DNA of 64,000 nt from an uncultured Candidatus Saccharibacteria bacterium. GTDB lineage: Bacteria; Patescibacteriota; Saccharimonadia; Saccharimonadales; Saccharimonadaceae. The translations under genes and the position numbers were made by a program. Below, piece by piece: positions 1-64,000 of this stretch. Each line of letters opens with the position of its first letter. Positions within the stretch are counted from its first letter, which is position 1. The stretch is from NCBI GenBank assembly GCA_964633435.1, contig CAZWHA010000003.1, positions 18,819 through 82,818 of the forward strand, read 5' to 3'. Under the pieces are notes generated by a model. That model searched no databases and was not told the origin of the DNA. It saw only the letters and a program-made list of their open reading frames with translations.

Positions 1-46
1 CTCGAGCTCAACGACTGCGCGATGAAGAATAAGATATAATGGTCGT

Positions 47-876
47 ATGAACATCACCAAAGCTATCATTCCTGTCGCAGGTTGGGGTACGCGCATGCTA
101 CCCATTACTAAATCAATTGAAAAGAGTATGTTGCCAATTGGCAATCGTCCCGTGATCGATTTTGTGGTACAGGACGTGCTAAAGGCTGGCATTAAGGATA
201 TCTATTTTGTAGTAGGTGAGCAGAGTACTCAATTGCAGAGTTACTATCGCAGCAATATTCCACTCAATGATTATTTGCGGCGGGTTGGCAAGACCGACAT
301 GTTAGACCTAGTTCGACCGCTTCAGGGCGTCAATATCCATTTCCTCACACAGTCTAGTACGGGGGGGGTTATGGCACCAGTGTCCCGGTAGGGGTTGCTA
401 GTGAATTTATTGCAGAGGACGAGTCGGCTATAGTGATCATGGGCGACCAATTCTTTTACCGGACCGATGATGGCTCCAATGCGGCTGATTTGATCGAATT
501 TGTATCGTCGCGGAATTTGACTGCCGGATTATACGGCGTCCAGATGCCGATTGACAATATCGACAGCAGTATTGAGGTTGATGCGGATGGTAATTATGTC
601 AGAATCGTCGAAAAGCCCAAACCGGGCGAAGCTCCAACCGACCTGCAGAACGCTAGTTTCTATCTCTTTGACAAGGATATATTCGAGTTGGCTCGCACGT
701 TACCGGTCAATCCCGCTCGTGGCGAATACGAGGTCACTGACGCTATCAATGCCTATGTTGCCAGCGGCAAAAAACTCGCCGTTGGGACTGTCAGCGGTCA
801 GTATATGGAGTGTGGCAGTGTTGCGGGCTGGTTGCGTGCCAACCAGGTCGTTGGCGCGGACTTGCTAAAACCCTAA
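47..876 (+). pseudogene. galU: UTP--glucose-1-phosphate uridylyltransferase-type sugar nucleotidyltransferase, split by a frameshift at a G8 tract
   Basis: ORFs 47..391 and 433..876 are the N- and C-halves of one NTP-transferase (N-term IPVAGWGTRMLPITKSIEKSMLP; C-half VEKPKPGEAP...YEVTDAI). Adding one G to the run at 361..368 reads through as TGGGYGTSVPVGVASEFIAEDESAIVIMGDQ. Confidence 0.8.
361..368 (+). repeat. poly-G tract, G8, inside galU, out of frame (G9 would restore the frame)
   Basis: Counted directly: c360, g361-g368, t369. Confidence 0.95.
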
Positions 877-918
877 ATCTCTGCTACAATTAGACGGTTA
901 ATTTAACTAAAGGAACAG

Positions 919-1224
919 ATGAAAGCAGTCATTCAAGTCGGCGGCAAACAACAGATTGTCGCTGAAAAAGAGACCCTTTTGGTGGACAAGCTACCAGAGG
1001 ACCAGAAAGAGCTCACGTTTGATGCACTGTTGACTTTCGATGATAAAAAAACGACAGTCGGCACGCCAACCGTGAAAGATGTGAAGGTGAAAGCCAAAGT
1101 GGTTGAGCCGCTCGTCAAAGGCGATAAAGTTATCGCGATTCGCTACAAGAGTAAAAAGCGTGTCAATAAAAAGCGCGGTCATCGTCAGGAATATTCTCGC
1201 GTTGAGATCACGTCGATCAAATAA
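919..1224 (+). CDS. rplU: 50S ribosomal protein L21
   Basis: MKAVIQVGGKQ...VKGDKVIAIRYKSKKRVNKKRGHRQ, the typical L21 N-terminus and GHRQ C-terminal motif; 101 aa. Confidence 0.9.
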   Translation: MKAVIQVGGKQQIVAEKETLLVDKLPEDQKELTFDALLTFDDKKTTVGTPTVKDVKVKAKVVEPLVKGDKVIAIRYKSKKRVNKKRGHRQEYSRVEITSIK

Positions 1225-1282
1225 CACGGTTATGCATAGAAAATCGTTCCAAATGGGACGATTTTTTGTTATAATGAGGGGA

Positions 1283-2092
1283 ATGAGTGAGGGTAAATCA
1301 GCCGTGATTATAACGGTCACGAATCAAAAAGGCGGTGTTGGTAAAACGACGACCGCAGTTAATCTGGCATATTCGTTGGCCAAGGATCACAAAGCCGGGG
1401 TGCTGCTGATCGATTTTGATCCGCAAGGCAATGCGACCAGTGGCCTCGGAATTGACAAATCGCAGCTAAAGTCAGTGACTAACGCAGATGGCGTACCAAC
1501 TATTCTCGACGCGATCACGGGTGAGCGACCGCTTGCCGAAGTTGTCCAGCCGACTAATTTTAAACGATTGTCGGTGGCACCAGCGACACCGCAACTGGCC
1601 GATGCTGAGTCAGGCCTTGCCAAGGCCGAACGTCGTTTTGTGCGCCTGCGTGATGCGATTAAGCCGGTTTCTGGTGACTATGACTTTATTATTATTGATT
1701 CGCCACCGTCTCTCAGCTTGTTGACTGTTAATGCGCTGATTGCAGCAGGCCATGTGTTACTGCCGGTTCAAGCAGAGTTTTATGCGCTAGAGGGTTTGGG
1801 TCAACTACTTGAAACTATGCAATTAGTGCGCAAAGGTCTGAATCCAACACTCGAACTGCTGGGTGTGCTCGTCACTATGATGGATTCACGAACGACGCTA
1901 TCCGGTCAGGTGTACGAGGAGGTCGCGAAACATTTCCCAGGCAAAGTCATGAATACTAAAATTCCGCGCAATGTCCGCCTTGCCGAAGCGCCGTCGCATG
2001 GCTTGCCGGTCGGTGCCTATGATCGATTTAGTAAAGGTTCGCGTGCCTACAAGGCCGCAGCCGAGGAAATTGTAAAACGACTAGGCAAATAG
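1283..2092 (+). CDS. parA: chromosome partitioning ATPase ParA/Soj
   Basis: Deviant Walker A NQKGGVGKTTTAVNLA, then LLIDFDPQGNAT and IIIDSPPS. The track ORF start (1103) overlaps rplU, so I use ATG 1283 (or 1274), just after a TATAAT-like box. Confidence 0.88.
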   Translation: MSEGKSAVIITVTNQKGGVGKTTTAVNLAYSLAKDHKAGVLLIDFDPQGNATSGLGIDKSQLKSVTNADGVPTILDAITGERPLAEVVQPTNFKRLSVAPATPQLADAESGLAKAERRFVRLRDAIKPVSGDYDFIIIDSPPSLSLLTVNALIAAGHVLLPVQAEFYALEGLGQLLETMQLVRKGLNPTLELLGVLVTMMDSRTTLSGQVYEEVAKHFPGKVMNTKIPRNVRLAEAPSHGLPVGAYDRFSKGSRAYKAAAEEIVKRLGK

Positions 2093-2169
2093 CGATCTTG
2101 CAGCGCTTCTAGTATATCTCAACAGCAAAAAACACTTAGCCGGAGTGGTTTTGTGGTATAATCGTCGTT

Positions 2170-3069
2170 ATGGTTAAACGAGGGCTAGGAAAAGGATTTG
2201 AAGCGTTAATTCCGACTGACTTGGTCGAGGAGAGTTTTGATCCAACCGCAGCTGAGGATGAAAAGATTTCGGATCTGCGGGTGTTGCCAGTTAAAGACAT
2301 TACGCCGGATCCTAATCAGCCGAGGCGGCATTTCGAAGAGGAGGCACTGCAAGCGCTAGCAGATTCAATTCGCGAGCACGGCGTGTTGCAGCCGATCGTT
2401 GTTGTGCCAAAGCAGGGCGGTTATGAAATTGTGGCTGGCGAACGACGCTGGCGAGCAGCCAAACTGGCCGATCAAACGAAAATCCCTGCCATTATTCGTA
2501 CACTCGGGGCACAACACAAACTCGAACTCAGCATTATCGAAAATGTGCAGCGAACTGATTTGAATCCGCTCGAAACAGCGACGGCATACCTGAAATTGAA
2601 AAACCAGTTCAATATGACTGATACCGAAATCGCTAAACGGGTTGGTAAAGCCCTTAGCACCATTTCTAATCAGATGCGTTTACTCGGGCTGCCGGACTAT
2701 GCCAAGGAAGTCCTGATTCAGGGTGGTATGACTGAGGGTCACGCCAGGCAAATTCTAGCACTGCCGGATGACAAGGCTAAACTGCAGTTATTCGATAATA
2801 TTGTGCGGGATGGTTGGACGGTCCGTAAATGTGAACAGTTCGTCATTGGATACAAAAAGGGTATGAAAGAATCTTCAATAGCGGCGCGGAGCGGTTCGGC
2901 GCACAAGGCGACCTTGACTGAAACTGATGTTACCAAGGCGATTGCTGCTAGAGTGGGATTGAAATCCTCGGCAATCACACAGAAGACAACGGCTCATGGT
3001 GGCGCTATCATTATTAAATTTGCTGACGATACCGAACTAGCACAGATCAAGCGATTGCTCGGTAAATAG
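2170..3069 (+). CDS. parB: chromosome partitioning protein ParB/Spo0J
   Basis: LGKGFEALIP N-terminus, NQPRRHF, GERRWRAAKLA ParB box and an HTH region; lies directly downstream of parA. Confidence 0.9.
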   Translation: MVKRGLGKGFEALIPTDLVEESFDPTAAEDEKISDLRVLPVKDITPDPNQPRRHFEEEALQALADSIREHGVLQPIVVVPKQGGYEIVAGERRWRAAKLADQTKIPAIIRTLGAQHKLELSIIENVQRTDLNPLETATAYLKLKNQFNMTDTEIAKRVGKALSTISNQMRLLGLPDYAKEVLIQGGMTEGHARQILALPDDKAKLQLFDNIVRDGWTVRKCEQFVIGYKKGMKESSIAARSGSAHKATLTETDVTKAIAARVGLKSSAITQKTTAHGGAIIIKFADDTELAQIKRLLGK

Positions 3070-3087
3070 CTAGCAAAGCCCTGCAGA

Positions 3088-3900
3088 CTAAAATGTCGTA
3101 ATATGATCGAATGGCCAGATACGTAGTGTGACTGGCCCGACGATGTTTTCGAGCGGTATCGTGCCGAGGTTGGCGCGATTATCGCCATTACGGCTATCCA
3201 TCGAATAACTACCAACACGATGATCACCGACGACGAAAATCTCGTCATCTGGAACGGTGACGTTAGTGCCGTCACCATCGACACAGTCATTGTAAGTGCT
3301 ATCGTCACTCGCTAGATTGTGAAAGGTAGGATAGGGATCAAAACCATCAGGATGATCATCGTTATAAACCTTTAGCACACAATTATTGACGGTAACACGC
3401 TCACCTGGCAAACCAATAACGCGTTTGACGACGTATTCATCATCTTCGCCGCGGATCCACTTTGGATTCTGAAAGACAATAATTTGACCACGAGCGGGAA
3501 TGTACTGATTGCCAGTGATCTTGGCCAGCGTAACCGGTACACGGTTAACGATCAAACGATCATTTGGCTCGTCGTTGACGCCGCCTTCGAGTGTTGGTTC
3601 CATGCTGGGCCCGACCACGTTAAAACTGCGAAAAATAAAGGTATTGATCAGGTAGGCGCCAATGACCACGACCAGCACAAAACCAGCTAGGCCAAATAGG
3701 TCACGCAGCCAGGACGGACCTTTCTTGGCGGCGGGTTGTGGCGTCTCGATCTTAGTGGCGGAAAGTGGCTGATCAGCGATATGTTGCGATGTGGCTGGCT
3801 TTACCGGCGCCGCCGGCTGACTGGGCGGCAGGGGTAGATTATTATAGAAATTATTGGTCTGGCGACCGTCACCACTCGGCTTGTTCGGTTCTGGATTCAT
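3088..3900 (-). CDS. lepB: signal peptidase I
   Basis: N-terminal TM segment, catalytic GPSMEPTL, VKRVIGLPGE, and GDHRVGSYSMDSR (GDN-x-S-x-DSR box). Confidence 0.85.
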   Translation of the reverse strand: MNPEPNKPSGDGRQTNNFYNNLPLPPSQPAAPVKPATSQHIADQPLSATKIETPQPAAKKGPSWLRDLFGLAGFVLVVVIGAYLINTFIFRSFNVVGPSMEPTLEGGVNDEPNDRLIVNRVPVTLAKITGNQYIPARGQIIVFQNPKWIRGEDDEYVVKRVIGLPGERVTVNNCVLKVYNDDHPDGFDPYPTFHNLASDDSTYNDCVDGDGTNVTVPDDEIFVVGDHRVGSYSMDSRNGDNRANLGTIPLENIVGPVTLRIWPFDHITTF

Positions 3901-3970
3901 CGTATACAGTTTACGCTAATAGATCCGAAAAGTCCACTCGGCCAGATGTGTGCTATAATTGTTGCCAGTT

Positions 3971-4750
3971 ATGGTGGAATTGATAAAGTCGTCCCATCGC
4001 AAGTCGATACTCGCTAGCACGCTGCATGCCTTTTTCTATGTAGCCTATGCAGTAGTAGTATTGCTGTTGCTCATCGTGTTTCCAACCGCACCATGGGCTG
4101 CATTGGCTCTCGTTATAGTATCAAAATGGCGTGTCGTAGCGGTGAGACCGCGCTATTGGTGGGCGAACATCTTGTCAAATTTGCCCGATACACTGTTTGG
4201 ACTCGGTATTGTCACGCTGATGTGGGTGAGCGGTACATTATCGTTACAGATCTTGTTAACGATCGTTCATATCGCGTGGCTCGTGGTGCTAAAGCCGCAG
4301 CATAAACGGGATATGGTGATGGTTCAGGCTGGCGTGTCGCAGTTCGTGGCGCTGTGGGCGTTATTTACGGTCGGTCATATTATGCCGGTCGTTCTGGTCG
4401 TTGTTTTAACTTTTGTTATTGGTTTTAGCTCAGCCAGGCATGCCTTGTCGGCTCATGATGAAGTTGATCGGGGACTGCTGGCGCTCGTCTGGGGATTTTT
4501 AGTGGCACAACTTGGCTTTATGGCATGGCACTGGACCATCGCTTATTCGATAACACCAACGCTCAAAGTCCCGCAGGTGGCGATCATTATCGCGGCGGTA
4601 GCCATGCTGGCCGAGCGCGGCTACGCCGCCTGGCGCGACGACGGTGTGATCACCTGGGAGGAAATGAAATGGCCCACGATATTTGTCGGTTTAGTGCTAG
4701 CCATCCTCCTCTTGGCGTTTAGCGGACTATGGGATGCCTCGACATTGTGA
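3971..4750 (+). CDS. multi-pass membrane protein, function unknown
   Basis: Several long hydrophobic segments. ATG 3971 lies 12 nt after TATAAT 3954..3959; the track start 3959 is TTG. Confidence 0.55.
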   Translation: MVELIKSSHRKSILASTLHAFFYVAYAVVVLLLLIVFPTAPWAALALVIVSKWRVVAVRPRYWWANILSNLPDTLFGLGIVTLMWVSGTLSLQILLTIVHIAWLVVLKPQHKRDMVMVQAGVSQFVALWALFTVGHIMPVVLVVVLTFVIGFSSARHALSAHDEVDRGLLALVWGFLVAQLGFMAWHWTIAYSITPTLKVPQVAIIIAAVAMLAERGYAAWRDDGVITWEEMKWPTIFVGLVLAILLLAFSGLWDASTL

Positions 4751-4780
4751 TAACCGATATGCTAAAATAGATCTCATCGT

Positions 4781-6571
4781 ATGAAGAAAAGTCAATCGAT
4801 TGATGGTTTTGTGTTGCGCAGTAATTCCGGCGAGCGGCCGACTATTGATGGCAGTCCTAAACGACGTCGAGTCTACCTAGATGGTGGCAACATTACTGTC
4901 CAACTGCCAGCTAAACAGCAAAGTAAAAGAGTCGTTGACGATGCGCCGCAGCTCCGTCGTACCACTGGATATCATTCCGGTGCAGTTATGGGTGAAGAGG
5001 TTGAGTTGGATCAGGAAATCGCTAGTTCGTTATCGAATTTGCCAGAACTAGCTGATCGAAAGGGCCGATCAAGGGTTAAAAACCTGCAATCAACCTATGA
5101 ACCGAGCTCGAAAAAGGATAAAAAAACCAAGCGGCGCAAGGATAAAATAGCACTAGCGAAACCTGGGCGACGTAAACTGATCAGGCGCCTCATTATCTGG
5201 ACTGTTGTCGGCGGACTGTTGGCGATCATTGGATTTATGGTGCTGCGAGCTCTCGGTAGTGTCAGCAATATTTTTGAAGGTAACCCACTGGATGCCTTTA
5301 CGTCAACGACACCACTCGACGAGGACAAGAACGGTCGGACAAATATCCTAATTCTGGGAACCGCTGATGACGAAAAGGGCCATGATGGCGGAAATTTGAC
5401 TGATTCGATTATGATTATGTCGATTGACCAGGATAATTACGATGCTTATATGATTTCGATCCCGCGTGATCTGTGGGTTGACTATGGTCAAGCCTGTCCG
5501 TCGGGTTACAAAGGCAAGATCAATGCTGCCTATAGCTGTTTTGGTGGCGCAACGGGCGATGTAGCCAAGGACAAAGCTGCGCTAAAGAAGTCTATCATAT
5601 TCTATTCCAACATCACCGGCATTGATATTCAATATGCTACCAATGTTAATTATACGGTGTTCCGTGACGTGGTAAACGCCATCGGTGGCAGTATCACGGT
5701 AACTATCGAGTCACGCGATCCTAGAGGCATCCTGGACGGGGCGTTTGACGGGGCCTGCGGTACTACGACGGCACAGCGGATAAAGAACTGCCCACCGAAC
5801 GGACATGCCTTGCAGCTGCCCAATGGCGAGCAAACGCTTGATGCCGAACACGCTCTTTACCTGGTCCTGGCACGCGGCAATACCTCACCGACCTATGGAC
5901 TGGAACAGAGTAACTTTGACCGCGAAAAGAACCAGCAGCTCGTTATCAAGGGGATTATTGATAAAGCCAATAGTAACGGATCGTTTACCAATGTTTCGAC
6001 GGTGATGTCGCTGATCACTAGCATGGGTACGAATTTACGGACAACCTTTGAAACTGGCAATATTAAAACGTTGATTAATATCGTCAAGAACTTTAAATCT
6101 GAGGACATGCAGACAGTTAGCTTGGTTGATGCCGAGCCGGCGCTGCTGACTACTAGCATGGTTAATGGCCAAAGTGTGGTGGTGCCGGTCGCGGGAACCT
6201 TTAATTATACTGCTATTCAAAAATACCTAGCCAAAAAACTATCGAGCGATCCCGTCGCTAGCGAAGAGCCCACGGTGTATGTTTATAACGGCGGCGCTGC
6301 CAGCGGTTCGGCGTCGGCTATCACCGAAAAATTGACTGACAAGGGCTATACGGCAACGACCAAGGGTAATGTCGATGATGTCGATGCCAAATATAAACTC
6401 TACGATTTAACTGATGGTAAAAAATCGCGTAGCGCGGCCGCTCTGAAAAAATTGTTCGGCGTCGAAGCGGGAAAAGTATCGGACAAAAGTACATTACCCT
6501 CAGGTGTTGATAGTGGTGCGGACTTTATCCTGGTCGTTGGCAGTCAATATATCAGTGAGTCGAGCGACTAA
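4781..6571 (+). CDS. LytR-CpsA-Psr (LCP) family cell-envelope phosphotransferase with a LytR_C-like C-terminal domain
   Basis: Basic N-terminus plus a TM, then NILILGTADDEKGHDGGNLTDSIMIMSIDQD...ISIPRDLWV (LCP core). C-terminal VYVYNGGAASGSASAITEKL resembles LytR_C. Confidence 0.85.
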   Translation: MKKSQSIDGFVLRSNSGERPTIDGSPKRRRVYLDGGNITVQLPAKQQSKRVVDDAPQLRRTTGYHSGAVMGEEVELDQEIASSLSNLPELADRKGRSRVKNLQSTYEPSSKKDKKTKRRKDKIALAKPGRRKLIRRLIIWTVVGGLLAIIGFMVLRALGSVSNIFEGNPLDAFTSTTPLDEDKNGRTNILILGTADDEKGHDGGNLTDSIMIMSIDQDNYDAYMISIPRDLWVDYGQACPSGYKGKINAAYSCFGGATGDVAKDKAALKKSIIFYSNITGIDIQYATNVNYTVFRDVVNAIGGSITVTIESRDPRGILDGAFDGACGTTTAQRIKNCPPNGHALQLPNGEQTLDAEHALYLVLARGNTSPTYGLEQSNFDREKNQQLVIKGIIDKANSNGSFTNVSTVMSLITSMGTNLRTTFETGNIKTLINIVKNFKSEDMQTVSLVDAEPALLTTSMVNGQSVVVPVAGTFNYTAIQKYLAKKLSSDPVASEEPTVYVYNGGAASGSASAITEKLTDKGYTATTKGNVDDVDAKYKLYDLTDGKKSRSAAALKKLFGVEAGKVSDKSTLPSGVDSGADFILVVGSQYISESSD

Positions 6572-7368
6572 AGCTTTTTGAGCGCCAGCAAAAATGGTCC
6601 GGTGTCAGTTACTGAATAGCCGTGATGTTCAGCAAAAGCCACCGTTTCGCTGAGCTGCCTAGTGTCGAGCTCTAATAGCAGCGTACCGCCGATCGGCAAA
6701 TGTTTGGTAGCTTGAAGCATGAGTCGTTTGATGAGTGCTAGGCCGTGGTCATCAGCGAATAGAGCGAGCGCTGGCTCGAACCGGGTTTCAGGCGAGGCGG
6801 GCCAATCTGGATCGACATAGGGCAGGTTTGCAACGATCACGTCAAATTTTCCAGAAACACTATTCAGTAGGTCGGACTGTGTCAGCGTCATGACGGCGCT
6901 CAAGCTGTCGGCATTTTTTTTGGCTATAGTGATTGCACTAGCTGAAATATCAGTTGCCGTGACCTGGGATTTTGCTAATTCCAGTGCCAGTGTAATAGCG
7001 ATCGCGCCGCTTCCGGTACCAACCTCCAGAATGGTGGCGTCCGAGGCAACACTTCGCAGGACGAATTCAATCAACTGTTCGGTTTCGGGGCGGGGAATCA
7101 GTACGTCTGGTGTCACGGCAAATTCGCGTCCATAGAACTCTTTGTGGCCAACAATATAAGCCAGCGGCTCTCGTTTTAATCGCCGGGCTACCAGCTGTTC
7201 AAATCTCTGCCGCGTCGCATCATCCAACATCTCTTCGCTATGAGCATGTAAATAAGACCTTTCTACGCCCACAGCCTGCGCCATTAGCAGCTCGGCATCG
7301 AGACGAGCTGATGTGATACCGACGTCGGCGAAGCATTGCTCAGTTTTTCGTAACAGTGTACTCTGCAT
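6568..7368 (-). CDS. prmC: release factor glutamine methyltransferase
   Basis: SAM motif ILEVGTGSGAIAI and the VANLPYV (NPPY-type) motif; lies directly downstream of prfA on the minus strand. Confidence 0.85.
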   Translation of the reverse strand: MQSTLLRKTEQCFADVGITSARLDAELLMAQAVGVERSYLHAHSEEMLDDATRQRFEQLVARRLKREPLAYIVGHKEFYGREFAVTPDVLIPRPETEQLIEFVLRSVASDATILEVGTGSGAIAITLALELAKSQVTATDISASAITIAKKNADSLSAVMTLTQSDLLNSVSGKFDVIVANLPYVDPDWPASPETRFEPALALFADDHGLALIKRLMLQATKHLPIGGTLLLELDTRQLSETVAFAEHHGYSVTDTGPFLLALKKL

Positions 7369-7412
7369 AGATACATCATATTATATCCTAATCTTTCAAA
7401 ATTGCCCTTGAC

Positions 7413-8468
7413 TCAGACTTTTAGTTCGCGCTCGCGGATTTGGAGATGGTCAATAATATCATCAATGTCGCCGTTCATGGCCTGCGGGATGCCGCTGCGG
7501 CTGTAACCGATACGGTGATCAGTGATCCGATCCTGCGGGAAATTATACGTGCGAATTTTTTCCGACCGGTCACCTGAACCGATCAATTCGCGACGTTCAG
7601 CAGTTAACTTGGCGTTTTCTTCGTCAATTTTCATCTGGAGCAGGCGGGAGCGCAGTACGCCGAGGGCTTTTTCCTTGTTTTTAATCTGGGATTTTTCGTC
7701 CTGGTTAGTCACGACAATGCCAGTTGGCAGGTGAGTGATGCGTACAGCCGAGTCGGTCGTGTTCACGCTCTGACCACCATGGCCACCAGCGCGAAAGACA
7801 TCAATCCGCAGGTCGCTCGGGTCGATCTGAACGTCAGTTTCCTCGGCTTCGGGCAGCACCGCAACAGTCACGGTACTAGTGTGGATTCGACCTTGGCTCT
7901 CGGTGGTAGGCACCCGCTGGACCCGGTGCACGCCAGATTCAAATTTCAGCGTAGCATAGGGCTGGTCGCCTTTGACTTTGAAAATAACTTCTTTGTAGCC
8001 GCCAGCATCATTCATATTCTCGCTGAGCAGTTCCGTTTTTAGGGCATGATTTTCGGCGTAGCGTAAATACATACGGTAAAGTTCAGCGGCAAACAGGGAA
8101 GCCTCGTCGCCACCCGCACCAGCGCGGATTTCGACAATCACGTTTTTGTCATCGTTAGGATCACGCGGTGTCAGCATGTCGACCAGCTCGGTCTCGAGAG
8201 TGCTGATTTGCGTTTCCAGCTCCGGGATTTCGTCGCGGGCCAGCTCGGCTAATTCATCGCTACCGCTGGCGAGTTCTTGGGCTTCGCCGAGCTGTTTTTT
8301 GGCGGTTTGCAGCGCATCATATTTCCCAATCAGGGTATCTAGCTCGTTCAGTCGGCGAGTTTTAGTGGCAAAGTTCGGATCAGCAAACGCATCAGGCTGC
8401 GCCAAAAAATCAGTCAGGGACTGTTTCTCGGCTGCTAAATTAGCAGGGTTTAACTGAATCTTTGGCAT
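7413..8468 (-). CDS. prfA: peptide chain release factor 1
   Basis: GGQ motif ([25 protein letters not shown]) and an RF1-type P-x-T tripeptide ([14 protein letters not shown]). Confidence 0.95.
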
Positions 8469-8535
8469 AGCTATAACTAGTATAACAGGATAGTATCGAC
8501 GAAACCAGAGGTCTACTCAATTCGTTATTGCAACA

Positions 8536-8564
8536 TTGCATTTTAATCAATTTTATGCTATAAT
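8536..8564 (+). promoter_or_regulatory. sigma70-like promoter TTGCAT-17-TATAAT, 6 nt before ATG 8571; copy 1 of a duplicated promoter cassette
   Basis: TTGCAT 8536..8541 and TATAAT 8559..8564. The 25-mer attttaatcaattttatgctataat (8540..8564) recurs identically at 48730..48754. Confidence 0.7.
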
Positions 8565-8570
8565 GAAAAG

Positions 8571-9341
8571 ATGGGTAGCTTCAACTTTGGCAAATTACAT
8601 CTTGGTTCTAGAAACTCCAAACAGGTTGAACCAGTTTCTAATAATGTATCGCAGCCCCGTGTCATTGGGAGGGGAGAGGCTGGCGATATCTATGAGATTG
8701 CTGGAACCTACGATGGCTACGAAATCGATCACGCTATTCTGACGGAACCGCAGTTCGTCGATTATTCCTATGATCTAAACTGGCGTTCTGATCCAGAGGC
8801 TCGAGCGCTCGTTGAGCAGCGATATGATCAGCTGACAGCGTGGGAGAGTGATCATGGACCTTTGCCGCCGCTTCCTGTCGAGCCGAAAACTGAGCCACGA
8901 AATACAGACTATTTGCGCGTCGTTCACGAAGAATATAATCGCAAGATAGAGCGGATACGCCAAGAGTGGTTTGACCGCTATTTCTTACCTCGGGTTACAT
9001 CGCTTGACCCAGAGGATTACGAATTGTTCCTGCGCGAAAAGATTCAGCAGGTAGAGGATTTTCGAGGTTGGGATCAACGGGATCTTGATACTGCTGTGGT
9101 AGCTATGATACGGGACGTGGAAAGATTTCCGGATGATTACTACCAGGTTATTGCCGATCTAGAGATGGTGCCACTCCATGGGGCTGGCTCGGTAACACTG
9201 CTCGTACCTGTTGGTGTGAAAGTGATTGAGGACAATCTCGGCCATAGCAAAGTCCTGCGATCGGCGGATGTTACGGCTCATGACGGAGCGTATGAAGAGC
9301 TGCGGCGAATTCTTGGCTTACAACGACATGATCAGCGCTAA
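8571..9341 (+). CDS. hypothetical protein (acidic, no TM segment)
   Basis: Long ORF with its own promoter and a downstream bidirectional terminator; I recognise no family. Confidence 0.6.
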   Translation: MGSFNFGKLHLGSRNSKQVEPVSNNVSQPRVIGRGEAGDIYEIAGTYDGYEIDHAILTEPQFVDYSYDLNWRSDPEARALVEQRYDQLTAWESDHGPLPPLPVEPKTEPRNTDYLRVVHEEYNRKIERIRQEWFDRYFLPRVTSLDPEDYELFLREKIQQVEDFRGWDQRDLDTAVVAMIRDVERFPDDYYQVIADLEMVPLHGAGSVTLLVPVGVKVIEDNLGHSKVLRSADVTAHDGAYEELRRILGLQRHDQR

Positions 9342-9343
9342 CT

Positions 9344-9373
9344 AAAATACCTGCTTTCTCTAGCAGGTATTTT
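9344..9373. terminator. bidirectional intrinsic terminator between the convergent hypothetical gene and rpmE
   Basis: Perfect 12 bp inverted repeat aaaatacctgct / agcaggtatttt with A/T runs on both sides. Confidence 0.75.
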
Positions 9374-9392
9374 GTGACGACATAGATAGAAA

Positions 9393-9716
9393 CTATTTCG
9401 CAGCGTCGGCTTTTTTGCTCTTGGCGGCAGCTGGCTTGGTTTTCTTGGCCAGGGCGGCTTTGTGGGCCTCGGCAGCCTTGAGGCGAGCAGCAAAGCGATC
9501 GACACGACCTTCGGTGTCGATGATCTTTTCCTCGCCGGTAAAGAACGGGTGGCTGGCGCTCGAGATGTGAATCTTTACCAGCGGGTATTCGTTGCCGTCT
9601 TCCCACTTGATAGTTTCAGTGGTCGGTGCCGTTGATTTCGTCAGGAAAGAGAACTTGGCAGCCTCGTCCATGAATACAACCAAACGGTAGTCTGTGGGGT
9701 GTAAACTCTTTTTCAT
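9393..9716 (-). CDS. rpmE: 50S ribosomal protein L31 (no CxxC zinc motif, Lys/Ala-rich tail)
   Basis: MKKSLHP...[20 protein letters not shown] is the L31 signature. Confidence 0.9.
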
Positions 9717-9763
9717 ACCGGTCTATTATACAGAAGTTTCCCTAAAAGTCAAAGGCACACCTG

Positions 9764-10684
9764 CTATTGATTTGCGTAAATCGTTTCCAGCTTCTTTAGC
9801 ATGGTGTCAACACGCGTTGTCAGGTCGCTGATGTTCTGAACTTTTTTGGTCAGGTCATCGTTGGTTTTAGTCAAGTCGCTGTTCTTTTTGGTCAGGTCAT
9901 CGATCTTGGTCTTGTTTTCGTCAAGGGTCTTTTGCTTGGCTTCGTTTTGCTTGGTTAGCTCGGTGATTTTGTCCTGCAAAGCATCAAACTGTGACGAAGT
10001 TTTATTGTCAGAATCAGAGCTGCTAGCCCCGTTGTTCTGTAGTTCAGCGACCTGAGCCTGGTAAGTTTTAATCTTGCCCTGGTTGGCGTCATTTTGCATG
10101 TAATAGTAGATCGTACCACCAATACCACCCGCGGCCAGCAGGAACAAGATGATACTAGCGATCGAAATGGTAAACTGGCGCGGCGGTTTGTCGTTTTTTG
10201 CGCTAGCTTTGGCGGCCTTGGCAGCGGCCTTTTTATCTTTTTTCGACTGCTTTTTATGGTCGCCTGGCTCATCCGCCGGCAAGGCATCGATGGCAGCGGT
10301 TAGTTGATCAGGCTGATTGGCGCTCGGATCAGGGGCACTGTTTAGGAAATCATCGTTCGTGGCCATGTCGTTGTCACCGAGCAGGGAATCGTCGGTGCTA
10401 GTGACTGGATTGGCAAGAGGACTAGGACTGCCGTAGCCAGTGCCACCAAAGGCGACTCCGGCCGGTGGAGTTTCTGCCACAACTGGGGTTGGTCCATAGC
10501 TAGCAACCGCTGGCGCTGACTGGTTAAACCCTGGTGCCGGGCTGACGCCGTCGAGCATGACGGCTGGCCGAGCTGGCTTGGCCCGTAAATTGTCATTGTC
10601 GGCCATAAAATCATCCGGCGTACTATCTGTCGGCTGCAGAGTAGCTGGCTCTGGTGATACTGGCTCGAAAGGATTACTGTTCAT
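9764..10684 (-). CDS. membrane-anchored coiled-coil protein with a Pro-rich N-terminus, function unknown
   Basis: Single TM (IASIILFLLAAGGIGGTIYYYM) and a C-terminal heptad-like repeat (DDLTKKNSDLTKTNDDLTKK). The same 18-mer occurs at 9843..9860 and 9885..9902. Confidence 0.6.
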   Translation of the reverse strand: MNSNPFEPVSPEPATLQPTDSTPDDFMADNDNLRAKPARPAVMLDGVSPAPGFNQSAPAVASYGPTPVVAETPPAGVAFGGTGYGSPSPLANPVTSTDDSLLGDNDMATNDDFLNSAPDPSANQPDQLTAAIDALPADEPGDHKKQSKKDKKAAAKAAKASAKNDKPPRQFTISIASIILFLLAAGGIGGTIYYYMQNDANQGKIKTYQAQVAELQNNGASSSDSDNKTSSQFDALQDKITELTKQNEAKQKTLDENKTKIDDLTKKNSDLTKTNDDLTKKVQNISDLTTRVDTMLKKLETIYANQ

Positions 10685-10757
10685 TTTCTCCCCACCTTAT
10701 AATAATTTACCTTACTGCTTATGATTCTAACAAAGATCACTGGCCAGCGCAAGCCCC

Positions 10758-10786
10758 TTGACCAACAGGGATGGATTTGCTATGAT
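10758..10786 (+). promoter_or_regulatory. rpsB promoter TTGACC-17-TATGAT
   Basis: TTGACC 10758..10763 and TATGAT 10781..10786, preceded by TG; leaves a 5' UTR of about 80 nt. Confidence 0.65.
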
Positions 10787-10869
10787 GGACGGGTAATAAC
10801 AATTTAGATACAGTTTTCGCGAATACTCCTGAACATTTTAGGCGCGAAAACGAGGCAAAAGGAGTACAT

Positions 10870-11592
10870 ATGCCAGTAGATATCAAGCAACTGTTCGAGG
10901 CCGGCGCGCATTTCGGACACAAAACTAGTCGTTGGAACCCGAAAATGGCGGGTTACATTCACAGTAAACGCGGCGATAGCCACGTTATTAACCTGGAAAA
11001 GACTGTCGAACAGCTGGAAAAGGCTTTGCCATTCATTACCGACGCTGTGTCTCATGGTCGTCAAGTGCTATTTGTCGGTACCAAAAAACAAGCGCGCGAC
11101 ATCGTCGTAACAGCAGCCACGACCGCTGGTCAGCCCTATGTGGCTGAGCGCTGGTTGGGCGGTATGCTGACGAACTCAGCGACGATTCAGTCCCAGATCA
11201 AGAAGCTCAAACTGCTCGAAAAGCGAATGGCTACGGGTGAGCTAGGGAATCGCTACAACAAACTCGAGGTACAGCGGTTCCAAGAGGAAATTGATGCCTT
11301 GAACGTCAAATACGGCGGTATCAAAGATCTAAAGGGCCGCCCGGGCGTACTGTTCGCTGTGGACGGCAAGGGTGATCGTGGGGCTGTCGACGAAGCGATT
11401 AAACTCGGTGTTCCAGTGGTAGCTATTTGTGATACTAACGCTGATCCGACCGGCATTGCCTATCCGATTCCAGCCAATGATGATGCGCTAGCGAGCCTGC
11501 AGGTGATCGCTGATTATGTGGTAGCGGCTGTCAAAGCTGGTGAGAGCGTTGCTGCCAAAAAATCTGACGACGCGACCAAGGAGGATAAATAA
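10870..11592 (+). CDS. rpsB: 30S ribosomal protein S2
   Basis: LFEAGAHFGHKTSRWNPKM N-terminus; SD aaaggag lies upstream. Confidence 0.95.
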   Translation: MPVDIKQLFEAGAHFGHKTSRWNPKMAGYIHSKRGDSHVINLEKTVEQLEKALPFITDAVSHGRQVLFVGTKKQARDIVVTAATTAGQPYVAERWLGGMLTNSATIQSQIKKLKLLEKRMATGELGNRYNKLEVQRFQEEIDALNVKYGGIKDLKGRPGVLFAVDGKGDRGAVDEAIKLGVPVVAICDTNADPTGIAYPIPANDDALASLQVIADYVVAAVKAGESVAAKKSDDATKEDK

Positions 11593-12201
11593 ATGGCCAT
11601 TTCACTCGATGAAATCAAGAAATTAAAGGAATTAACCGGTGTTGGGTTGACCGATGCCAAGAAAGCTCTGGTCGAGGCCGAGGGTGATTTTGACAAGGCT
11701 CTCGCGGCGATGCGTGAAAAAGGGCTGACCAAGGCTGAAAAACGCGGCGAACGCGAAGCCCGCGAAGGCATCATTGAATCGTATGTGCACAGCGGTCGTA
11801 TCGGCGTTCTAGTGGAACTGAACTGTGAAACTGATTTCGTAGCTCGGACCGAGGATTTCAAAAACTTGGCTCACGATATTGCGCTGCAAATTGCGGCCAT
11901 GTCACCAAAATGGGTGTCGGATAATGATATTCCAGAGGCCGAAATCACGCGCAAGAAAGACGAACTAGTTGCTGCGGCCCAGGCTGATCCGAAAAATGCC
12001 AGCAAACCTGCTGATGTCCTCGACAAAATCATTGATGGCCAGTTGAAAAAGTACTTTGACGAACTGGTATTGGTGCATCAGCCGTTTTGGAAAGACGACT
12101 CGCAGACGATTGGCGATCTGGTAAAGGAACATATTGCCAAACTTGGTGAAAATATTGTTGTTCGCCAGTTCCGTCGCATCGAGCTCGGCGTCAGCGAATA
12201 A
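11593..12201 (+). CDS. tsf: elongation factor Ts (short form)
   Basis: LKELTGVGLTDAKKALVEAEGDFDKALAAMREKG UBA-like N-terminus; follows rpsB. Confidence 0.9.
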   Translation: MAISLDEIKKLKELTGVGLTDAKKALVEAEGDFDKALAAMREKGLTKAEKRGEREAREGIIESYVHSGRIGVLVELNCETDFVARTEDFKNLAHDIALQIAAMSPKWVSDNDIPEAEITRKKDELVAAAQADPKNASKPADVLDKIIDGQLKKYFDELVLVHQPFWKDDSQTIGDLVKEHIAKLGENIVVRQFRRIELGVSE

Positions 12202-12292
12202 TCCTAGCGCTAGTAGAGCGTAGCTATTCGACATCATACCCCTTCCTCCCAGGAGGGGTTTATTGGTATGAGCATGGTATAATAGAGCCACT

Positions 12293-12844
12293 ATGGATAC
12301 CAGCATATACGAACAGAAGTTTGCGGCCGCGGTGGCGCACTTCGCCGAGGAGATCAAGAAAATTCGCACTGGTCGCGCCCACCCAGATATGTTGGACGGC
12401 ATCATGGTCGAGGTCTACGGTGCTAAAATGCCGCTGAACCAGGTCGCTAGTGTATCAGCACCTGAGCCACAGCAAATTCTCGTAACGCCATTTGATCCGT
12501 CGAATGTCGCGGCAATTTCAAATGCGATTCGTAACGAAGTCAGTCTCGGTTTTAACCCGTCCGACGATGGCCGCAATGTGCGCGTGCCGATTCCAGCCCT
12601 TAACGAAGAGCGCCGTCGCGATATCGTGAAATCGCTCGGTGGCAAGGTAGAGGAAACTCGCGTGACGTTGCGTAACATTCGCGAAGATGCCCGCAAAAGT
12701 GCCAAAGTCAAAAAAGACGCCAAAGAGCTCAGCGAGGATGACCTGAAGCGCATCGAAAAGGCGATTGATGACGAAGTTACCAAAAACAACGCCAAAATCG
12801 ACGAACTGGCCCGCGACAAAGAAACCGAAATTATGAAGGTATAG
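12293..12844 (+). CDS. frr: ribosome recycling factor
   Basis: EEIKKIRTGRAHPDMLDGIMVEVYGAKMPLNQVASVS; 183 aa. Confidence 0.95.
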   Translation: MDTSIYEQKFAAAVAHFAEEIKKIRTGRAHPDMLDGIMVEVYGAKMPLNQVASVSAPEPQQILVTPFDPSNVAAISNAIRNEVSLGFNPSDDGRNVRVPIPALNEERRRDIVKSLGGKVEETRVTLRNIREDARKSAKVKKDAKELSEDDLKRIEKAIDDEVTKNNAKIDELARDKETEIMKV

Positions 12845-12889
12845 ATTGAAAGCGCCTAACCTGAGTACACCCGGGCCTCAGCCGGATCA

Positions 12890-12899
12890 GGGGGGGGGG
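12890..12899 (+). repeat. poly-G tract, G10, intergenic, occupying the -35/spacer position upstream of TATAAT 12913..12918
   Basis: Counted directly: g12890-g12899, t12900. Confidence 0.95.
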
Positions 12900-12951
12900 T
12901 TCTGGTCGTAATTATAATCTAGCTGGAGACGCAGAGTTTTATGATGACTGG

Positions 12952-13365
12952 ATGCGAACAGCGCTAGATACTGGCTTTGCTACGGATACCGTTCGATTAT
13001 TGGTGAATTCGATAGAGCATCTGAGCGCATCAGTATCCGACTATCATAGTACCGCACTCAATGAACATGCAAGTGGTGCGCGGGAACACATTCTGCTAGC
13101 TATTGCGCAGATTAGAGCTTCAATCGAAAGTATGACACGCGAGACCGTTGACGAACTGAATCGAGCTCTGGAATTTTTTGGTGATCAGATACCGCCGATT
13201 GCTATCAGAGTTGAACCAAATAAAAATAATGATGACAAGGGCGTGCGTCGGGTTGAAGGCTTTTTCGCAGATGGTTTAGTGATAGGCCCCATTGTTAATG
13301 GTCAGCCGTATGACGACTTCGTGTTAGAGGTCTTGCCACCCGGGCTCGATGTTGACGACGAATAA
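12952..13365 (+). CDS. hypothetical protein
   Basis: 137 aa ORF with coding-like composition; no family recognised. Confidence 0.5.
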   Translation: MRTALDTGFATDTVRLLVNSIEHLSASVSDYHSTALNEHASGAREHILLAIAQIRASIESMTRETVDELNRALEFFGDQIPPIAIRVEPNKNNDDKGVRRVEGFFADGLVIGPIVNGQPYDDFVLEVLPPGLDVDDE

Positions 13366-13470
13366 ATTCGTTTCATGACGCTAATGCTTGCGATGGAGTT
13401 GACTTTTTGATTAAAGTGTGCTAAACTATAAATCAGTTCGTTAATTAAAAAACTAAAAAAGGAAACAACG

Positions 13471-13998
13471 ATGACGCACGAAACCTCAAACCTTAGAGAA
13501 GTAAACCAAGATGATATGTGGTTAGAAAACCCTTGGGATGTTTTAGCAAAAGTTAAGGATTCTAATCCAGACGACCTTATCGGTAATCCATGGGGGGGGG
13601 CGTTAGGTAAGGTTGCGGATCGAAAAGAACTGCGCATGAAGGCCGATATGGTTGATGCAGTTCTGGGCGCTGCCGGTGATGACCACAAAGCACGCGCTGG
13701 CTATGACGCCCTATCTTTAGGTGATAAAGAAGGCTTCGCTATGATGTTGGCCAGTACGAGCAATAGCTTGCTGAGGGGATCGAATAATGGTAATACATTA
13801 AATATGATGGCCCATCTCAATGCATATTCTACAGCTCAGGGTGCTTTGCGGGCTGCATATGCTGCAAAACATGGCAAGACTTCATGGGGGCGTCAGATGG
13901 CCCAACGAAGGCATGAACGAAAAATGAAGAAGCTCGAGAATACCTATCTTAAATACGGTGGTACGGATAGAGCTGCACACCTAACTGTTAGAAAGTAA
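13471..13998 (+). CDS. hypothetical protein with a duplicated NPW motif
   Basis: 175 aa ORF. TTGACT-17-TAAACT promoter near 13400 and SD aaaaggaaac. Internal repeat ENPWDVLAKVKD / GNPWGGALGKVAD. Confidence 0.55.
   Translation: MTHETSNLREVNQDDMWLENPWDVLAKVKDSNPDDLIGNPWGGALGKVADRKELRMKADMVDAVLGAAGDDHKARAGYDALSLGDKEGFAMMLASTSNSLLRGSNNGNTLNMMAHLNAYSTAQGALRAAYAAKHGKTSWGRQMAQRRHERKMKKLENTYLKYGGTDRAAHLTVRK
13592..13600 (+). repeat. poly-G tract, G9, in frame (tgg ggg ggg gcg = W-G-G-A)
   Basis: Counted directly: t13591, g13592-g13600, c13601. Confidence 0.95.
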
Positions 13999-14089
13999 TT
14001 GACTGACTCTACATAAGAATAGCCCTGAACTCGGGGCTATTTTGTTATGGTATAATAGTTTTGCTTTAATTGAGAGGGGAAACAGAACT

Positions 14090-15259
14090 GTGGAGTGGTA
14101 TCAAATTGTCCTAGGAGTGATTGTTGGTTTAATTTTGCTGATGATTCTGGTCATCATTCACGAGCTGGGTCATGCGATTGCGGCGGTCCGTAATGGCGTC
14201 AAAGTCGAAGAGTTCGGTATTGGCTTCCCGCCGCGAGCGAGAATCCTCGGCAAATACAAAGGTACACTCATTACGATTAACTGGCTGTTACCGCTGGGCG
14301 GCTTTTGTCAATTAAAGGGCGAGAGTGACGCTGATAATGAAAAGGGTAGTTTCGGCGCGGCCAGTTTCTGGGCGAAAACCAAGATTTTGCTGGCAGGCGT
14401 ACTGATGAATTTGATTGCTGCGATGGCAATCTTTACCATTTTGGCCTGGACGGGGCTGCCCAAGGTCCTGCCGGACCAATTTGTGATTGCTGGCGATGAT
14501 CGCGGAAGCAGTGGCATCGTGGCGGTGGCAGGCATTATTTCGGGCTCGCCCGCTGAAAAAGCCGGTCTGCAAAAGGGCGATGAGTTGCGCCTGATTGCAC
14601 CCGATGACGGCAGTTCGGCGGGTAACGCGATTGAGCTGGTTACGCAAGTTTCAGAGGTGACCAGGGCTAATGCTGGTCGATCGGTTATGATTGAATATCA
14701 ACGCGATGGCACTACTCACATTGCGCATACCACGCTGAACCCGGCGGGTGGATCACAGGGATACCTGGGTGTTCAGACGGTGCAACAGCAATATGCCGAT
14801 GTCAAGGCCACCTGGAGTGCGCCGATTGTTGGTGTGGTCACGACATTGCAATTTGTCGGTGCAACATTTGCGGGCCTGGGTGATATGGTCGGTAATCTAG
14901 CGAGTGGATTGTGGGGTTTTGTGACTGGCAACGCAGCGACAACGCAAAAAATTGCGGCAGCGGGTGAATCGGTTGCGGGACCAGTTAGCATCCTCGGCGT
15001 GATTTTCCCCAGTGCGCTGGCTGCAGGACCAACTCAATTATTCTGGTTAATGGGAATTATCTCGCTCACCCTAACGGTTATGAACGTTTTGCCAATCCCG
15101 GGACTCGACGGTGGACGCTGGTATTTACTAGCCGGATCGAAACTCTTTCGTAAAAAACTGACCAAAGAACGCGAGGCGAAAATCAACGGCATTGGTATGC
15201 TGGTGCTGTTCGGCCTAATTATCATCATAACGATTTCGGATATCTTTAAGCTATTCTGA
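14090..15259 (+). CDS. rseP: RIP metalloprotease RseP/RasP (site-2 protease, M50)
   Basis: HELGHAIAA (HExxH), a PDZ-like middle (GSPAEKAGLQKGDEL) and LPIPGLDGG. GTG 14090 follows SD gagagggg; the track start 14042 lies inside the promoter. Confidence 0.85.
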   Translation: MEWYQIVLGVIVGLILLMILVIIHELGHAIAAVRNGVKVEEFGIGFPPRARILGKYKGTLITINWLLPLGGFCQLKGESDADNEKGSFGAASFWAKTKILLAGVLMNLIAAMAIFTILAWTGLPKVLPDQFVIAGDDRGSSGIVAVAGIISGSPAEKAGLQKGDELRLIAPDDGSSAGNAIELVTQVSEVTRANAGRSVMIEYQRDGTTHIAHTTLNPAGGSQGYLGVQTVQQQYADVKATWSAPIVGVVTTLQFVGATFAGLGDMVGNLASGLWGFVTGNAATTQKIAAAGESVAGPVSILGVIFPSALAAGPTQLFWLMGIISLTLTVMNVLPIPGLDGGRWYLLAGSKLFRKKLTKEREAKINGIGMLVLFGLIIIITISDIFKLF

Positions 15260-16041
15260 TGACTAGAAACAAGCCGTCGAGCCTGGCAACCTTAGTGTCT
15301 AATCGTTACGCCATAGTAGCTGGTTGGATAGGCTGGGTGACCTTAGCGTTTTTCGGAGCGAGTTTCGTCGTGGTGTCGCTGCTCTATTTCATGAATCGGT
15401 ATCAGCTGATCGATATGAATAACCTCAGTACGGCGGCGTCGTTTTGGATCGACGCGATGTTATATATGGCGATGTTTTTCATTGTGATGTGGCTACCGTG
15501 GTATCGCTGGCGCAATCGGGCGCCCAAATCAGATCGCCAAACTACCTGGCAGTTTATTTGCCAGAGCGTCGGTCTGACGCGGTTGGTGAAAATGATTGAT
15601 CTGCGATATTTTTTCGCTGGGTTGCCAGTTTTTTACGGACTGGTACTCAGTCTGTCGTTAGTGGCATCAATGCTACTCAGTAACGAAGTAATGAACCAGA
15701 CCCAGGAAATCGGTTTTGCCGCGACACAGAACGGGGTCGAACTGGTCATCATTTTTGTCGCGCTGGTCATTATCGCGCCGCTGTTCGAGGAAATGATCAT
15801 GCGCGGCTTTTTATTTGGCAAGCTGCGCCAGCATATACCGATGTGGCCCGCGGCGATTCTGGTATCGTTGCTGTTTGCGCTGGCGCATGGCCAAATTAAT
15901 GTCGGTATCATGACTTTTATTTTGTCGATGTTTAGTTGTCGTATGCGCGAGAAAACTGGGGCAATTTGGGCGGGACTATTTCTGCACATGACCGTGAATC
16001 TGGTGGCGTACAGCGTGCGATTTCTGGGTCTGGGGTCGTAG
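15259..16041 (+). CDS. CPBP (CAAX/Abi) family intramembrane metalloprotease
   Basis: EEMIMRGFLFG (EExxxR), FALAHG (FxxxH) and HMTVN motifs in a multi-TM protein. Confidence 0.8.
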   Translation: MTRNKPSSLATLVSNRYAIVAGWIGWVTLAFFGASFVVVSLLYFMNRYQLIDMNNLSTAASFWIDAMLYMAMFFIVMWLPWYRWRNRAPKSDRQTTWQFICQSVGLTRLVKMIDLRYFFAGLPVFYGLVLSLSLVASMLLSNEVMNQTQEIGFAATQNGVELVIIFVALVIIAPLFEEMIMRGFLFGKLRQHIPMWPAAILVSLLFALAHGQINVGIMTFILSMFSCRMREKTGAIWAGLFLHMTVNLVAYSVRFLGLGS

Positions 16042-16053
16042 CGTCGTCTGAAG

Positions 16054-16524
16054 CTACTCTTCGTGGCCGAGAGCTTGGTTGATCCGGGACGAGGAGTCGG
16101 GCTTTACTAGACCGCGAACGTCGGTGCCGACACCAAATACCATTTTAATGCCTTTTTCGATGCACATATCGCCCTCTGGTCCGGGCAGTCTGCCTCGATC
16201 TGATCGATCGCCGCCATTGGCAAAGATTAATTCGTTGTCAGGGGGGGGGTACTTGTTGGCGACTAGCTCGAGAGTTTTTGTGCTCGGCCAGTGATTACCG
16301 GCCGGGTCAATGCCGATAATAACCTCATCAACACCGCGTAGAGCCGCCATTAGTCGTGCCCGATTATCCTGATCCAGGATGATTTTACCTTTCTTTTCCA
16401 ACTGCTGCTCATCGTTATTAACCAAAACGATCAGATAATCGCCGAGCTGCCGTGCGGCCTCGATCATGTCCAAATGTCCACCATGCAGTGGGTTGAAAAA
16501 ACCGCTAACGATCACGCGTTTCAT
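16054..16524 (-). CDS. cytidylyltransferase-like (HxGH) nucleotidyltransferase, TagD/RfaE-domain-II-like
   Basis: VSGFFNPLHGGHLDMIEAARQLGDYLIVLVNND carries the HxGH motif; 156 aa. Confidence 0.75.
   Translation of the reverse strand: MKRVIVSGFFNPLHGGHLDMIEAARQLGDYLIVLVNNDEQQLEKKGKIILDQDNRARLMAALRGVDEVIIGIDPAGNHWPSTKTLELVANKYPPPDNELIFANGGDRSDRGRLPGPEGDMCIEKGIKMVFGVGTDVRGLVKPDSSSRINQALGHEE
16241..16249 (+). repeat. poly-G tract, G9 (C9 on the coding strand, in frame, encodes Y-P-P-P)
   Basis: Counted directly: a16240, g16241-g16249, t16250. Confidence 0.95.
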
Positions 16525-16563
16525 AGCCCCAGTATACCATTTCTGTGCTATAATGTCTCTATT

Positions 16564-17820
16564 ATGAGAGCAACCGAATTATTTACGAGGACGAGCAAAA
16601 CTGCACCTGCCGACGAGGTAGCGAAAAATGCCCAGCTGCTGATTAGAGCAGGGTTTGTGTACAAGGAAATGGCGGGGGCGTACGCCTATTTGCCGCTCGG
16701 TCTGCGCGTGCTCGAAAAGATCAAACAGATCGTGCGCGAGGAAATGAATGCGGTTCGTTCAAATGAGCTCATTATGACTACCTTGCAGCGCAAGAATATC
16801 TGGGAGAAAACAACTCGCTGGGATGACAATGTGGTGGATATTTGGTTCAAAACGAAACTCAAAGATGACACCGAGGTGGGTCTTGGCTGGAGTCACGAAG
16901 AGCCAATTGTCGAAATGATGAAGCAATTCGTCCATAGTTATAAGGATCTGCCGGTTAGTCTGTATCAATTTCAGACTAAAATGCGTAACGAGCTGCGTGC
17001 GAAAAGTGGTGTTATGCGTGGTCGTGAGTTTGTGATGAAAGACATGTACAGTTTTCATGCTACTCGCGAGGATCTCGACACGTACTATAACGAAACGATA
17101 GAGGCATACAAGCGAGTATACGATCGACTGGGGATCGGTAACGACACGTATGTGACCTTTGCGAGTGGCGGAGCATTTACTAAATTTAGCCACGAATTTC
17201 AAACGATTTGTGAGGCTGGTGAAGATGTTATTTACCTGCATCGGGAAAAGAATATAGCGATCAACGAAGAAGTCATCGATGATGCGATCAAGGAACTTGG
17301 CGTTAATCGCGATGAGCTTGAAAAAGTGAAAACAGCCGAAGTGGGCAACATCTTCAACTTTGGTACGCAAAAAACTGACGAGATGGACCTCTATTATGTT
17401 GACGAAAATGATCAACAGCAGTCGCTCTACATCGGCTCATATGGGATTGGCGTAACGCGTGTTATGGGCGTGATTGCCGAGAAATCGAGTGATGAACGCG
17501 GTCTGATTTGGCCAGAGAGCATCGCGCCATTTCGAGTGTATTTAGTGCAGATTGGTGATGATGCAGCGGTGAAGACTGCCGCCGAGGAACTGTACCGGGA
17601 ACTAGAAAGCCGCGGTGTTGAGACCTTTTACGATGAACGAACCGATGCACGTCCGGGCGAAAAATTCGCCGATGCTGACCTGATCGGTATTCCGCACCGT
17701 GTGGTGATTAGTCCCAAGACCTTGGCCGAAAACAAGATCGAATACAAGGCTCGAACTGCTGACCAGAGCGCGATCTTGACCAGGGATGAGTTGTTTGCTA
17801 CACTAGGCACTACTGCCTAG
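16564..17820 (+). CDS. proS: prolyl-tRNA synthetase (short form, no large INS editing domain)
   Basis: MRATELFTRTSKTAPADEVAKNAQLLIRAGFV N-terminus with class II motifs. ATG 16564 follows TGCTATAAT; the track start 16474 overlaps the neighbouring gene. Confidence 0.9.
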   Translation: MRATELFTRTSKTAPADEVAKNAQLLIRAGFVYKEMAGAYAYLPLGLRVLEKIKQIVREEMNAVRSNELIMTTLQRKNIWEKTTRWDDNVVDIWFKTKLKDDTEVGLGWSHEEPIVEMMKQFVHSYKDLPVSLYQFQTKMRNELRAKSGVMRGREFVMKDMYSFHATREDLDTYYNETIEAYKRVYDRLGIGNDTYVTFASGGAFTKFSHEFQTICEAGEDVIYLHREKNIAINEEVIDDAIKELGVNRDELEKVKTAEVGNIFNFGTQKTDEMDLYYVDENDQQQSLYIGSYGIGVTRVMGVIAEKSSDERGLIWPESIAPFRVYLVQIGDDAAVKTAAEELYRELESRGVETFYDERTDARPGEKFADADLIGIPHRVVISPKTLAENKIEYKARTADQSAILTRDELFATLGTTA

Positions 17821-17859
17821 ACTGAGGCGTAACTTCTATAGATTAAAGGAGGGTTTGAT

Positions 17860-18321
17860 ATGGCAAAGAAGCAATATGATTTGACACTACATGGCAAGCG
17901 TGAGCTAGAGAACGAACTGAAAGATTTGGTTGGTAGTCGCAGCGCGATTGCTGATCGTATCGCCGAGGCGCGGTCGTTTGGTGATCTGAGCGAAAATGCT
18001 GAATACTCAGCTGCCCGCGAGGAACAGGCTCGCGTCGAGAGTCGCATTGCCGAGATCGAGGAGATTCTATCGAGTGCCGAAATTATCGAGGCTGACAAAA
18101 CCGATGGCGAAGTGGGTCTCGGTGACACTGTGGTGTTGAAATCAGGTCGATCGACAAATGAATATATCCTTGTTGGTGCGGTTGAGGCCGATCCAGCGAG
18201 CGGCAAGATCAGCAATGAAAGCCCGCTCGGGGCACAGCTGATTGGCAAAAAAGTTGGCGACAAGGTCGCTATCGAAACACCAAAGGGCGAGAAATCTTTT
18301 GAAATCCTTGAAATTAAATAA
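17860..18321 (+). CDS. greA: transcription elongation factor GreA
   Basis: FGDLSENAEYSAAREEQ coiled-coil tip motif; 153 aa; SD aaggagg. Confidence 0.9.
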   Translation: MAKKQYDLTLHGKRELENELKDLVGSRSAIADRIAEARSFGDLSENAEYSAAREEQARVESRIAEIEEILSSAEIIEADKTDGEVGLGDTVVLKSGRSTNEYILVGAVEADPASGKISNESPLGAQLIGKKVGDKVAIETPKGEKSFEILEIK

Positions 18322-18356
18322 TTGACACGTAGACAGTTTATGATAAAATATCTGTC

Positions 18357-18875
18357 ATGAATTATTACAGAGGTGAACAGACGAATTTAACTCAGGCTCA
18401 GCGGAATCTGCGCGATAAGTATAATGCCTCTCCGCCAGAGTTCAGTCCTAATGCCAGTCGACGTCAAGTAATGGAGCGCATGCTAGAGATAGCGGGACTG
18501 AGGATAGAGACTCCAGTCTGGTGGACTATTGCTGATAGGTTTGATACCGCAGCGTATATCGTGAACGACCTTATCGAGGAGCATATAGAGACGGATGTAG
18601 CTAGACGCGGTTCCTCTGCTGTTCCATTTGCAGATTTTATAATCAGCCGGCTAGAGGAAATGATAGCAGCTGATGATAAGATGCGCTTGGCTGAGAGAAG
18701 AGACTTCGCGGCAGCTGCGGCATTGCAGTCAACTACTGATGTAGCCGTTTCATCGGAAGGACAGGAAACTCCAGACGAATTGCGTCGTCGAGTACGGGCG
18801 ACACTAGGAGGCTCTAATGGGGGACAGCAAGGTCGGCGACGGTATTCTAATTCTCATCACAGGCGTCGTCGCTAG
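18357..18875 (+). CDS. hypothetical protein with an Arg-rich C-terminal tail
   Basis: 172 aa ORF with a TTGACA...TAAAAT promoter at about 18324..18352; no family recognised. Confidence 0.5.
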   Translation: MNYYRGEQTNLTQAQRNLRDKYNASPPEFSPNASRRQVMERMLEIAGLRIETPVWWTIADRFDTAAYIVNDLIEEHIETDVARRGSSAVPFADFIISRLEEMIAADDKMRLAERRDFAAAAALQSTTDVAVSSEGQETPDELRRRVRATLGGSNGGQQGRRRYSNSHHRRRR

Positions 18876-19296
18876 AATTCGTATCAGAACATTGTTTACA
18901 GATACCAAATAGCTCGAAATGATGTTTGGTCGGCGCTAATCTGGCTTTGATCGTCAGGTCGTGCAGTAACCGTTCGACACCATGATCATCGATTGGTGTC
19001 GTCTTGCCACAGCGCTCACAGGTGGCATGGTGATGGTGCGGTCGGAAATCCTCACCGAGTTCATAGTAAACTTTGAACCCACGCGGGACTTCGCGGACTA
19101 TGCCAGCCGCTTGGAGCGATGAAATTGATCTATAAATGCTCGTAAAATGGGCTGATCCGGTGTTCATAGCGATGATTTCTTGTATTAGTAACGGTCTATC
19201 TGTAGTCATCAGAATATGAAAAATCTCCTGACGATTGCCAGTGAGGCGTAAATTATGAGTAGCGAGCTTTTCCTTGAATAGGGTATTATTTTGCAT
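18847..19296 (-). CDS. Fur-family metalloregulator (Zur-like by context)
   Basis: Winged-helix N-terminus, HHHATCERCGK...CKQC metal sites. Divergent from a ZIP transporter. ATG 19296 preferred over the track TTG 19326. Confidence 0.8.
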   Translation of the reverse strand: MQNNTLFKEKLATHNLRLTGNRQEIFHILMTTDRPLLIQEIIAMNTGSAHFTSIYRSISSLQAAGIVREVPRGFKVYYELGEDFRPHHHHATCERCGKTTPIDDHGVERLLHDLTIKARLAPTKHHFELFGICKQCSDTNSSDDACDEN

Positions 19297-19308
19297 TATA
19301 TCATCCTT

Positions 19309-19327
19309 ATTGCAAATTATTTGCAAT
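19309..19327. promoter_or_regulatory. 19 bp perfect palindrome ATTGCAAAT-T-ATTTGCAAT, candidate Fur/Zur box
   Basis: Self-complementary except for the central base. Lies 13 nt upstream of the Fur-family start, in the divergent region shared with the ZIP gene. Confidence 0.55.
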
Positions 19328-19400
19328 AATTATAGCATACTGATTATAATAAAGACCATACCAGTAAAGTAACTGTAATTAAAAAGGATAGGTAGTAATT

Positions 19401-20171
19401 ATGTCAACAATGACGCAAGTAATTTTCTTTTCGCTCGTTGGAGGAGTGTTCTCGCTCATCGGCGGTATTATCTTGCTAGCACGCAAGCGTTGGGCACAGC
19501 ATCTCATAAAATATGCCACGCCATTTGCTGCTGGGGCGCTCCTCGCCGCCGCATTTATTGATCTGTTGAGCGAAGCGGCGCACGAGGGCAATGCCGAGGT
19601 GGCGCTCCAGGCGACTTTGACAGGTATTTTGGTGTTTTTCCTGCTCGAGCGGGCGATTCATTGGTTTCATCATCATAGCTATGGTCGTGAGCATCAACAT
19701 GAGGTCAAGAGTGCCAAAGTGCCACTCATCATTATCGGTGATGTGCTCCATAACTTTATTGATGGTATTGCTATCGCCGCCGCGTTTTTGGTGTCACCAG
19801 CAACGGGTGTTGTGGTGACGCTGGCCGTCGCCTTGCACGAGATACCACAGGAGATTGGTGATTTTGGCCTGTTGCTCAGTAAAGGCCTCAGTCGGCGCAA
19901 GGTGTTACTCGTCAACGTTGTCTCAGCGCTGGCGACAACTGTCGCTGCAGTGCTATTTTTCGCCCTGGGTCAGAATGTTGCGGTACCTCTCGACATCGTG
20001 TTGGGACTGACGGCCGGATTCTTTATCTATATTGCAGTCAGTGATATTATTCCGGAAATCCACGCTCACGAGCAGCAGCGATTCGTTGGTTGGCAATCAG
20101 TTCTGCTCATTGTTGGAGTGATCTTGGTCAGTGTTATTACTACTATGTTACACGGCTTTATTGAAGCGTAA
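19401..20171 (+). CDS. ZIP family divalent-metal (zinc) transporter
   Basis: HNFIDGIAIAAAF and ALHEIPQEIGDF signatures, a His-rich loop (HHHSYGREHQHE), multi-TM. Confidence 0.85.
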   Translation: MSTMTQVIFFSLVGGVFSLIGGIILLARKRWAQHLIKYATPFAAGALLAAAFIDLLSEAAHEGNAEVALQATLTGILVFFLLERAIHWFHHHSYGREHQHEVKSAKVPLIIIGDVLHNFIDGIAIAAAFLVSPATGVVVTLAVALHEIPQEIGDFGLLLSKGLSRRKVLLVNVVSALATTVAAVLFFALGQNVAVPLDIVLGLTAGFFIYIAVSDIIPEIHAHEQQRFVGWQSVLLIVGVILVSVITTMLHGFIEA

Positions 20172-20200
20172 TTGTTAAAACTAATCGTAAAGGAGATATC

Positions 20201-21136
20201 ATGCGAATAGCATTTTTAGGCAAGGGCGGCAGTGGCAAGACGACGGTGTCGTCGCTAGTAGCGAGACTCGCTCCGGAGAGCTTTGACGAAATATATGTCA
20301 TAGACTCTGATATCAATAAACATATGAAAAGTGCTCTCGGTCTGAGTGATCAACAGGTTCATCCTTTCACTCCAGTATTCAAAGCATTTGAATCAAAAGT
20401 ACGACAATATCACCCGGCACTCAATGGCTTAACGGCGCTGCCGCGGACGTTACCAGTCTGGGACACGAGCGTTATTACTAAAATAAGTTTCGACGAGAAA
20501 CCATTTAGTGGAAATCAGCCTATCAACAATACGCTAGTGTACGAGCTAGGTAGTTACAATGCCGATACGATGGGGTGGTCGTGCCATCATAATGCGCTAG
20601 GGAAATTGCAGTTTGTGTTGACGCATGCGGTCGATACGCCCGAACAATTGATCATTGCTGATTTAACGGCTGGTGCGGATGTATTTGGTGTGGGCATATT
20701 GGGATTGTTTGACAAAGTCTATGTTGTCGTTGAACCTACTATCAAGAGTACCGATATTTTCCTGCAGTTAAAAGAATTGGCAGGGCATGATGATGTCGAG
20801 CTAGAGCCGATTGCTAATAAAGTAATGGATGAAACCGATCTTGCCTTTATTGCTGATCGTATAGGCCAACTACCGGGGTATACTGTGAAACTATCTAATT
20901 TCGTGCGTCGGCTAGAGCGCGGCGAGACAGTTGCCACTAACGATATCGAGACAGAGAATTACCAGACCATAGAGCAGCTGCTCCATGACGTAGCAAACAT
21001 TCGTCGTAACAGCAGAGAGATGTATAAACATATCATAAAAAACCACCGCCGTGCCGCCAAAAATTGGCCCAAAGGGAAATTTGGGGACGTAGACCTGCTA
21101 ACCTTAATCAATCCAGATTATGAACCGATCGCATAA
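20201..21136 (+). CDS. CooC/MinD-family P-loop ATPase (putative metallochaperone-like)
   Basis: MRIAFLGKGGSGKTT Walker A, IYVIDSDIN, IIADLTAGADVFG...VYVVVEPT. Aligns by eye to the CooC layout, but C-H-H replaces the CxC metal motif. Confidence 0.7.
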   Translation: MRIAFLGKGGSGKTTVSSLVARLAPESFDEIYVIDSDINKHMKSALGLSDQQVHPFTPVFKAFESKVRQYHPALNGLTALPRTLPVWDTSVITKISFDEKPFSGNQPINNTLVYELGSYNADTMGWSCHHNALGKLQFVLTHAVDTPEQLIIADLTAGADVFGVGILGLFDKVYVVVEPTIKSTDIFLQLKELAGHDDVELEPIANKVMDETDLAFIADRIGQLPGYTVKLSNFVRRLERGETVATNDIETENYQTIEQLLHDVANIRRNSREMYKHIIKNHRRAAKNWPKGKFGDVDLLTLINPDYEPIA

Positions 21137-22160
21137 ATTACGATTCCTGTCGCGCGATGAGGTGATAGAGCTCGGTGGCATGGATATATCCATGGTGGTT
21201 GGACAGGTAGAGGCGGCACTACTGGCTTGGGACAGAGGTGATGTATTGCAGCCTGCGAAAACCACGTTAAAATACCTCGATCAGCACGAACGCTATGGCG
21301 GGCTTGTCAATGTACTGCCGGCGGCGCTGCGTGACGAACGAGGAGAGATCTATGCAGTAAAAGCGTTAGGTGCTATGCCGAGCAATGTAGAGCATGGGCT
21401 ACCGCGTGCCACAGGAGTCATTACTCTATTTGATGGTACTACCAAAACACCAGTGGCAGTGATGGATGGGCAGGTGATTAGCGCTATGCGGACTGGTGCA
21501 GTCAGTGCACTGGCGGCGCGAGTATTGTGCTCGACTGATACAAAACATCTTGGTTTGATTGGGGCGGGGGTAAATATGCGGACACAGCTACTGGGTCTAC
21601 TATATACATTATCAGAGCTGGAAACAGTTACGGTATACAGCCGTGGCGATAGTAAGCATGATTTCGTGGCTACTATGAGTAAACGTTTTCCGTCAGTCAA
21701 TTTTTGTGCAGCCAACTCTTCTCGCGAAGCAGTGGAGCATGCCGATGTTGTCGTGACCTGCGTGGCAAACGCCGATCAACCTGTCGTGGCGGCCGATGAT
21801 TTGAATCGACCAGGTTTAACAGTGTTTAATATCGGCTGTCTCGAAAATGAACCGAAATTGCTCGCTACTATGGATCTAGTGGTGGCCGATTATTGGGAAC
21901 ACTCTAAGCATCGTGGCGTACAAACCCATGCGGTTGCCTATCAGCAAGGTTATATACGTGACGAGGACGTAGTAGACTTGAAAGATATTGTGGGGGGGGG
22001 TAAGGTCAGAGGGAGGACGAGCCGGGAACAACGGATCTTCTTTGCTCCGACGGGGCTTGGCGTTGAAGATGTAGCGGTAGCACGCGAAATACTGAGTCGA
22101 GCCGAATCGCAGAACGTCGGCCAACTCTTGGAACTATGGAGTGACGAGCCATGGATTTAG
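21120..22160 (+). CDS. ornithine cyclodeaminase / mu-crystallin family NAD(P)-dependent enzyme
   Basis: ISAMRTGAVSALAAR followed by the Rossmann segment LGLIGAGVNMRTQL; 346 aa; overlaps the upstream gene by 17 nt. Confidence 0.7.
   Translation: MNRSHKLRFLSRDEVIELGGMDISMVVGQVEAALLAWDRGDVLQPAKTTLKYLDQHERYGGLVNVLPAALRDERGEIYAVKALGAMPSNVEHGLPRATGVITLFDGTTKTPVAVMDGQVISAMRTGAVSALAARVLCSTDTKHLGLIGAGVNMRTQLLGLLYTLSELETVTVYSRGDSKHDFVATMSKRFPSVNFCAANSSREAVEHADVVVTCVANADQPVVAADDLNRPGLTVFNIGCLENEPKLLATMDLVVADYWEHSKHRGVQTHAVAYQQGYIRDEDVVDLKDIVGGGKVRGRTSREQRIFFAPTGLGVEDVAVAREILSRAESQNVGQLLELWSDEPWI
21992..22000 (+). repeat. poly-G tract, G9, in frame (gtg ggg ggg ggt = V-G-G-G)
   Basis: Counted directly: t21991, g21992-g22000, t22001. 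Confidence 0.95.
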
Positions 22161-23488
22161 CTGCTATTAAACGTTGGACATTGGCTCTGGAGCAATTATC
22201 GCCACACGTTCGTCGTGAACTACGTAGCACTATTTCGCCCATAGAGATCGGTGGCGAGTCTGCCACTTTGCTGGCCGCACCGCTATTTCTATCGTCTAAA
22301 ACTTACGAAAAAGTGGTGGCAGCAGCCGAGACCTTTGTCGATGCTACGGTAGCAATAGAAACTAACTCGCGATTTAAAGCCGGTAACGTCGTGTATGACA
22401 GACTATATAATTCTCTGAGCGCCAATGGTAAAACACTAATTGATCGCTCCAAACCTGTTACGAGCGAGACGGCAAAACGGCGTTTTCGCCGGCTGGATGG
22501 ATTTTTACTGAGCAATCAAGCACCAACATTTATTGAGATGAATCAATCTGCACCACTGGCTATCAGCTTTTATCAACGAGCAAAGCAACTTGTGACCGAC
22601 ATTGCCGATAGAGCGGATATAGCAATTACTGAGAGTGGTGATTTATACTCTGATTTGGCCAAGTGGTTTATCTCGGAACTCCGAGCTATTGGTCACAATC
22701 AGGATTCTGCTACAATTGCCGTCAGTATGGAGCGGGGCTATCCGGCGAAGTTTGTCGATCTGCCGGTAGCATGCGACGGCATCGCAGCTGCCGCTAAAAA
22801 ACAAGGCCTAGAACTAACATTTATATTAGCCGAACCAACCGAATTTACTTGGGACGGTATGCGCGGCTACGTAAAGGGCGTTAGTTTTGATTTGTTATGG
22901 CGAAATACCGTATATCTGCAAAATTATCCTGAAACTCTTGCTGAATATGAAGCTATTCGTTATGGCGGTATGCCGATGATTAATGATCTACACTCGTGGT
23001 TCTTTCGGTCAAAAGAATTTTTTGCGATCCTATGGGATGATGCTATGCAATCAGAGCTAGCCAAGTTCGGTATCGATGTAGCAAAAGTCCGCCATCTCGT
23101 CCCGCGAACAATCAGCCTTAATCAGTTAGACAAGGATGAGAAGGACAGGTCTAGTTGGATATTAAAGCGCTGTGACGACGGTTTTGGTAAAGGAATTGTC
23201 TTTGGGTCAGAACTGACCAGAGCAGAGTGGGTCGAGTATATAACCGGCCAACATGGAACCGATTGGATTGCCCAAGAGATTGTCAGGCCGCTCGCTACTG
23301 AGCTTCCGATCATCTTGTCTGATGGCAGTGTTCAGTCGGTTACGTGCCATTGTGACATAGATCCATTTGTTGTAAATGGTAGTGTGTCGGGAATGTTGGT
23401 ACGAGCGTTGCCCGTAAATACTGGAACCAATAGAAAAATGAACATTGTTGAGGGCGCAGCGATTGGCTGCGGTATGTTACAATATTAA
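22151..23488 (+). CDS. ATP-grasp-type ligase (glutathionylspermidine synthase / eukaryotic GSH synthetase-like fold)
   Basis: FRRLDGFLLSNQAPTFIEMNQSAPLAISF resembles the R-x-D...E-x-N-(A)DTP pre-ATP-grasp motif. ILKRCDDGFGKGIVFG and WIAQEIVRP resemble nucleotide-binding strands. Overlaps the upstream gene by 10 nt. Confidence 0.55.
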   Translation: MDLAAIKRWTLALEQLSPHVRRELRSTISPIEIGGESATLLAAPLFLSSKTYEKVVAAAETFVDATVAIETNSRFKAGNVVYDRLYNSLSANGKTLIDRSKPVTSETAKRRFRRLDGFLLSNQAPTFIEMNQSAPLAISFYQRAKQLVTDIADRADIAITESGDLYSDLAKWFISELRAIGHNQDSATIAVSMERGYPAKFVDLPVACDGIAAAAKKQGLELTFILAEPTEFTWDGMRGYVKGVSFDLLWRNTVYLQNYPETLAEYEAIRYGGMPMINDLHSWFFRSKEFFAILWDDAMQSELAKFGIDVAKVRHLVPRTISLNQLDKDEKDRSSWILKRCDDGFGKGIVFGSELTRAEWVEYITGQHGTDWIAQEIVRPLATELPIILSDGSVQSVTCHCDIDPFVVNGSVSGMLVRALPVNTGTNRKMNIVEGAAIGCGMLQY

Positions 23489-23490
23489 CC

Positions 23491-25011
23491 ATGGCAACCC
23501 TACAAGATTTCCGCGATGAGCGACTGAAAAAACTCGAGAAACTACGTGAGCTCGGCATAAATCCTTATCCGGCGAAAGCCGAACGGACCGTCGCTACGGC
23601 TCGGGTGACGACAGATTTCGATACTCTCAGTGGGACAGAGCAGACAGTGGTTGGTCGGATCGCGAGCATTCGCAAGTTTGGCAAAATTGCCTTTATTGTT
23701 GTGCGTGACCAGAGCGGCGAACTGCAGCTTTTCCTACGATCTGGCGAAGTAGAACCGACAACGGCTGAATTGTCGCTGATTGGTATAGAAGACTTGAATC
23801 TGCTGGACACCGGTGACTTTGTTGAGGCAACTGGCGAAGTAATCAAAACGCAAACGGGCGAAATCAGTCTCGGTGTGAAAAAGTTACGATTACTGACCAA
23901 AGCGCTGCGGCCGATGCCGAGTCGCCAAGATGGCTTTACGAACAAAGAGGAACGGTTCCGACGGCGTTACGTTGATATGAACGTTAACCCAGAGGTTCGC
24001 GAACGCTTTGAGCGACGCAGTAAATTCTGGCATGCCACCCGCGAGTTTCTGGAAAACGAAGGTTTTATCGAGGTCAACAATACCGTGCTCGAAGCTACGG
24101 CTGGTGGAGCAGACGCGAATCCGTTTGTCACGCATATGGATGCGCTAGACCAAGATTTCTACCTGCGCATCAGTCACGAATTGCCACTGAAACGCCTGCT
24201 GGTGGCTGGCTTTGAGAAGGTTTTTGATATTGGCGCACGTTTTCGTAACGAAAATTACAGCGACGAACACTTGCCAGAGCATAATGCTATGGAGTGGTAT
24301 TGGGCCTATGCGGATTGGCAAGACGGCATGGCGTTAACCGAGCGAATGATTCGCTTTGTCTGCGATCAGACCTGGGGCACGCGGCAATTCACTCTGGCCG
24401 ATGGTCAAGAAGTTAATTTTGGCGAAGATAACGGACATTTTCCAAAAATTAATTTTGTTGAAGTACTCGCAAATGAATTCAATATTGATGTATTTGAATC
24501 ATCGATAGAGGAAATTCAGGCCGCATTGAGACAGCATGGATTAGAGGTAGAAAAAGTTGACAATCGGATTCGTAGCCTCGATAAATTGTGGAAGAAGTAT
24601 CGAAAAACGATTGCTGGACCGGCATTTTTGGTAGGAATTCCGATATTTATGCAGCCACTCGCCAAAAAGCAAGCCGATGATCCGCGTATGAGCGAGCAAT
24701 TCAATCTAGTATTTGGTGGTAGTGAAATGTGTAAAGCTTTTTCAGAGCTCAACGATCCACTCGATCAGCTGGATCGGTTCCGTGAACAACAAGCAATGCG
24801 CGATGCTGGCGACGACGAGGCGCAAATGCTCGATATTGATTTCGTTGAGGCACTCGAATATGGTATGCCGCCAGCCTGTGGCCTGGGCTACAGTGAACGC
24901 GTGTTCTGGAGTCTCGAAGGCATTACGGCTCGCGAGGGTGTACCATTCCCGCAACTTCGCCGCGAAATTGATCAAACAACACGTGATATATACAGTGATT
25001 TAAGTTTATAG
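23491..25011 (+). CDS. lysS: lysyl-tRNA synthetase (class II)
   Basis: N-terminal OB domain (VVGRIASIRKFGKIAFIVVRDQSG), class II motifs (FRNE, GGSEMCKAFSELNDP, GLGYSERV). Confidence 0.95.
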   Translation: MATLQDFRDERLKKLEKLRELGINPYPAKAERTVATARVTTDFDTLSGTEQTVVGRIASIRKFGKIAFIVVRDQSGELQLFLRSGEVEPTTAELSLIGIEDLNLLDTGDFVEATGEVIKTQTGEISLGVKKLRLLTKALRPMPSRQDGFTNKEERFRRRYVDMNVNPEVRERFERRSKFWHATREFLENEGFIEVNNTVLEATAGGADANPFVTHMDALDQDFYLRISHELPLKRLLVAGFEKVFDIGARFRNENYSDEHLPEHNAMEWYWAYADWQDGMALTERMIRFVCDQTWGTRQFTLADGQEVNFGEDNGHFPKINFVEVLANEFNIDVFESSIEEIQAALRQHGLEVEKVDNRIRSLDKLWKKYRKTIAGPAFLVGIPIFMQPLAKKQADDPRMSEQFNLVFGGSEMCKAFSELNDPLDQLDRFREQQAMRDAGDDEAQMLDIDFVEALEYGMPPACGLGYSERVFWSLEGITAREGVPFPQLRREIDQTTRDIYSDLSL

Positions 25012-25023
25012 GAGGGCAAAACG

Positions 25024-25284
25024 ATGAATCCATTACCGACGGACAAAAACAGTACCTACAAAACGTCAATTGGCGCCGTAGCCGCCTCGGCAAACGCTTC
25101 AAAAATGACTAAAATCACTCCGTATCTTTTAGTACTGTTTATTTTGACCATAGTTGGTGTAGCGACAATTTTGGTTCCAAAAATGATTGCTAATAATAAC
25201 AAATCCGAGGAACTCAAACAGTTTCAGCAGCAGCTAGAGGAAAATTCCAAACGCCTGCAGGGTGCTTCGACGGTTAATCGATAA
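25024..25284 (+). CDS. small single-pass membrane protein
   Basis: One TM (ITPYLLVLFILTIVGVATILV), SD aggaggg upstream; no family recognised. Confidence 0.45.
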   Translation: MNPLPTDKNSTYKTSIGAVAASANASKMTKITPYLLVLFILTIVGVATILVPKMIANNNKSEELKQFQQQLEENSKRLQGASTVNR

Positions 25285-25350
25285 CTGATCGTCTGTGCTA
25301 CAATAGTTCGCAGTGGGCAAAATCTAATATTCTGAAATAGGTGAGTATAT

Positions 25351-26631
25351 ATGCAATACGAAGTGAGCGAATTTATTTTGAAAGACGGCGGGCGCGGTTT
25401 GATTGTTAATGTACCATCAGCGCCAGTGATGAGTGCTCAATTTCATTTTCGAGCTGGCAGTCGATTTGTCAAAGATTTTGACGCCAAGTGGGAAACAGCA
25501 CATATCATGGAGCATATGGCGTTTGGCGCTAATAATGGCTTTGCGACTGGTTCTGATTATGACGCGGTATTTACCGAGAACGGTGCCTATCATAACGCCT
25601 GGACCAGCGATGTTAGCATGTGCTATGTTGCGGAATGTGCTTCGTTTGAATGGGAGCGAATTTTGGGTCTGCAAAAATCAGCCATCTGCGACCCGAAATT
25701 TACCGATGATGAATTCGATGCCGAATATGGCAATGTTAAAGGCGAATTGACCGGTTACTTGTCGAATGCGAACCGGGTATTATGGCCGAAAATGGCGCAA
25801 AACTTGGGTGACAATACACTTAGTTATCAGGAACGACTTGATATTATGCCAAATATCAAAGTCCAAGATATTAGAAATCATTATCGCGGGACACATACCA
25901 GCGGCAACTTGCGTTTTGTGGTGGCGGGTGATTTTACTGGCAAATTGACCAGGCTGCGCGAAGTGTTGAATAGTTTTGAGCTCACGACTGGCGATCGGCC
26001 GCCGCTGCCCGTCGACGAGATGCACTCGTTCGCACCGTTCGCAATTCGCCGTAAAGACGTGCCGGATATTACCTTTGGCTGGACGATGAATTTGCCGCGG
26101 CGGCTATCTGACGACGAAGACACGGCAATGGGGGTACTCGATCACATCTTGAACGGAACACTGCATTCGCGAATCCAGGGCGAGGCTCGTCAAAAAGGCC
26201 TGGTTTATGGCATCTGGTCGGAAACCAGTGCGAGCGAGCATAATTCAACCTGGGACTTTGGTGCCTCGGTCGAGGCCGACAAACTTGATCGGCTGTTTGA
26301 TCTGATCGTGCGCGAGATCAAACGCGTCCAGGATGGCGATATTACCGATGCCGAAATCGAGAGTGCCAAACAATATGCGCTCGGTCGGCATCAGATGGGA
26401 ATTCAGACAGTGGGGCAGCTGAATAATTGGCTGGCCAATCGCTACTTCTTTGATGGCCGGATCGAAGATTTTGCTGCTCAGCCCGATCGTATCAATGCAG
26501 TGACCAAGGAGCGTATTATCGCCACGGCGCAGGAGTTTTTTGCGGTGAATTGCTGGGGCCTGGGACTGTACGGTAACACCGAAAAGGCCGTCGCCGAACG
26601 CTTGAACGACAAGCTGGAAAAATTATTCTAA
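25351..26631 (+). CDS. M16 (pitrilysin/insulinase) family peptidase
   Basis: Inverted zinc motif H-x-x-E-H in AHIMEHMAFG; 426 aa. Confidence 0.8.
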   Translation: MQYEVSEFILKDGGRGLIVNVPSAPVMSAQFHFRAGSRFVKDFDAKWETAHIMEHMAFGANNGFATGSDYDAVFTENGAYHNAWTSDVSMCYVAECASFEWERILGLQKSAICDPKFTDDEFDAEYGNVKGELTGYLSNANRVLWPKMAQNLGDNTLSYQERLDIMPNIKVQDIRNHYRGTHTSGNLRFVVAGDFTGKLTRLREVLNSFELTTGDRPPLPVDEMHSFAPFAIRRKDVPDITFGWTMNLPRRLSDDEDTAMGVLDHILNGTLHSRIQGEARQKGLVYGIWSETSASEHNSTWDFGASVEADKLDRLFDLIVREIKRVQDGDITDAEIESAKQYALGRHQMGIQTVGQLNNWLANRYFFDGRIEDFAAQPDRINAVTKERIIATAQEFFAVNCWGLGLYGNTEKAVAERLNDKLEKLF

Positions 26632-26645
26632 AGGAGGGCTCTACG

Positions 26646-27947
26646 ATGAAGATTGCGATTGCCTGGTACGGCGCCGAGGGGCAGGCTAATTACCAGTATT
26701 ATACTGCCCAGGGACATGATGTCACAATTGTCACTCCCCAGGTAGCCGAGCAATATCCTATTCCGTCTGGCGCGCAGGCAGTTGTCGGACCAGATGCCTT
26801 TGATAAGTTGCAGGGCTATGACCTCGTGGTGCGTAGTGCCGCTGTGCGACCAGATAGTCTGCGAACTGATGGCAAGATTTGGTCGGCCACTAATGAGTTC
26901 TTTGCGAACTGCCCAGCACCAATTATTGGTGTAACTGGCACCAAAGGCAAGGGTACGACGTCGAGCTTGATCACATCAATCTTGCGGGCGGCGGGGAGAA
27001 CCGTGCATCTGGTGGGAAATATTGGACAGCCGGCGCTCGAAGTGCTCGCCAGTATCCAGCCGAGCGATATTGTTGTCTATGAACTGAGCAGTTTTCAGCT
27101 CTGGGATCTCGAGCGCTCACCGCAGGTGGCGGTAATGACGCTGATCGAGCCGGATCATCTGGATGTTCATAGTGATATGGCGGAATATGTCACAGCCAAG
27201 AGTCGTATTTTTGCTTATCAGCAGCCAGGCGACAGAGCAGTTTATAACGAGCAAGACGAAACAGTGCGGCACATCGTCGAGACGGCGGTTCAGACCACCC
27301 ATGCCACCCCCGTGCCATTTTTGAATAAAAAATTTGTTCATATTGAACAGGGAAAATTCTATTATGATGACCAGCCGATTTGTCCGATCGATGCCGTCAA
27401 GTTACCCGGCGAGCACAACCTTCGCAACGCTGCTGCGGCGATTGCTACGGTTTGGCGATTGATCGGTGGTGATATAGTAGCGATTGCGGCGGGACTACAG
27501 GATTTTGATGGCTTACCACATCGCTTGAAATTAGTTGCAGAGGTTAATAAGGTAAAATTTTATGACGACAGTATTGCTACGACGCCTGGTTCTGCTATTG
27601 CAGCTGCCAAATCCTTTGAGTCACCAATGATTTTGATATTGGGTGGTCACGACAAAGGTGCGGATTACAGTGAGCTAGGTAGAGTCATCAATAAAGTCAA
27701 TGTGAAAATGATTTATGCCATCGGGGCGAATCGCGATAAAATCGCTGACCAGATCGGAGCGGTGTCGACTGTTCGAATAGAAAAGCTAGCCACCACATCA
27801 ATGACAGAGATTGTTGGTATTATTTATCAATCTGCGGCGCCAGGTGATATTGTGATTTTGTCGCCAGCGGCAGCCAGCTTTGACATGTTTACCAGTTACC
27901 AGGATCGCGGCGATCAGTTCGTGACTGCGGTCAGAGGGTTGTGTTAA
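26646..27947 (+). CDS. murD: UDP-N-acetylmuramoyl-L-alanine--D-glutamate ligase
   Basis: Mur ligase P-loop GVTGTKGKGTTSSLI, MurD-like N-terminal Rossmann, C-terminal SPAAASFDMF. Confidence 0.88.
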   Translation: MKIAIAWYGAEGQANYQYYTAQGHDVTIVTPQVAEQYPIPSGAQAVVGPDAFDKLQGYDLVVRSAAVRPDSLRTDGKIWSATNEFFANCPAPIIGVTGTKGKGTTSSLITSILRAAGRTVHLVGNIGQPALEVLASIQPSDIVVYELSSFQLWDLERSPQVAVMTLIEPDHLDVHSDMAEYVTAKSRIFAYQQPGDRAVYNEQDETVRHIVETAVQTTHATPVPFLNKKFVHIEQGKFYYDDQPICPIDAVKLPGEHNLRNAAAAIATVWRLIGGDIVAIAAGLQDFDGLPHRLKLVAEVNKVKFYDDSIATTPGSAIAAAKSFESPMILILGGHDKGADYSELGRVINKVNVKMIYAIGANRDKIADQIGAVSTVRIEKLATTSMTEIVGIIYQSAAPGDIVILSPAAASFDMFTSYQDRGDQFVTAVRGLC

Positions 27948-27962
27948 AATAGCTAGAGTATT

Positions 27963-28706
27963 ATGGAACGAATCTGGATGAATGAACTGTCGCGTCACAA
28001 GGGATTAACGGTCGAGGATATCGAGCGTTCGTCCCAGTACGCCAGAGACCTGACAGCAGGATTAGAAAAGATCAAAACCTATCCCCAGGGTGTCACAATA
28101 TTTGGCTCGGCGCGATTACCCGAAGCTAATCCATATTATGTCAAAGCCCGCGAACTGGGTCAGAAGCTGGCTCAGGCTGGTCATCCGGTGATTACGGGCG
28201 GTGGTAACGGCATTATGGAGGCGGCTAATCGCGGTGCTTTCGAGGTCGGCGGTCGGTCGATTGGGCTCAATATCCAGCTACCGCGTGAACAAACGCTGAA
28301 CCAGTACACGACGGATCATCTGGAATTTCATTACTTTTTCGCCCGCAAAGTCATGCTGGCAGCATCCAGCAAAGTGTATGTTTATTTCCCGGGCGGCTTT
28401 GGCACGATCGATGAATTCAGCGAAATTCTAACACTGATCCAGACAAGGAAGGTCGAACAGGTGCCGATTTTTCTATTTGGCAAGGAATTCTGGGAACCGC
28501 TCGACGCGTTCTTTTACTGGAAAATGGAGAAAGAAGCCGGGACTATCAGTCCGGATGATCGTAGGCTCTACACGATCACTGATGATATCGAGGCGATTGT
28601 GACGACGGCGAACGAGGTGGCAACGCGCCAGCCGAGCGAGTTGATCGCCGAGGTTCTGAGCGCCGACGCTATCGATCCCGCGAATAACAGTTCGGTGGCT
28701 AGCTAG
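27963..28706 (+). CDS. LOG family (TIGR00730) nucleotide phosphoribohydrolase
   Basis: GGGNGIMEAANRGA and PGGFGTIDEFSEIL signatures. Confidence 0.85.
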   Translation: MERIWMNELSRHKGLTVEDIERSSQYARDLTAGLEKIKTYPQGVTIFGSARLPEANPYYVKARELGQKLAQAGHPVITGGGNGIMEAANRGAFEVGGRSIGLNIQLPREQTLNQYTTDHLEFHYFFARKVMLAASSKVYVYFPGGFGTIDEFSEILTLIQTRKVEQVPIFLFGKEFWEPLDAFFYWKMEKEAGTISPDDRRLYTITDDIEAIVTTANEVATRQPSELIAEVLSADAIDPANNSSVAS

Positions 28707-28715
28707 GTTTGACCT

Positions 28716-29801
28716 ATGATAAGTGACCTAGAGAACAGGCTACAGGCGATTGCAGCGCAGGTAAAAACGGCTGCGGATCAGCTGAACGTGGCCGCTAAAT
28801 CAGATGAGATTACTGAGCTAGAATTGGCTCTGGCCGAGCCGGAAGCTTGGCATAATCCCGAACAGGCACAGTTGAAGGCTAAAAAACTAGCCGATTTGAA
28901 AAACCAAGTCGATCCTTGGCAGGTTCTGGCGACTCAGGCGCAGGACTTTATTGAGCTGCTAGCGTTAGCCGACGACGAGATGCTCGGCGAATTGACTAGT
29001 CAGGTCGAGGCGCTCGAAGCTCATTTAACTGATTTGCAGGAACAACTATTATTTAACGGTGAATATGATACCGGCGACGCGATTCTGCGTCTCAGTGCGG
29101 GGGCGGGCGGCGATGATGCTCAGGACTTTACCGCTATGCTCGAACGCATGTATCTGCGCTGGGCCGAAAAAAATGAATATAAAACGACTATAGTCGAGCG
29201 ATCAGCTGGGGAAGTTGCTGGCGTGAAAACAGTCGTGATAGAAGTGAGCGGCTCGTTTGCCTATGGCAAGCTGCGGAGTGAAAATGGCGTGCATCGCTTG
29301 GTACGGCTGAGTCCCTTTAATGCCGAATCACGCGAAACATCGTTCGCTCTCGTCGAGGTCTTGCCAAAAATCGACGCGCCAGATGTGGTTAAGATCGACG
29401 ACAAAGATTTGAAAATTGACGTTTACCGGGCCGGTGGCCACGGTGGTCAGAGTGTTAATACCACTGATTCGGCGGTGCGTGTTACTCATCTACCGACTGG
29501 GATTGTCGTAGCAATTCAGAACGAGCGTTCACAGCTGCAGAACAAGGAAAAAGCCATGGAGATTCTGCGCGGCAAGCTAGCGGCGATGCAAATAGAGCAG
29601 CATGTTGAAACACTCGGTGAACTGCGCGCGGGTGAAAGTGCCAGTTGGGGTGCTCAGATCAGAAATTATGTACTCCATCCCTATAAACTGGTCAAAGACA
29701 CCCGCACCAAGTACGAGGAAAAGGATGTCGAGGCGGTTCTGGATGGCCGCATCGACGGCTTTATCAAAGCGTATTTGGAAAGTCTTGCATTATCGAAATA
29801 G
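28716..29801 (+). CDS. prfB: peptide chain release factor 2 (uninterrupted ORF)
   Basis: SPF tripeptide (RLSPFNAESRETSF) and GGQ ([25 protein letters not shown]); 361 aa in one frame. Confidence 0.95.
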   Translation: MISDLENRLQAIAAQVKTAADQLNVAAKSDEITELELALAEPEAWHNPEQAQLKAKKLADLKNQVDPWQVLATQAQDFIELLALADDEMLGELTSQVEALEAHLTDLQEQLLFNGEYDTGDAILRLSAGAGGDDAQDFTAMLERMYLRWAEKNEYKTTIVERSAGEVAGVKTVVIEVSGSFAYGKLRSENGVHRLVRLSPFNAESRETSFALVEVLPKIDAPDVVKIDDKDLKIDVYRAGGHGGQSVNTTDSAVRVTHLPTGIVVAIQNERSQLQNKEKAMEILRGKLAAMQIEQHVETLGELRAGESASWGAQIRNYVLHPYKLVKDTRTKYEEKDVEAVLDGRIDGFIKAYLESLALSK

Positions 29802-29872
29802 ACGCGTTATAATCATAAGCATAGCCAGTAAAAACAAACAGGCTAAAACAGGAACAAACAGGAGACAAAATA

Positions 29873-31144
29873 ATGTCAAATCAAGATTTTTTAAGTGGTG
29901 CAGCGCGCCATGATCGACCGATTCGAGTCGAACCACGTGATAGGGTAATTGTTCCAGAGCGTCATACACAAAATATCCGCTCAGTTTTTGGTTCGGCCGC
30001 AATACCTGTTCAGCCTGCCGAGCCAGCTCACCACCAGCCAGAGTCTCAGCCTGTTGTTGTTGCGCCGACAGCTCCTACGCCTATTGTCAAGCCGTCTGTC
30101 GATAACACTACTACGGCCGAGCAGTCATTCCAGCAATTGTCAGCCCAGGTGACGAAATCGACACCACATCACGCTCATCCAGCCCATAAGCCCAAACCAG
30201 CTCATCGACCACTAAAGAAAGCTGTCGCTGCTAAACCGACTGCTACCCGTTCAGTAAAAACAGCCCATCCAACCAAACATCATCAAACGAAATCTCACCA
30301 GGGTAGTTTAACTCGGAAAGTCCTCGCTTCGGCGGCAGAAACCATGCCGACCACTGCCGAATCTGGCGGCGCTACAGCATTGATTGATAGTAGTGGTGCA
30401 GGTGCGTTGACCGGTGAGTCAGCTGGTCAAACTTGGTTGCGCCACTTGGACACCAAGGTAACGTTTCAGGTTAAAATCGACCATCGCAAACTTGGCCGAT
30501 TCCTGAAATATCTAATCATTACGTCATTGCTGGCAGTTAGCGGCTATTTGGCGTGGGATACCTGGTTCACGAATAAACCGATCAGCTATATCTTTTCTCA
30601 GGCAGCGAGTGCGGTGTCAATTGATGACACTAATCCATTTGGCGTTGACCCGACAACGGTCAGTAACCAGGCGTGGGCGGCACATACTGCACCGGCCGAT
30701 CAGCCACGCTACTTGTATTTACCGTCACTGAACGTTCAATCGCGAGTCGATAGTGTCGGTATTAACAGCAACGGCAATATTGATTCACCCAAAAATGCCA
30801 ACGACACTGCTTGGTATGATGGCAGTGCGAAACCGGGGCAGGAGGGCCAGGTCTTTATCAATGGCCATAAATCGTATTCTTCGTCCTATGGCGCTGCTTT
30901 TGACAAGCTAGATCAGTTAAAGGCTGGTGACCAAATCGTGATCGAAAATGGTAATGGCGATAAATTTACCTACCAGGTCGTAAATAGTCAGACGCTCGCG
31001 ACCGACAAAGTCGACATGAGCCAGGCGCTCAATGTACCGGATGACGCCAAACAAGGCCTGACGCTCATGACCTATACTGGTAAATATAATTATCAGCATC
31101 AAAACACTGATCAACGCGTGGTGGTGTATGCTGTACGGAAATAG
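29873..31144 (+). CDS. sortase-domain protein (class E/F-like) with Tyr in place of the catalytic Cys; His/Pro-rich N-terminal region and a TM anchor
   Basis: LYLPSLNVQSRV...AWYDGSAKPGQEGQVFINGHKS...GDQIVIE...LTLMTYTG...QRVVVYA matches the sortase layout (His and Arg are kept, while TLxTC reads TLMTY). Confidence 0.7.
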   Translation: MSNQDFLSGAARHDRPIRVEPRDRVIVPERHTQNIRSVFGSAAIPVQPAEPAHHQPESQPVVVAPTAPTPIVKPSVDNTTTAEQSFQQLSAQVTKSTPHHAHPAHKPKPAHRPLKKAVAAKPTATRSVKTAHPTKHHQTKSHQGSLTRKVLASAAETMPTTAESGGATALIDSSGAGALTGESAGQTWLRHLDTKVTFQVKIDHRKLGRFLKYLIITSLLAVSGYLAWDTWFTNKPISYIFSQAASAVSIDDTNPFGVDPTTVSNQAWAAHTAPADQPRYLYLPSLNVQSRVDSVGINSNGNIDSPKNANDTAWYDGSAKPGQEGQVFINGHKSYSSSYGAAFDKLDQLKAGDQIVIENGNGDKFTYQVVNSQTLATDKVDMSQALNVPDDAKQGLTLMTYTGKYNYQHQNTDQRVVVYAVRK

Positions 31145-31184
31145 CCTTTAGGCGATGTAAATAGGTTATGGTATAATAGAGCAG

Positions 31185-31868
31185 ATGATCTTACTGGATA
31201 GAGTAACCAAAACCTATCATCGTGGCATTCGACCGGCACTCGACAAGGTGTCGCTCCACGTGGCGCCACGAGAATTTGCGATTATTGTCGGGGCTTCGGG
31301 CGCTGGCAAGTCGACGCTACTAAAACTATTAACCCGTGAGGAAAAGCCGGACTCGGGAAAAATTGTCGTTGGTGGTATTGATTATGACACCCTGGATGAT
31401 CGTGATGTACCATTATTGCGTCGTCGCATTGGCGTGGTGTTCCAGGATTTCAAGCTATTACCAAACCGCACGGTTTTTGAAAATGTGGCGCTAAGCCTGG
31501 AAATTTCCGGTCATACGAATAACGAAATCAAAACTAATGTACCCAAGATTCTCGAGCTGGTTGGCCTGTATGGCAAGCAAAAGAACTTTCCGCGCGAACT
31601 ATCCGGTGGCGAGCGTCAACGCGTAGCTATTGCCAGAGCCATGGTGCGCCAGCCCAAGATTTTGATCGCCGACGAACCCACTGGTAACCTGGATCCCAAA
31701 AACAGTTGGGAAATTGTCCGGCTGCTTGCGAAAATTAATAAATTTGGTACCACAGTCGTCCTGATTACCCATAGTACCGAAATTGTGAATCGGCTGAACA
31801 CCAGGGTTATTACCCTTGATGACGGCAAAGTCGCGAGTGACGTGGCACACGGAGGCTACCGCCAATGA
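31185..31868 (+). CDS. ftsE: cell division ABC ATPase FtsE
   Basis: Walker A GASGAGKST, signature LSGGERQRVAIARA, Walker B ILIADEPTGNLD. Confidence 0.9.
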   Translation: MILLDRVTKTYHRGIRPALDKVSLHVAPREFAIIVGASGAGKSTLLKLLTREEKPDSGKIVVGGIDYDTLDDRDVPLLRRRIGVVFQDFKLLPNRTVFENVALSLEISGHTNNEIKTNVPKILELVGLYGKQKNFPRELSGGERQRVAIARAMVRQPKILIADEPTGNLDPKNSWEIVRLLAKINKFGTTVVLITHSTEIVNRLNTRVITLDDGKVASDVAHGGYRQ

Positions 31869-32890
31869 TAGAGCCAAAAATGACCAAAAAATCGACAACC
31901 GATAGCACGAAAAGCTCGGCATCCAAAACACGTCGCTTGCAGTCAAAGCGCCAGCGCCGTTTATTAACGAATTCGCGTATTTTCCGCTACGGCGTACGGA
32001 ACTTTACCCGTAATTCGTGGCTGACAGTAGCGGCAACGGCGGTGATGTCGATCACGCTACTCATCATGTTTTCCACTATTGTGGTTAGCCAGATGCTCAG
32101 TAGCACCGTGGTGAGTTTACGCGAAAAAATTGATATTTCGATTTACCTCGATCCGAGCATTAGTGACGACACACTGCGCAACCTAAAGGGCAAGATGCAG
32201 CTAGTCGACAATGTTCGTAGCGTCGCCGTTAGTAACAGTAAGCAGCAATATCAAGACTACGTGACACAGTATCCGGATAAACTGGAAACACTGGTGACAT
32301 TGACAGAGCAGGGTATTGATCCCTCGACTAAATTTCCGGCGGTCATGAATGTCAAGGTCAACGATCTCAGTAATTTGACCCCGATCAAGCAAGTCGTGGG
32401 GGATGATCCGCAGTTTAAACAATGGCTATATGCCAATCGGGCACCGTCCTATGCTGGCGAGCAACAGAACACGATTAACCGGATCGCCAGTTGGGCTTCA
32501 TTCGCCAAGCGTATCGGTTTGATTCTCGGTTCGGTGTTCCTGATAATATCGGTACTGGTGATCTTTAACACGATCAGAATGGCAATTTTCAGCCGTCGCG
32601 ACGAAATTAGTATGATGCGTTCGGTTGGTGCTGATCGACACTTTGTTCGCGGGCCGTTTCTGATCGAAGCTGAACTGTACGGTGCTCTGGCGGCGGTGGT
32701 GGCGACCGCACTTGGTTACTTCTTGTTCATCTGGATAACGCCCGGCCTAGAAGCCTATGGTATTGCCACTACCGAAGTCCGGGACATCTTGTCGAACTGG
32801 ATGGCACTGATATTTGTCGCTGTCCTGGCCGTTGGTATCTTGATCGGCTACGTCTCGGCCCGTCTAGCAGTTCGTCGCTATCTAAAATAA
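31865..32890 (+). CDS. ftsX: cell division permease-like protein FtsX
   Basis: Overlaps the ftsE stop (ATGA). TM1, a large extracytoplasmic loop, then three C-terminal TMs. Confidence 0.85.
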   Translation: MIEPKMTKKSTTDSTKSSASKTRRLQSKRQRRLLTNSRIFRYGVRNFTRNSWLTVAATAVMSITLLIMFSTIVVSQMLSSTVVSLREKIDISIYLDPSISDDTLRNLKGKMQLVDNVRSVAVSNSKQQYQDYVTQYPDKLETLVTLTEQGIDPSTKFPAVMNVKVNDLSNLTPIKQVVGDDPQFKQWLYANRAPSYAGEQQNTINRIASWASFAKRIGLILGSVFLIISVLVIFNTIRMAIFSRRDEISMMRSVGADRHFVRGPFLIEAELYGALAAVVATALGYFLFIWITPGLEAYGIATTEVRDILSNWMALIFVAVLAVGILIGYVSARLAVRRYLK

Positions 32891-32985
32891 AAGTTTTCCA
32901 CAACGCTCGAGTTGACAAGCATGAGCACTTTCGGCTATAATTATTAACAAGGCTCCTCGCCACCACTGAAACAAGGAGGGTATAA

Positions 32986-34158
32986 GTGAAACACAGACAA
33001 CTCATCGTGCGCAGTCGCCGTCAATCTCGGCGATTTAAGATAGGCACTAAACGCTCAGCCATTATTTTTATTGCGGTATTAATGGTCGTTGGTGTCATGG
33101 CGCCGATGTTTTCGAGTGCGCCAGTCGAAGCGATCGATAACAGTGCTAAAATCAGAGCGCTCGAGGCTCAAATCGGTACCTACAATGATCGAGCCAGGGA
33201 GCTGGCGGCTCAGTCGGACTCGCTATCCAAGGCCATTGACGTGTTAAAGAACGAACAGTCGCAGTTGCAGGCCGAGATCGACTTGAATAACGCCAAGGCT
33301 GCTGATTTAAAGGTGAAAATTGCGGCCAATGAAGCTAAAATGAAAACCAGGGGCAATGATCTCAGCGAGATCATGGCAGAAATGTATCTTGACAACAAAA
33401 TTACGCCGTTGGAAATGCTGGCCAGCAGCAGCAACCTCAGCGATTATGTCGATAGACAGTCGCAGCAGGCTACCGTTCAGGATCAGCTAAAGGCTGCAAT
33501 TCAGGAAATAAAAGAACTTAAAGCCCAGCTCGAACAGCAGAAAAAAGATGTCGAAGCCATTTTGGCTGACCAACAGACTCGCCGCAGTCAGCTCGCTAGC
33601 AAACAGAGTGAACAGCAGTCATTGCTCGACAAAACCCAAGGTCAAGAGGCGGCCTACGCTAAAATGACAGCAGAAAACCGCGATAAAATTCGTCAGTTGC
33701 AAGCCGAACAGGCTCGCGCCAACCAAACCAGCACTGGTGGTGGTCGAGTAGTTGCCGGTGATCCTAATCATGGCGGCTACCCAGCTTATCTGAATAATGC
33801 TGCCAAGGACGCTTTGGTCGATCCATGGGGTATGTATAACCGTGAATGTGTTAGCTATGCCGCCTGGAAAGTCTACCAAGCCTACGGCAATATGCCGTAC
33901 TGGGGTGGCCGTGGTAATGCGAATCAGTGGGACGATAATGCTCGGGCGGCTGGTATTCCCACCGGCTCAACTCCGAAAGTCAAAGCTGTTGCTGTCTGGC
34001 ATATCGGCTACTATGGTCACGTTGCCTGGGTAGAAAAAGTTAATGGTGACGGTACCTTTGATGTTTCCGAATACAACCGCGGTGGCGATGGTCTATACCA
34101 TGAACGTACCGGTGTCAGTACCAGCGGCGTTGTCTTTATCTACTTTGGCGAACGATAA
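32986..34158 (+). CDS. PcsB-like peptidoglycan hydrolase (N-terminal coiled coil + C-terminal CHAP domain)
   Basis: Signal/TM, long coiled coil, then CHAP signature (NRECVSYAAWKV...GHVAWVEKV). GTG start behind SD caaggaggg and a TTGACA-18-TATAAT promoter (32911..32940). Confidence 0.8.
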   Translation: MKHRQLIVRSRRQSRRFKIGTKRSAIIFIAVLMVVGVMAPMFSSAPVEAIDNSAKIRALEAQIGTYNDRARELAAQSDSLSKAIDVLKNEQSQLQAEIDLNNAKAADLKVKIAANEAKMKTRGNDLSEIMAEMYLDNKITPLEMLASSSNLSDYVDRQSQQATVQDQLKAAIQEIKELKAQLEQQKKDVEAILADQQTRRSQLASKQSEQQSLLDKTQGQEAAYAKMTAENRDKIRQLQAEQARANQTSTGGGRVVAGDPNHGGYPAYLNNAAKDALVDPWGMYNRECVSYAAWKVYQAYGNMPYWGGRGNANQWDDNARAAGIPTGSTPKVKAVAVWHIGYYGHVAWVEKVNGDGTFDVSEYNRGGDGLYHERTGVSTSGVVFIYFGER

Positions 34159-34205
34159 ACAAACGTCAGTAGAGTTACCATCCGGCTTGTGCTAAAATAG
34201 ATTAA

Positions 34206-35441
34206 ATGAAGCTAAATTTGAATCCCATGCAGCCGAACATGTCAAATCTGCCGGCTGAACCGAATCTATCTGCCAAAAACCCTCGTAAAACCATTACCAT
34301 CAGCCTGATTTCGATCATTGTCACGGGGCTGATTGTTGGTACTATCGGGTTTGCGATTGGTACACGGTATCAGGCGATGCTGGCTCGGGCGAGCGGTAAT
34401 CTGGATTACAGCAAGCTAAACGAAGTCTATGGTGCGCTGAAACAGCGCTTTGACGGTACGCTGGACAATGACAAGCTGATCCAGGGCGCGGCTGCTGGCA
34501 TGGCGAATGCCGCGGGCGATCCGTATACGACGTTCTTTACCGAGGCTGAGGCGGCCGAGTTCAGCGGTGACCTGTCTGGTACGTTCGAGGGCGTTGGGGT
34601 CGAGTTGGGTCAGAACAACGATAAACAGCTCGAAGTCGTGTCACCGATTGATGGCAGTCCCGCCAAGGCCGCCGGGATCAGGGCTCATGATATCATTGCG
34701 GCGGTCGATGATGTTAGCTCGCTGGGCTGGACACCAGAAAAAGCCGTCACCAAAATCCGCGGCAAGGCCGGTACAGTAGTCAAACTGACCATTATTCGTG
34801 ACGGTGAAACCAAGGAATTCAACCTGACCCGGGCGAAAATCACTATACCGAGCGTGGAAACAGAGATTCAGGATGGCATCGGCTATATGCGCATCTCGCG
34901 CTTTGGTGACGATACAGCTGATTTAGCCAGCAACGCTGCTAACGAGTTCAAGTCAGCTGGCGTGAAAGGGGTTATCCTAGATCTCAGAGGCAACGGTGGT
35001 GGTTATGTCGATGCTGCCAAAGCCGTCGCTAGCCTCTGGCTGAAAAACGGCCAAACTGTGGTCGAGGAACGACGTGGCAACCAGGTGATCGCTACTGAAA
35101 CCGCCTCTGGTTCAGCAACTTTACAAGGGCTAGAGACGGTTGTCCTGATTGATGGTGGTTCGGCCAGTGCCAGCGAAATTGTCGCCGGAGCGCTACAGGA
35201 TAATGGTATAGCGACGCTCATTGGTACTACGTCATACGGCAAGGGCAGTGTCCAAGAGCTCGTCCCACTGTCGAGCGGTGCTCAGCTAAAGGTAACGATT
35301 GCGCGCTGGTACACGCCAAATGGCCAGAATATCAACGGCAACGGCATTAAACCCAATATTGAGGTCCAGATGTCGACCGATGAATTTAACGCCGGTAACG
35401 ATACTCAACGTGCCAAGGCTATCGAAGTTTTGAACAAATAG
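34206..35441 (+). CDS. ctpA: carboxyl-terminal processing protease (S41)
   Basis: PDZ domain, GVILDLRGNGGG, TSYGKGSVQ (Ser/Lys dyad context). Confidence 0.9.
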   Translation: MKLNLNPMQPNMSNLPAEPNLSAKNPRKTITISLISIIVTGLIVGTIGFAIGTRYQAMLARASGNLDYSKLNEVYGALKQRFDGTLDNDKLIQGAAAGMANAAGDPYTTFFTEAEAAEFSGDLSGTFEGVGVELGQNNDKQLEVVSPIDGSPAKAAGIRAHDIIAAVDDVSSLGWTPEKAVTKIRGKAGTVVKLTIIRDGETKEFNLTRAKITIPSVETEIQDGIGYMRISRFGDDTADLASNAANEFKSAGVKGVILDLRGNGGGYVDAAKAVASLWLKNGQTVVEERRGNQVIATETASGSATLQGLETVVLIDGGSASASEIVAGALQDNGIATLIGTTSYGKGSVQELVPLSSGAQLKVTIARWYTPNGQNINGNGIKPNIEVQMSTDEFNAGNDTQRAKAIEVLNK

Positions 35442-35454
35442 GAACCTAAAACCC

Positions 35455-35484
35455 TTGACTTGGTTTGCTGTCCGGGTATATACT
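35455..35484 (+). promoter_or_regulatory. strong sigma70-like promoter TTGACT-(16-18)-TATATACT with no adjacent start codon
   Basis: TTGACT 35455..35460; TATATA/TATACT at 35477..35484. Nearest plausible start codon is about 190 nt downstream. Confidence 0.6.
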
Positions 35485-35624
35485 ATTGATCGTGAAAGCC
35501 ATGACGAAGGTTGTAATCAACCAAACCACCGCCGGGCACCATAACATGGTGTGCTTGCTCGGTTTGATTGTGTCGCGCCCTTCGGCAGAAGCTTTCTAGT
35601 ACCAATACAATTACAAGCAAAGCA

Positions 35625-35654
35625 GCCGAAGGGAAACCTCCGGCGTTTTTGTTT
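35625..35654 (+). terminator. intrinsic terminator-like hairpin (GAAA tetraloop) plus U-tract inside the leader, 22 nt before a small ORF
   Basis: gccgaagg-gaaa-cctccggc (7 of 8 positions paired) followed by gtttttgtttg. Confidence 0.6.
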
Positions 35655-35675
35655 GTCGACAGAAGGGAAAGAACA

Positions 35676-35909
35676 ATGACCGTTCTCCGCTCCAAAGTGG
35701 AAGCGTTTTTGACGGCCCGTTCGTCGAGGCATTTCGTTTCATGGCCAGTGGCTGCGCAAACGCTGTGTCTCGGGGGGGGGCTAGGCACCAACCGGCAGGT
35801 TGGTCGCGCCATCCGGCGCGGCTACTTGTCAGTCTGGTGCATCGATGGCAGTGAATGTGTGGTCCTGACTGCGGGACCGCGCCTGCTGGCGGCTACATAT
35901 TCCTCATAA
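35676..35909 (+). CDS. small hypothetical protein (77 aa), possibly winged-helix-like; contains a G9 tract
   Basis: ATG preceded by agaagggaaag. MTVLRSKVEAFLTARSS...TNRQVGRAIRRGYLSVWCIDGSECVVLT has a helix-turn-helix plus wing-like pattern. Weak support; the stretch could be non-coding. Confidence 0.35.
   Translation: MTVLRSKVEAFLTARSSRHFVSWPVAAQTLCLGGGLGTNRQVGRAIRRGYLSVWCIDGSECVVLTAGPRLLAATYSS
35772..35780 (+). repeat. poly-G tract, G9, in frame within the putative small ORF (L-G-G-G-L)
   Basis: Counted directly: c35771, g35772-g35780, c35781. Confidence 0.95.
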
Positions 35910-35931
35910 GGGAATCATCGCTGCCAGCAGA

Positions 35932-36123
35932 GGCCATACTGCTCCTCACGAGGGAAACACTATGGCCAGGGCGGCGGTAATTGGCCACAAGCCGAAAACC
36001 CGCCGCCCTGAGGACCCCAGGCTCTACCACCACCACTGCCAGTACCGCATGGTCTGCCACTTCCTTTCTTTGTCACAACCAGTGTCGTCCTCGCAGGCTC
36101 ATTTGTGGCCTCGGACGACACTG
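35932..36123 (+). other. three consecutive strong hairpins in a GC-rich ORF-poor stretch (candidate structured RNA)
   Basis: ggccata 35932..35938 / tatggcc 35961..35967; agggcggcgg 35968..35977 / ccgccgccct 36000..36009; cagtgtcgtcc 36080..36090 / ggacgacactg 36113..36123. All three stems are perfect. Confidence 0.6.
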
Positions 36124-36137
36124 CGCGCCCCATATAC

Positions 36138-36166
36138 TTGCACAAAATTAGCGAAACCTTTATACT
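36138..36166 (+). promoter_or_regulatory. promoter TTGCAC-17-TATACT, 7 nt before ATG 36174 (leaderless-type)
   Basis: TTGCAC 36138..36143 and TATACT 36161..36166. Confidence 0.6.
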
Positions 36167-36173
36167 GATAGCT

Positions 36174-36584
36174 ATGGAACATCTTAGGCACAAGATTTTA
36201 TTGGTCGAAGACGACGAAGTATTGGCCAACGTCTATCGACAGCGGCTAGAGCTAGAAGGTTTCGAAGTCGAGCGCGTCGACAACGGCGAGGACGCATTGC
36301 AGGCGGCGCTCAGATTCAAGCCAGAGCTGATCCTGCTGGATGTCATGATGCCGAAACTGAACGGTTTCGACGTACTGGATATCCTGCGTAACACCTCAGC
36401 AACCCGCAATATTCACATTATTATGCTGACGGCGCTCAGCCAGCCCAAGGATGCTGAACGTGCCAAGGACCTCGGTGCCGATGATTTCCTCGTCAAATCC
36501 CAGGTAGTGATCAGTGACGTTGTTGATCGCATCAAACACCATCTCGGCATGACAGAGCAAAAGTGGACAAATAACTCGAAATAA
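36174..36584 (+). CDS. single-domain response regulator (receiver only)
   Basis: KILLVEDDEV...LILLDVMMPKLNGFDVL...MLTAL...K: the CheY-like acidic pocket, phospho-Asp and conserved T/K positions. Track start 36105 rejected. Confidence 0.85.
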   Translation: MEHLRHKILLVEDDEVLANVYRQRLELEGFEVERVDNGEDALQAALRFKPELILLDVMMPKLNGFDVLDILRNTSATRNIHIIMLTALSQPKDAERAKDLGADDFLVKSQVVISDVVDRIKHHLGMTEQKWTNNSK

Positions 36585-36679
36585 TCTGTCGTTAACATAG
36601 GCGCATTGACTTTTATGACTAATTGTGCTAGTATTGATATTATAACCATATAACATCAACAAAAGGAACCTTTATCATT

Positions 36680-37543
36680 ATGACGCATCACCAATCTCCC
36701 GGCAGCAATCACGGCCTTCAACCAGCGCCAAAAACTGACTGGCTAGAGCAGCTAAAAGACGGTTCGACAGACACCGAACAGTTTCTGCGGATGGAGCATT
36801 ATGTTCATGTCAAGGAAGAAACAGAGGAATTTGACCGCGGACAAGGGCTTTTTACTGATTATCGACCCTTTGTGTCGAGCGTTACCTATGGCAAAGATGG
36901 CAAGGCTGCGTTCTACGGTGATTCAAAGCCTTTTGAAGTGACAATTACGCGTACTAATGGCGCTATTGAGGATGGTTGGCAAGCAGTCGGGTTGACTCAA
37001 TATGTGGACAGAAAGGATGGCAGTACGAAAGATGGATATCTAGTTGCGAAGTATCACCTGGGTCCGGATAGCAAGATTGTTCGTACCGAGTCTAGGGTTA
37101 GTAATATCATTGAAACCGAAGAGTTGACGCGGCGCCGCAAAGCTGAACAGCAACAACGTTTAGCTGGCGTATCGGCAGCCACTATGACAGTTGGGGCGCC
37201 TCAAGCTGGACGACTCATTACTGCTGCTGAGGTTCAGGCTATTATGAATAGTGGCAATCAAGAATCACGTCCTAGTGCTACTCCAGAAATAAGGATCGAA
37301 AGCCCTCAGGATCGGGAAGCTCGCGTGCTGGCCCAGTTTAGCGAGAGTGATCGACGGGCTTTATCAGATTTTGCTTATTACGCGCATGCCAAGCGCGACG
37401 CTCAGTTAAAAAATGAGGGTGAGCGTTCGAGTGATCTGGGGCGTGATATATCAGGTGCCTATAACAAATTATCCCCCGAAGCCAAGCAGCGTGCTCGCAG
37501 CGTAGCATCTACTATCTACGGTGCAGGCAATGTCGCATTCTAA
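36680..37543 (+). CDS. hypothetical protein
   Basis: 287 aa ORF with a TTGACT-17-TAGTAT promoter (about 36617..36645) and SD aaaaggaac; no family recognised. Confidence 0.55.
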   Translation: MTHHQSPGSNHGLQPAPKTDWLEQLKDGSTDTEQFLRMEHYVHVKEETEEFDRGQGLFTDYRPFVSSVTYGKDGKAAFYGDSKPFEVTITRTNGAIEDGWQAVGLTQYVDRKDGSTKDGYLVAKYHLGPDSKIVRTESRVSNIIETEELTRRRKAEQQQRLAGVSAATMTVGAPQAGRLITAAEVQAIMNSGNQESRPSATPEIRIESPQDREARVLAQFSESDRRALSDFAYYAHAKRDAQLKNEGERSSDLGRDISGAYNKLSPEAKQRARSVASTIYGAGNVAF

Positions 37544-37562
37544 CTAATGGGTTAAAAACTAT

Positions 37563-37593
37563 AAAATCCCTCCTGAAATCTAGGAGGGATTTT
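37563..37593. terminator. bidirectional intrinsic terminator
   Basis: aaaatccctcct / aggagggatttt perfect 12 bp stem between the convergent hypothetical gene and rpmA. Confidence 0.75.
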
Positions 37594-37610
37594 AGTTAGC
37601 AATAATCTGA

Positions 37611-37883
37611 TTAGTCGACGCAAACTTGGGTGCGCCAGACAGTTTTGCCGGTAAAGTTCTTGATCTTGCGGCGAACAAACTTGACGACGCCGTCTTTGTC
37701 GGCGTGAATAGTGAAGTTACGACTGACGTAGGTACCGGGTCCGGCGATCTTGCTAGCGCCGACTTGGCGAACAATCACCTGACCAGCGTTAACTTTCTGG
37801 CCGCCAAACACCTTTACACCGAGGCGCTGACCAGCGTTGTTATGGATATTTTTGGACGAACCGCCCGCTTTAACATGAGACAT
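37611..37883 (-). CDS. rpmA: 50S ribosomal protein L27
   Basis: MSHVKAGGSSKN...GQRLGVKVFGGQKV.AGQVIVRQ.G is the L27 signature. TTGCAT-17-TACAAT promoter and SD gaaggag lie upstream on the minus strand. Confidence 0.9.
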   Translation of the reverse strand: MSHVKAGGSSKNIHNNAGQRLGVKVFGGQKVNAGQVIVRQVGASKIAGPGTYVSRNFTIHADKDGVVKFVRRKIKNFTGKTVWRTQVCVD

Positions 37884-38011
37884 ACTTTAAAACACTCCTT
37901 CGTTATTTTGGTCCATTGTACACTAAAAAGACTTTTCATGCAAGCGAAATTAATTGACAGATCATCGAGTCTATGCGACAATGTGGTTAACAACACGGAA
38001 AGGGGATGAGG

Positions 38012-38648
38012 ATGGTCAAGCGAGAGCGCGAAATCTGGACGATTGATATTGATGATGTCAGCCTGAGATATGGCGGGGCATTTGCTAACTTTAGTAACCG
38101 AGCTGGCTGGACGCGGGGATTAACGGCAAAGGGCTACAATGAGCAATGGGGTGAGCTATGGGGGGGGGGCAGACGTTGATGAGATAGCCCGGCGGGCATC
38201 GGTACTAAATCGTGGTATGGCTCCTTTTCTGCGACCGGTCAGGGATGCGCCGCTAGCGTTGGCCGCTCTGGCGCAGGCACGCGATCTCATCGCATTTACC
38301 TCACGACCACGATCTCTTCACACTACGACGGTCGCTAGTCTCGACCAGCATTTCCCCGATACTTTTCGCGATATTAAATATCTCGATGGCGGGTGGGGTG
38401 ATCGTGGTGCCATCGAATCCGTTACCAAGGGCGAGGCGGCGGTTAGGCTCGGAGCTTCAACTCATATTGATGACCAGGTGCGCCATGCGGTTGGCATGGC
38501 CGGGGCTGGCGGTGTGGGCTTGCTATTCGGCGACAGCCACGCTGCGGCAACGGCGACAGTAGGCGACGGTGTGGTGAGAGTGCCGACCTGGAGAGATGTG
38601 CTGCGGCACGCCGATATCGATCCAGACTCAGTGTTTCCTGAGAACTAG
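38012..38648 (+). pseudogene. HAD-superfamily phosphatase (5'-nucleotidase-like), split by a frameshift at a G10 tract
   Basis: SD ggaaagggg then ATG 38012. MVKREREIWTIDIDDV carries the HAD DxD motif I and stops at 38179. Removing one G from 38160..38169 fuses it to ORF 38139..38648 (...ELWGGADVDEIARRAS...). TTGACA-17-GACAAT promoter at 37955..37983. Confidence 0.65.
38160..38169 (+). repeat. poly-G tract, G10, out of frame (G9 would restore the frame)
   Basis: Counted directly: t38159, g38160-g38169, c38170. Confidence 0.95.
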
Positions 38649-39740
38649 CAGTTCACGGCCGACGACTTGACCGTCGCGGTGGTAAACCAGAGACTTTTTA
38701 TTGTCTGTATAAAAAATTTGTTCAAATCCGTAATCATTCAGTTTTTTAATTACATCAAGGTGATGAGTGCGTCCGCCAACAAACCAACAGGGGAGAGCGA
38801 TCGTCATACCAGTTGATGAGGTGACTTGACCAGCTAGATTCTTGAGGAACTTGCCGAGGATAATCTCGCAGTTTTTCATGTTGTCTCGGAGCGCGGACAA
38901 CTGAGGCTCGCTGGCGAAAGGTCGCCCTAGATAAGTTTCGGTAGCTACCAAGTCGATCGGCGGCTGCCAGTGATGCGCCGTGGCGTCGCCAACCTCGAGC
39001 TTGGATTGTATGTCGATACGATGGGTGCGTCCTAGCCACTCTAGGTTGGCTTCGGAATACTCGATCATGCGCGGTTCGAGGTCGGTGCCATAGACGGACA
39101 TTTCCATCAGCGCCGCCTCTTGCAATACGACACCTGTGCCACAAAAAGTATCGAGCAGAGTCGGTGCCGCCACCCGCTCTCCTGTAGCGCCAGCAGCCAG
39201 GTTGATCATGGTTTGGGCGAGTTTCGGTGGTAACATGCCAACGCGAGCATCACGCTTGGGGCGTGATCGGTCGCGAAACGTGTAGGCATTGATATCCTGG
39301 ACGAAAATTGTCCGAGCCAACAACTCTTTGCCTCTGTTACTTGCTAGGATGAACTCAATTTTGTTCGGTTTGGTGAGCTTGTTATGAAAGACGGTGGCGC
39401 TCGACAAGGTAGTTTCGGCATTTGGAATTAAACGGACTGAACCACGGCGTTTTTTGATATCCAACCCGTATCGTAACAGTTGGCGTGGCGATAGTTTTGT
39501 TTCATAGGTTGAAAAGCCGAGCACGACCTTGCCATCAGCTGGCAGATGGCGCCCGATCGATTGCCAGGAATCGTCAATGACTTTGGCGACCTTGACGATA
39601 GAACCAAGTCGGCCAAAATCGAAAGTTGGTTCGGCGTCGAGCAGAGCGATCGTACCGTAGCATTCGACTGTTGGCCCGAATACAGCACGCAGTTCGGCAA
39701 AACCGATTTCTGGCTGGCGGCCTAACACGAATAATAGCAT
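38628..39740 (-). CDS. class I SAM-dependent RNA methyltransferase, Trm11/TrmG10 (UPF0020)-like
   Basis: MLPPKLAQTMINLA...LLDTFCGTGVVLQEAA...VYGTDLE matches the N2-guanine MTase layout. The motif IV position reads ATETYLG rather than DPPYG. Confidence 0.6.
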   Translation of the reverse strand: MLLFVLGRQPEIGFAELRAVFGPTVECYGTIALLDAEPTFDFGRLGSIVKVAKVIDDSWQSIGRHLPADGKVVLGFSTYETKLSPRQLLRYGLDIKKRRGSVRLIPNAETTLSSATVFHNKLTKPNKIEFILASNRGKELLARTIFVQDINAYTFRDRSRPKRDARVGMLPPKLAQTMINLAAGATGERVAAPTLLDTFCGTGVVLQEAALMEMSVYGTDLEPRMIEYSEANLEWLGRTHRIDIQSKLEVGDATAHHWQPPIDLVATETYLGRPFASEPQLSALRDNMKNCEIILGKFLKNLAGQVTSSTGMTIALPCWFVGGRTHHLDVIKKLNDYGFEQIFYTDNKKSLVYHRDGQVVGRELLVLRKH

Positions 39741-39815
39741 GCGACCATTGTAGCAGGTTTCGATAACATAAAACCAAGGTCAGAATCTTCAGGTTTACTG
39801 TATAATAGTCCGGTA

Positions 39816-40937
39816 ATGTTGGGCAAGGTAATCAAACAGATAAAACGTGACTTGCGTCGTGTTAGCGGACGAGGCTGGCTCAACGTTGTGACGATCACGC
39901 TGATTGTCATCCTCTTAGTAGCGGCGCGGGACCAACTCTACGAGGCCTGGAAACTACTGGGGCAGGTGAACCTGTGGATCTTGGCGCTGCTGATCCCAGT
40001 GCAATTCATCTCGTATTATACGAATGCCGAGATATTCTTTACCTATTTACGGTCCAGAGGGCAGTTGAAAAGAGTTAATTCGCTCGAGGCCACCAGTATG
40101 GCACTGGAGCTGAATTTTGTGAATCATGTGTTCCCGAGTGGCGGTGTGTCGGGTATTTCCTATATGGTTTGGCGGCTGGGTAAGCTAGGCGTCAGTGCGG
40201 GGCAGGCGACGATGGCCCAGCTGATGCGTTATGTGGTGCAACTCGGGACGTTCGCGTTGCTGCTAGCGGTAGCGCTGGTCGTGGCGACGCTCGAAAACCG
40301 TACGAGCAACTGGGTAGTGATGGTGGCGACTGGTGTCGTAACGTCGCTAACATTCCTGGTGATCTTTGGTAGTTATTTGGTCGGCAGCGAAGAGCGCATG
40401 AAGAGTTTTGCCCACTGGTTGACGCGTGCTGTGAATACGTTAGTCCGCAAGTTGACTTTTGGCCGGCGCAGTAAGGTCCTCGACATCAAGTCAGTCGAAA
40501 CATTCTTTCTGGAGTTCCATGACGACTATATGACGTTGCGTCGCGATAAAAAGATGTTAGTCAAACCCATTCTGTGGTCGCTGGCTTTTAATCTCTTTGA
40601 CGTAGCACTGTTTATGGTCAGTTTCTGGGCGCTCGGTATCTCGGTCAATCCGGCAGTGCTGCTGATTGCCTATGGCGCAGCGGCAACAGCAGGGTTTTTA
40701 ATGCTGACGCCGGGCGGGGCGGGGGCTTACGAAGCTATCATGGTAGCGATTTTAACCGCCGGTGGCATGAGCGCCGGGGCGGCCTTCGCTGGTGTGGTCT
40801 TGACCCGAGCGACACTGATGGCTGGGTCGCTGTTAACCGGGTTCCTTGCCTATCAACACGCGCTCCGCAAATACGGCAAGCCCAAGCTCGAGGAAGTCAA
40901 TTTTGCAGCTGCTGGCAAATCTGATGAGGCGCAGTAG
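39816..40937 (+). CDS. UPF0104 / LPG-synthase-TM-like (flippase-like) membrane protein
   Basis: Multi-TM with C-terminal LMLTPGGAGAYEAIMVAIL, typical of the family. Confidence 0.65.
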   Translation: MLGKVIKQIKRDLRRVSGRGWLNVVTITLIVILLVAARDQLYEAWKLLGQVNLWILALLIPVQFISYYTNAEIFFTYLRSRGQLKRVNSLEATSMALELNFVNHVFPSGGVSGISYMVWRLGKLGVSAGQATMAQLMRYVVQLGTFALLLAVALVVATLENRTSNWVVMVATGVVTSLTFLVIFGSYLVGSEERMKSFAHWLTRAVNTLVRKLTFGRRSKVLDIKSVETFFLEFHDDYMTLRRDKKMLVKPILWSLAFNLFDVALFMVSFWALGISVNPAVLLIAYGAAATAGFLMLTPGGAGAYEAIMVAILTAGGMSAGAAFAGVVLTRATLMAGSLLTGFLAYQHALRKYGKPKLEEVNFAAAGKSDEAQ

Positions 40938-40942
40938 GTATC

Positions 40943-42082
40943 ATGCTTCCCGATGAACACGCCATCTCGCCAGAGCCAATGTTTGGTGTGTCGGATGCGA
41001 TCGCTTTGTTCAATCAAATACTGGAAACCGCTACGCCGCATATCACGGTGGTTGGTGAAGTAGCAAATTTCAAAATTAATCAGGGCAAATGGGTATTTTT
41101 CGATATCAAGGACAAGGAATCGACACTTGGCTGTTTCATGTCAGCATTTAATTTGCGAGTGGCGATCGAGGATGGGATGAAGGTGGTCGTGACAGCGCGG
41201 CCGAATCTGACGCGCTGGGGTAAATTCAGCCTGACAATCCAGACGATTCGACCAGTGGGCGAGGGTAGTATTCGGCGATCGTTTGAGCTGCTGCGGGCCA
41301 AGTTGGAGCAGGAAGGGCTATTTAGTCCCGAGCGCAAACGGAACTTGCCGGCTATGCCTCAAGTGATTGGCGTTATATCGTCGACCCAGGCGGCGGGTTA
41401 CGCGGACTTTATCAAGATCGTCGGCGAGCGCTATGCGGGGCTAGCAATTCAGGTCGCGAACGTGCCGGTGCAGGGTGAAATGGCGGCACCGCAGATGATT
41501 GCAGCCCTCGATTACTTTAACGAGCTGGCCGAGCCGCCAGAGGCAATAGCTTTACTGCGTGGCGGTGGATCGCGGGATGATTTGGTGGCTTTTGACGATG
41601 AACCGTTGGTCCGGGCAATTGCTCGCTCACGGGTGCCGGTGATCACAGGCGTGGGTCATGAGGTTGACGTAACGCTAGTCGACCTGGTGGCAGACGTCCG
41701 GGCGGCCACACCATCGAATGCTGCCCAATTGCTGGTGCCATCGCGTCAGGAGATCCTGGCTCGGGTTGACTCCGAGTTAAAGCGTGTCCTGGCCCGATCA
41801 GAGCGGGGGCTCGATGAGCTAGCTGGCAAAGTTGAGAGTGATCACGCGGCGATGCTCGCGACGATCGAAAGCTCCTTTAGCGACCTGACTCGGCGATATG
41901 ATACGCTGCGGCAGGTCTTGCGTCAGGTTGATCCACGGCTGGTGCTGAACCGAGGCTATGCGCTGGTTCGGGACGAGGCTGGTCGGAATCTGCAGACCCG
42001 ACCAAATACTGGCGATAATTTGACGGTTGAAACGGCGCAATTTATAATCGAAACGGAGGTAAAAAATGCCAGACAAAAGTAA
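40943..42082 (+). CDS. xseA: exodeoxyribonuclease VII large subunit
   Basis: N-terminal OB fold (ITVVGEVANFKINQGKWVFFDIKD), GVISSTQAAGYADF, RGGGSRDDL. Confidence 0.9.
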   Translation: MLPDEHAISPEPMFGVSDAIALFNQILETATPHITVVGEVANFKINQGKWVFFDIKDKESTLGCFMSAFNLRVAIEDGMKVVVTARPNLTRWGKFSLTIQTIRPVGEGSIRRSFELLRAKLEQEGLFSPERKRNLPAMPQVIGVISSTQAAGYADFIKIVGERYAGLAIQVANVPVQGEMAAPQMIAALDYFNELAEPPEAIALLRGGGSRDDLVAFDDEPLVRAIARSRVPVITGVGHEVDVTLVDLVADVRAATPSNAAQLLVPSRQEILARVDSELKRVLARSERGLDELAGKVESDHAAMLATIESSFSDLTRRYDTLRQVLRQVDPRLVLNRGYALVRDEAGRNLQTRPNTGDNLTVETAQFIIETEVKNARQK

Positions 42083-42290
42083 AAGTTTACGTCAGCTACT
42101 CGATGAGTTTGAAGCGATTGTCACCTGGTTTGATCAGTCAGAAGTCGATATTGATCAGGCAATTCCTAAATTTGAGGCCGGCTCTAAATTGGCTGATGAG
42201 ATCAAGCAGCGCCTCGACACGGCGAAAAACAAGATCGAGCTCGTCAAAGCCGATTTTGCGGCCAAAGCTGCACAGTCGAAAGGCGAGTAG
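42066..42290 (+). CDS. xseB: exodeoxyribonuclease VII small subunit
   Basis: 74 aa helical protein overlapping the xseA end; LDEFEAIV..FD.SEVDIDQAI..FE.G..L pattern. Confidence 0.85.
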   Translation: MPDKSKSLRQLLDEFEAIVTWFDQSEVDIDQAIPKFEAGSKLADEIKQRLDTAKNKIELVKADFAAKAAQSKGE

Positions 42291-42796
42291 TGTTGCCTTG
42301 GCTGATCGGTGGAGTGGTTATTATCGTTATGATTGGCATCGGTGTGTTGTTTGGTGGCGCACCATTTGTGCCAACCAGGCGAGCCTGGATTGCGGAGGCG
42401 CTGACATTATCGGGTTTCGGCCAGGATGATGTGATTGTTGACCTTGGCTCGGGTAACGGGGTAGTGCTGGAGGCGGCGCTGGATCGTGGCGCTCGGCGGG
42501 CGATTGGCTATGAAATTAACCCGCTCTTGGCACTGTGGTCGCGCCTCAGGCTTCGCCGCTTTGGTCGGCGTCTCGTAATTCGAACCACTGATTTTTTTCG
42601 AACCGATTTGCCACCGGATACCACCATTATTTATATGTTTCAAACGGGCGGAGTAATGCGGCGGATCAAGCCATATCTGCTCGAGCAAAAATCGAAACTG
42701 CATCGATCCACTATCAAAGTGGTGTGTTTTGGTTTTACGATACCAGGGTTAGAAGCACAGTGTGAGCTAAACGGCATGACGCTTTATGAATTTTGA
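42290..42796 (+). CDS. small class I SAM-dependent methyltransferase with an N-terminal TM segment
   Basis: Motif I VIVDLGSGNGVVL followed by GYEINP. Confidence 0.65.
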   Translation: MLPWLIGGVVIIVMIGIGVLFGGAPFVPTRRAWIAEALTLSGFGQDDVIVDLGSGNGVVLEAALDRGARRAIGYEINPLLALWSRLRLRRFGRRLVIRTTDFFRTDLPPDTTIIYMFQTGGVMRRIKPYLLEQKSKLHRSTIKVVCFGFTIPGLEAQCELNGMTLYEF

Positions 42797-42832
42797 TTGC
42801 TTTGTCGGCTTGGCTTGTGATAGACTAGTCAT

Positions 42833-43525
42833 ATGATAACGCTAAAGCTTCATTCGGTAGCGCATCGCGAGCGCGGTGAATCGAATCCTTTCCTGATTAC
42901 CACTATTATTTTTGTGTTACTAGCTGTTGGTTTGGGCGTTGGTTTTGGCTGGGCCTACATGCAAATGACTGATTATCGTGATAATGTAGCCACTAAAGTT
43001 GAGGCCGCGGTCAAAGTCGCCAAAGACGAGCAGAAAGAGGCCGATAAAGCTGAATTTACCGAGGAATATAAAAAGCCAAATTTGACCTACGAGGGTCCGT
43101 CTGATTCTGGCTCGGTGACATTTAGTTATCCCAAGACCTGGGCAGCCTATATCGACCAGGATGGCGCTGGTGGCGGTGATTTGTCACTGTATTTTAATCC
43201 TAAATCAGTGCCGACGATCAGGGGTGGAACAGCTTATGCACTACGTGTCACTATCAATAATCAGTCATACAGTTCAGTGTTGCAGTCATACAACGGCCAA
43301 GTCGAGGCTGGTACCCTGTCTGCCAAAACGATCGTAGTTGGTAAAACTGATAGTTTTAGCGGTTACGAGGGCATGCGGATTGACGGTCAATTTGGGGATG
43401 GTATCAATGGATCGGTCGTCATTTTCAAGATTCGTGACAAAACCCTGCGGCTCTATGTCGATAGCCAAGATTTCATGAATGACTTTAATAGTACGGTGCT
43501 GAACTCTCTGAAATACGAGTCATAA
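42833..43525 (+). CDS. membrane-anchored hypothetical protein
   Basis: Single N-terminal TM (FLITTIIFVLLAVGLGVGFGWAY) and a beta-rich ectodomain; no family recognised. Confidence 0.55.
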   Translation: MITLKLHSVAHRERGESNPFLITTIIFVLLAVGLGVGFGWAYMQMTDYRDNVATKVEAAVKVAKDEQKEADKAEFTEEYKKPNLTYEGPSDSGSVTFSYPKTWAAYIDQDGAGGGDLSLYFNPKSVPTIRGGTAYALRVTINNQSYSSVLQSYNGQVEAGTLSAKTIVVGKTDSFSGYEGMRIDGQFGDGINGSVVIFKIRDKTLRLYVDSQDFMNDFNSTVLNSLKYES

Positions 43526-43571
43526 AAAGCATCAGCGCCATCAAATTCGAAAATTTGCTATACTGGATAGT

Positions 43572-44267
43572 ATGAGCGAGCTGGAGGGTAGTGCAGTCGC
43601 GGTGGCTCACGAACTAAAGACGCCACTGGTTTTGTTGCGTCAATTGACATTATTGCTCGAAAATACTAATAATCCGGCCGAACAAGCCGAACTAACTCGT
43701 CGTCTGCGATTTACATCAGAGCGGTCGCTACGGTTAGTTGATTCGTTAACTAAAATGGCACGTCTAGAGGATGCGCTGTTCGAACTCGAACCGGTACAAT
43801 TAAACGGCTTGTGTACAGCACTGACTCATGAATTGTCGCCACTGGCCGAGGCATACCAACAGAATCTGCGGACCCGATTAACCCGTCAATCAATTGTGGC
43901 GGTTGGTAATCGTGAACTGCTGAATTCACTATTATCCGGGCTGATCGATAACGCGATTCAGCACAATCCAGCCGGAGCGGCTATTGAGGTGGCTAGTCGA
44001 GTGCGTGCCGGTGAAGCCATTATCGCGGTACGTGATTTTGGTACTACCATTGATTTATCGGATTTTCGAGCACTCGAAGCCTCGATTGGCAAGAGAGCGT
44101 TGCCGATTTCGGCCCGGCCGCTATCATCAGGTTTGGGTCTGTTGGTCGCCAGCCGGCTACTAACAGCGATGAATGGGCGTTTGTCGGTGCAGCGACATTA
44201 TAGTGGCGGTATGACCTTTTCGGCGCATTTACCGCTCAGTCGACAACTAAGTTTTTTGGAGGTGTAG
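43572..44267 (+). CDS. histidine kinase core (DHp + CA) with no sensor or TM region
   Basis: H-box VAHELKTPL, N-box LIDNAIQHN, G-boxes DFGTTI / GLGLLVA; only 231 aa. Confidence 0.8.
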   Translation: MSELEGSAVAVAHELKTPLVLLRQLTLLLENTNNPAEQAELTRRLRFTSERSLRLVDSLTKMARLEDALFELEPVQLNGLCTALTHELSPLAEAYQQNLRTRLTRQSIVAVGNRELLNSLLSGLIDNAIQHNPAGAAIEVASRVRAGEAIIAVRDFGTTIDLSDFRALEASIGKRALPISARPLSSGLGLLVASRLLTAMNGRLSVQRHYSGGMTFSAHLPLSRQLSFLEV

Positions 44268-44268
44268 G

Positions 44269-44658
44269 ATGGCAGGGCATCGCCCAATCATCTTGCTCGT
44301 CGATGACGATGCCTGGTTTAGTGATGGTTTAGCGGCGAGTTTGACCGATTATTTAGTGATTAGAACGCCCGATCCGGACCAAGTGTTTGATCTGATTGAG
44401 CAGCACCAACCAGATGTGCTGCTGGCTGACATTATGCTGGGGGCGCGCAATTTGTTTGCGTTGCTGCACGAGATGCAGAGCTACCTCGACACCAGGCATT
44501 TACCGGTGGTGATCGTTTCGGCGATTGCTGCTCAAATCCAATCGGCTGATGTGGCGGCGCTTGGGGTGCAGGCGGTACTCGATAAAACCGATCTGACACC
44601 AGCAAAATTACGGGGATGTATTGCGTCCGTCATAAAGTCTAGGACAAGGCAGTTATGA
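44269..44658 (+). CDS. single-domain response regulator (receiver only)
   Basis: ILLVDDD...VLLADIML receiver motifs; 129 aa; lies 1 nt after the HK stop. Confidence 0.8.
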   Translation: MAGHRPIILLVDDDAWFSDGLAASLTDYLVIRTPDPDQVFDLIEQHQPDVLLADIMLGARNLFALLHEMQSYLDTRHLPVVIVSAIAAQIQSADVAALGVQAVLDKTDLTPAKLRGCIASVIKSRTRQL

Positions 44659-45344
44659 GTCAAACGATTCGCACCAAAGCTATTGTATTACGGCGAACTA
44701 ATTACGGCGAAGCTGATCGGATTGTTCAGGTTATCACGCCGGATCATGGACGCTTGTCGATGATGGCGCGGGGAGTCCGGCGCGAAAAATCACGCCTAGC
44801 AGGAGGTATTGAACTGTTTGCTGTCTGTGATCTGGTACTAACGCGCGGTACGAAGTCATCGAGTGATCTGTGGATGTTAACCGGCGCCCGCCTCGGTACA
44901 TTTTTTGACCAGATCATGGCAGAGTACGATCGTTTGCAGTTTGGCTACGAAGCAATCAAACAAACCGCGGGAGCCGCCGAAACAATTGACGAACCAGAGT
45001 TTTATGCGCTGCTTGAGGCAACATTTTCGTCATTGAATAATCTGAACATCAATCTGAAAATTACTGAAACCTGGTTTTACTTGCGGCTGGCAAAATTGCT
45101 CGGCAATGAACTAAATACGGCCACTGACGCTAGCGGCATGAAGCTGGTCGAGGATGCTCGGTATAACTTTGATCAGAGTGACCAAGTGTTTGTTTTTAGC
45201 GAAACTGGCAGGTACGGGTCAGACGTCTTAAAACTACTGCGCATTCTGGTCGCTAATGATCCGCAGATCGCTAGTCGTATCCAGGGAGTTAATGAATTGA
45301 TTGATGATGGCCTGCGGTTGGCACGCTCGGTCGCGAAAATCTAA
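44655..45344 (+). CDS. recO: DNA repair protein RecO
   Basis: KAIVLRRTNYGEADRIVQVITPDHGRLSMMARGVRR is the OB-fold N-terminus typical of RecO. Confidence 0.85.
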   Translation: MSQTIRTKAIVLRRTNYGEADRIVQVITPDHGRLSMMARGVRREKSRLAGGIELFAVCDLVLTRGTKSSSDLWMLTGARLGTFFDQIMAEYDRLQFGYEAIKQTAGAAETIDEPEFYALLEATFSSLNNLNINLKITETWFYLRLAKLLGNELNTATDASGMKLVEDARYNFDQSDQVFVFSETGRYGSDVLKLLRILVANDPQIASRIQGVNELIDDGLRLARSVAKI

Positions 45345-45367
45345 TCTATAGTGTATAATATCAAGAT

Positions 45368-46711
45368 ATGGAACAGATTATCAGTTTAGCAAAACGGCGC
45401 GGGTTTGTTTATCCCGGCAGCGAGATATATGGTGGCGAGGCGGGGCTGTATGATTTCGGACCCTATGGAGTTGAGCTGCTGAATAATATCAAAAAGTCAT
45501 GGTGGCGACGTAATGTTCAGTTGAAAGAGGACTACGTTGGTCTGGACAGTGCGATGTTCAAAAATCCAAAAGTTTGGGAGGCGAGCGGGCATGTCGGTGG
45601 TTTTTCTGATCCACTAGCAGAGTGCAAGAATTGCAATGCGCGCATCCGCGTCGACAAAGAGTTGGGCGCTATTGGCGTTGTGGCTGATGAGAAAATGAGC
45701 GAAGCGGAACTGAACGCATTGTTTGACGAGCATCGCAGCGAAATTAAGTGTCCAGTGTGTGGTGAAAAAGATTTTTCAGAGGTGCGAGCATTTAATTTGC
45801 TGGTCAAATCAAACCTCGGTGATTTTACTGGACGCGATGAACGCCCAGTGTATCTACCGGGCGAAGCCTGTCAGGGGATTTACTTGAATTTCAAAAATGT
45901 GGTGGATAGCACGCGCATGAAAATTCCGTTTGGCATCGCGCAAATTGGCAAGGCATTTCGCAATGAAATCAGCCCGCGTAATTTTCTGTTTCGTACCCGC
46001 GAATTCGAGCAGGCCGATACGCAGTTTTTTGTACGGCCAAACGAAAATAAAGAGGCGTACGAGCGCATCAAAGCAGACCGATTTGCCTGGTATACTGATG
46101 ATCTGGGCATTAACCCCGAAAAATTGCGCTGGAGTCAGCATGAAAACCTGGTGTTTTATGCCAAGGACGCATGGGATATCGAGTACGACTTTCCGAGCTA
46201 TGGCTTTGACGAAGTCGAAGGCATTCATGATCGCAGTGATTATGATTTGTCGCAGCACATGAAATTTTCGGGCACCAATCTGGAATATACCGATCCATAT
46301 ACGCAGGAAAAATATATTCCATGGATTCTCGAGACGTCGATGGGCCTTGGTCGAGCATTTTTGATGGTATTGTCTGATGCATACACCGAGGAAACGACTG
46401 ATAATGGCGATACGCGTGTTGTGTTGAAGCTAAAGCCGGAACTTGCGCCGGTGCAATACGCGGTGTTTCCACTACTGAAGAACAAGCCAGAATTGGTCGC
46501 AAAAGCCCGCGAAGTTTTTATGGAGCTGTCGAAAAAATACTCGTGCGAGTGGGATGATAACGGCAATATTGGCAAGCGCTATCGCCGTCAGGACGAAATC
46601 GGTACACCGCACTGCATTGTGATTGATTTTGATACGTTAGAGGATGGCACAGTGACGGTTCGTGATCGTGACACGACCGAGCAGCGGCGGGTGAAGGCTA
46701 GCGAATTGTGA
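45368..46711 (+). CDS. glyQS: glycyl-tRNA synthetase (alpha2 dimer type)
   Basis: LAKRRGFVYPGSEIYGG..GLYDFGPYGVELLNNIKKSWW N-terminus, class II motifs, C-terminal anticodon-binding domain. Confidence 0.95.
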   Translation: MEQIISLAKRRGFVYPGSEIYGGEAGLYDFGPYGVELLNNIKKSWWRRNVQLKEDYVGLDSAMFKNPKVWEASGHVGGFSDPLAECKNCNARIRVDKELGAIGVVADEKMSEAELNALFDEHRSEIKCPVCGEKDFSEVRAFNLLVKSNLGDFTGRDERPVYLPGEACQGIYLNFKNVVDSTRMKIPFGIAQIGKAFRNEISPRNFLFRTREFEQADTQFFVRPNENKEAYERIKADRFAWYTDDLGINPEKLRWSQHENLVFYAKDAWDIEYDFPSYGFDEVEGIHDRSDYDLSQHMKFSGTNLEYTDPYTQEKYIPWILETSMGLGRAFLMVLSDAYTEETTDNGDTRVVLKLKPELAPVQYAVFPLLKNKPELVAKAREVFMELSKKYSCEWDDNGNIGKRYRRQDEIGTPHCIVIDFDTLEDGTVTVRDRDTTEQRRVKASEL

Positions 46712-47271
46712 TGCGCTATAGTTTATATCCTCATGCCGGCGAAGTTCCCTATAGCGACTGGGCTGATCGGGGAATAGAGGTTCCTGTTTTTGACAAGGAT
46801 GGAACGTTGGGGCCGCTCGACAGTCTGATTCTGGATCCGACAGTAATAGAGGGAATGAAAAAGCAAGAGATGCCTGATATTTTTCCACGGATTGCCATTG
46901 TTTCCAATAACAGCGATCCCTGGCATGTCGATGAATTTGCAGGTGCTTTGAGGCGTCGTCTCGGTGTCGGTGTCTATGCAGTTGCCAAGGGTCATGGCTA
47001 CAAGGGCAAACCGCATCCTGAAATGGGCCACGTCGTTGCTCGGGGGTTTGGCGTTCAGCCGGATCAGTTAGGTGTAATTGGCGATAGACTATGGACCGAT
47101 GTAGTTTTTGGCCACCGTGTCGGGGTGGGGGCAGTAGCCTTAACAACTAAAGTTGGTGAGGGTGACGCGCCCCTGGTACCGACTTTGCGGAGACTCGAAG
47201 ATCTAGTGATACGCCTCGATACAATACGTGGCCACGCTACGCCGCACGTCCCAAGTGAAATAGAGGAATAA
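46708..47271 (+). CDS. HAD-IIIA phosphatase, YqeG-like
   Basis: Motif I VFDKDGTL and motif IV GDRLWTDV. Confidence 0.75.
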   Translation: MMRYSLYPHAGEVPYSDWADRGIEVPVFDKDGTLGPLDSLILDPTVIEGMKKQEMPDIFPRIAIVSNNSDPWHVDEFAGALRRRLGVGVYAVAKGHGYKGKPHPEMGHVVARGFGVQPDQLGVIGDRLWTDVVFGHRVGVGAVALTTKVGEGDAPLVPTLRRLEDLVIRLDTIRGHATPHVPSEIEE

Positions 47272-47273
47272 TT

Positions 47274-48002
47274 ATGACCGTCGGCATTGTTGGTTTCGGT
47301 AGCTTTGGCAAATTTATGGCTGAAAAGCTGAGCTCGCATGGTGTGGTCAAAGTTTATGATCGGCGCGAGCGGCCAACGACCTGGCAGGCTAGTTTCGATG
47401 AGGTCGCAGTCTGTGACTATGTGGTGCTATCGGTGCCACTTGACGCTTATCCGGAAACGTTGCAGCGTTTGGCTGCTTTTATGCCGCTGAATAGTGTGTT
47501 AATCGACGTTTGCTCAGTCAAAGAGCGTCCGATCGAACTGATTCGCCAGTATTTGCCGGAGCAACCATTGGTCGCCACTCATCCGCTGTTTGGCCCCGAA
47601 TCGGCTAGCGGCTCGCTGCGTGGCAAAACTATGGTAATGTGCCCAGAAATCTCTAATCCTGAGGCATATGCGAAGATAAAAGATTTTGCCGAAAAACTAG
47701 AGTTATCCGTTGTTGAGATGAGTGCCACCGAACATGATCGTGAGATGGCGGTGGTGCAGGGATTAACTTTTTTCATCGCGCGAACGTTGGATGACATGAA
47801 ACTACGCGGTCAGCGGTTGTCGACGCCATCATTCGAGCGACTGTTGCATCTAGCCGAACTAGAACAGCATCATTCAACGGAATTGTTTCGAACTATTCAA
47901 CAGGGCAATGTACATACGCGAGCAGTGCGACAGGCTTTCTTGGACGCAGCTCGAACGATCGATGATACTTTGGATAACAGAGGGAAAGACGAGGCGATGT
48001 AA
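47274..48002 (+). CDS. tyrA: prephenate/arogenate dehydrogenase
   Basis: Rossmann VGIVGFGSFGKFMA and THPLFGPES. Confidence 0.8.
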   Translation: MTVGIVGFGSFGKFMAEKLSSHGVVKVYDRRERPTTWQASFDEVAVCDYVVLSVPLDAYPETLQRLAAFMPLNSVLIDVCSVKERPIELIRQYLPEQPLVATHPLFGPESASGSLRGKTMVMCPEISNPEAYAKIKDFAEKLELSVVEMSATEHDREMAVVQGLTFFIARTLDDMKLRGQRLSTPSFERLLHLAELEQHHSTELFRTIQQGNVHTRAVRQAFLDAARTIDDTLDNRGKDEAM

Positions 48003-48721
48003 TGCAGAAAGTTTTACTCCTCCAGTCCCGACCAGAACTAGAGGCCAACGATGATGAATTTCGGGCCTTTTGCCGATTCGGTGGGCTGGATGAGTCCCAA
48101 GTCGTTCGTTTGCAGATGCACGAAACGCAGCCAGCAGTTGATGTGAATGATTTTTCGGCTGTGTTGATGGGTGGCGGTCCGGCCAATTTTGCCTACGATG
48201 ATGACCATAAATCGTCCGAGCAAAAGGCCTTTGAGCCGTGGTTGTGGCGGTTGCTCGATCAGATCGTAGCCGAGGACAAGCCGTTTTTCGGGGCGTGCTT
48301 AGGTTTGGGTGCGCTGGTAACCCATGCTGGCGGACGCATGAGTTTCGAAGCTAGTGAACCAGTTGGCGCAGTTAACATTCGCCTCGTCGCCCAAGATCCG
48401 ATTCTGGCTAATATTCCACGGAACTTTGCGGCCTTTGTGGGTCACAAAGAGGGTGCTAGGGAAGTTCCAACGAGCTTGACCGTCCTAGCTCGGAACAATA
48501 CGTGTGTGCAAATGGTGCGTCGTGGCCAAAATATCTACGGCACGCAGTTTCATCCCGAACTTGATCCCGCGGGGCTAGAGTTGCGCATCAATACCTATCG
48601 TCACGCTGGCTATTTTGCACCCGAAGAAGCCGATGAATTAATTGCAGCTGGTTGGCAGTCGGGCGTCGACGACGCGCCAACTAATACCTTACGCGCTTTT
48701 GTCAGACGGCATATTTTGTGA
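48002..48721 (+). CDS. class I glutamine amidotransferase
   Basis: Nucleophile elbow FFGACLGLGAL and GTQFHPE (His/Glu). Confidence 0.8.
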   Translation: MQKVLLLQSRPELEANDDEFRAFCRFGGLDESQVVRLQMHETQPAVDVNDFSAVLMGGGPANFAYDDDHKSSEQKAFEPWLWRLLDQIVAEDKPFFGACLGLGALVTHAGGRMSFEASEPVGAVNIRLVAQDPILANIPRNFAAFVGHKEGAREVPTSLTVLARNNTCVQMVRRGQNIYGTQFHPELDPAGLELRINTYRHAGYFAPEEADELIAAGWQSGVDDAPTNTLRAFVRRHIL

Positions 48722-48725
48722 TATG

Positions 48726-48754
48726 TTGTATTTTAATCAATTTTATGCTATAAT
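48726..48754 (+). promoter_or_regulatory. promoter TTGTAT-17-TATAAT, 6 nt before ATG 48761; copy 2 of the duplicated promoter cassette
   Basis: The 25-mer at 48730..48754 is identical to 8540..8564, with the same distance to the start codon. Confidence 0.7.
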
Positions 48755-48760
48755 AAAAAT

Positions 48761-49453
48761 ATGATAGATCGTCTAGATCGTCAGATAGATAGCCAGACAG
48801 GCTCGGGCAACTTTGCTGATGGTATAGTTGATAGGTTGAGGGATATTACCTTTGTCGCGTTGGGTATGACTGTGGCGACAGTGGTGGGACTAGGGCCAAA
48901 GGCTCAGAATGGGCAACCGGTGCCGCCTAGGCTAGATCTCGGACAGGCTTTTAATCAGGATGCGGTGAGTAAACAGCCATTGCCCGTTGTGGACATGGCC
49001 AATATCTGTAACCAGCTGGGTACGACACGTGATGCTGTCGCTGATGTACACGGGCTCGACTCGGCTGCGGCGGATCGACTGTTTGCAGCGATCAACGCTA
49101 CAACTGGACAGAAATTTCTGTCCAGTAGCGATCATTTCCCCAAGATTTATGATGGCATTAATCCGTTCCAGAATGGCGCTAAGGTTACTACAGAGATCGG
49201 CTTAATTGATCATCAGCCGCATGTGGGCTATGTAGACGTCGATGGCGGTGGCGTGAGGCGTCGTGGCCAACTCTTTGTTTATGACGAGGCTCGCTCGCCT
49301 GGTGAGGATATGCCGAGATGTTCGGATCATAAGTGGGTGATCGCGGTTGAATTTACGAATCCTGCTGACCAAAAGCTACCGTTTGCCCAGAGGTTACAGC
49401 GTTTTATGGAGCTCGTGGACGGCGCTACTGGCTTTCAAGAGCGTCTACGCTGA
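48761..49453 (+). CDS. hypothetical protein with an N-terminal hydrophobic anchor
   Basis: 230 aa ORF; ITFVALGMTVATVVGLG hydrophobic segment; no family recognised. Confidence 0.5.
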   Translation: MIDRLDRQIDSQTGSGNFADGIVDRLRDITFVALGMTVATVVGLGPKAQNGQPVPPRLDLGQAFNQDAVSKQPLPVVDMANICNQLGTTRDAVADVHGLDSAAADRLFAAINATTGQKFLSSSDHFPKIYDGINPFQNGAKVTTEIGLIDHQPHVGYVDVDGGGVRRRGQLFVYDEARSPGEDMPRCSDHKWVIAVEFTNPADQKLPFAQRLQRFMELVDGATGFQERLR

Positions 49454-49499
49454 CACCTAAACTTCCTGAATGAGCTATTATCATATACAATAGAAGCAC

Positions 49500-49886
49500 A
49501 TGAAATACGAAGGCACTAAACTACACGATTTTGAACCGCGGAGCGAAGCGGTGAGCGAACTAGAAATTACTGATATCGAGATTGGCGATGGGGAAGAGGT
49601 CAAGCCAGGTGCGACGATTACTGCGCATTATACTGGCGCACTAGTAAAAAACGGTATTATTTTCCAGAGCAGTTTTGACTTTGGTAATCCGATCTCGTTC
49701 GGACTGGATCAGGTGATCAAAGGCTGGACCGATGGCGTTCCAGGTATGAAAGTTGGTGGTACGCGTCGCCTCGTCATTCCGGCAGCTCAGGCCTATGGCG
49801 CGGCTAGTCCGGCGAGCAATATTCCGGCCAACAGTGATCTGGTCTTTGATATAGCTCTGACAGCAATCCCGCGTAACGGGGAATAG
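49500..49886 (+). CDS. FKBP-type peptidyl-prolyl cis-trans isomerase
   Basis: HYTGALV.NG..F.SS.....P..F.L.QVIKGW..G..GMKVGG.R.L.IP...AYG. Confidence 0.9.
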   Translation: MKYEGTKLHDFEPRSEAVSELEITDIEIGDGEEVKPGATITAHYTGALVKNGIIFQSSFDFGNPISFGLDQVIKGWTDGVPGMKVGGTRRLVIPAAQAYGAASPASNIPANSDLVFDIALTAIPRNGE

Positions 49887-49894
49887 TCATAACT

Positions 49895-50491
49895 ATGCAG
49901 GCCGAGATTGAAGCTAAATTTATCCAAGTTGATCATGACGCGATTCGCCAGCAATTGAAAAGTCTAGGCGGGGTATGCAACCAGCCGATGCGATTGATGC
50001 GGCGAATAGTTTTTGTAAATGAAGCGCTGACTAGTCGTTATGGTTGGTTGCGGGTGCGGGACGAGGGCGATAAAACAACGCTGTCCTATAAACAGCGCGA
50101 TAATCTGGATATCCATGGTACCAAAGAAATTGAAACAGCCGTCGAAGATTTTGAGGCAGCCGTACAGATTATCCGCCAAGCGGGCGATTGGAACGAATCG
50201 TATCAAGAGTCAAAGCGTGAAACCTGGCGCCTGGACGAAGTAGAGGTGGTGCTCGATGAGTGGCCGTGGCTCGATCCGCTGATTGAGATCGAGGGGCCGA
50301 GCGCCGAATCGGTCGAAGCGGTAGCAAGCAAACTTGGTTTCGACATAAAGGACGCTGTTTATGGCAGTGTCATGAGTGCTTATCGTCGGCAATATCCTAA
50401 TTTAGATGACAACTTCAAAATCGGTGATTTGACACAGGTAAAATTCGACGATCCAGTGCCGATGTCTATTGCGGCCGCTAGCAAAGATTAA
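49895..50491 (+). CDS. CYTH-domain protein (class IV adenylate cyclase / triphosphatase fold)
   Basis: N-terminal ExExK (AEIEAKF); 198 aa. Confidence 0.75.
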   Translation: MQAEIEAKFIQVDHDAIRQQLKSLGGVCNQPMRLMRRIVFVNEALTSRYGWLRVRDEGDKTTLSYKQRDNLDIHGTKEIETAVEDFEAAVQIIRQAGDWNESYQESKRETWRLDEVEVVLDEWPWLDPLIEIEGPSAESVEAVASKLGFDIKDAVYGSVMSAYRRQYPNLDDNFKIGDLTQVKFDDPVPMSIAAASKD

Positions 50492-51303
50492 TAAATTCCG
50501 AGCACTACAACATCGTTGCCAATCAGTCCTAGATCGGCGACGAGTTCCGGTACTTGACTGGGCGTTGTTTCGAGGTCAAGATAGAACCGATAGCGCCACT
50601 TTTCGCCGATCACTGGACGTGACTGTAGTTTTGTTAAGTTGACTTGGTGCGAGACAAAAATACCGAGGGCTTCGTAAAGGGCACCGGGTTGGTGATTAGT
50701 CGTCAAAATGATGCTAGCTTTACCTGCGGGGGTGCCCTTCACTAATTGGCGGTGAGCCTCGGGCGTTTTTGACAGAGCCACGAAACGGGTAAAGTTAACC
50801 GGATTATCCTCGATCTGGTCGTCGAGTATGTGCGCCTCATATAATTCGGCGGCGGCCCGACTGGCGATAGCGGCGAGGTTAGGGTTATTTTGTTCGATAA
50901 TGTGGCGCACAGCGGCAGCGGTGTCTTCGAATTCGACTTTTTCAGCGTTCGGCAAATTCTGGGCTAGATAGTTCTCGCACTGGGCGAGTGCTACGGGATG
51001 AGAATAGACTTCCGTGATATCAGACGCCGTGACATCGGGCAACGTGATCAGATTTTGATGGATCGATAATTCCGTCTCGGCGAAAATTTGCGCATCGGAT
51101 TTTTCCAGCAAATCGTATACTTCGTTAATGCTGCCATACAGAGAATTTTCGATGGCTACTAGACCCAGGTTTTGGTTGTTTAGGCTAGCGAAAACCTTAT
51201 GAAAACTGGGGCAGGGCACGATCTCGATATCGGACCCAAATAGTTTCATGGCGGCTTCGTGGTGGAACGAGCCGAGCTCGCCCTGGATTAATATCTGTTG
51301 CAT
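50488..51303 (-). CDS. pheA: prephenate dehydratase with a C-terminal ACT domain
   Basis: ILIQGELGSFHHEAA N-terminus, ACT region with GALYEALGIF and the LTKLQSRP (ESRP-like) motif. ATG 51303 preferred over the track start 51339. Confidence 0.85.
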   Translation of the reverse strand: MQQILIQGELGSFHHEAAMKLFGSDIEIVPCPSFHKVFASLNNQNLGLVAIENSLYGSINEVYDLLEKSDAQIFAETELSIHQNLITLPDVTASDITEVYSHPVALAQCENYLAQNLPNAEKVEFEDTAAAVRHIIEQNNPNLAAIASRAAAELYEAHILDDQIEDNPVNFTRFVALSKTPEAHRQLVKGTPAGKASIILTTNHQPGALYEALGIFVSHQVNLTKLQSRPVIGEKWRYRFYLDLETTPSQVPELVADLGLIGNDVVVLGIY

Positions 51304-51404
51304 GAGAAATATCATAACACACAAGGAGCTTGTCATCATAAAAACTCCGCTGCGAGGCGAGGTGATATCACGAAAAAAAGCCAGATAAATCTGACTTTCT
51401 TTCG

Positions 51405-51481
51405 TGGTATGCCCGATACGATTCGAACGTACGACCTTTGGCTCCGCAAGCCAACGCTCTATCCAGCTGAGCTACGGGCAC
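51405..51481 (-). tRNA. tRNA-Arg (anticodon GCG), CCA encoded
   Basis: Hand-folded cloverleaf: acceptor GUGCCCG/CGGGCAU, D stem GCUC/GAGC, anticodon stem UUGGC/GCCAA with loop UUGCGGA, T arm GUACG-UUCGAAU-CGUAU, then A-CCA. Confidence 0.9.
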
Positions 51482-51497
51482 ATAAAATAACCCGTTA

Positions 51498-51526
51498 ATT
51501 ATAGCAGTCACGGCCACATAATGCAA
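51498..51526 (-). promoter_or_regulatory. tRNA promoter TTGCAT-17-TATAAT (minus strand)
   Basis: Plus-strand attata 51498..51503 and atgcaa 51521..51526; about 16 nt upstream of the mature 5' end. Confidence 0.65.
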
Positions 51527-51592
51527 GGTTTGACCGCGATCTTCTTCTGTAGTAAACTATAGTAATAGAGCTAACGTTTAGCTGAAAATAGA

Positions 51593-52591
51593 ATGGCGAA
51601 AAAGCAGGCGAATTATACCAAGTGGTTACTGATAGGATTCCTGTCAGTAATAATTGGTGCACCCAATGGCACCATTATTAAAAGCACCTTGGGGGAAATC
51701 GACAGTACGACCTTTACCTTTTTGAAATTTGCCATGATGTTTGTGATATTTTTGCCAGTGGTTATTTCATTCTTGCTCAGGCATAAAAAAGTACTACAGA
51801 AAAACGCCCGTAGTCTAACCATCTCAGTCATTGGAACTGTGGTGAGTGTCATTGTATTTTATAAAGCCATTGAATATAGCGCGGCGAGCTACGCGTCGAT
51901 TATCTCGTTGCTGTCGCCGATTGTTTTGGTTATTATGTCAGCTAAATTAATCAGGGAAAGGGTGGGGCCAAGGGCATTGGCGGGCATTACGTTGGCGGCC
52001 ATCGGTGGTTTGTTGGTGGTGGCGGTGCCGGCGTTTTTCCATGGCTCGGCGGCGTCAGTGTTTTATCCGCTAGCGACAATTCTGGTATTAATTAATTGTA
52101 TATCGTCACCACTGTCGGTTATTTATCAGCGCAAAGCCAACGAGGGTGGCGTGTCTTTTTCGGTGTATGCCGGATTATCGGCCCTGGCAACGGCGGTGGC
52201 GGCGCTCGTGATGTCGTGGCTGGAGAACGGTCCCGGCGAAATCATTGCTCAGACTGCCGGATTGTCGCTGTGGGGCTGGCTAGGCATTGTCTATAGTGCC
52301 TTTGTCGTCTCTTTTGCCTCTCGATCGCTATGGATCGTCGCTTATCAGCGCATGGGGTCGACGGTGTCGGGTGGCTTGTCCTATCTAGAGACGCTACTCG
52401 CCATTGCCTTGCCAATTATTTTACTAGGTGAAAAATTATCTCTGGAATTGGTCACCGGAGCGTTGCTGATTCTACTCGGTATTTATGTTGCGGAATCGCG
52501 GCCGAGGCGAACCAAGCCCAAGTCCAAGAGGAAAGCGTCGCATCACACCATGCGATCGCATTATCTGCAAAACCGTCATCATTTACGCTAG
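51593..52591 (+). CDS. EamA/DMT-family transporter
   Basis: About 10 TM segments in two similar halves, basic C-terminal tail. Confidence 0.75.
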   Translation: MAKKQANYTKWLLIGFLSVIIGAPNGTIIKSTLGEIDSTTFTFLKFAMMFVIFLPVVISFLLRHKKVLQKNARSLTISVIGTVVSVIVFYKAIEYSAASYASIISLLSPIVLVIMSAKLIRERVGPRALAGITLAAIGGLLVVAVPAFFHGSAASVFYPLATILVLINCISSPLSVIYQRKANEGGVSFSVYAGLSALATAVAALVMSWLENGPGEIIAQTAGLSLWGWLGIVYSAFVVSFASRSLWIVAYQRMGSTVSGGLSYLETLLAIALPIILLGEKLSLELVTGALLILLGIYVAESRPRRTKPKSKRKASHHTMRSHYLQNRHHLR

Positions 52592-52614
52592 ATCGGTATG
52601 ATAGAATGGTACTC

Positions 52615-53061
52615 ATGATAACGTACTATACCGATGGTAGCGCTAGTCCGAACCCCGGCCCGGGCGGTTTCGCGGTGATTAAAAATGGCCAGCCATGGCT
52701 CGTTGGCGGGGAGGTCGAATCGGTTGAAACAACCAATATTCGCATGGAAGGTCTGGCGCTGCTGGCGGCTATTAAGGATGCTGCGGGTGAGCCCTGTCAG
52801 ATCTATTCGGATAGTGAGTTTTGGATCAATGTCCTGACCAAGTGGGCGCCAGTGTGGCAGGCCAACCACTGGACGAAAAAGGGTGGTATCAAGAATCTCG
52901 ATATTGTACAAACACTCTTTGCTGAATATCAAAATTCGTCAGCGACGTTGACCTGGACCCGTGGTCATGTCGGCACCGAGCTGAATGAGCTAGCGGACGA
53001 GTGGGCGAACAAAGCACGCGAACAGAGCGTTCGCGGTGTGGCGAGGGTGAAGTCAAATTGA
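52615..53061 (+). CDS. rnhA: ribonuclease HI
   Basis: YTDGSASPNPGPGGFAVI (DEDD Asp1), E in NIRMEGLALL, SDSEF, HVGTELNELADEWA. ATG 52615 lies 7 nt after TAGAAT 52602..52607. Confidence 0.9.
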   Translation: MITYYTDGSASPNPGPGGFAVIKNGQPWLVGGEVESVETTNIRMEGLALLAAIKDAAGEPCQIYSDSEFWINVLTKWAPVWQANHWTKKGGIKNLDIVQTLFAEYQNSSATLTWTRGHVGTELNELADEWANKAREQSVRGVARVKSN

Positions 53062-53076
53062 TGTATACTAGATAGC

Positions 53077-54036
53077 ATGGATGAACAAACTACAAAACCA
53101 GTTGATATTTTTGAGTGGGCAAATAACGCGGAGCGCTTTAAAAAAGATTTTGACGTTGAATTTTTCCTTGTCAACAAACGCTACACCGTGTATCATTTGC
53201 CAATGTCGGCCGACCTGAAGCCGCAAGTCGGGCCAGTTTTCCTGCTAGAGATTTTAAACGAAGTTGAAAAGGGCGCTGGACTAGGTTTAGAAGCGCGACC
53301 CTTCGAAGAGAGCGAGGCCGAAGACGGCGTGCTGTTGTGGTCGACCTGCGAGCGTGTCGCCAATGCAAAATTGGTACTAGATCAAATCGAGACCTCCCGG
53401 AGTGCTGTCGAAACGTTTAACGAATATGACCACGAGTTCAAAACCATGAAAATGATCGTGGCACGCTTTTCGCATAAAGGCCAAACACCGTTTTATATTG
53501 TCAAGCAAGTCACCGGATCCAGCTCGCTCAGCGAACGCAACGCCTGGCAAGTGTCGCAAGACGGCAAATTGTCGGCGCTCGAACCGGCCGCCGCATTCAA
53601 GATTGCGACTGACAACCAAGTATTGATCGTTGATCAGCAAATCTTTGCCTTTAATCCAAAAAAGTTCGAGGCGATCTTTAGCTATAGCTACAAAAAACAA
53701 GCCATCGCGGACAAGAAGGTCGAGCAGATTCTGGATCGCTATCAGTTGAATTTTCCAGAGGGCCAAGACCTTAATACGATGATTGCTGGTCGTGCTAAAT
53801 CGATCAACAAACTGCAAAATCTCGAGCTCGGCGCCAAAACCCAAGAGGAAATTGTGCAGTACAGTGAAAATATGGCGCTAGATCTAATGACCGCTGATGA
53901 CGGCGCGATTATTATCCTCGATGGGCGCGACGTCGATACCTTTGTTAGCCTGTTAAACGACGACTATATGACCAGCGATCTGACTGGTTTGCGCTACGAG
54001 ATCAAAGGTAAAAAGTTGTTGAAGGGTGAGGATTAG
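53077..54036 (+). CDS. DUF4868 / KwaB-like protein (Kiwa defence component-like), orphan
   Basis: 319 aa. From memory, the mid region (NQVLIVDQQIFAFNPKKFEAIFSY) and C-terminal FVSLLNDDYMTSDLTGLRYEIKGK resemble the KwaB/DUF4868 signature. No KwaA-like gene is adjacent. Needs an HMM check. Confidence 0.45.
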   Translation: MDEQTTKPVDIFEWANNAERFKKDFDVEFFLVNKRYTVYHLPMSADLKPQVGPVFLLEILNEVEKGAGLGLEARPFEESEAEDGVLLWSTCERVANAKLVLDQIETSRSAVETFNEYDHEFKTMKMIVARFSHKGQTPFYIVKQVTGSSSLSERNAWQVSQDGKLSALEPAAAFKIATDNQVLIVDQQIFAFNPKKFEAIFSYSYKKQAIADKKVEQILDRYQLNFPEGQDLNTMIAGRAKSINKLQNLELGAKTQEEIVQYSENMALDLMTADDGAIIILDGRDVDTFVSLLNDDYMTSDLTGLRYEIKGKKLLKGED

Positions 54037-54056
54037 TCTAGGGGACGGTACTGATA

Positions 54057-55067
54057 ATGGAAAAGGTCCTGGGCGCAAAGATAGTCGTGATCGGCGGCGG
54101 TACCGGCTCATTCGTGGTGCTGTCGGGGTTAAAGAATTACGCTACTGATATAACAGCGCTCGTGAGCATGGCCGACGATGGTGGCTCGACGGGACAGCTG
54201 CGTGATGAGTTAGGTGTGTTGCCGCCCGGCGATGTGCGTCAGTGTTTAGTGGCACTCAGCAGTTCGCCGCGAGCGCGGGAGCTGTTTAACTATCGTTTTG
54301 ACAAGGGCAGCCTGAGCGGTCATGCCTTTGGTAATCTGTTTCTGACGGCGCTGGAGAAAATGACTGGTAGCTTCGTATCGGCAGTTGATCTGGCTGAGGA
54401 AGTGCTGCGTGTCGAGGGCCGGGTTCTGCCAATCACGCTCGACGATATTGTGCTGACGGTGAAATCGGGCCGCCATACCTACAAGGGTCAATTTATGGTG
54501 TCGCATCAAACGTTCACTTCGAAAACTCGTCCTAAAATCGGTGTGCAGAAAAAATCTGGCGGCCGAGTCAAGGCTAACCCAGAGGCTATCAAAGCTATCG
54601 AAGCGGCTGATCTGGTGGTGATTGCCCCAGGTAATCTGTACGGCTCGCTGGCGCCAGTGCTGGTAACGCCAGGCATCGGTCAGGCGCTGCGGCAGACCAA
54701 GGCTCGAACTCTGTATGTCACTAATCTCGTGACCAAGCCGGGCCAAACCGATAGCTTTATGGTACATGATTTTGCGGCTGAGATCGAACGAATGGCAGGC
54801 GGCGAGTTTCTGGATTATGTGATCTATAACGTTCATCAGCCCTCGAAAATCCTGCTGGAAAAGTATGCCGCCAGTGGGGAATTGCCGGTCGAAATTGACG
54901 CGGCAGTGCTAAAGCAGCAACATTATTGCGCTAAAGGTGCTGAACTATTGGCTGGTCAGATCTGGCATAATCCCAACGACAAAGACCCGATTGCCGCTAC
55001 GCGAACACTGATCCGACACGATCCAGATGCTGTCGCCAGGGCAATTATGAAGATCTACTTTTCCTAA
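54057..55067 (+). CDS. yvcK: YvcK/CofD-family protein (gluconeogenesis factor, UPF0052)
   Basis: VVIGGGTGSFVVLSGLK and MADDGGSTGQLRDELGVLPPGDVRQCLVAL. Confidence 0.9.
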   Translation: MEKVLGAKIVVIGGGTGSFVVLSGLKNYATDITALVSMADDGGSTGQLRDELGVLPPGDVRQCLVALSSSPRARELFNYRFDKGSLSGHAFGNLFLTALEKMTGSFVSAVDLAEEVLRVEGRVLPITLDDIVLTVKSGRHTYKGQFMVSHQTFTSKTRPKIGVQKKSGGRVKANPEAIKAIEAADLVVIAPGNLYGSLAPVLVTPGIGQALRQTKARTLYVTNLVTKPGQTDSFMVHDFAAEIERMAGGEFLDYVIYNVHQPSKILLEKYAASGELPVEIDAAVLKQQHYCAKGAELLAGQIWHNPNDKDPIAATRTLIRHDPDAVARAIMKIYFS

Positions 55068-55154
55068 AAACTCATACGAAATCCATGCAACCAATCAGAT
55101 AAATGCCTATTAAGCGGTACTTTTCCACAGCTTTGCTGTAATTTTGTCACGAAA

Positions 55155-55210
55155 TGTGGGTAGAATCTATCAAAAAAGGCTTGCATGTGGGTGGTTGTGG
55201 GTAGTATAAT
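55155..55210 (+). promoter_or_regulatory. mraZ promoter (TTGCAT-18-TATAAT) with three TGTGGGT direct repeats (candidate MraZ boxes)
   Basis: TGTGGGT at 55155, 55186 and 55196. The last two are 10 bp apart inside the spacer between TTGCAT 55181..55186 and TATAAT 55205..55210. Confidence 0.6.
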
Positions 55211-55268
55211 AAGTCCAGTGGCAAATACATAAAAGAAAAACCACTGAACCACACCACAAAATAACGTA

Positions 55269-55646
55269 ATGGGAAGGGCAATGACCAAGATCGATTACTT
55301 TGAGCGCAAGCTAGACGACAAACGACGACTAACCGTCCCGTCTGAGCTACGCGCCGAGTTCGACGGTGGTATTGTCATCACCCGGGGCTTCGGACAGTAT
55401 CTTCACCTATACCAAAAATCAGTATGGGACGAAGATATGGAAACAGCACTCCAAGGCGACATTCTGGATGAGCGAACCGCTGACCTGAATGTCAAGTTTC
55501 GCACCGGCAAGGTCGAAACCGAGCTGGATGCCAAACAGGGTAGGATTACCCTAGAGGCACACCAACTAGAGTATGCTGGAATCGACCGCGAGGTCGTAGC
55601 GGTCCGAGCTGGTCGGTATTGGCGGCTCAGCACCAAAGCCGATTAG
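55269..55646 (+). CDS. mraZ: transcriptional regulator MraZ
   Basis: Two SpoVT/AbrB-like halves with DxxxR motifs (KLDDKRRLTVP; DAKQGRITL). The start could instead be ATG 55281. Confidence 0.85.
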   Translation: MGRAMTKIDYFERKLDDKRRLTVPSELRAEFDGGIVITRGFGQYLHLYQKSVWDEDMETALQGDILDERTADLNVKFRTGKVETELDAKQGRITLEAHQLEYAGIDREVVAVRAGRYWRLSTKAD

Positions 55647-55714
55647 TGAAAACGTGGTTTAGTCAGCGCTAAACGCCGAAAAAACCAAACAGTAAGCACC
55701 TTAACAATAAAACA

Positions 55715-55930
55715 GAGGCCAACTACTCGGCAATCAGCTGGAAAGCAATCGCCAGCTCAAATGGGTTGCCGCACTTGGTTTATGGCAACATAAACCTATG
55801 GAAAAACTCCACCTCACACATAAGTCTCTCATATGGTTGCGCAGTCGTCACCTGATGACCGTGCAAACATCTTGAAAAATCTAAAACAAACAATCAGAAC
55901 ATAAATACTGATTGCCGAATAGGTGGCCTC
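55715..55930 (+). repeat. 216 nt element bounded by 23 nt imperfect inverted repeats, between mraZ and rsmH
   Basis: gaggccaactactcggcaatcag (55715..55737) pairs with ctgattgccgaataggtggcctc (55908..55930) at 21 of 23 positions; internal hairpins are present. Confidence 0.6.
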
Positions 55931-55941
55931 CGTAAAAGAAT

Positions 55942-56835
55942 ATGACAACACCACAACAACTCCATATTCCAGTCTTGCTCGGGGCAGTAATCGAATTACT
56001 GCATCCGGCGGCGGGTGAAAACTACCTTGATTTGACAGCCGGTTACGGTGGTCACGCCAGGGAGATTATTGCTCGCATCGGGTCTGCGAACTTGGCAACA
56101 TTGGTTGATCGCGATCAGTTTGCGATCAGTCAATTGGAACCACTTCAGCAGCAGGGAGCTAGATTGATACACCGCGACTTTTTGCAGGCTAGCGAAGAGC
56201 TAGTTGCCGAAAGTCAGCAGTTTGATATGATTTTGTTGGATCTGGGTGTCAGTTCGCCACAACTGGATAGAGCAGAGCGTGGTTTTAGCTTTAGATTTGA
56301 TGCAGCGCTCGATATGCGCATGGATCAATCGCAAGATTTAACTGCTGCGACAATCGTTAATCGCTATCCAGAGAGTGAGCTCAGTCAAATTATTCGTCAG
56401 TACGGAGAAGAACCACCATCAGCAGCGCATCGGATCGCCCGGGCAATTGTCCAGGCTCGTGCCAAAAAACCGTTCGAAACTACTACCGAACTGGCCGATC
56501 TCATCGCTGACGTCTTGCCGCGGCGGGGTAAAATCCATCCCGCGACACGCACCTTTCAGGCTCTACGGATCGAAACCAACGACGAACTGGGGCAGGTCGA
56601 GCGGACTTTGCCGCTACTAATCCAGCTTCTCGCACCTGGTGGACGGCTGGCAGTGATCAGCTTTCACAGTCTCGAGGATCGCTTGGTCAAAGATTTCCTA
56701 AAAGAGCAATTACACGCCGGTTACGAAGCGGATTTGACCGTTTTGACCAAACATCCGATTTCCGGCACTGATGATGTTTACAATCCGCGCGCCCGTAGTG
56801 CTAAACTGCGAGCCGCAGCAAAGATAAATAATTAA
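55942..56835 (+). CDS. rsmH: 16S rRNA (cytosine1402-N4)-methyltransferase
   Basis: HIPVLL...YLDLTAGYGGHA...DLGVSSPQLD...ISFHSLEDR. Confidence 0.95.
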   Translation: MTTPQQLHIPVLLGAVIELLHPAAGENYLDLTAGYGGHAREIIARIGSANLATLVDRDQFAISQLEPLQQQGARLIHRDFLQASEELVAESQQFDMILLDLGVSSPQLDRAERGFSFRFDAALDMRMDQSQDLTAATIVNRYPESELSQIIRQYGEEPPSAAHRIARAIVQARAKKPFETTTELADLIADVLPRRGKIHPATRTFQALRIETNDELGQVERTLPLLIQLLAPGGRLAVISFHSLEDRLVKDFLKEQLHAGYEADLTVLTKHPISGTDDVYNPRARSAKLRAAAKINN

Positions 56836-57045
56836 CAGAAAGGACTTGCTTATGCCAATCCAAGTCGTAAACAAGTCACGCGCACAGAAAATTGTGGTCC
56901 GCCACAAATAAGGCGCGCGACCAAAAGCGAGCCTCGGCCTAATGCGTCGAGGCTCTGGCCCGGTTCAAAACTTTACACGTGGATTTTTGCGAAACGATGC
57001 GTGCGCAAACATCCATGTATAAATAAAAAGGAAAAAATAAACAAC

Positions 57046-57408
57046 ATGACCAACCAAAGAACACAATTCGTTTCAACTCGCGGGCGCGGCAATGTCGTAG
57101 CGGCTAGCTGGGGTCGGAACCAAAACCTGACAGCTTTTCGATCAGAGCGTCGTCTGGGGCCGGTGGCAAATACAGTGATGATCGTACTACTGACGGCCTT
57201 TCTAGGCCTATTGTATCTGACACAGCTGACCAAAACTAGTGCTTTTGGCTACGAAATGAACGCTATTGACGAAAAGAAAACGCAACTAGCGGCTGAACGC
57301 GATGATCTAAAGATTGAGAATGCCCGATTACAGTCGATCGCTCGGGTCGAGAGTAGTAGTGTGGCGGCGGCGATGACAACACCAACCGACGTCCAACAGG
57401 CGGAGTAA
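57046..57408 (+). CDS. ftsL: FtsL-like cell division protein (single TM + coiled coil)
   Basis: Position between rsmH and ftsI; TM VMIVLLTAFLGLLYL then coiled coil. ATG 57046 preferred over the track start 57001. Confidence 0.6.
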   Translation: MTNQRTQFVSTRGRGNVVAASWGRNQNLTAFRSERRLGPVANTVMIVLLTAFLGLLYLTQLTKTSAFGYEMNAIDEKKTQLAAERDDLKIENARLQSIARVESSSVAAAMTTPTDVQQAE

Positions 57409-57415
57409 CCAACCA

Positions 57416-59173
57416 ATGAACGCCCAGCCGAAAGAGATCTCGCGTGCATCATGGCTGACTCTCGGCCTTTTTTTCGTACTGGCGATCTTTGTGCTGCGAT
57501 TGTTTTACATCCAGATCATTAATCACGAAAAATATCTAGCCAAAGCTAACGAAATGCAAATCAGCAAACGTACCGTCAACCCCGAGCGTGGCCAGATTTA
57601 TACCAAGGATCAGAACGGTGATATCATGCCGTTGGTGCTAAATCAGACTGTCTATACAGTGTTTGCTGATCCGACCCAAGTCAAAAACGCTGACAAAGTT
57701 GAACAGACGATCAAACAGATTGCCGGTAGTCAGGTTATCAAAGGCAACTTTGAAAAGCTGGGTAGCACAACACTGCAATATGTGGTCTTGGCACGGCAGG
57801 TCAGCCATAGTCAGGCTGAACAGATCCAAGAAGCCGATTTGGCTGGCGTTGGTTTGCAGTCCAGTACTAGGCGAGTGTATACCGAAGGTAAACTAGCTAA
57901 CCAGGTGCTCGGCTTTGTAAATGCCGACGGCAAAGGCCAATATGGTATCGAACAATATCTGAATAGCGAGCTAACCGGTACGGCCGGCCTCTTGCAGTCG
58001 GTGACTGATGTGCGCAAGATTCCACTGACGATTGGCGTTCACGATGTCAGTATACCGGCGACAGATGGCACTGATTATGTCTTGACTCTGGATCGTAGTG
58101 TGCAAGCGCAGGCTGAAAAGTTATTAAAGGAAGGCCTCGATAACGTTGATAGCAATAGCGGCAGTATTATCGTCATGAATCCGAATAACGGGCATGTTGT
58201 AGCGATGGCTAATTATCCAGACTTCGATCCAAATGACTATACTAGCGTCACTGACGGCACTGTGTTTCAGAACAACGCTGTTAGCTATGCGTTTGAACCA
58301 GGTTCGGTGATGAAAACCATGACGACGTCGATGTCGCTAGATCTCGGTAAAATTGCCCCTAGCACGACCTTTGTTGACCCCGGCTGCGTGCAAATTGATG
58401 ATGCTAAAATCTGTAATGCTGATGGCGAGGAAAAGTTCAAAGGTCAGACCTTGACCATGACCAAGGTCCTGCAATACTCGCTGAACACCGGTGTCGTCTG
58501 GCAATTAAAGCAGATTGGCGGCGGCGATATCACGAAGAGCGCTCGCCAAACTATGTATGGCTATTTCCATGACAAGTACCGGTTTGGCCAACGAACTGGT
58601 GTCGAACAACCGGGTGAGGGCAAGGGCACGATTTTTTCACCTGATAATGTTCAGGGCAACAAAGTCCGCTATGCCAACATGACGTTTGGACAGGGCGTTT
58701 CGGTGACCATGGTGCAGATGGCGGCGGCTTTTTCGGCAACCATTAACGGAGGCACGTACTATCAACCGACTTTAATCGAGGGTACGCTGGACGATAATGG
58801 CAAGGAGCACTTGGTGGCTAGTAAGGCCCTAGAAACAGGTGTGGTTAGTGCAAACACCAGCGACAATATTCGCCAGATGATGTTCGAGGCTCGGCGCGGT
58901 AGTTGGCCGACTGCCGATAATGGCTACTATGTCGGATCGAAAACTGGTACGGCGCAGATCTATGACGACGCCACCAGAACGTATTCGAAAACCCGAACGA
59001 CCGGTACAACAATTGGCTTTGGCGCCGACAAAGACGGTAACGCTCAATATGTTATAATGGTTCGGATCGAATACAGTGGTAGAGAAGGCTTTGCTGGCTC
59101 GTTAGCAGCAAATCCGGTCTTTACCAAAATGAGCAACTGGCTCGCTCAATACGAAGGGATGACAAAACCATGA
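57416..59173 (+). CDS. ftsI: penicillin-binding protein 2B/3-type transpeptidase
   Basis: N-terminal TM and dimerisation domain; SxxK (GSVMK), SxN (YSLN), KTGTA. Confidence 0.9.
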   Translation: MNAQPKEISRASWLTLGLFFVLAIFVLRLFYIQIINHEKYLAKANEMQISKRTVNPERGQIYTKDQNGDIMPLVLNQTVYTVFADPTQVKNADKVEQTIKQIAGSQVIKGNFEKLGSTTLQYVVLARQVSHSQAEQIQEADLAGVGLQSSTRRVYTEGKLANQVLGFVNADGKGQYGIEQYLNSELTGTAGLLQSVTDVRKIPLTIGVHDVSIPATDGTDYVLTLDRSVQAQAEKLLKEGLDNVDSNSGSIIVMNPNNGHVVAMANYPDFDPNDYTSVTDGTVFQNNAVSYAFEPGSVMKTMTTSMSLDLGKIAPSTTFVDPGCVQIDDAKICNADGEEKFKGQTLTMTKVLQYSLNTGVVWQLKQIGGGDITKSARQTMYGYFHDKYRFGQRTGVEQPGEGKGTIFSPDNVQGNKVRYANMTFGQGVSVTMVQMAAAFSATINGGTYYQPTLIEGTLDDNGKEHLVASKALETGVVSANTSDNIRQMMFEARRGSWPTADNGYYVGSKTGTAQIYDDATRTYSKTRTTGTTIGFGADKDGNAQYVIMVRIEYSGREGFAGSLAANPVFTKMSNWLAQYEGMTKP

Positions 59174-60204
59174 ATGAGATTCTCGACCAACTGGCGCAGA
59201 TCATGCTGCGAGTCTTGTTGCTGGGCGGTGCGGCCTTTGTGATCGCCATGATATTGACACCGGTGTATACCTATTTTGCCTATCGCTACAAATTCTGGAA
59301 AAAGCAAAAGACGGTAACGCTCGATGGCAAAACCCTCGAAGTCATCTCTAAATTACATGCCAAAAAGATCGCCCGTCGCATACCAACCATGGCGGGTTTA
59401 GTATTTGTGCTGGCGATTGCCATTACGACGCTAGTATTTAATTTCAGCCGACCGCAAACTTGGTTGCCGCTGGCAGCATTGATCGCTGGAGCAGTAATAG
59501 GGCTCATTGATGATATTTTGAATCTGCGTTCGGATGGCGGTGTGGCGGGCTTGCGGGCGCCAGTGAAATTTACCATGGTGACAATTGTTGGTTTGCTGCT
59601 AGGCTGGTTTTTCTGGGAAAAACTCGGTTTTACGACGGTCCATATTCCGTTTGTGGGCGCTTGGGACTTAGGTATCTGGATTGTGCCGATCTTTGCCTTT
59701 GTCGTTGTAGCGACGGGTAATGCAGTCAATATTAGCGATGGCCTAGATGGTCTCGCGGGCGGACTGGCGGCTTCGGCCTTTGTGATGTTCGCAGTAATTG
59801 CGATATTGCAACAGCAGTTCGGCCTAGCGGCGTTTTGTATGACGATTGTGGGCGCACTGTTATCGTACCTGTGGTTTAATGTCTATCCAGCGCGCTTTTT
59901 CATGGGTGATGTGGGATCGTTTGCGTTGGGTGTTAGTTTGGGGGTGGTGGCAATGCTGACTAATTCACTCTTTCTGTTGCCGATCATTGGACTGATGTTT
60001 GTGATCGAAGCTGGTTCGGTTATCATTCAACAACTCAGTAAAAAACTACGGAATGGTAAAAAGGTCTTTATCGCATCGCCAATTCACCATCACTTTGAAG
60101 CCAAAGGTTGGCCAGAGACAAAAGTTACGATGCGGTTCTGGGTGGTGGGGAACATTGCCGGTATCTTGGGCTTGATTATGGCGATTAGCGGAGGCAATGT
60201 CTAA
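59170..60204 (+). CDS. mraY: phospho-N-acetylmuramoyl-pentapeptide transferase
   Basis: NAVNISDGLDGLAGG, MGDVGSFALG, PIHHHFE. Confidence 0.95.
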   Translation: MNEILDQLAQIMLRVLLLGGAAFVIAMILTPVYTYFAYRYKFWKKQKTVTLDGKTLEVISKLHAKKIARRIPTMAGLVFVLAIAITTLVFNFSRPQTWLPLAALIAGAVIGLIDDILNLRSDGGVAGLRAPVKFTMVTIVGLLLGWFFWEKLGFTTVHIPFVGAWDLGIWIVPIFAFVVVATGNAVNISDGLDGLAGGLAASAFVMFAVIAILQQQFGLAAFCMTIVGALLSYLWFNVYPARFFMGDVGSFALGVSLGVVAMLTNSLFLLPIIGLMFVIEAGSVIIQQLSKKLRNGKKVFIASPIHHHFEAKGWPETKVTMRFWVVGNIAGILGLIMAISGGNV

Positions 60205-61526
60205 TGGGCGAGTGGGCTGCACCTTCACGCCGACCAGAGGAAAGTCGGCGTGGCAAACTAGCCGCCGCTGAGATTCGGTCGACATTGTTTGATACGGCCG
60301 GGGCTTTGAAATTAGGTCGCAAACATCGTCCGGACTATCTGATGGTGGTACTGATGGTGGTACTAGCACTGATCGGTTTGGTGATTTTATTTTCTATCAC
60401 ACCAGCGCTCACTGATGGCAATAGTGTCGAATCGACAAAATTCATGTTGCGCCAAGTATTATTTTTGGCAGTCGGCCTAGCGGCGTTTTTTGTGGCCAGC
60501 CGAGTACCGCTTGATATCTGGCGACAACACGGTGCAAAACTTTTTATTGTGGCACTAACGATCTGTTTACTATTGCCAATTATGGGTACGCTTGGTATTC
60601 CGCCGGCCCAGTGTACGCTCGGTGCCTGTCGTTGGATCAGCCTGGGTAGCCTGGGAACTTTTCAGCCGGCTGAGTTTCTGAAATTTGGTACGGTACTATT
60701 TGCGGCAGGGTTTTTGGCGGTTCGGAGTGCACGCGGTGAACTGAATTCCTATCGCAAAACTCTGCTACCACTTGGTGCGGTTATGGTGGCGGCACTGTTT
60801 GTAGTGGTTATCATGCAAAAAGACCTCGGTACTGGTGTCTCGCTGGCTGCGATCGTCCTCGTTCAGCTGATTGTCGCTGGTTTGCAGGTACGAAAACTCA
60901 TGACTATTTTTGGTTTAGCGGCGGGACTCGCGATCTTATCAATTGTCTTGGTGCCGCATCGAATTGCTCGGGTAGCGACGTTTTTTGGTCAGGGTAATGA
61001 GGCTGCTGACTACCACATTAATCAGGCGATGATTGCGCTCGGGTCGGGTGGTCTAACGGGTCGCGGACTGGGTGAATCGGTGCAGGCCTTTGGTTGGCTA
61101 CCAGAAGCGATTCACGACTCGATTTTTGCTATCATTGGCGAATCACTTGGCTTTATCGGTCTGTTTGTCATTATCGGACTGTTTGGTTTGTTACTGCGCC
61201 AGATCATTAGCAAGGTCGACTACATTGAAAATATCTACTTGCGCTTAATCATTGCGGGTGTGTTCGGTTGGATCGGAGCGCACGTTATTCTGAACATTGG
61301 TGCTATGACTCATCTGATTCCACTGACCGGTATTACGCTGCCATTGGTTAGCCTGGGTGGCACCTCGATGCTGTTCATGATGGCGAGTCTAGGCGTAGTG
61401 TTTGCAATTTCGCATTATACGATGCATCGCAAAGTTAAAGCAGAAGGAGGTGACGAGCATGCGAGTCCTATCAGTGGGCGGCGGTTCGGGCGGTCACGTT
61501 ACGCCAATAGTAGCCATCTGCGCTAA
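60204..61526 (+). CDS. ftsW: SEDS-family peptidoglycan glycosyltransferase FtsW
   Basis: 10-TM SEDS layout, QPAEFLKF, LPEAIHDSIFAIIGE, PLTGITLPLVSLGGTS. Confidence 0.9.
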   Translation: MGEWAAPSRRPEESRRGKLAAAEIRSTLFDTAGALKLGRKHRPDYLMVVLMVVLALIGLVILFSITPALTDGNSVESTKFMLRQVLFLAVGLAAFFVASRVPLDIWRQHGAKLFIVALTICLLLPIMGTLGIPPAQCTLGACRWISLGSLGTFQPAEFLKFGTVLFAAGFLAVRSARGELNSYRKTLLPLGAVMVAALFVVVIMQKDLGTGVSLAAIVLVQLIVAGLQVRKLMTIFGLAAGLAILSIVLVPHRIARVATFFGQGNEAADYHINQAMIALGSGGLTGRGLGESVQAFGWLPEAIHDSIFAIIGESLGFIGLFVIIGLFGLLLRQIISKVDYIENIYLRLIIAGVFGWIGAHVILNIGAMTHLIPLTGITLPLVSLGGTSMLFMMASLGVVFAISHYTMHRKVKAEGGDEHASPISGRRFGRSRYANSSHLR

Positions 61527-62601
61527 ATTGCGGCAGCAGGTGCCGGATGCCGAGTTGCGAGCCTGGTGTGATCGTCGTTTTGCGGCGCGTTTACGTGATA
61601 TGTTGGGGAACGAAGTTCGAGTCGACGCGATTATTAGCGGCAAGTACCGCCGTTATGCCAATTTGACTCTAACGCAGCATCTGAAATACCATCTGTTTCG
61701 TACTCATTTGCGGAATGTCGTTGATATCTTTAAAATCGCCATGGGTTTTGTCCAAAGCTTTTTCAAGTTAATAGTCTGGCGGCCTGATGTAGTGTTTTGC
61801 AAAGGCGGCTTTGTCTGTCTGCCAGTCGGCCTAGCGGCGCATGCTCTGCGGATCCCACTGGTGATTCATGATTCTGATACCGTGCCGGGCCTAACCAACC
61901 GAATATTGTCACGTTTTGCAACTAGGATTGGCACTGGCGCTCCAGTCGAAAATTATCCGAATTATCCTGAAAAGCGAACGCGCTATGTTGGCATTCCGGT
62001 GCGTGACGAGATCAGGGCCTTTACGGCAGATGAAAAAGCAACGGCCAAAGCAACCTTAGGGTTTAACCCGGCACGACCGCTTGTTTTGATAGTGGGCGGC
62101 GGCGGCGGCGCTAACGCACTTAATCGAATGGCTTTGTCGATTGCTCCGGATTTGACGGGGCAGGGCACGCAGATCTTGCTGCTGGCCGGCAAAGGCAAAG
62201 CCGATTCCACGTTGGTTAGTTCTAGCCCTGATTTTCAGATTGTTGAATTCATGACCGATGATTTCGTGACAGCGCTCGCAGCGGCCGACGTTGCTGTGAC
62301 CAGGGCCGGCGCCACAGCGCTCGCAGAATTTGCTACGATCGGTTTGCCGATTATTATTGTACCTAGTCCGCATCTAGCTGGCGATCATCAGACCAAGAAC
62401 GCGGCGGTTTACGCCGAGGCTGCAGCTGGAATCGTCATTGACCAACGCCAGGCTGCGAAGCAGCCCGAACTACTAGGACAGGCCATTACAGAGCTTGTAG
62501 GTTCGCCGCAGCTCCGGGCCGACCTGGGTCGCAATCTCAAACAATTTGCACGTCCAAGCGCTCTTGATGATATGGTCAGCATGATTCTGGAGGTGGCATA
62601 A
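61459..62601 (+). CDS. murG: UDP-N-acetylglucosamine--N-acetylmuramyl-(pentapeptide) pyrophosphoryl-undecaprenol N-acetylglucosamine transferase
   Basis: MRVLSVGGGSGGHVTP G-loop, TRAGATALAE. ATG 61459 lies behind the strong SD gaaggaggtga; the track start 61402 is rejected. Confidence 0.9.
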   Translation: MRVLSVGGGSGGHVTPIVAICAKLRQQVPDAELRAWCDRRFAARLRDMLGNEVRVDAIISGKYRRYANLTLTQHLKYHLFRTHLRNVVDIFKIAMGFVQSFFKLIVWRPDVVFCKGGFVCLPVGLAAHALRIPLVIHDSDTVPGLTNRILSRFATRIGTGAPVENYPNYPEKRTRYVGIPVRDEIRAFTADEKATAKATLGFNPARPLVLIVGGGGGANALNRMALSIAPDLTGQGTQILLLAGKGKADSTLVSSSPDFQIVEFMTDDFVTALAAADVAVTRAGATALAEFATIGLPIIIVPSPHLAGDHQTKNAAVYAEAAAGIVIDQRQAAKQPELLGQAITELVGSPQLRADLGRNLKQFARPSALDDMVSMILEVA

Positions 62602-63516
62602 GTGTTGGGTCGCAATAGGGGGGCAAAATCTACTGACGCTGGCCGTCAAGGTCGTTACAGTGCTGAGTTTCGCGATCCAGTATCGGAACAAAACAGCACA
62701 TTTCGCAGCGGCACCACGCTCAGTACATTTCGCCCGGTCGAACACGACAAAAAGACCGATCGCCAGAAAGAGCGCGACCTCAGGGACTGGCGTCGTCGTT
62801 TAGGCTTTCTCCTCTTGATTGTGATGACGATATCGACCCTGGGTTTGGTTCTGATATCGCAGTTCAGCGGCTCGTTTACTGAAATCACTAGTAATGCTAG
62901 CTCGCTCGGTTCGGCCGATGCTGCCGCCTATAAAAAGATCGTCGATGAATACATGTCTAAAAACCCGTTCGAGCGGTTTAGCTTTGCGCGGCGTACTGAT
63001 AATCTGAACAATCATCTGTCGGAAAAAGCTCCAGAGATCGCCTCGGTCGAAATTAGCCAGTCGAACCTTTTGATTGGTAAGCTGAAATTTATCTTTCGCC
63101 GACCAGTTGCTAAATGGGTGACGAATAATACCACCAGCTATGTTGATGGCAAAGGCGTCGTTTTTCAGAAGAATTATTTCGAACAGCCAGCAGTTGCCAT
63201 TGATGACAACAGTGGGGCATCTGTCGACGGCGACGCAGTTACCTCGTCGCGGTTCCTGAGCTTTATCGGGCAAACAACGGCCGAAATTGCGGGCCAGAGC
63301 GGCGAAACGGTTGAACGTGTCGTCATCCCGACCGGTGCTATCAGATATGTCGAGTTCTATCTGGCGGGCAGGGGATATCCATTCAAAGCCCAGATTGATC
63401 GCGATGCCGCCGCGCAGGCTGCTGATATCGTGGCGATGTCAAAATTTATCGATGCCAATCATATCAATCCGGCCTATGTTGACGTTCGGATTGTTGGCAA
63501 AGCTTACTGGAGATGA
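62602..63516 (+). CDS. ftsQ: FtsQ/DivIB-like cell division protein
   Basis: Position after murG; basic cytoplasmic N-terminus, one TM (LGFLLLIVMTISTLGLVLI), then a POTRA-like region. GTG start. Confidence 0.6.
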   Translation: MLGRNRGAKSTDAGRQGRYSAEFRDPVSEQNSTFRSGTTLSTFRPVEHDKKTDRQKERDLRDWRRRLGFLLLIVMTISTLGLVLISQFSGSFTEITSNASSLGSADAAAYKKIVDEYMSKNPFERFSFARRTDNLNNHLSEKAPEIASVEISQSNLLIGKLKFIFRRPVAKWVTNNTTSYVDGKGVVFQKNYFEQPAVAIDDNSGASVDGDAVTSSRFLSFIGQTTAEIAGQSGETVERVVIPTGAIRYVEFYLAGRGYPFKAQIDRDAAAQAADIVAMSKFIDANHINPAYVDVRIVGKAYWR

Positions 63517-64000
63517 CCTCTGTTAAATACTTTTCAAAATTAGTCGCCCCACTACTCTTGTCGGCGGTGTAACGGGGGTGAGTAAATTACAATTTTCCTA
63601 TAAAGCAACTAATATTGTAAAAAGTCAAATTATAACTACCCCTGGGGTGATAGGGAGGGGAGAGAGGGAAAAAAAGTAGTTTATATAATAAAATAATAAA
63701 AAAGCAAATTGTCAAAATAATGCGACGTTACCGCTGTGCAGGGCTGTGGAAAACTAATTAAATAATAATTATGAATAAAATGCAAATAAATTAAATTGTA
63801 AATTTAGCTACAGATTCTTGGGCTCTTGGACCCGTAGATTCACCGCCTGGGTAGGCCTCGAAATAGCCATGCGGCAATTATACAGAAATTAATAATCGAA
63901 TTATTTTAATTACAGAATAAATGATAAAACGGATAGCACTCGCCCGGGGCAATAATAGTGGTATTATTTGTAAATATAGACGTTTAGCAGTTTGAACCCG

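What the first reader, a model, noticed from the sequence alone, without database searches (positions are those of the whole stretch)
361..38169. Seven G8-G10 homopolymer tracts, all G on the plus strand: candidate contingency (phase-variable) loci
Long G runs occur at 361-368 (G8), 12890-12899 (G10), 13592-13600, 16241-16249, 21992-22000, 35772-35780 (all G9) and 38160-38169 (G10). With roughly equal base use, the expected number of G runs of 8 or more on one strand of 64 kb is below one (64000 x 0.25^8 x 0.75 is about 0.7).

By eye I saw no C run of 7 or more and no A run of 8 or more, and only one T8. None of the seven tracts lies beyond 38.2 kb. All seven read G on the plus strand, even the one inside a minus-strand gene.

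Two tracts interrupt otherwise intact genes exactly at the run (galU-type, HAD nucleotidase-type). Both frames are restored at G9. G9 is also the length of all four in-frame tracts, which encode GG(G) or PPP. The seventh tract sits in a promoter -35/spacer.

This is the architecture of slipped-strand contingency loci known from Campylobacter, Neisseria and Haemophilus. I am not aware of it being described for CPR/Saccharibacteria-like genomes, but I cannot check that here. Alternatives are homopolymer consensus errors, or rescue by transcriptional slippage.
Basis: partly seen in the sequence, partly recalled or inferred. Interest (0 to 1): 0.8.

Follow-up and report, generated by a model that had tools for sequence, protein, structure and literature searches.

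The report
Poly-G on/off switches in a Saccharibacterium
Seven runs of 8-10 G sit inside seven genes of an uncultured sewage Saccharibacterium (a tiny bacterium that lives attached to other bacteria), and public assemblies of the same species carry different run lengths that put at least four of the genes in or out of frame, which is the slippage-based switching known from Campylobacter but apparently not yet described in this phylum.

Summary
Seven G8-G10 runs lie on the + strand at the stated coordinates. The next-longest G run is a single G6, and no C run exceeds 5. About 0.04-1.4 such runs are expected by chance. In 1.27 Mb from related Saccharibacteria there are none.

All seven tracts are inside genes. 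It lies in codons 15-18 of a conserved 172-aa gene.

G9 is the in-frame length at every locus. In the window three genes are off (T1 G8, T2 G10, T7 G10) and four are on.

Other assemblies of the same species (94-100% nucleotide identity) show different lengths:
- T1: G8 and G9.
- T2: on and off forms.
- T3: G9 and G10.
- T7: G7, G8, G9 and G10, including G7 and G10 on identical flanking sequence.
- T4: probably G9 and G10.

The only uncompensated one-base indels inside genes between the strains compared are at the poly-G tracts.

The best reading is slippage-prone contingency loci in a phylum reported to lack MutS and MutL. Switching within one population and any adaptive value are inferred, not shown. 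This is a new member of a known kind. I found no earlier report for CPR bacteria (Candidate Phyla Radiation, the group that contains Saccharibacteria).

The parts
361..368 (+). T1: G8 tract, out of frame in the window (OFF). G9 is the in-frame length.
   Evidence: The 97.6%-identical strains L086 and L088 carry G9 and an intact 276-aa gene. The G8 product (114 aa) is also on a Logan contig.
47..876 (+). galU-like sugar-1-phosphate nucleotidyltransferase gene, split at T1 (codon 105 of 276).
   Evidence: Pfam NTP_transferase E=1e-24. NCBIfam galU TIGR01099 scores 160 bits on the homolog P0135, below the 326.8 cutoff. A roughly 88%-identical relative, P0135, reads 'TGGYG' where this species reads 'TGGGYG'.
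12890..12899 (+). T2: G10 tract, out of frame (OFF). G9 is the in-frame length.
   Evidence: The 172-aa ON forms P0137 and P0138 are on 5 Logan contigs. The 137-aa OFF calls are P0136 (window) and P0139.
12846..13365 (+). Conserved hypothetical gene (172 aa at G9). It starts 2 nt after the stop codon of the ribosome recycling factor (RRF) gene. T2 lies in codons 15-18.
   Evidence: It is colinear with the 169-aa and 167-aa homologs that occupy the same position in L083 and L085. No Pfam or NCBIfam match.
13592..13600 (+). T3: G9 tract, in frame (ON), encoding W-G-G-A.
   Evidence: The predicted G10 frameshift product (46 aa, ending ...NPWGGGVR) is present by exact match on 2 Logan contigs. A 116-aa C-terminal gene call (P0144) is on a contig of the same length, 2533 nt.
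13471..13998 (+). 175-aa gene of unknown function, restricted to this lineage, carrying T3 at codons 41-44.
   Evidence: The only homolog outside the species cluster is P0157 (69% identity), which reads 'GDG' with no tract.
16241..16249 (-). T4: G9 on the + strand, C9 on the coding strand, in frame (ON), encoding PPP.
   Evidence: G9 is also present in GCA_050258475.1 (L002, 96% identity). The gene is in frame on 19 contigs. The predicted C10 product (95 aa...KYPPP then TGA) matches a Logan gene call, P0158, although a contig ending at the tract would give the same result.
16054..16524 (-). Adenylyl/cytidylyltransferase-family gene (156 aa) carrying T4 at codons 92-94.
   Evidence: Pfam CTP_transf_like E=1e-12. 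NCBIfam TIGR00125 is above its cutoff; the TagD-like and RfaE-II-like models are below theirs. The gene is absent from the 80%-aa relatives L083 and L085.
21992..22000 (+). T5: G9 tract, in frame (ON), encoding G-G-G.
   Evidence: G9 is also present in the Logan contig L001, which is 100% identical. No length variant was found.
21120..22160 (+). Gene of the ornithine cyclodeaminase/mu-crystallin (OCD) family, SbnB-like, 346 aa, carrying T5 at codons 291-294.
   Evidence: Pfam OCD_Mu_crystall E=3e-50. The tract adds one residue relative to all 20 aligned homologs that cover this region. A frameshift would remove the conserved FFxPTGLG C-terminus.
35772..35780 (+). T6: G9 tract, in frame (ON), encoding G-G-G.
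   Evidence: G9 is also present in L097, L098, L102 and L104. The alternative allele in L099, L100 and L103 reads GGGGCGGG at the aligned position.
35676..35909 (+). 77-aa gene of unknown function carrying T6 at codons 33-35.
   Evidence: Two alleles that are very divergent at the DNA level (BLAST could not align this stretch) keep similar amino acids, so the ORF is coding. It is called as a gene in other assemblies.
38160..38169 (+). T7: G10 tract, out of frame (OFF). G9 is the in-frame length.
   Evidence: G10 is also present in L096 (100% identical), L105 and L106. G9 is in L097-L101, L103 and L104. G7 is in L102 and in P0126/P0128. G8 is inferred from P0127.
38012..38648 (+). HAD-superfamily, NT5C-like hydrolase gene (211 aa at G9), split 57 + 169 aa in the window. 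T7 lies at codons 50-53.
   Evidence: Five of 6 family members hit Pfam NT5C. The DxDxV, TSRP, K and DD motifs are conserved. The AlphaFold model's top Foldseek hits are all HAD hydrolases.

Best explanation
The seven tracts are hypermutable poly-G simple sequence repeats inside seven protein-coding genes of one Saccharibacteria species found in sewage.

Mechanism: during replication the nascent and template strands misalign within the G run (slipped-strand mispairing), which adds or removes a G. The phylum is reported to lack MutS/MutL mismatch repair, so such errors would persist. Each one-base change shifts the reading frame. G9 is the in-frame (ON) length at all seven loci, while G7, G8 and G10 truncate the protein (OFF).

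In the window the galU-like, 172-aa hypothetical and HAD/NT5C-like genes are OFF, and the other four are ON.

Shown:
- The tracts exist and are far above chance.
- They are specific to this species-level lineage.
- They are encoded with GGG codons against normal codon usage.
- Independent assemblies carry different lengths at T1, T2, T3 and T7, and probably at T4, including different lengths on identical flanking sequence.

Inferred:
- That the changes are reversible and frequent within a population.
- That MutS/MutL are absent in this particular genome.
- That the resulting mixture of ON/OFF states is useful, for example by varying surface glycans or nucleotide metabolism during interaction with host bacteria or phages.
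For: - Statistics: 7 runs observed against 0.04-1.4 expected, and none in 1.27 Mb of relatives.
- Bimodal run lengths: nothing between G6 and G8.
- All seven tracts are intragenic and in frame at G9.
- T1 is G8 in the window and G9 in L086 and L088.
- T2 has 172-aa ON forms on 5 contigs and 137-aa OFF calls on 3. P0138 (ON) and P0139 (OFF) are identical over their shared 137 residues.
- T3: the predicted G10 frameshift peptide was found by exact look-up on 2 contigs. The contig-length match (2533 nt) suggests, but does not prove, that T2 is ON on the same contig, the reverse of the window.
- T7 occurs as G7, G8, G9 and G10. L102 (G7) and L105/L106 (G10) have identical 718-nt flanks and differ by 0.4% from L097 (G9), and G10 recurs in a clade that is 2.9% divergent.
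- Lengths are reproducible within a lineage across samples and assemblers, which argues against random error.
- Across 8 strain comparisons, the only uncompensated one-base indels inside ORFs are at T1 and T7.
- GGG makes up 11.5% of Gly codons, and the nine other Gly-Gly-Gly tripeptides in the window use only GGC, GGT or GGA, never GGG.
- The tracts are absent at the orthologous sites of relatives at 63-88% aa identity, and T1, T2 and T5 add 1-2 residues there.
- Saccharibacteria are reported to lack MutS and MutL (PMC8406219).
- C. jejuni shows the same signature: modal G9, insertion bias at G8/G9, deletion bias at G10/G11, and poly-G mostly on the coding strand (PMC3401435).
Against: - No read-level data were available, so within-sample heterogeneity and switching rates are unknown.
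- Consensus lengths are stable within a lineage across several samples, for example G9 at T7 in three Rotterdam sewage samples whose names carry dates about a month apart.
- T5 and T6 show no length variant, although few assemblies cover them. The T4 variant is ambiguous.
- The genes are not classic phase-variable classes. There is no restriction-modification system, adhesin or glycosyltransferase, and three of the seven have unknown function.
- Only 64 kb of the genome was seen, so genome-wide frequency and the absence of mismatch repair in this genome are untested.
Confidence: 0.8

Rival explanations
1. Hypermutable but not adaptive. A lineage-specific mutational bias in a repair-poor genome lets short G runs grow to an equilibrium near G9. 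The frameshifts would then be drift or early pseudogene formation, not a bet-hedging system.
For: - The tracts arose in glycine or proline loops of ordinary enzymes, adding 1-2 residues.
- No classic surface or restriction-modification genes are involved.
- An equilibrium at G9 is expected from mutation bias alone, as in C. jejuni.
- The phylum lacks MutS/MutL.
Against: - All Saccharibacteria are reported to lack MutS/MutL, yet 1.27 Mb from relatives has no run of 8 or more. Loss of repair alone therefore does not create tracts.
- The ON length dominates at every locus, and OFF states occur on several unrelated backgrounds without further decay of the genes.
- The tracts persist uninterrupted across strains that differ by 3-6%.
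Confidence: 0.15
2. Sequencing or consensus error. Every tract is really G9, and the G7, G8 and G10 calls are homopolymer miscalls in metagenome assemblies.
For: - Every locus is in frame at G9.
- Homopolymers are error-prone in PCR-based libraries and long reads.
- I could not see reads.
Against: - G10 at T7 is reproduced in an independent Logan assembly of a sibling run (L096) and in two further samples (L105, L106).
- G9 is reproduced in seven assemblies from two lineages.
- G7 differs from G10 by 3 nt and is seen in both an NCBI MAG and a Logan contig.
- The G8 product at T1 is in both NCBI and Logan.
- The sample names point to Illumina/MEGAHIT data.
Confidence: 0.03
3. Expression does not depend on DNA length. 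RNA polymerase slippage or ribosomal frameshifting on the G run restores the frame, so the 'OFF' genes are still expressed.
For: Transcriptional slippage rescues frameshifted homopolymer genes in some reduced genomes (established knowledge, mostly for A/T runs). It cannot be tested with sequence alone.
Against: DNA-level length variation is directly observed and explains the pattern without it. Slippage rescue is best documented for A/T runs of 9 or more, not for G runs. It could at most add leaky expression on top of the DNA switch.
Confidence: 0.05

Closest known systems
Campylobacter jejuni poly-G/C phase-variable genes (about 29 loci in NCTC11168)
   Same: - Intragenic poly-G tracts of G8-G10 with a modal length of G9.
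- Mostly G on the coding strand.
- ON/OFF switching by frameshift, with multiple loci per genome.
- Weak conservation of the tracts between related lineages.
- No functional MutS/MutL-type repair.
(PMC3401435; PMC4965091.)
   Different: - C. jejuni is a cultivable pathogen with measured switching rates.
- Its loci are mainly capsule, LOS, flagellar-glycan and restriction-modification genes.
- Here the genes are a galU-like enzyme, a cytidylyltransferase, an OCD-family enzyme, a HAD hydrolase and three unknowns, and no rates are known.
Neisseria, Haemophilus and Helicobacter simple-sequence contingency loci
   Same: Slipped-strand mispairing in repeats within ORFs gives reversible frameshifts, and several loci combine into many 'phasotypes' (PMC5084427, PMC2651432).
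   Different: Those species also use tetra- and pentanucleotide repeats and promoter tracts, and Neisseria retains mismatch repair. Here poly-G is the only repeat class, and all seven tracts are inside ORFs.
Hypervariable 9-mer (PTD) repeat gene in a Gracilibacteria (BD1-5) genome
   Same: It is the only report of replication-slippage hypervariation in a CPR bacterium that I found (PMC6851277).
   Different: That case is an in-frame 9-nt tandem repeat that varies protein length at one locus. It is not a set of homopolymer frameshift switches at many loci.
Homopolymeric-tract microevolution in Bordetella pertussis and Mycobacterium tuberculosis
   Same: Poly-G/C tracts within genes differ in length between closely related isolates and inactivate genes (PMC1891110; PMC13596474).
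   Different: Those are GC-rich genomes in which such runs are common by composition. Here the runs stand out against a background that otherwise avoids them.

Membership tests
SSR-mediated contingency (phase-variable) loci | A homopolymer or short tandem repeat long enough to slip (G/C of 7-8 or more), located in an ORF or promoter | tested here: met
   There are seven G8-G10 tracts, all inside ORFs.
SSR-mediated contingency (phase-variable) loci | Repeats over-represented relative to composition and to relatives | tested here: met
   7 observed against 0.04-1.4 expected. None in 1.27 Mb of relatives. The GGG-GGG encoding goes against normal codon usage.
SSR-mediated contingency (phase-variable) loci | Repeat-number differences between closely related genomes that switch the frame ON and OFF | tested here: met
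   Met at the DNA level for T1 and T7. Met through exact protein products for T2 and T3. T4 is ambiguous. No variant was found for T5 or T6.
SSR-mediated contingency (phase-variable) loci | High-frequency, reversible switching within a clonal population | not testable with these tools
   This needs read-level length distributions or culture. The only indirect evidence is recurrence of the same length on different backgrounds and different lengths on identical flanks.
SSR-mediated contingency (phase-variable) loci | Permissive repair background (mismatch repair absent or limited) | not tested
   The literature reports no MutS or MutL in Saccharibacteria (PMC8406219). The rest of this genome was not available.
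SSR-mediated contingency (phase-variable) loci | The affected genes influence interaction with the environment, host or phage | tested here: inconclusive
   The galU-like and cytidylyltransferase genes could feed surface-glycan or teichoic-acid synthesis. The OCD-family gene, the HAD hydrolase and the three unknowns give no clear link.
GalU (UTP-glucose-1-phosphate uridylyltransferase) | Match to the equivalog model above its curated cutoff | tested here: not met
   Tested on the homolog P0135, not on the window protein: TIGR01099 scores 160.6 bits against a 326.8 cutoff. Pfam NTP_transferase is met on the repaired window protein. I therefore call it galU-like only.
HAD superfamily / NT5C-like nucleotidase (T7 gene) | HAD Rossmannoid fold with the DxDx(T/V), S/T, K and DD motifs | tested here: met
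   The motifs are conserved in the alignment. The Foldseek top hits are all HAD hydrolases. Five of 6 members hit PF06941, though the species' own protein does not reach E of 0.1.

The most novel reading that the evidence does not exclude
One species-level lineage of Saccharibacteria, in a phylum without MutS/MutL, has evolved and maintains a multi-locus poly-G 'phasome'. There are at least seven switchable genes in 64 kb, which could mean dozens genome-wide. The organism would use it as a bet-hedging system in its episymbiotic life, through host attachment, surface glycans or phage escape. This would be the first contingency-locus system described in CPR bacteria. The HAD-gene tract may even be conserved at the same codon in a second species: P0155 reads as the frame-shifted version of 'WGALWGG'.
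Probability: 0.45. Interest if true: 0.75.

Novelty: new member of a known kind. Interest (0 to 1): 0.6.

Why it matters
CPR bacteria are mostly uncultured, and little is known about how they adapt to hosts and phages. A set of poly-G switches would give them a fast, heritable way to vary phenotype.

It can also be read directly from metagenomes. ON/OFF states at defined loci could be tracked across samples and time series, such as the sewage data sets found here, without cultivation.

There is a practical point for annotation as well. The 'pseudogenes' and split genes at these sites in MAGs of this species are probably switch states, not errors or gene decay.

Tried and rejected
**Searches that found nothing useful**
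- Exact look-ups of the window's RRF, OCD-family, cytidylyltransferase and GreA proteins found nothing.
- The first genome-contig scan with the RseP/M50 protease found no relative.
- The second scan gave only distant Saccharibacteria, at 53-57% identity.
- The JGI metagenome scan with prolyl-tRNA synthetase (ProRS) found no contig of the same species, at most 77% aa identity. I used those 80 loci as a control set instead.
- The rpsB look-up returned only contigs that end before T2.

**Readings rejected**
- The promoter reading of T2 is rejected. Homologs start right after the RRF gene, and a G9 tract gives a colinear 172-aa protein that exists in other assemblies.
- A non-coding or RNA reading of the T6 region is rejected for 35676-35909, because two divergent alleles conserve the protein. 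Rfam found nothing there.
- A special replication-strand mechanism for the all-G bias is not needed.

**Other dead ends**
- A single-sequence AlphaFold model of the T7 protein was useless (pLDDT 31). The 6-sequence alignment gave a usable model.
- Predicted frameshift products for T5, T6, T1 at G10 and T4 in the window background were not in the collection.
- No other repeat class was found in the window.

Full report
**Observation**

I call them T1 to T7 in that order.

The run-length distribution is bimodal: 16 G5, one G6, no G7, then one G8, four G9 and two G10. The longest C run is 5. The window is 49.7% GC with positive GC skew throughout. By my rough ORF-based gene set, 61 of 71 genes are on the + strand.

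The expected number of G runs of 8 or more is 1.4 under base composition alone. It is about 0.04 when the observed decay of run lengths is extrapolated with the tracts excluded.

As an empirical control I pooled 98 loci (1.27 Mb) from related Saccharibacteria. They contain no G/C run of 8 or more and four of length 7. The probability that all seven runs fall in the window by chance is 6e-10.

**Organism**

The closest species representatives for the OCD-family protein (ornithine cyclodeaminase/mu-crystallin family) are Candidatus Saccharibacteria MAGs at 53-57% identity. Same-species contigs (94-100% nucleotide identity) occur in many public assemblies. These include a Dutch (Rotterdam) sewage series and an NCBI MAG, GCA_050258475.1, that is labelled as an actinomycete. 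The window's own proteins are on an NCBI contig of 111,360 nt.

**Anatomy: all seven tracts are inside genes, and G9 is the in-frame length at every one**

| Tract | Length in window | Gene | Position in gene | State | Key calls |
|---|---|---|---|---|---|
| T1 | G8 | galU-like nucleotidyltransferase | codon 105 of 276 | OFF | 5-7 |
| T2 | G10 | conserved hypothetical, 172 aa | codons 15-18 | OFF | 41, 43, 54, 55 |
| T3 | G9 | 175-aa gene, unknown function | codons 41-44 | ON | 68, 69 |
| T4 | G9 (C9 on the coding strand) | minus-strand cytidylyltransferase-family gene | codons 92-94, PPP | ON | 5, 7, 56 |
| T5 | G9 | OCD-family (SbnB-like) gene | codons 291-294 | ON | 13, 40 |
| T6 | G9 | 77-aa gene, unknown function | codons 33-35 | ON | 45 |
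| T7 | G10 | HAD-superfamily, NT5C-like hydrolase | codons 50-53, split 57 + 169 aa | OFF | 65, 66, 73, 75 |

- T2 is not a promoter tract. In two syntenic relatives the homologous gene starts directly after the stop codon of the ribosome recycling factor (RRF) gene. In the window, TTG at 12846 plus a G9 tract gives a colinear 172-aa protein. Exactly that protein exists in other assemblies.
- T3's gene is real, because it has a 69%-identical homolog elsewhere.
- T5 adds one residue relative to every aligned homolog that covers the region.
- T6's gene is real, because two very divergent alleles among strains keep the amino-acid sequence similar. The other allele reads GGGGCGGG at the aligned site.
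- T7's gene is HAD-like on three grounds: conserved catalytic motifs, NT5C matches in five of six family members, and a model whose structural neighbours are all HAD hydrolases.

**Evidence that the tract lengths change**

- T1 is G9, with an intact 276-aa gene, in two assemblies at 97.6% identity. The window's G8 product also occurs in a Logan assembly.
- T2 has 172-aa ON forms on five contigs and 137-aa OFF calls on three. One ON/OFF pair is identical over the shared 137 residues.
- T3: I predicted the peptide that a G10 tract would give (46 aa, ending NPWGGGVR), and it is present by exact match on two Logan contigs. One contig appears, from its matching length of 2533 nt, to also carry T2 in the ON form, the reverse of the window.
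- T7 occurs as G7, G8, G9 and G10.
  - The 718 nt around the tract are identical in L102 (G7) and in L105 and L106 (G10), and differ by 0.4% from L097 (G9).
  - G10 recurs in the window's clade, which is 2.9% away.
- T4 is in frame on 19 contigs. The predicted C10 product matches one gene call, but a contig ending at the tract would give the same result.
- T5 and T6 showed no variants, though few assemblies cover them.
- Across eight strain comparisons, the only uncompensated single-base indels inside ORFs are at T1 and T7.
- Lengths are reproducible within a lineage across samples and across assemblers, which argues against random homopolymer error.

**Lineage specificity and origin**

Syntenic contigs from relatives at about 80% amino-acid identity have no G/C run of 6 or more across the region that holds four tracts in the window. 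At each orthologous site the relatives have ordinary Gly-containing loops.

GGG makes up only 11.5% of glycine codons in the window. The nine other Gly-Gly-Gly tripeptides use only GGC, GGT or GGA codons, never GGG. The homopolymers are therefore not a side effect of glycine-rich peptides.

**Mechanism**

The best explanation is slipped-strand mispairing in G runs that are long enough to slip, in a phylum for which MutS and MutL were not found (PMC8406219). This gives frameshift ON/OFF switching of seven genes.

The G8-G10 range with a mode at G9 matches Campylobacter jejuni. There, G8 and G9 tracts tend to gain a base and G10 and G11 tracts tend to lose one (PMC3401435).

Relatives that presumably share the repair deficit avoid such runs entirely. 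Their presence in this species therefore needs either selection for mutability or a further lineage-specific change. I cannot tell which.

The all-G strand bias follows from the general excess of G runs on this strand: setting the seven tracts aside, 17 G runs of 5 or more against 2 C runs.

**Limits**

- I could not see reads, so heterogeneity and reversibility within a sample are inferred.
- Only 64 kb of the genome was available.
- Adaptive value is not shown, and the genes are not the classic phase-variable classes.

**Novelty**

Full-text searches that combined Saccharibacteria, Patescibacteria, CPR or TM7 with phase variation, homopolymers, contingency loci or slipped-strand mispairing found no report of poly-G switches in this group. 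The nearest case is an in-frame 9-mer repeat in a Gracilibacterium. The mechanism itself is well known, so I file this as a new member of a known kind.

Noticed in passing
window 35455-35662 (+): About 170 nt of non-coding sequence is nearly 100% conserved among strains, more than the neighbouring genes. It has a promoter-like TTGACT-18-TATACT at 35455-35484, a long hairpin (MFE -61 kcal/mol, z = -3.7) and a terminator-like hairpin followed by a T run. There is no Rfam match, so it is a candidate small RNA.
   Followed up: partly
window 35670-35932: The 77-aa gene that carries T6 exists as two very divergent alleles (BLAST could not align this stretch) among strains that are otherwise 95-97% identical, which looks like allelic replacement.
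   Followed up: partly
window 16054-16524 (-): The cytidylyltransferase gene that carries T4 is absent from the syntenic contigs of the 80%-aa relatives L083 and L085, so it is an accessory insertion between the Rce1-like gene and the prolyl-tRNA synthetase (ProRS) gene.
   Followed up: no
L002 and L102 (GCA_050258475.1, contigs JBLMYV010000005.1 and JBLMYV010000045.1): This NCBI MAG is labelled Sphaerimonospora mesophila, an actinomycete. These two contigs are about 96% identical to the Saccharibacteria window and about 49% GC. Either the label is wrong or the bin mixes an episymbiont with another organism.
   Followed up: no
protein P0155 (Logan contigs of another species; no DNA fetched): This 167-aa homolog of the T7 hydrolase (64% identity) begins 'MGSVMGGVDADE'. 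That is exactly the one-base-shifted reading of 'WGALWGGVDADE', which suggests an out-of-frame G8 tract at the same codon in a second species.
   Followed up: no
L087, L107, L108 (window about 11.8-12.6 kb): Three Logan contigs from SRR31864888-90 all end just upstream of the T2/T3 region, which may reflect strain heterogeneity there.
   Followed up: no
window 17817-23488: The genes here run Fur, ZIP metal permease, CbiA-like ATPase, SbnB-like OCD-family gene (with T5) and a 445-aa unknown, with the last three overlapping or tightly packed. This may be a metal-linked small-molecule operon under the T5 switch.
   Followed up: no
window 1103-3069 and the whole window: parA and parB lie at 1.1-3.1 kb and GC skew is positive along all 64 kb, so the window probably starts near the replication origin and runs along the leading strand.
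   Followed up: no

Follow-up and report, generated by a model that had tools for sequence, protein, structure and literature searches.

Saccharibacteria live as obligate epibionts whose genomes hold very few genes for biosynthesis, so that a two-enzyme pathway that is both conserved and regulated is unusual among them. Among nucleotide-dependent zinc chaperones, to our knowledge, only the COG0523 GTPases have been studied so far. The opine-type metallophores staphylopine and pseudopaline are reportedly produced by the enzymes CntL and CntM in combination with an EamA-type exporter, CntI. We take CntL to be nicotianamine-synthase-like and CntM to belong to the octopine dehydrogenase family, and both are presumably non-homologous to the enzymes described below. 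The [S,S]-EDDS (aes) cluster of Amycolatopsis japonicum is said to be Zur-controlled and to employ an SbnB-like OCD-family enzyme for chelator synthesis. SbnB itself is part of a siderophore pathway (PMC3179956), and the ATP-grasp enzyme Cp1B acts as the amide ligase of the E-64 pathway (PMC12568646). In the tiny genome of the Saccharibacterium analyzed here, the sole Fur-type metal sensor adjoins an operon for a zinc-type importer, an ATPase and two enzymes, an arrangement that we tentatively read as a metal-starvation unit.

Organization of the locus

The window, i.e. the whole analyzed stretch of 64,000 nucleotides, contains the following features.

18847..19326, minus strand: Fur-family regulator (open reading frame; 149 aa from the ATG at 19296)
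19309..19327, no strand: candidate operator, palindrome ATTGCAAATTATTTGCAAT (perfect 9-1-9 repeat)
19321..19350, plus strand: predicted sigma-70-type promoter of the plus-strand genes (consensus match)
19401..20171, plus strand: ZIP-family (ZupT-like) divalent-metal importer (Pfam PF02535)
20201..21136, plus strand: CooC-like P-loop ATPase (PDB sequence search, AF2, Foldseek)
21120..22160, plus strand: OCD/mu-crystallin-family NAD(P)-dependent enzyme (Pfam PF02423)
22151..23488, plus strand: putative glutathione-synthetase-like ATP-grasp carboxylate-amine ligase, 445 aa (AF2 fold, weak profile match)
23491..25011, plus strand: lysS, class II lysyl-tRNA synthetase (NF001756)

The spacing of the plus-strand genes described in an earlier sequence-only reading of this DNA, with a 29-nt gap, overlaps of 17 nt and 10 nt and 2 nt to lysS, is identical in the list of open reading frames, and no terminator-like sites were seen between the genes of the predicted operon. 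Likewise, searches of profiles (Pfam, NCBIfam), PDB sequences and predicted structures upheld the proposed gene identities (Fur-family, ZIP, CooC-like, OCD-like and ATP-grasp), the last of these at the level of fold and a weak profile match. A riboswitch or leader RNA 5' of the operon was considered and rejected, because no Rfam match at gathering score or at E<1 was obtained in the window or in the related loci L002, L003 and L023. A conserved non-coding stretch in L002 and L023 represents a separate sRNA-like gene beside dprA.

The product of the single ZIP gene in the genome matched PF02535 at 132 bits and contains a His-rich loop, and it scored 80 bits against the ZupT equivalog (cut-off 252); ZnuA was not found in the genome. 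Transporters of the ZIP and ZnuA types are not zinc-exclusive, which counts against a zinc reading. The downstream gene lysS, likewise single-copy (NF001756 at 472 bits, cut-off 468), is probably transcribed by read-through from the operon. Its adjacency is confined to this clade (L032, 46-nt gap), a convergent pth takes its place in L002, L003 and L033, and lysS does not belong to the conserved module. Since lysS is essential, present once and without a visible promoter of its own, its position makes tight repression of the entire transcript less likely.

Regulator, candidate operator and predicted promoter

The regulator is the sole Fur-family member encoded in the genome. It matched PF01475 at 51 bits (cut-off 23) and carries two CxxC pairs and an HHHH stretch, so that the Fur-family domain and the structural Cys4 site of Zur are both present; judged by eye, the Cys that Zur proteins typically have at the regulatory site is presumably absent. 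None of the NCBIfam equivalogs for Fur, Zur and PerR was matched at cut-off: the Zur model gave 38 bits (cut-off 167), and the Fur and PerR models scored similarly, with Fur slightly best; zinc as the metal sensed is read from gene context. The open reading frame can be extended to a TTG at 19326, whereas the ATG at 19296 agrees better with the homologues.

The palindromic box previously noted together with the Fur-family gene is real and lies as a 19-bp element within the divergent promoter, 13 nt upstream of the regulator's own start codon. Its core, TGCAA-N5-TTGCA, has the 7-1-7 geometry of Fur-family sites, and the right half of the palindrome constitutes the -35 hexamer TTGCAA of the predicted plus-strand promoter (10/12 consensus matches, 18-nt spacer, -10 TATAAT). 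Even with 3 mismatches allowed, only about 0.07 matches are expected by chance per window, and no second perfect copy exists in the 864-kb genome, where a search for further operator sites returned only chance-level near matches, mostly within open reading frames. Promoter regions of Fur/ATPase genes with the same core were found in L002, L003-type loci, L030, L032, L033, L058, L060, L062, L063, L064 and L065. The core is kept across lineages with dissimilar flanking sequence, including genomes that lack the OCD enzyme or the ligase, and provides a usable handle for predicting the regulon across Patescibacteria.

A CooC-like ATPase family with a C-x-H motif

The ATPase belongs to the MinD/SIMIBI class and has a deviant Walker A motif, GKGGSGKT, that is invariant in an alignment of 18 diverse members, as are C128 and H130 of the motif C128-H129-H130 (20582-20590), which occupies the position of CxC in CooC. 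A C-terminal helical extension of about 70 aa contains the conserved residues H282 and W289. The best PDB sequence match was CooC1 (3kje), and the family profile matched CooC1 with an E-value of 1.2e-23, aligning C-x-H exactly on the metal-bridging 'CyC' motif. In line with these results, Foldseek placed CooC1 first for the AF2 model (pLDDT 89.8), followed by MinD, ATPase-type HypB and NifH. A role in maturation of CO dehydrogenase was rejected, as the 99.7%-complete genome yielded no PF03063 match and hence no such enzyme.

The family is previously undescribed and comprises more than 1,700 members according to a word-indexed search, distributed over Patescibacteria, Actinomycetota, Chloroflexota and Acidobacteriota, usually with a Fur/Zur gene or a 130-aa PF20704 protein as partner. 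Literature searches on a Zur-linked CooC-like ATPase or on Zur in Saccharibacteria found nothing relevant, and CooC goes unmentioned in the accessible part of a 2024 review of bacterial metallostasis. In a sample of 401 genomes of the phylum, 9 of the 11 full-length ATPase loci have an adjacent Fur-family gene. The suggested link to metal, and to zinc in particular, gained support from gene neighborhoods elsewhere: in Streptomyces a gene for a Cys-less L32 paralogue is followed by one for CobW and, directly after it, by the ATPase-family gene, which in Dictyobacter comes after ZnuA-ZnuC-ZnuB-ZnuB. Both contexts point to zinc, and the CooC-like ATPase probably handles this metal.

The OCD-family enzyme and the ATP-grasp ligase

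The OCD enzyme matched PF02423 at 171 bits (cut-off 24) over profile positions 10-313 of 314 and contains the Rossmann motif GLIGAGVNMRTQ. Its nearest relatives are SbnB and archaeal alanine dehydrogenase, and its best PDB match, with an end-to-end alignment, was SbnB (4m54, 4e-40). The analogy to SbnB drawn earlier nevertheless has to be given up in its strict form, because the enzyme reached 196 bits against the SbnB family model TIGR03944, under the cut-off of 327, and because neither SbnA nor any other PLP fold-type II enzyme (PF00291) was found in the genome. The known SbnB chemistry would therefore lack a source of substrate, and the SbnA/SbnB pathway was rejected on this ground.

The product of 22151..23488 had no match in Pfam or NCBIfam, not even at E 0.01; this included the curated models GSH_synth_ATP, GSP_synth and CP_ATPgrasp_1/_2, of which CP_ATPgrasp_2 was reached, marginally, only by remote members of the superfamily. 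Its AF2 model (pLDDT 89.9, pTM 0.90) retrieved human, plant and yeast glutathione synthetases as top Foldseek matches (E ~1e-15 to 1e-18, TM 0.56-0.70), followed by 3n6x, Cp1B, GspS and YgiC, and the family profile matched Cp1B (9cjn) with E 1e-6. At the level of predicted fold and a weak profile match, the protein is a circularly permuted glutathione-synthetase-like ATP-grasp ligase of an uncharacterized family. An exhaustive HMM search at E<1e-30 found 24 representative clusters. No conserved Cys/His cluster was seen across the ligase family. Among the 401 sampled genomes of the phylum, a close homologue occurs only in the genome studied here. A search of 401 genomes of Actinomycetota, to which the hosts usually belong, gave only remote matches within the superfamily (E 1e-16 to 1e-23), which argues against recent transfer from the host; a plasmid collection gave one weak, uninformative match.

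Conservation of two modules

The co-occurrence of the three enzyme genes proved to be strong. ATPase, OCD enzyme and ligase follow each other in the same order in 16/16 genome loci and in all Saccharibacteria-type metagenome loci, amounting to about 40 loci in total, and the order is kept behind a co-directional Fur gene in the more distant L030. The view of the genes as one operon and one system stands as far as their packing is concerned, but not as an indivisible system: the locus consists of two separable modules, Fur plus CxH ATPase on the one hand and an OCD-ligase cassette on the other. The first module recurs across Patescibacteria with the conserved operator core, and the gene downstream of its ATPase may encode the 130-aa PF20704 protein, a 270-aa Cys-containing protein, or OCD enzyme and ligase, so that the latter two need not be tied to ATPase function. 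Conversely, distant metagenomic ligase homologues (27-30% identity) had an OCD gene (43-52% identity) directly upstream and no ATPase in 4/4 cases, with an overlap of 8 nt between the ligase gene and one for an EamA exporter in L054 and L056. The occurrence of the cassette without the ATPase and, once, in translational coupling with an exporter points to a small-molecule product. This is further supported by the ligase fold, which is that of the small-molecule amide ligases glutathione synthetase, GspS and Cp1B. The OCD-ligase pair was also found elsewhere without a nearby metal gene, a point against the metal reading. ZIP is a variable neighbor of the modules, being the first operon gene here and in L032 and adjoining in another arrangement, within one or two genes of the ATPase, in L002, L064 and L070, which adds to the zinc-type contexts of the ATPase family.

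Discussion

Taken together, the locus may represent a metal-starvation unit of a Saccharibacterium, with zinc as the most likely metal, in which a repressor, ZIP and the ATPase operate together with an OCD-ligase product that serves as metal ligand; we regard this reading as tentative, at slightly less than an even chance. In such a unit, the sole Fur-family repressor would bind the 19-bp palindrome overlapping the divergent -35 element and, under metal shortage, would leave the DNA so that the operon is transcribed. ZIP would act as importer, and the CxH(H) ATPase, in which the dimer-bridging CxC site is replaced, could function as a nucleotide-driven zinc-handling chaperone, filling the role that COG0523 GTPases have in other Zur regulons; no COG0523 protein was found in this genome. 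The SbnB-like OCD dehydrogenase and the ligase together probably make an amino-acid-derived compound, which might be an amide or an N-carboxyalkyl (opine-like) polycarboxylate. The product could plausibly be secreted as a zincophore or be retained in the cell as a zinc buffer. No dedicated exporter or chelate importer was found in the operon; the single EamA gene of the genome lies 28 kb away and is unrelated to that of L056. It is only the distant version of the cassette, in L054 and L056, that comes with an exporter gene. A literature search for metallophore clusters combining an OCD enzyme with an ATP-grasp ligase found nothing relevant.

An alternative, which we consider unlikely, is that the OCD enzyme and the ligase make no chelator and instead form a metal-independent substitute for a zinc-enzyme step, comparable to FolE2 or Cys-less ribosomal proteins. 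Backup enzymes are common in Zur regulons (PMC2770081; PMC6103462), the operon lacks an exporter, and the neighbors of the ATPase vary as clients or backups would. However, no zinc-dependent step can be named that these two enzymes would replace, and both the coupling of an EamA exporter to the pair in L054 and L056 and the rarity of the pair, judged by the single close ligase homologue in the phylum sample, argue against such a bypass.

We think it similarly improbable that the regulator senses iron, manganese or peroxide and that the operon serves that metal, for example with a siderophore-like product and Fe/Mn import by ZIP. The regulator, as the only Fur-family protein, scored slightly best against Fur models, and ZIP/ZupT proteins have broad metal specificity. 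A TerC gene is located near the locus in L003 and L033, and SbnB derives from a siderophore pathway (PMC3179956). Against this, the ATPase family occurs behind ZnuABC and in the company of CobW and the Cys-less L32 paralogue, its Cys/His ligand set suits zinc, and the TerC gene is convergent with the Fur gene, so that the two have no promoter in common.

Less probable still is a maturation role in which the ATPase loads metal into the OCD enzyme or the ligase, or forms a complex with both, and takes no part in general zinc handling. Such a role would fit the tight translational coupling through the two overlaps, the invariant gene order in about 40 loci and the service of the relatives CooC, HypB and NifH to specific partner enzymes. 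It is opposed by the occurrence of OCD enzyme and ligase without the ATPase, and of the ATPase without them, by the lack of a known transition-metal requirement in either enzyme family, and by the absence of a visible conserved Cys/His cluster in the ligase family. Ordinary amino-acid metabolism, with the OCD enzyme as ornithine cyclodeaminase, alanine dehydrogenase or imino-acid reductase and the ligase as peptide ligase, functionally independent of the metal regulon, would suit the housekeeping reactions of many OCD-family members (NCBIfam models) and the reliance of Saccharibacteria on imported amino acids, but has just as little to recommend it, since none of the 11 genomes sampled from the same family and hardly any in the phylum sample carry the pair, which is thus not housekeeping, and since in the ATPase-OCD-ligase loci the pair always has a Fur-box promoter ahead of it.

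Returning to the metal-starvation unit, we suggest as a bolder and rather doubtful extension that the CooC-like ATPases of about 320 aa with invariant C-x-H form a second, unrecognized zinc-linked class of nucleotide-dependent metallochaperones, of MinD/SIMIBI type and parallel to COG0523, which in some Saccharibacteria is joined to a new route, via OCD enzyme and glutathione-synthetase-like ligase, to a new zinc-binding metabolite. If true, a CooC-type family with a Cys/His site would be added to the zinc chaperones beside COG0523, with the C128/H130 site as a clear biochemical target. The two-enzyme pathway, for its part, may shed light on the competition of Saccharibacteria for zinc, whether on the host or in mouth and gut.

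Comparison with known systems

With the SbnA/SbnB pathway to L-2,3-diaminopropionate the locus shares an SbnB-like OCD-family enzyme that would act in chelator synthesis under metal-starvation control. It differs from this pathway and from aes in that the OCD enzyme falls under the SbnB cut-off, no PLP enzyme of the SbnA/AesA type is encoded in the genome, NIS synthetase and decarboxylase are missing, and a circularly permuted ATP-grasp ligase takes the place of the partner. The opine-type metallophore systems resemble the system proposed here in their two-enzyme route from amino acids, NAD(P)H-dependent step and Zur-type control, and in the EamA-type exporter of the L054/L056 version, although no chelate importer is present here. 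The ligase, in turn, shares with glutathione synthetase, GspS, CP_ATPgrasp_2 and Cp1B a whole-length fold match and, by eye, the same order of E-x-N, K and Gly-rich-loop motifs, and the profile match to Cp1B supports homology, whereas identities are 10-16% and the fixed partner here is an OCD-family enzyme.

CooC is the best match of the ATPase in sequence and fold and has the same Walker A and a metal motif at the same position. In contrast to CooC, C-x-H replaces C-x-C, an extra C-terminal helical region of about 70 aa carries a conserved His and Trp, and the neighbors are Fur, ZIP and Znu genes instead of CO dehydrogenase, which the genome lacks. Zur regulons with COG0523 proteins (ZigA, ZagA, YeiR, Zng1) likewise combine a Fur-family repressor and a palindromic box with a zinc importer and a P-loop NTPase bearing a Cys/His motif, but the COG0523 protein is a G3E GTPase with CxCC, whereas the ATPase of this locus falls into the MinD/CooC class and has C-x-H and a deviant Walker A.

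A compact operon facing a Fur-family gene

The sequence-only reading had described a Zur-like regulator divergent from a tightly packed plus-strand operon, and in our ORF listing of the window all six ORFs were located exactly as claimed, together with the 29-nt gap, the 17-nt and 10-nt overlaps and the 2 nt that precede lysS:

18847..19326, minus strand, Fur-like ORF (ORF listing; Pfam Fur family)
19401..20171, plus strand, ZIP (ORF listing and Pfam)
20201..21136, plus strand, CooC-like ATPase (ORF listing; PDB and fold match)
21120..22160, plus strand, OCD/mu-crystallin-family enzyme, OCD (ORF listing; PF02423)
22151..23488, plus strand, X, 445 aa (ORF listing; fold match)
23491..25011, plus strand, lysS (ORF listing)

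The base composition of the operon region is no different from that of the rest of the window, the genome (G000; 864 kb) is 99.7% complete, and all organism-named relatives that were recovered are Candidatus Saccharibacteria MAGs. Between greA and the Fur gene lies a 172-aa ORF without a family (18357-18875, plus strand). Its tail is rich in Arg and His, and it shares 29 nt with the 3' end of the Fur gene; in the close relative L032, greA abuts the Fur gene and leaves no space for it. This ORF may not be a real gene.

A candidate operator shared among loci

The regulator belongs to the Fur family (51 bits, Pfam) and did not come close to the cut-off of any of the NCBIfam Fur, Zur and PerR equivalogs. 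The palindromic box reported beside its gene is real: the 19-bp palindrome ATTGCAAATTATTTGCAAT at 19309-19327, the sole perfect copy in the genome, is positioned 13 nt upstream of the regulator ATG. For the plus-strand operon, the best promoter-like site uses the right half of the palindrome, TTGCAA, as its -35 hexamer, and the -10 element TATAAT of this predicted promoter ends at 19350. The core TGCAA-N5-TTGCA was found again where Fur/ATPase promoters are expected in ten other loci or locus types, within spacers whose flanking sequence is not conserved. Chance alone would produce this ten-base pattern roughly once in a million positions, so finding it repeatedly in short orthologous spacers goes far beyond chance. 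In the L023-type clade the boxes are kept in an operon without an adjoining Fur gene, and Fur-family proteins are encoded elsewhere.

Candidate operators in related loci
L002: TTGCAACTAATTTGCAA
L003-type: TTGCAACATTTTTGCGA
L023-type: TTGCAACAAATTTGCAG
L030: TGCAAACTACTTGCA
L033: TGCAACGTTTTTGCA
L063: TGCAAAAATGTTGCA
L064: TGCAACTTTGTTGCA
L060: TGCAAGTAGTTTGCA
L062: TGCAAGTTATTTGCG
L065: TGCAACTATGTTGCA

Separately, many Saccharibacteria loci have a non-coding element, conserved and 250-300 nt long, beside dprA (L002, ~2350-2715; L023, 4717-4970; L003, ~2029-2225), with a weak copy outside the window (G000:C2:4199-4324). A GC-rich hairpin, GGCGCCAGGT..ACCTGGCGC, with T6 after it closes the element, whose L002 copy has a sigma-70-like promoter. 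No Rfam family matched the element, which therefore resembles an sRNA gene that lacks annotation.

The ATPase and its neighbours

The ATPase scored slightly below the Pfam CbiA cut-off, and its original designation as CooC-like held in both the PDB sequence search and the AlphaFold fold ranking. Its best PDB relative is CooC1 (3kje; E 1.5e-11 alone and 1.2e-23 with the family profile), and its model (pLDDT 89.8) ranked CooC1 first, then MinD, ATPase-type HypB and NifH. When the family profile is aligned, 'G-v-k-C-y-H' of the ATPases falls exactly over the 'G-s-q-C-y-C' of CooC1, and C128 and H130 are invariant among 18 members of this CxH ATPase family, down to 29% identity. No CO dehydrogenase was found in the 99.7%-complete G000.

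A word-indexed search returned 1,737 homologues of the ATPase, which is present in 17 of the 401 genomes of the phylum sample. A Fur-family gene stands directly beside it in nine of the eleven full-length loci of that sample, two of them from genomes of G000's own family that have Fur and ATPase without OCD and X. Elsewhere the ATPase lies divergent from a Fur gene (Doudnabacteria), downstream of ZnuA-ZnuC-ZnuB-ZnuB (Dictyobacter), downstream of a Cys-less L32 paralogue and a CobW/COG0523 gene (Streptomyces) or, in many genomes, before a 130-aa PF20704 protein.

130-aa PF20704 proteins beside the ATPase (Pfam match)
L027, 7005-7397
L028, 7082-7474
L029, 7071-7490
L079, 6031-6426
L080, 6103-6489
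L060, 2551-2901

No gene follows the CxH ATPase directly more often than PF20704, named 'NucS shadow ORF' in Pfam, and this synteny extends over Streptomyces, Acidobacteria and several Patescibacteria, low-GC genomes included. It suggests that the ORF encodes a genuine protein that works with the ATPase rather than a shadow ORF. In two genomes of G000's family the ATPase is followed by a Cys-containing protein of 266-275 aa (L063, 643-1470, minus strand; L064, 591-1391, minus strand) that has no Pfam match and combines a C-terminal P-D-C with a conserved C-E-C-G-A-x-H-L motif; in L064 a ZIP gene comes next. An ArsP_1-family 'predicted permease' adjoins the Fur/ATPase pair in a Saccharibacterium (L063, 3024-3896, plus strand), and an ArsP_1 permease with a DUF1980 gene lies beside the L32-CobW-ATPase cluster of Streptomyces (L027, 2459-4479, minus strand). 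This permease is thus a further recurring neighbour, with possible relevance to metals.

The OCD enzyme and the ligase

The ZIP (132 bits, Pfam) and OCD (171 bits on PF02423) assignments likewise stood. SbnB is the nearest family to OCD, which scored 196 bits where the cut-off is 327, and the SbnB structure 4m54 is its closest PDB match. G000 encodes no PLP fold-type II enzyme and thus no SbnA. For X, the earlier term 'ATP-grasp ligase' is correct at the level of the fold, in a family that is uncharacterised and had no profile match in Pfam or NCBIfam. The AlphaFold model of X (22-sequence alignment; pLDDT 89.9, pTM 0.90) matched eukaryotic-type glutathione synthetases best (E ~1e-15 to 1e-18, TM 0.56-0.70), followed by the CP_ATPgrasp_2 protein 3n6x, Cp1B, glutathionylspermidine synthetase and YgiC/YjfC. 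In the fungal E-64 pathway, Cp1B serves as the amide ligase (PMC12568646). The X family profile reached the Cp1B sequence at E 1e-6, and an exhaustive HMM search yielded 24 representative clusters at E<1e-30, a number that rose to 418 at E<1e-10; the remote representatives show no more than marginal matches to CP_ATPgrasp_2. Compared by eye, X keeps what we take to be the E-x-N magnesium ligands, two ATP lysines, Gly-rich loop and Arg/Tyr substrate pair of human glutathione synthetase, a likeness which suggests that the acceptor may carry several carboxylates.

Two modules rather than one

Fur and the CxH ATPase form a module separate from OCD and X. The three enzyme genes are co-conserved: the order ATPase-OCD-X is kept in 16 of 16 genome loci, and likewise in every Saccharibacteria-type metagenome locus and in the close relatives of the window. 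In L030, from a more distant lineage, Fur-ATPase-OCD-X all lie on one strand (identity to the window 41% for ATPase, 46% for OCD and 32% for X). The module is rare. Within the 401-genome phylum sample a close X occurs only in G000 itself, the 11 genomes sampled from the same family all lack it, and 401 Actinomycetota genomes yielded none. All four distant metagenome homologues of X (27-30% identity) have OCD (43-52% identity) immediately upstream, without the ATPase, while the distant X of L004 stands alone. The OCD-ligase spacer of L056, one of the distant lineages, (2565-2700) consists of two short tandem repeat arrays, of GTGAAAA-type and then CACGCAT-type units. A few ATPase-OCD-X copies carry frameshifts, and genes are split in two tblastn pieces in L018 (ATPase), L051 (X), L055 (ATPase and OCD) and L058 (OCD and X); these split MAG and metagenome copies result from faulty assembly or from the module decaying in certain lineages.

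Metal, proposed function and comparison with known systems

Zinc is the best reading of the regulated metal, on account of the Cys/His motif of the ATPase, its neighbours (ZIP, ZnuABC and the Cys-less L32 paralogue with CobW) and the gene content of G000, in which neither ZnuA nor a COG0523 protein was found, so that ZIP and the ATPase would be the sole candidates for those roles. This reading falls short of proof, since the regulator is not typable by sequence and zinc is not the sole cargo of ZIP and ZnuA-type transporters.

Under metal sufficiency, a Fur-family dimer would occupy the palindrome and block the -35 element, and under metal starvation the operon would be expressed. ZIP would then import the metal, and an ATPase dimer, by analogy with CooC and HypB, might hold it between a pair of C-x-H motifs and hand it over upon ATP hydrolysis. 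OCD and X together would make a small amide or an N-carboxyalkyl amino-acid derivative. In L054 and L056 the ligase gene and a gene for a 298-aa EamA-family transporter share 8 nt, and this attached exporter argues for a product that may be a secreted small molecule; the window operon contains no exporter, which argues for an intracellular ligand or another role.

We rate the locus as a putative Zur-type starvation regulon in which both the chaperone-like ATPase family and the proposed biosynthetic pair are uncharacterised. In the searchable literature we found neither a Zur-linked CooC-type ATPase nor the OCD and X enzyme pair described.
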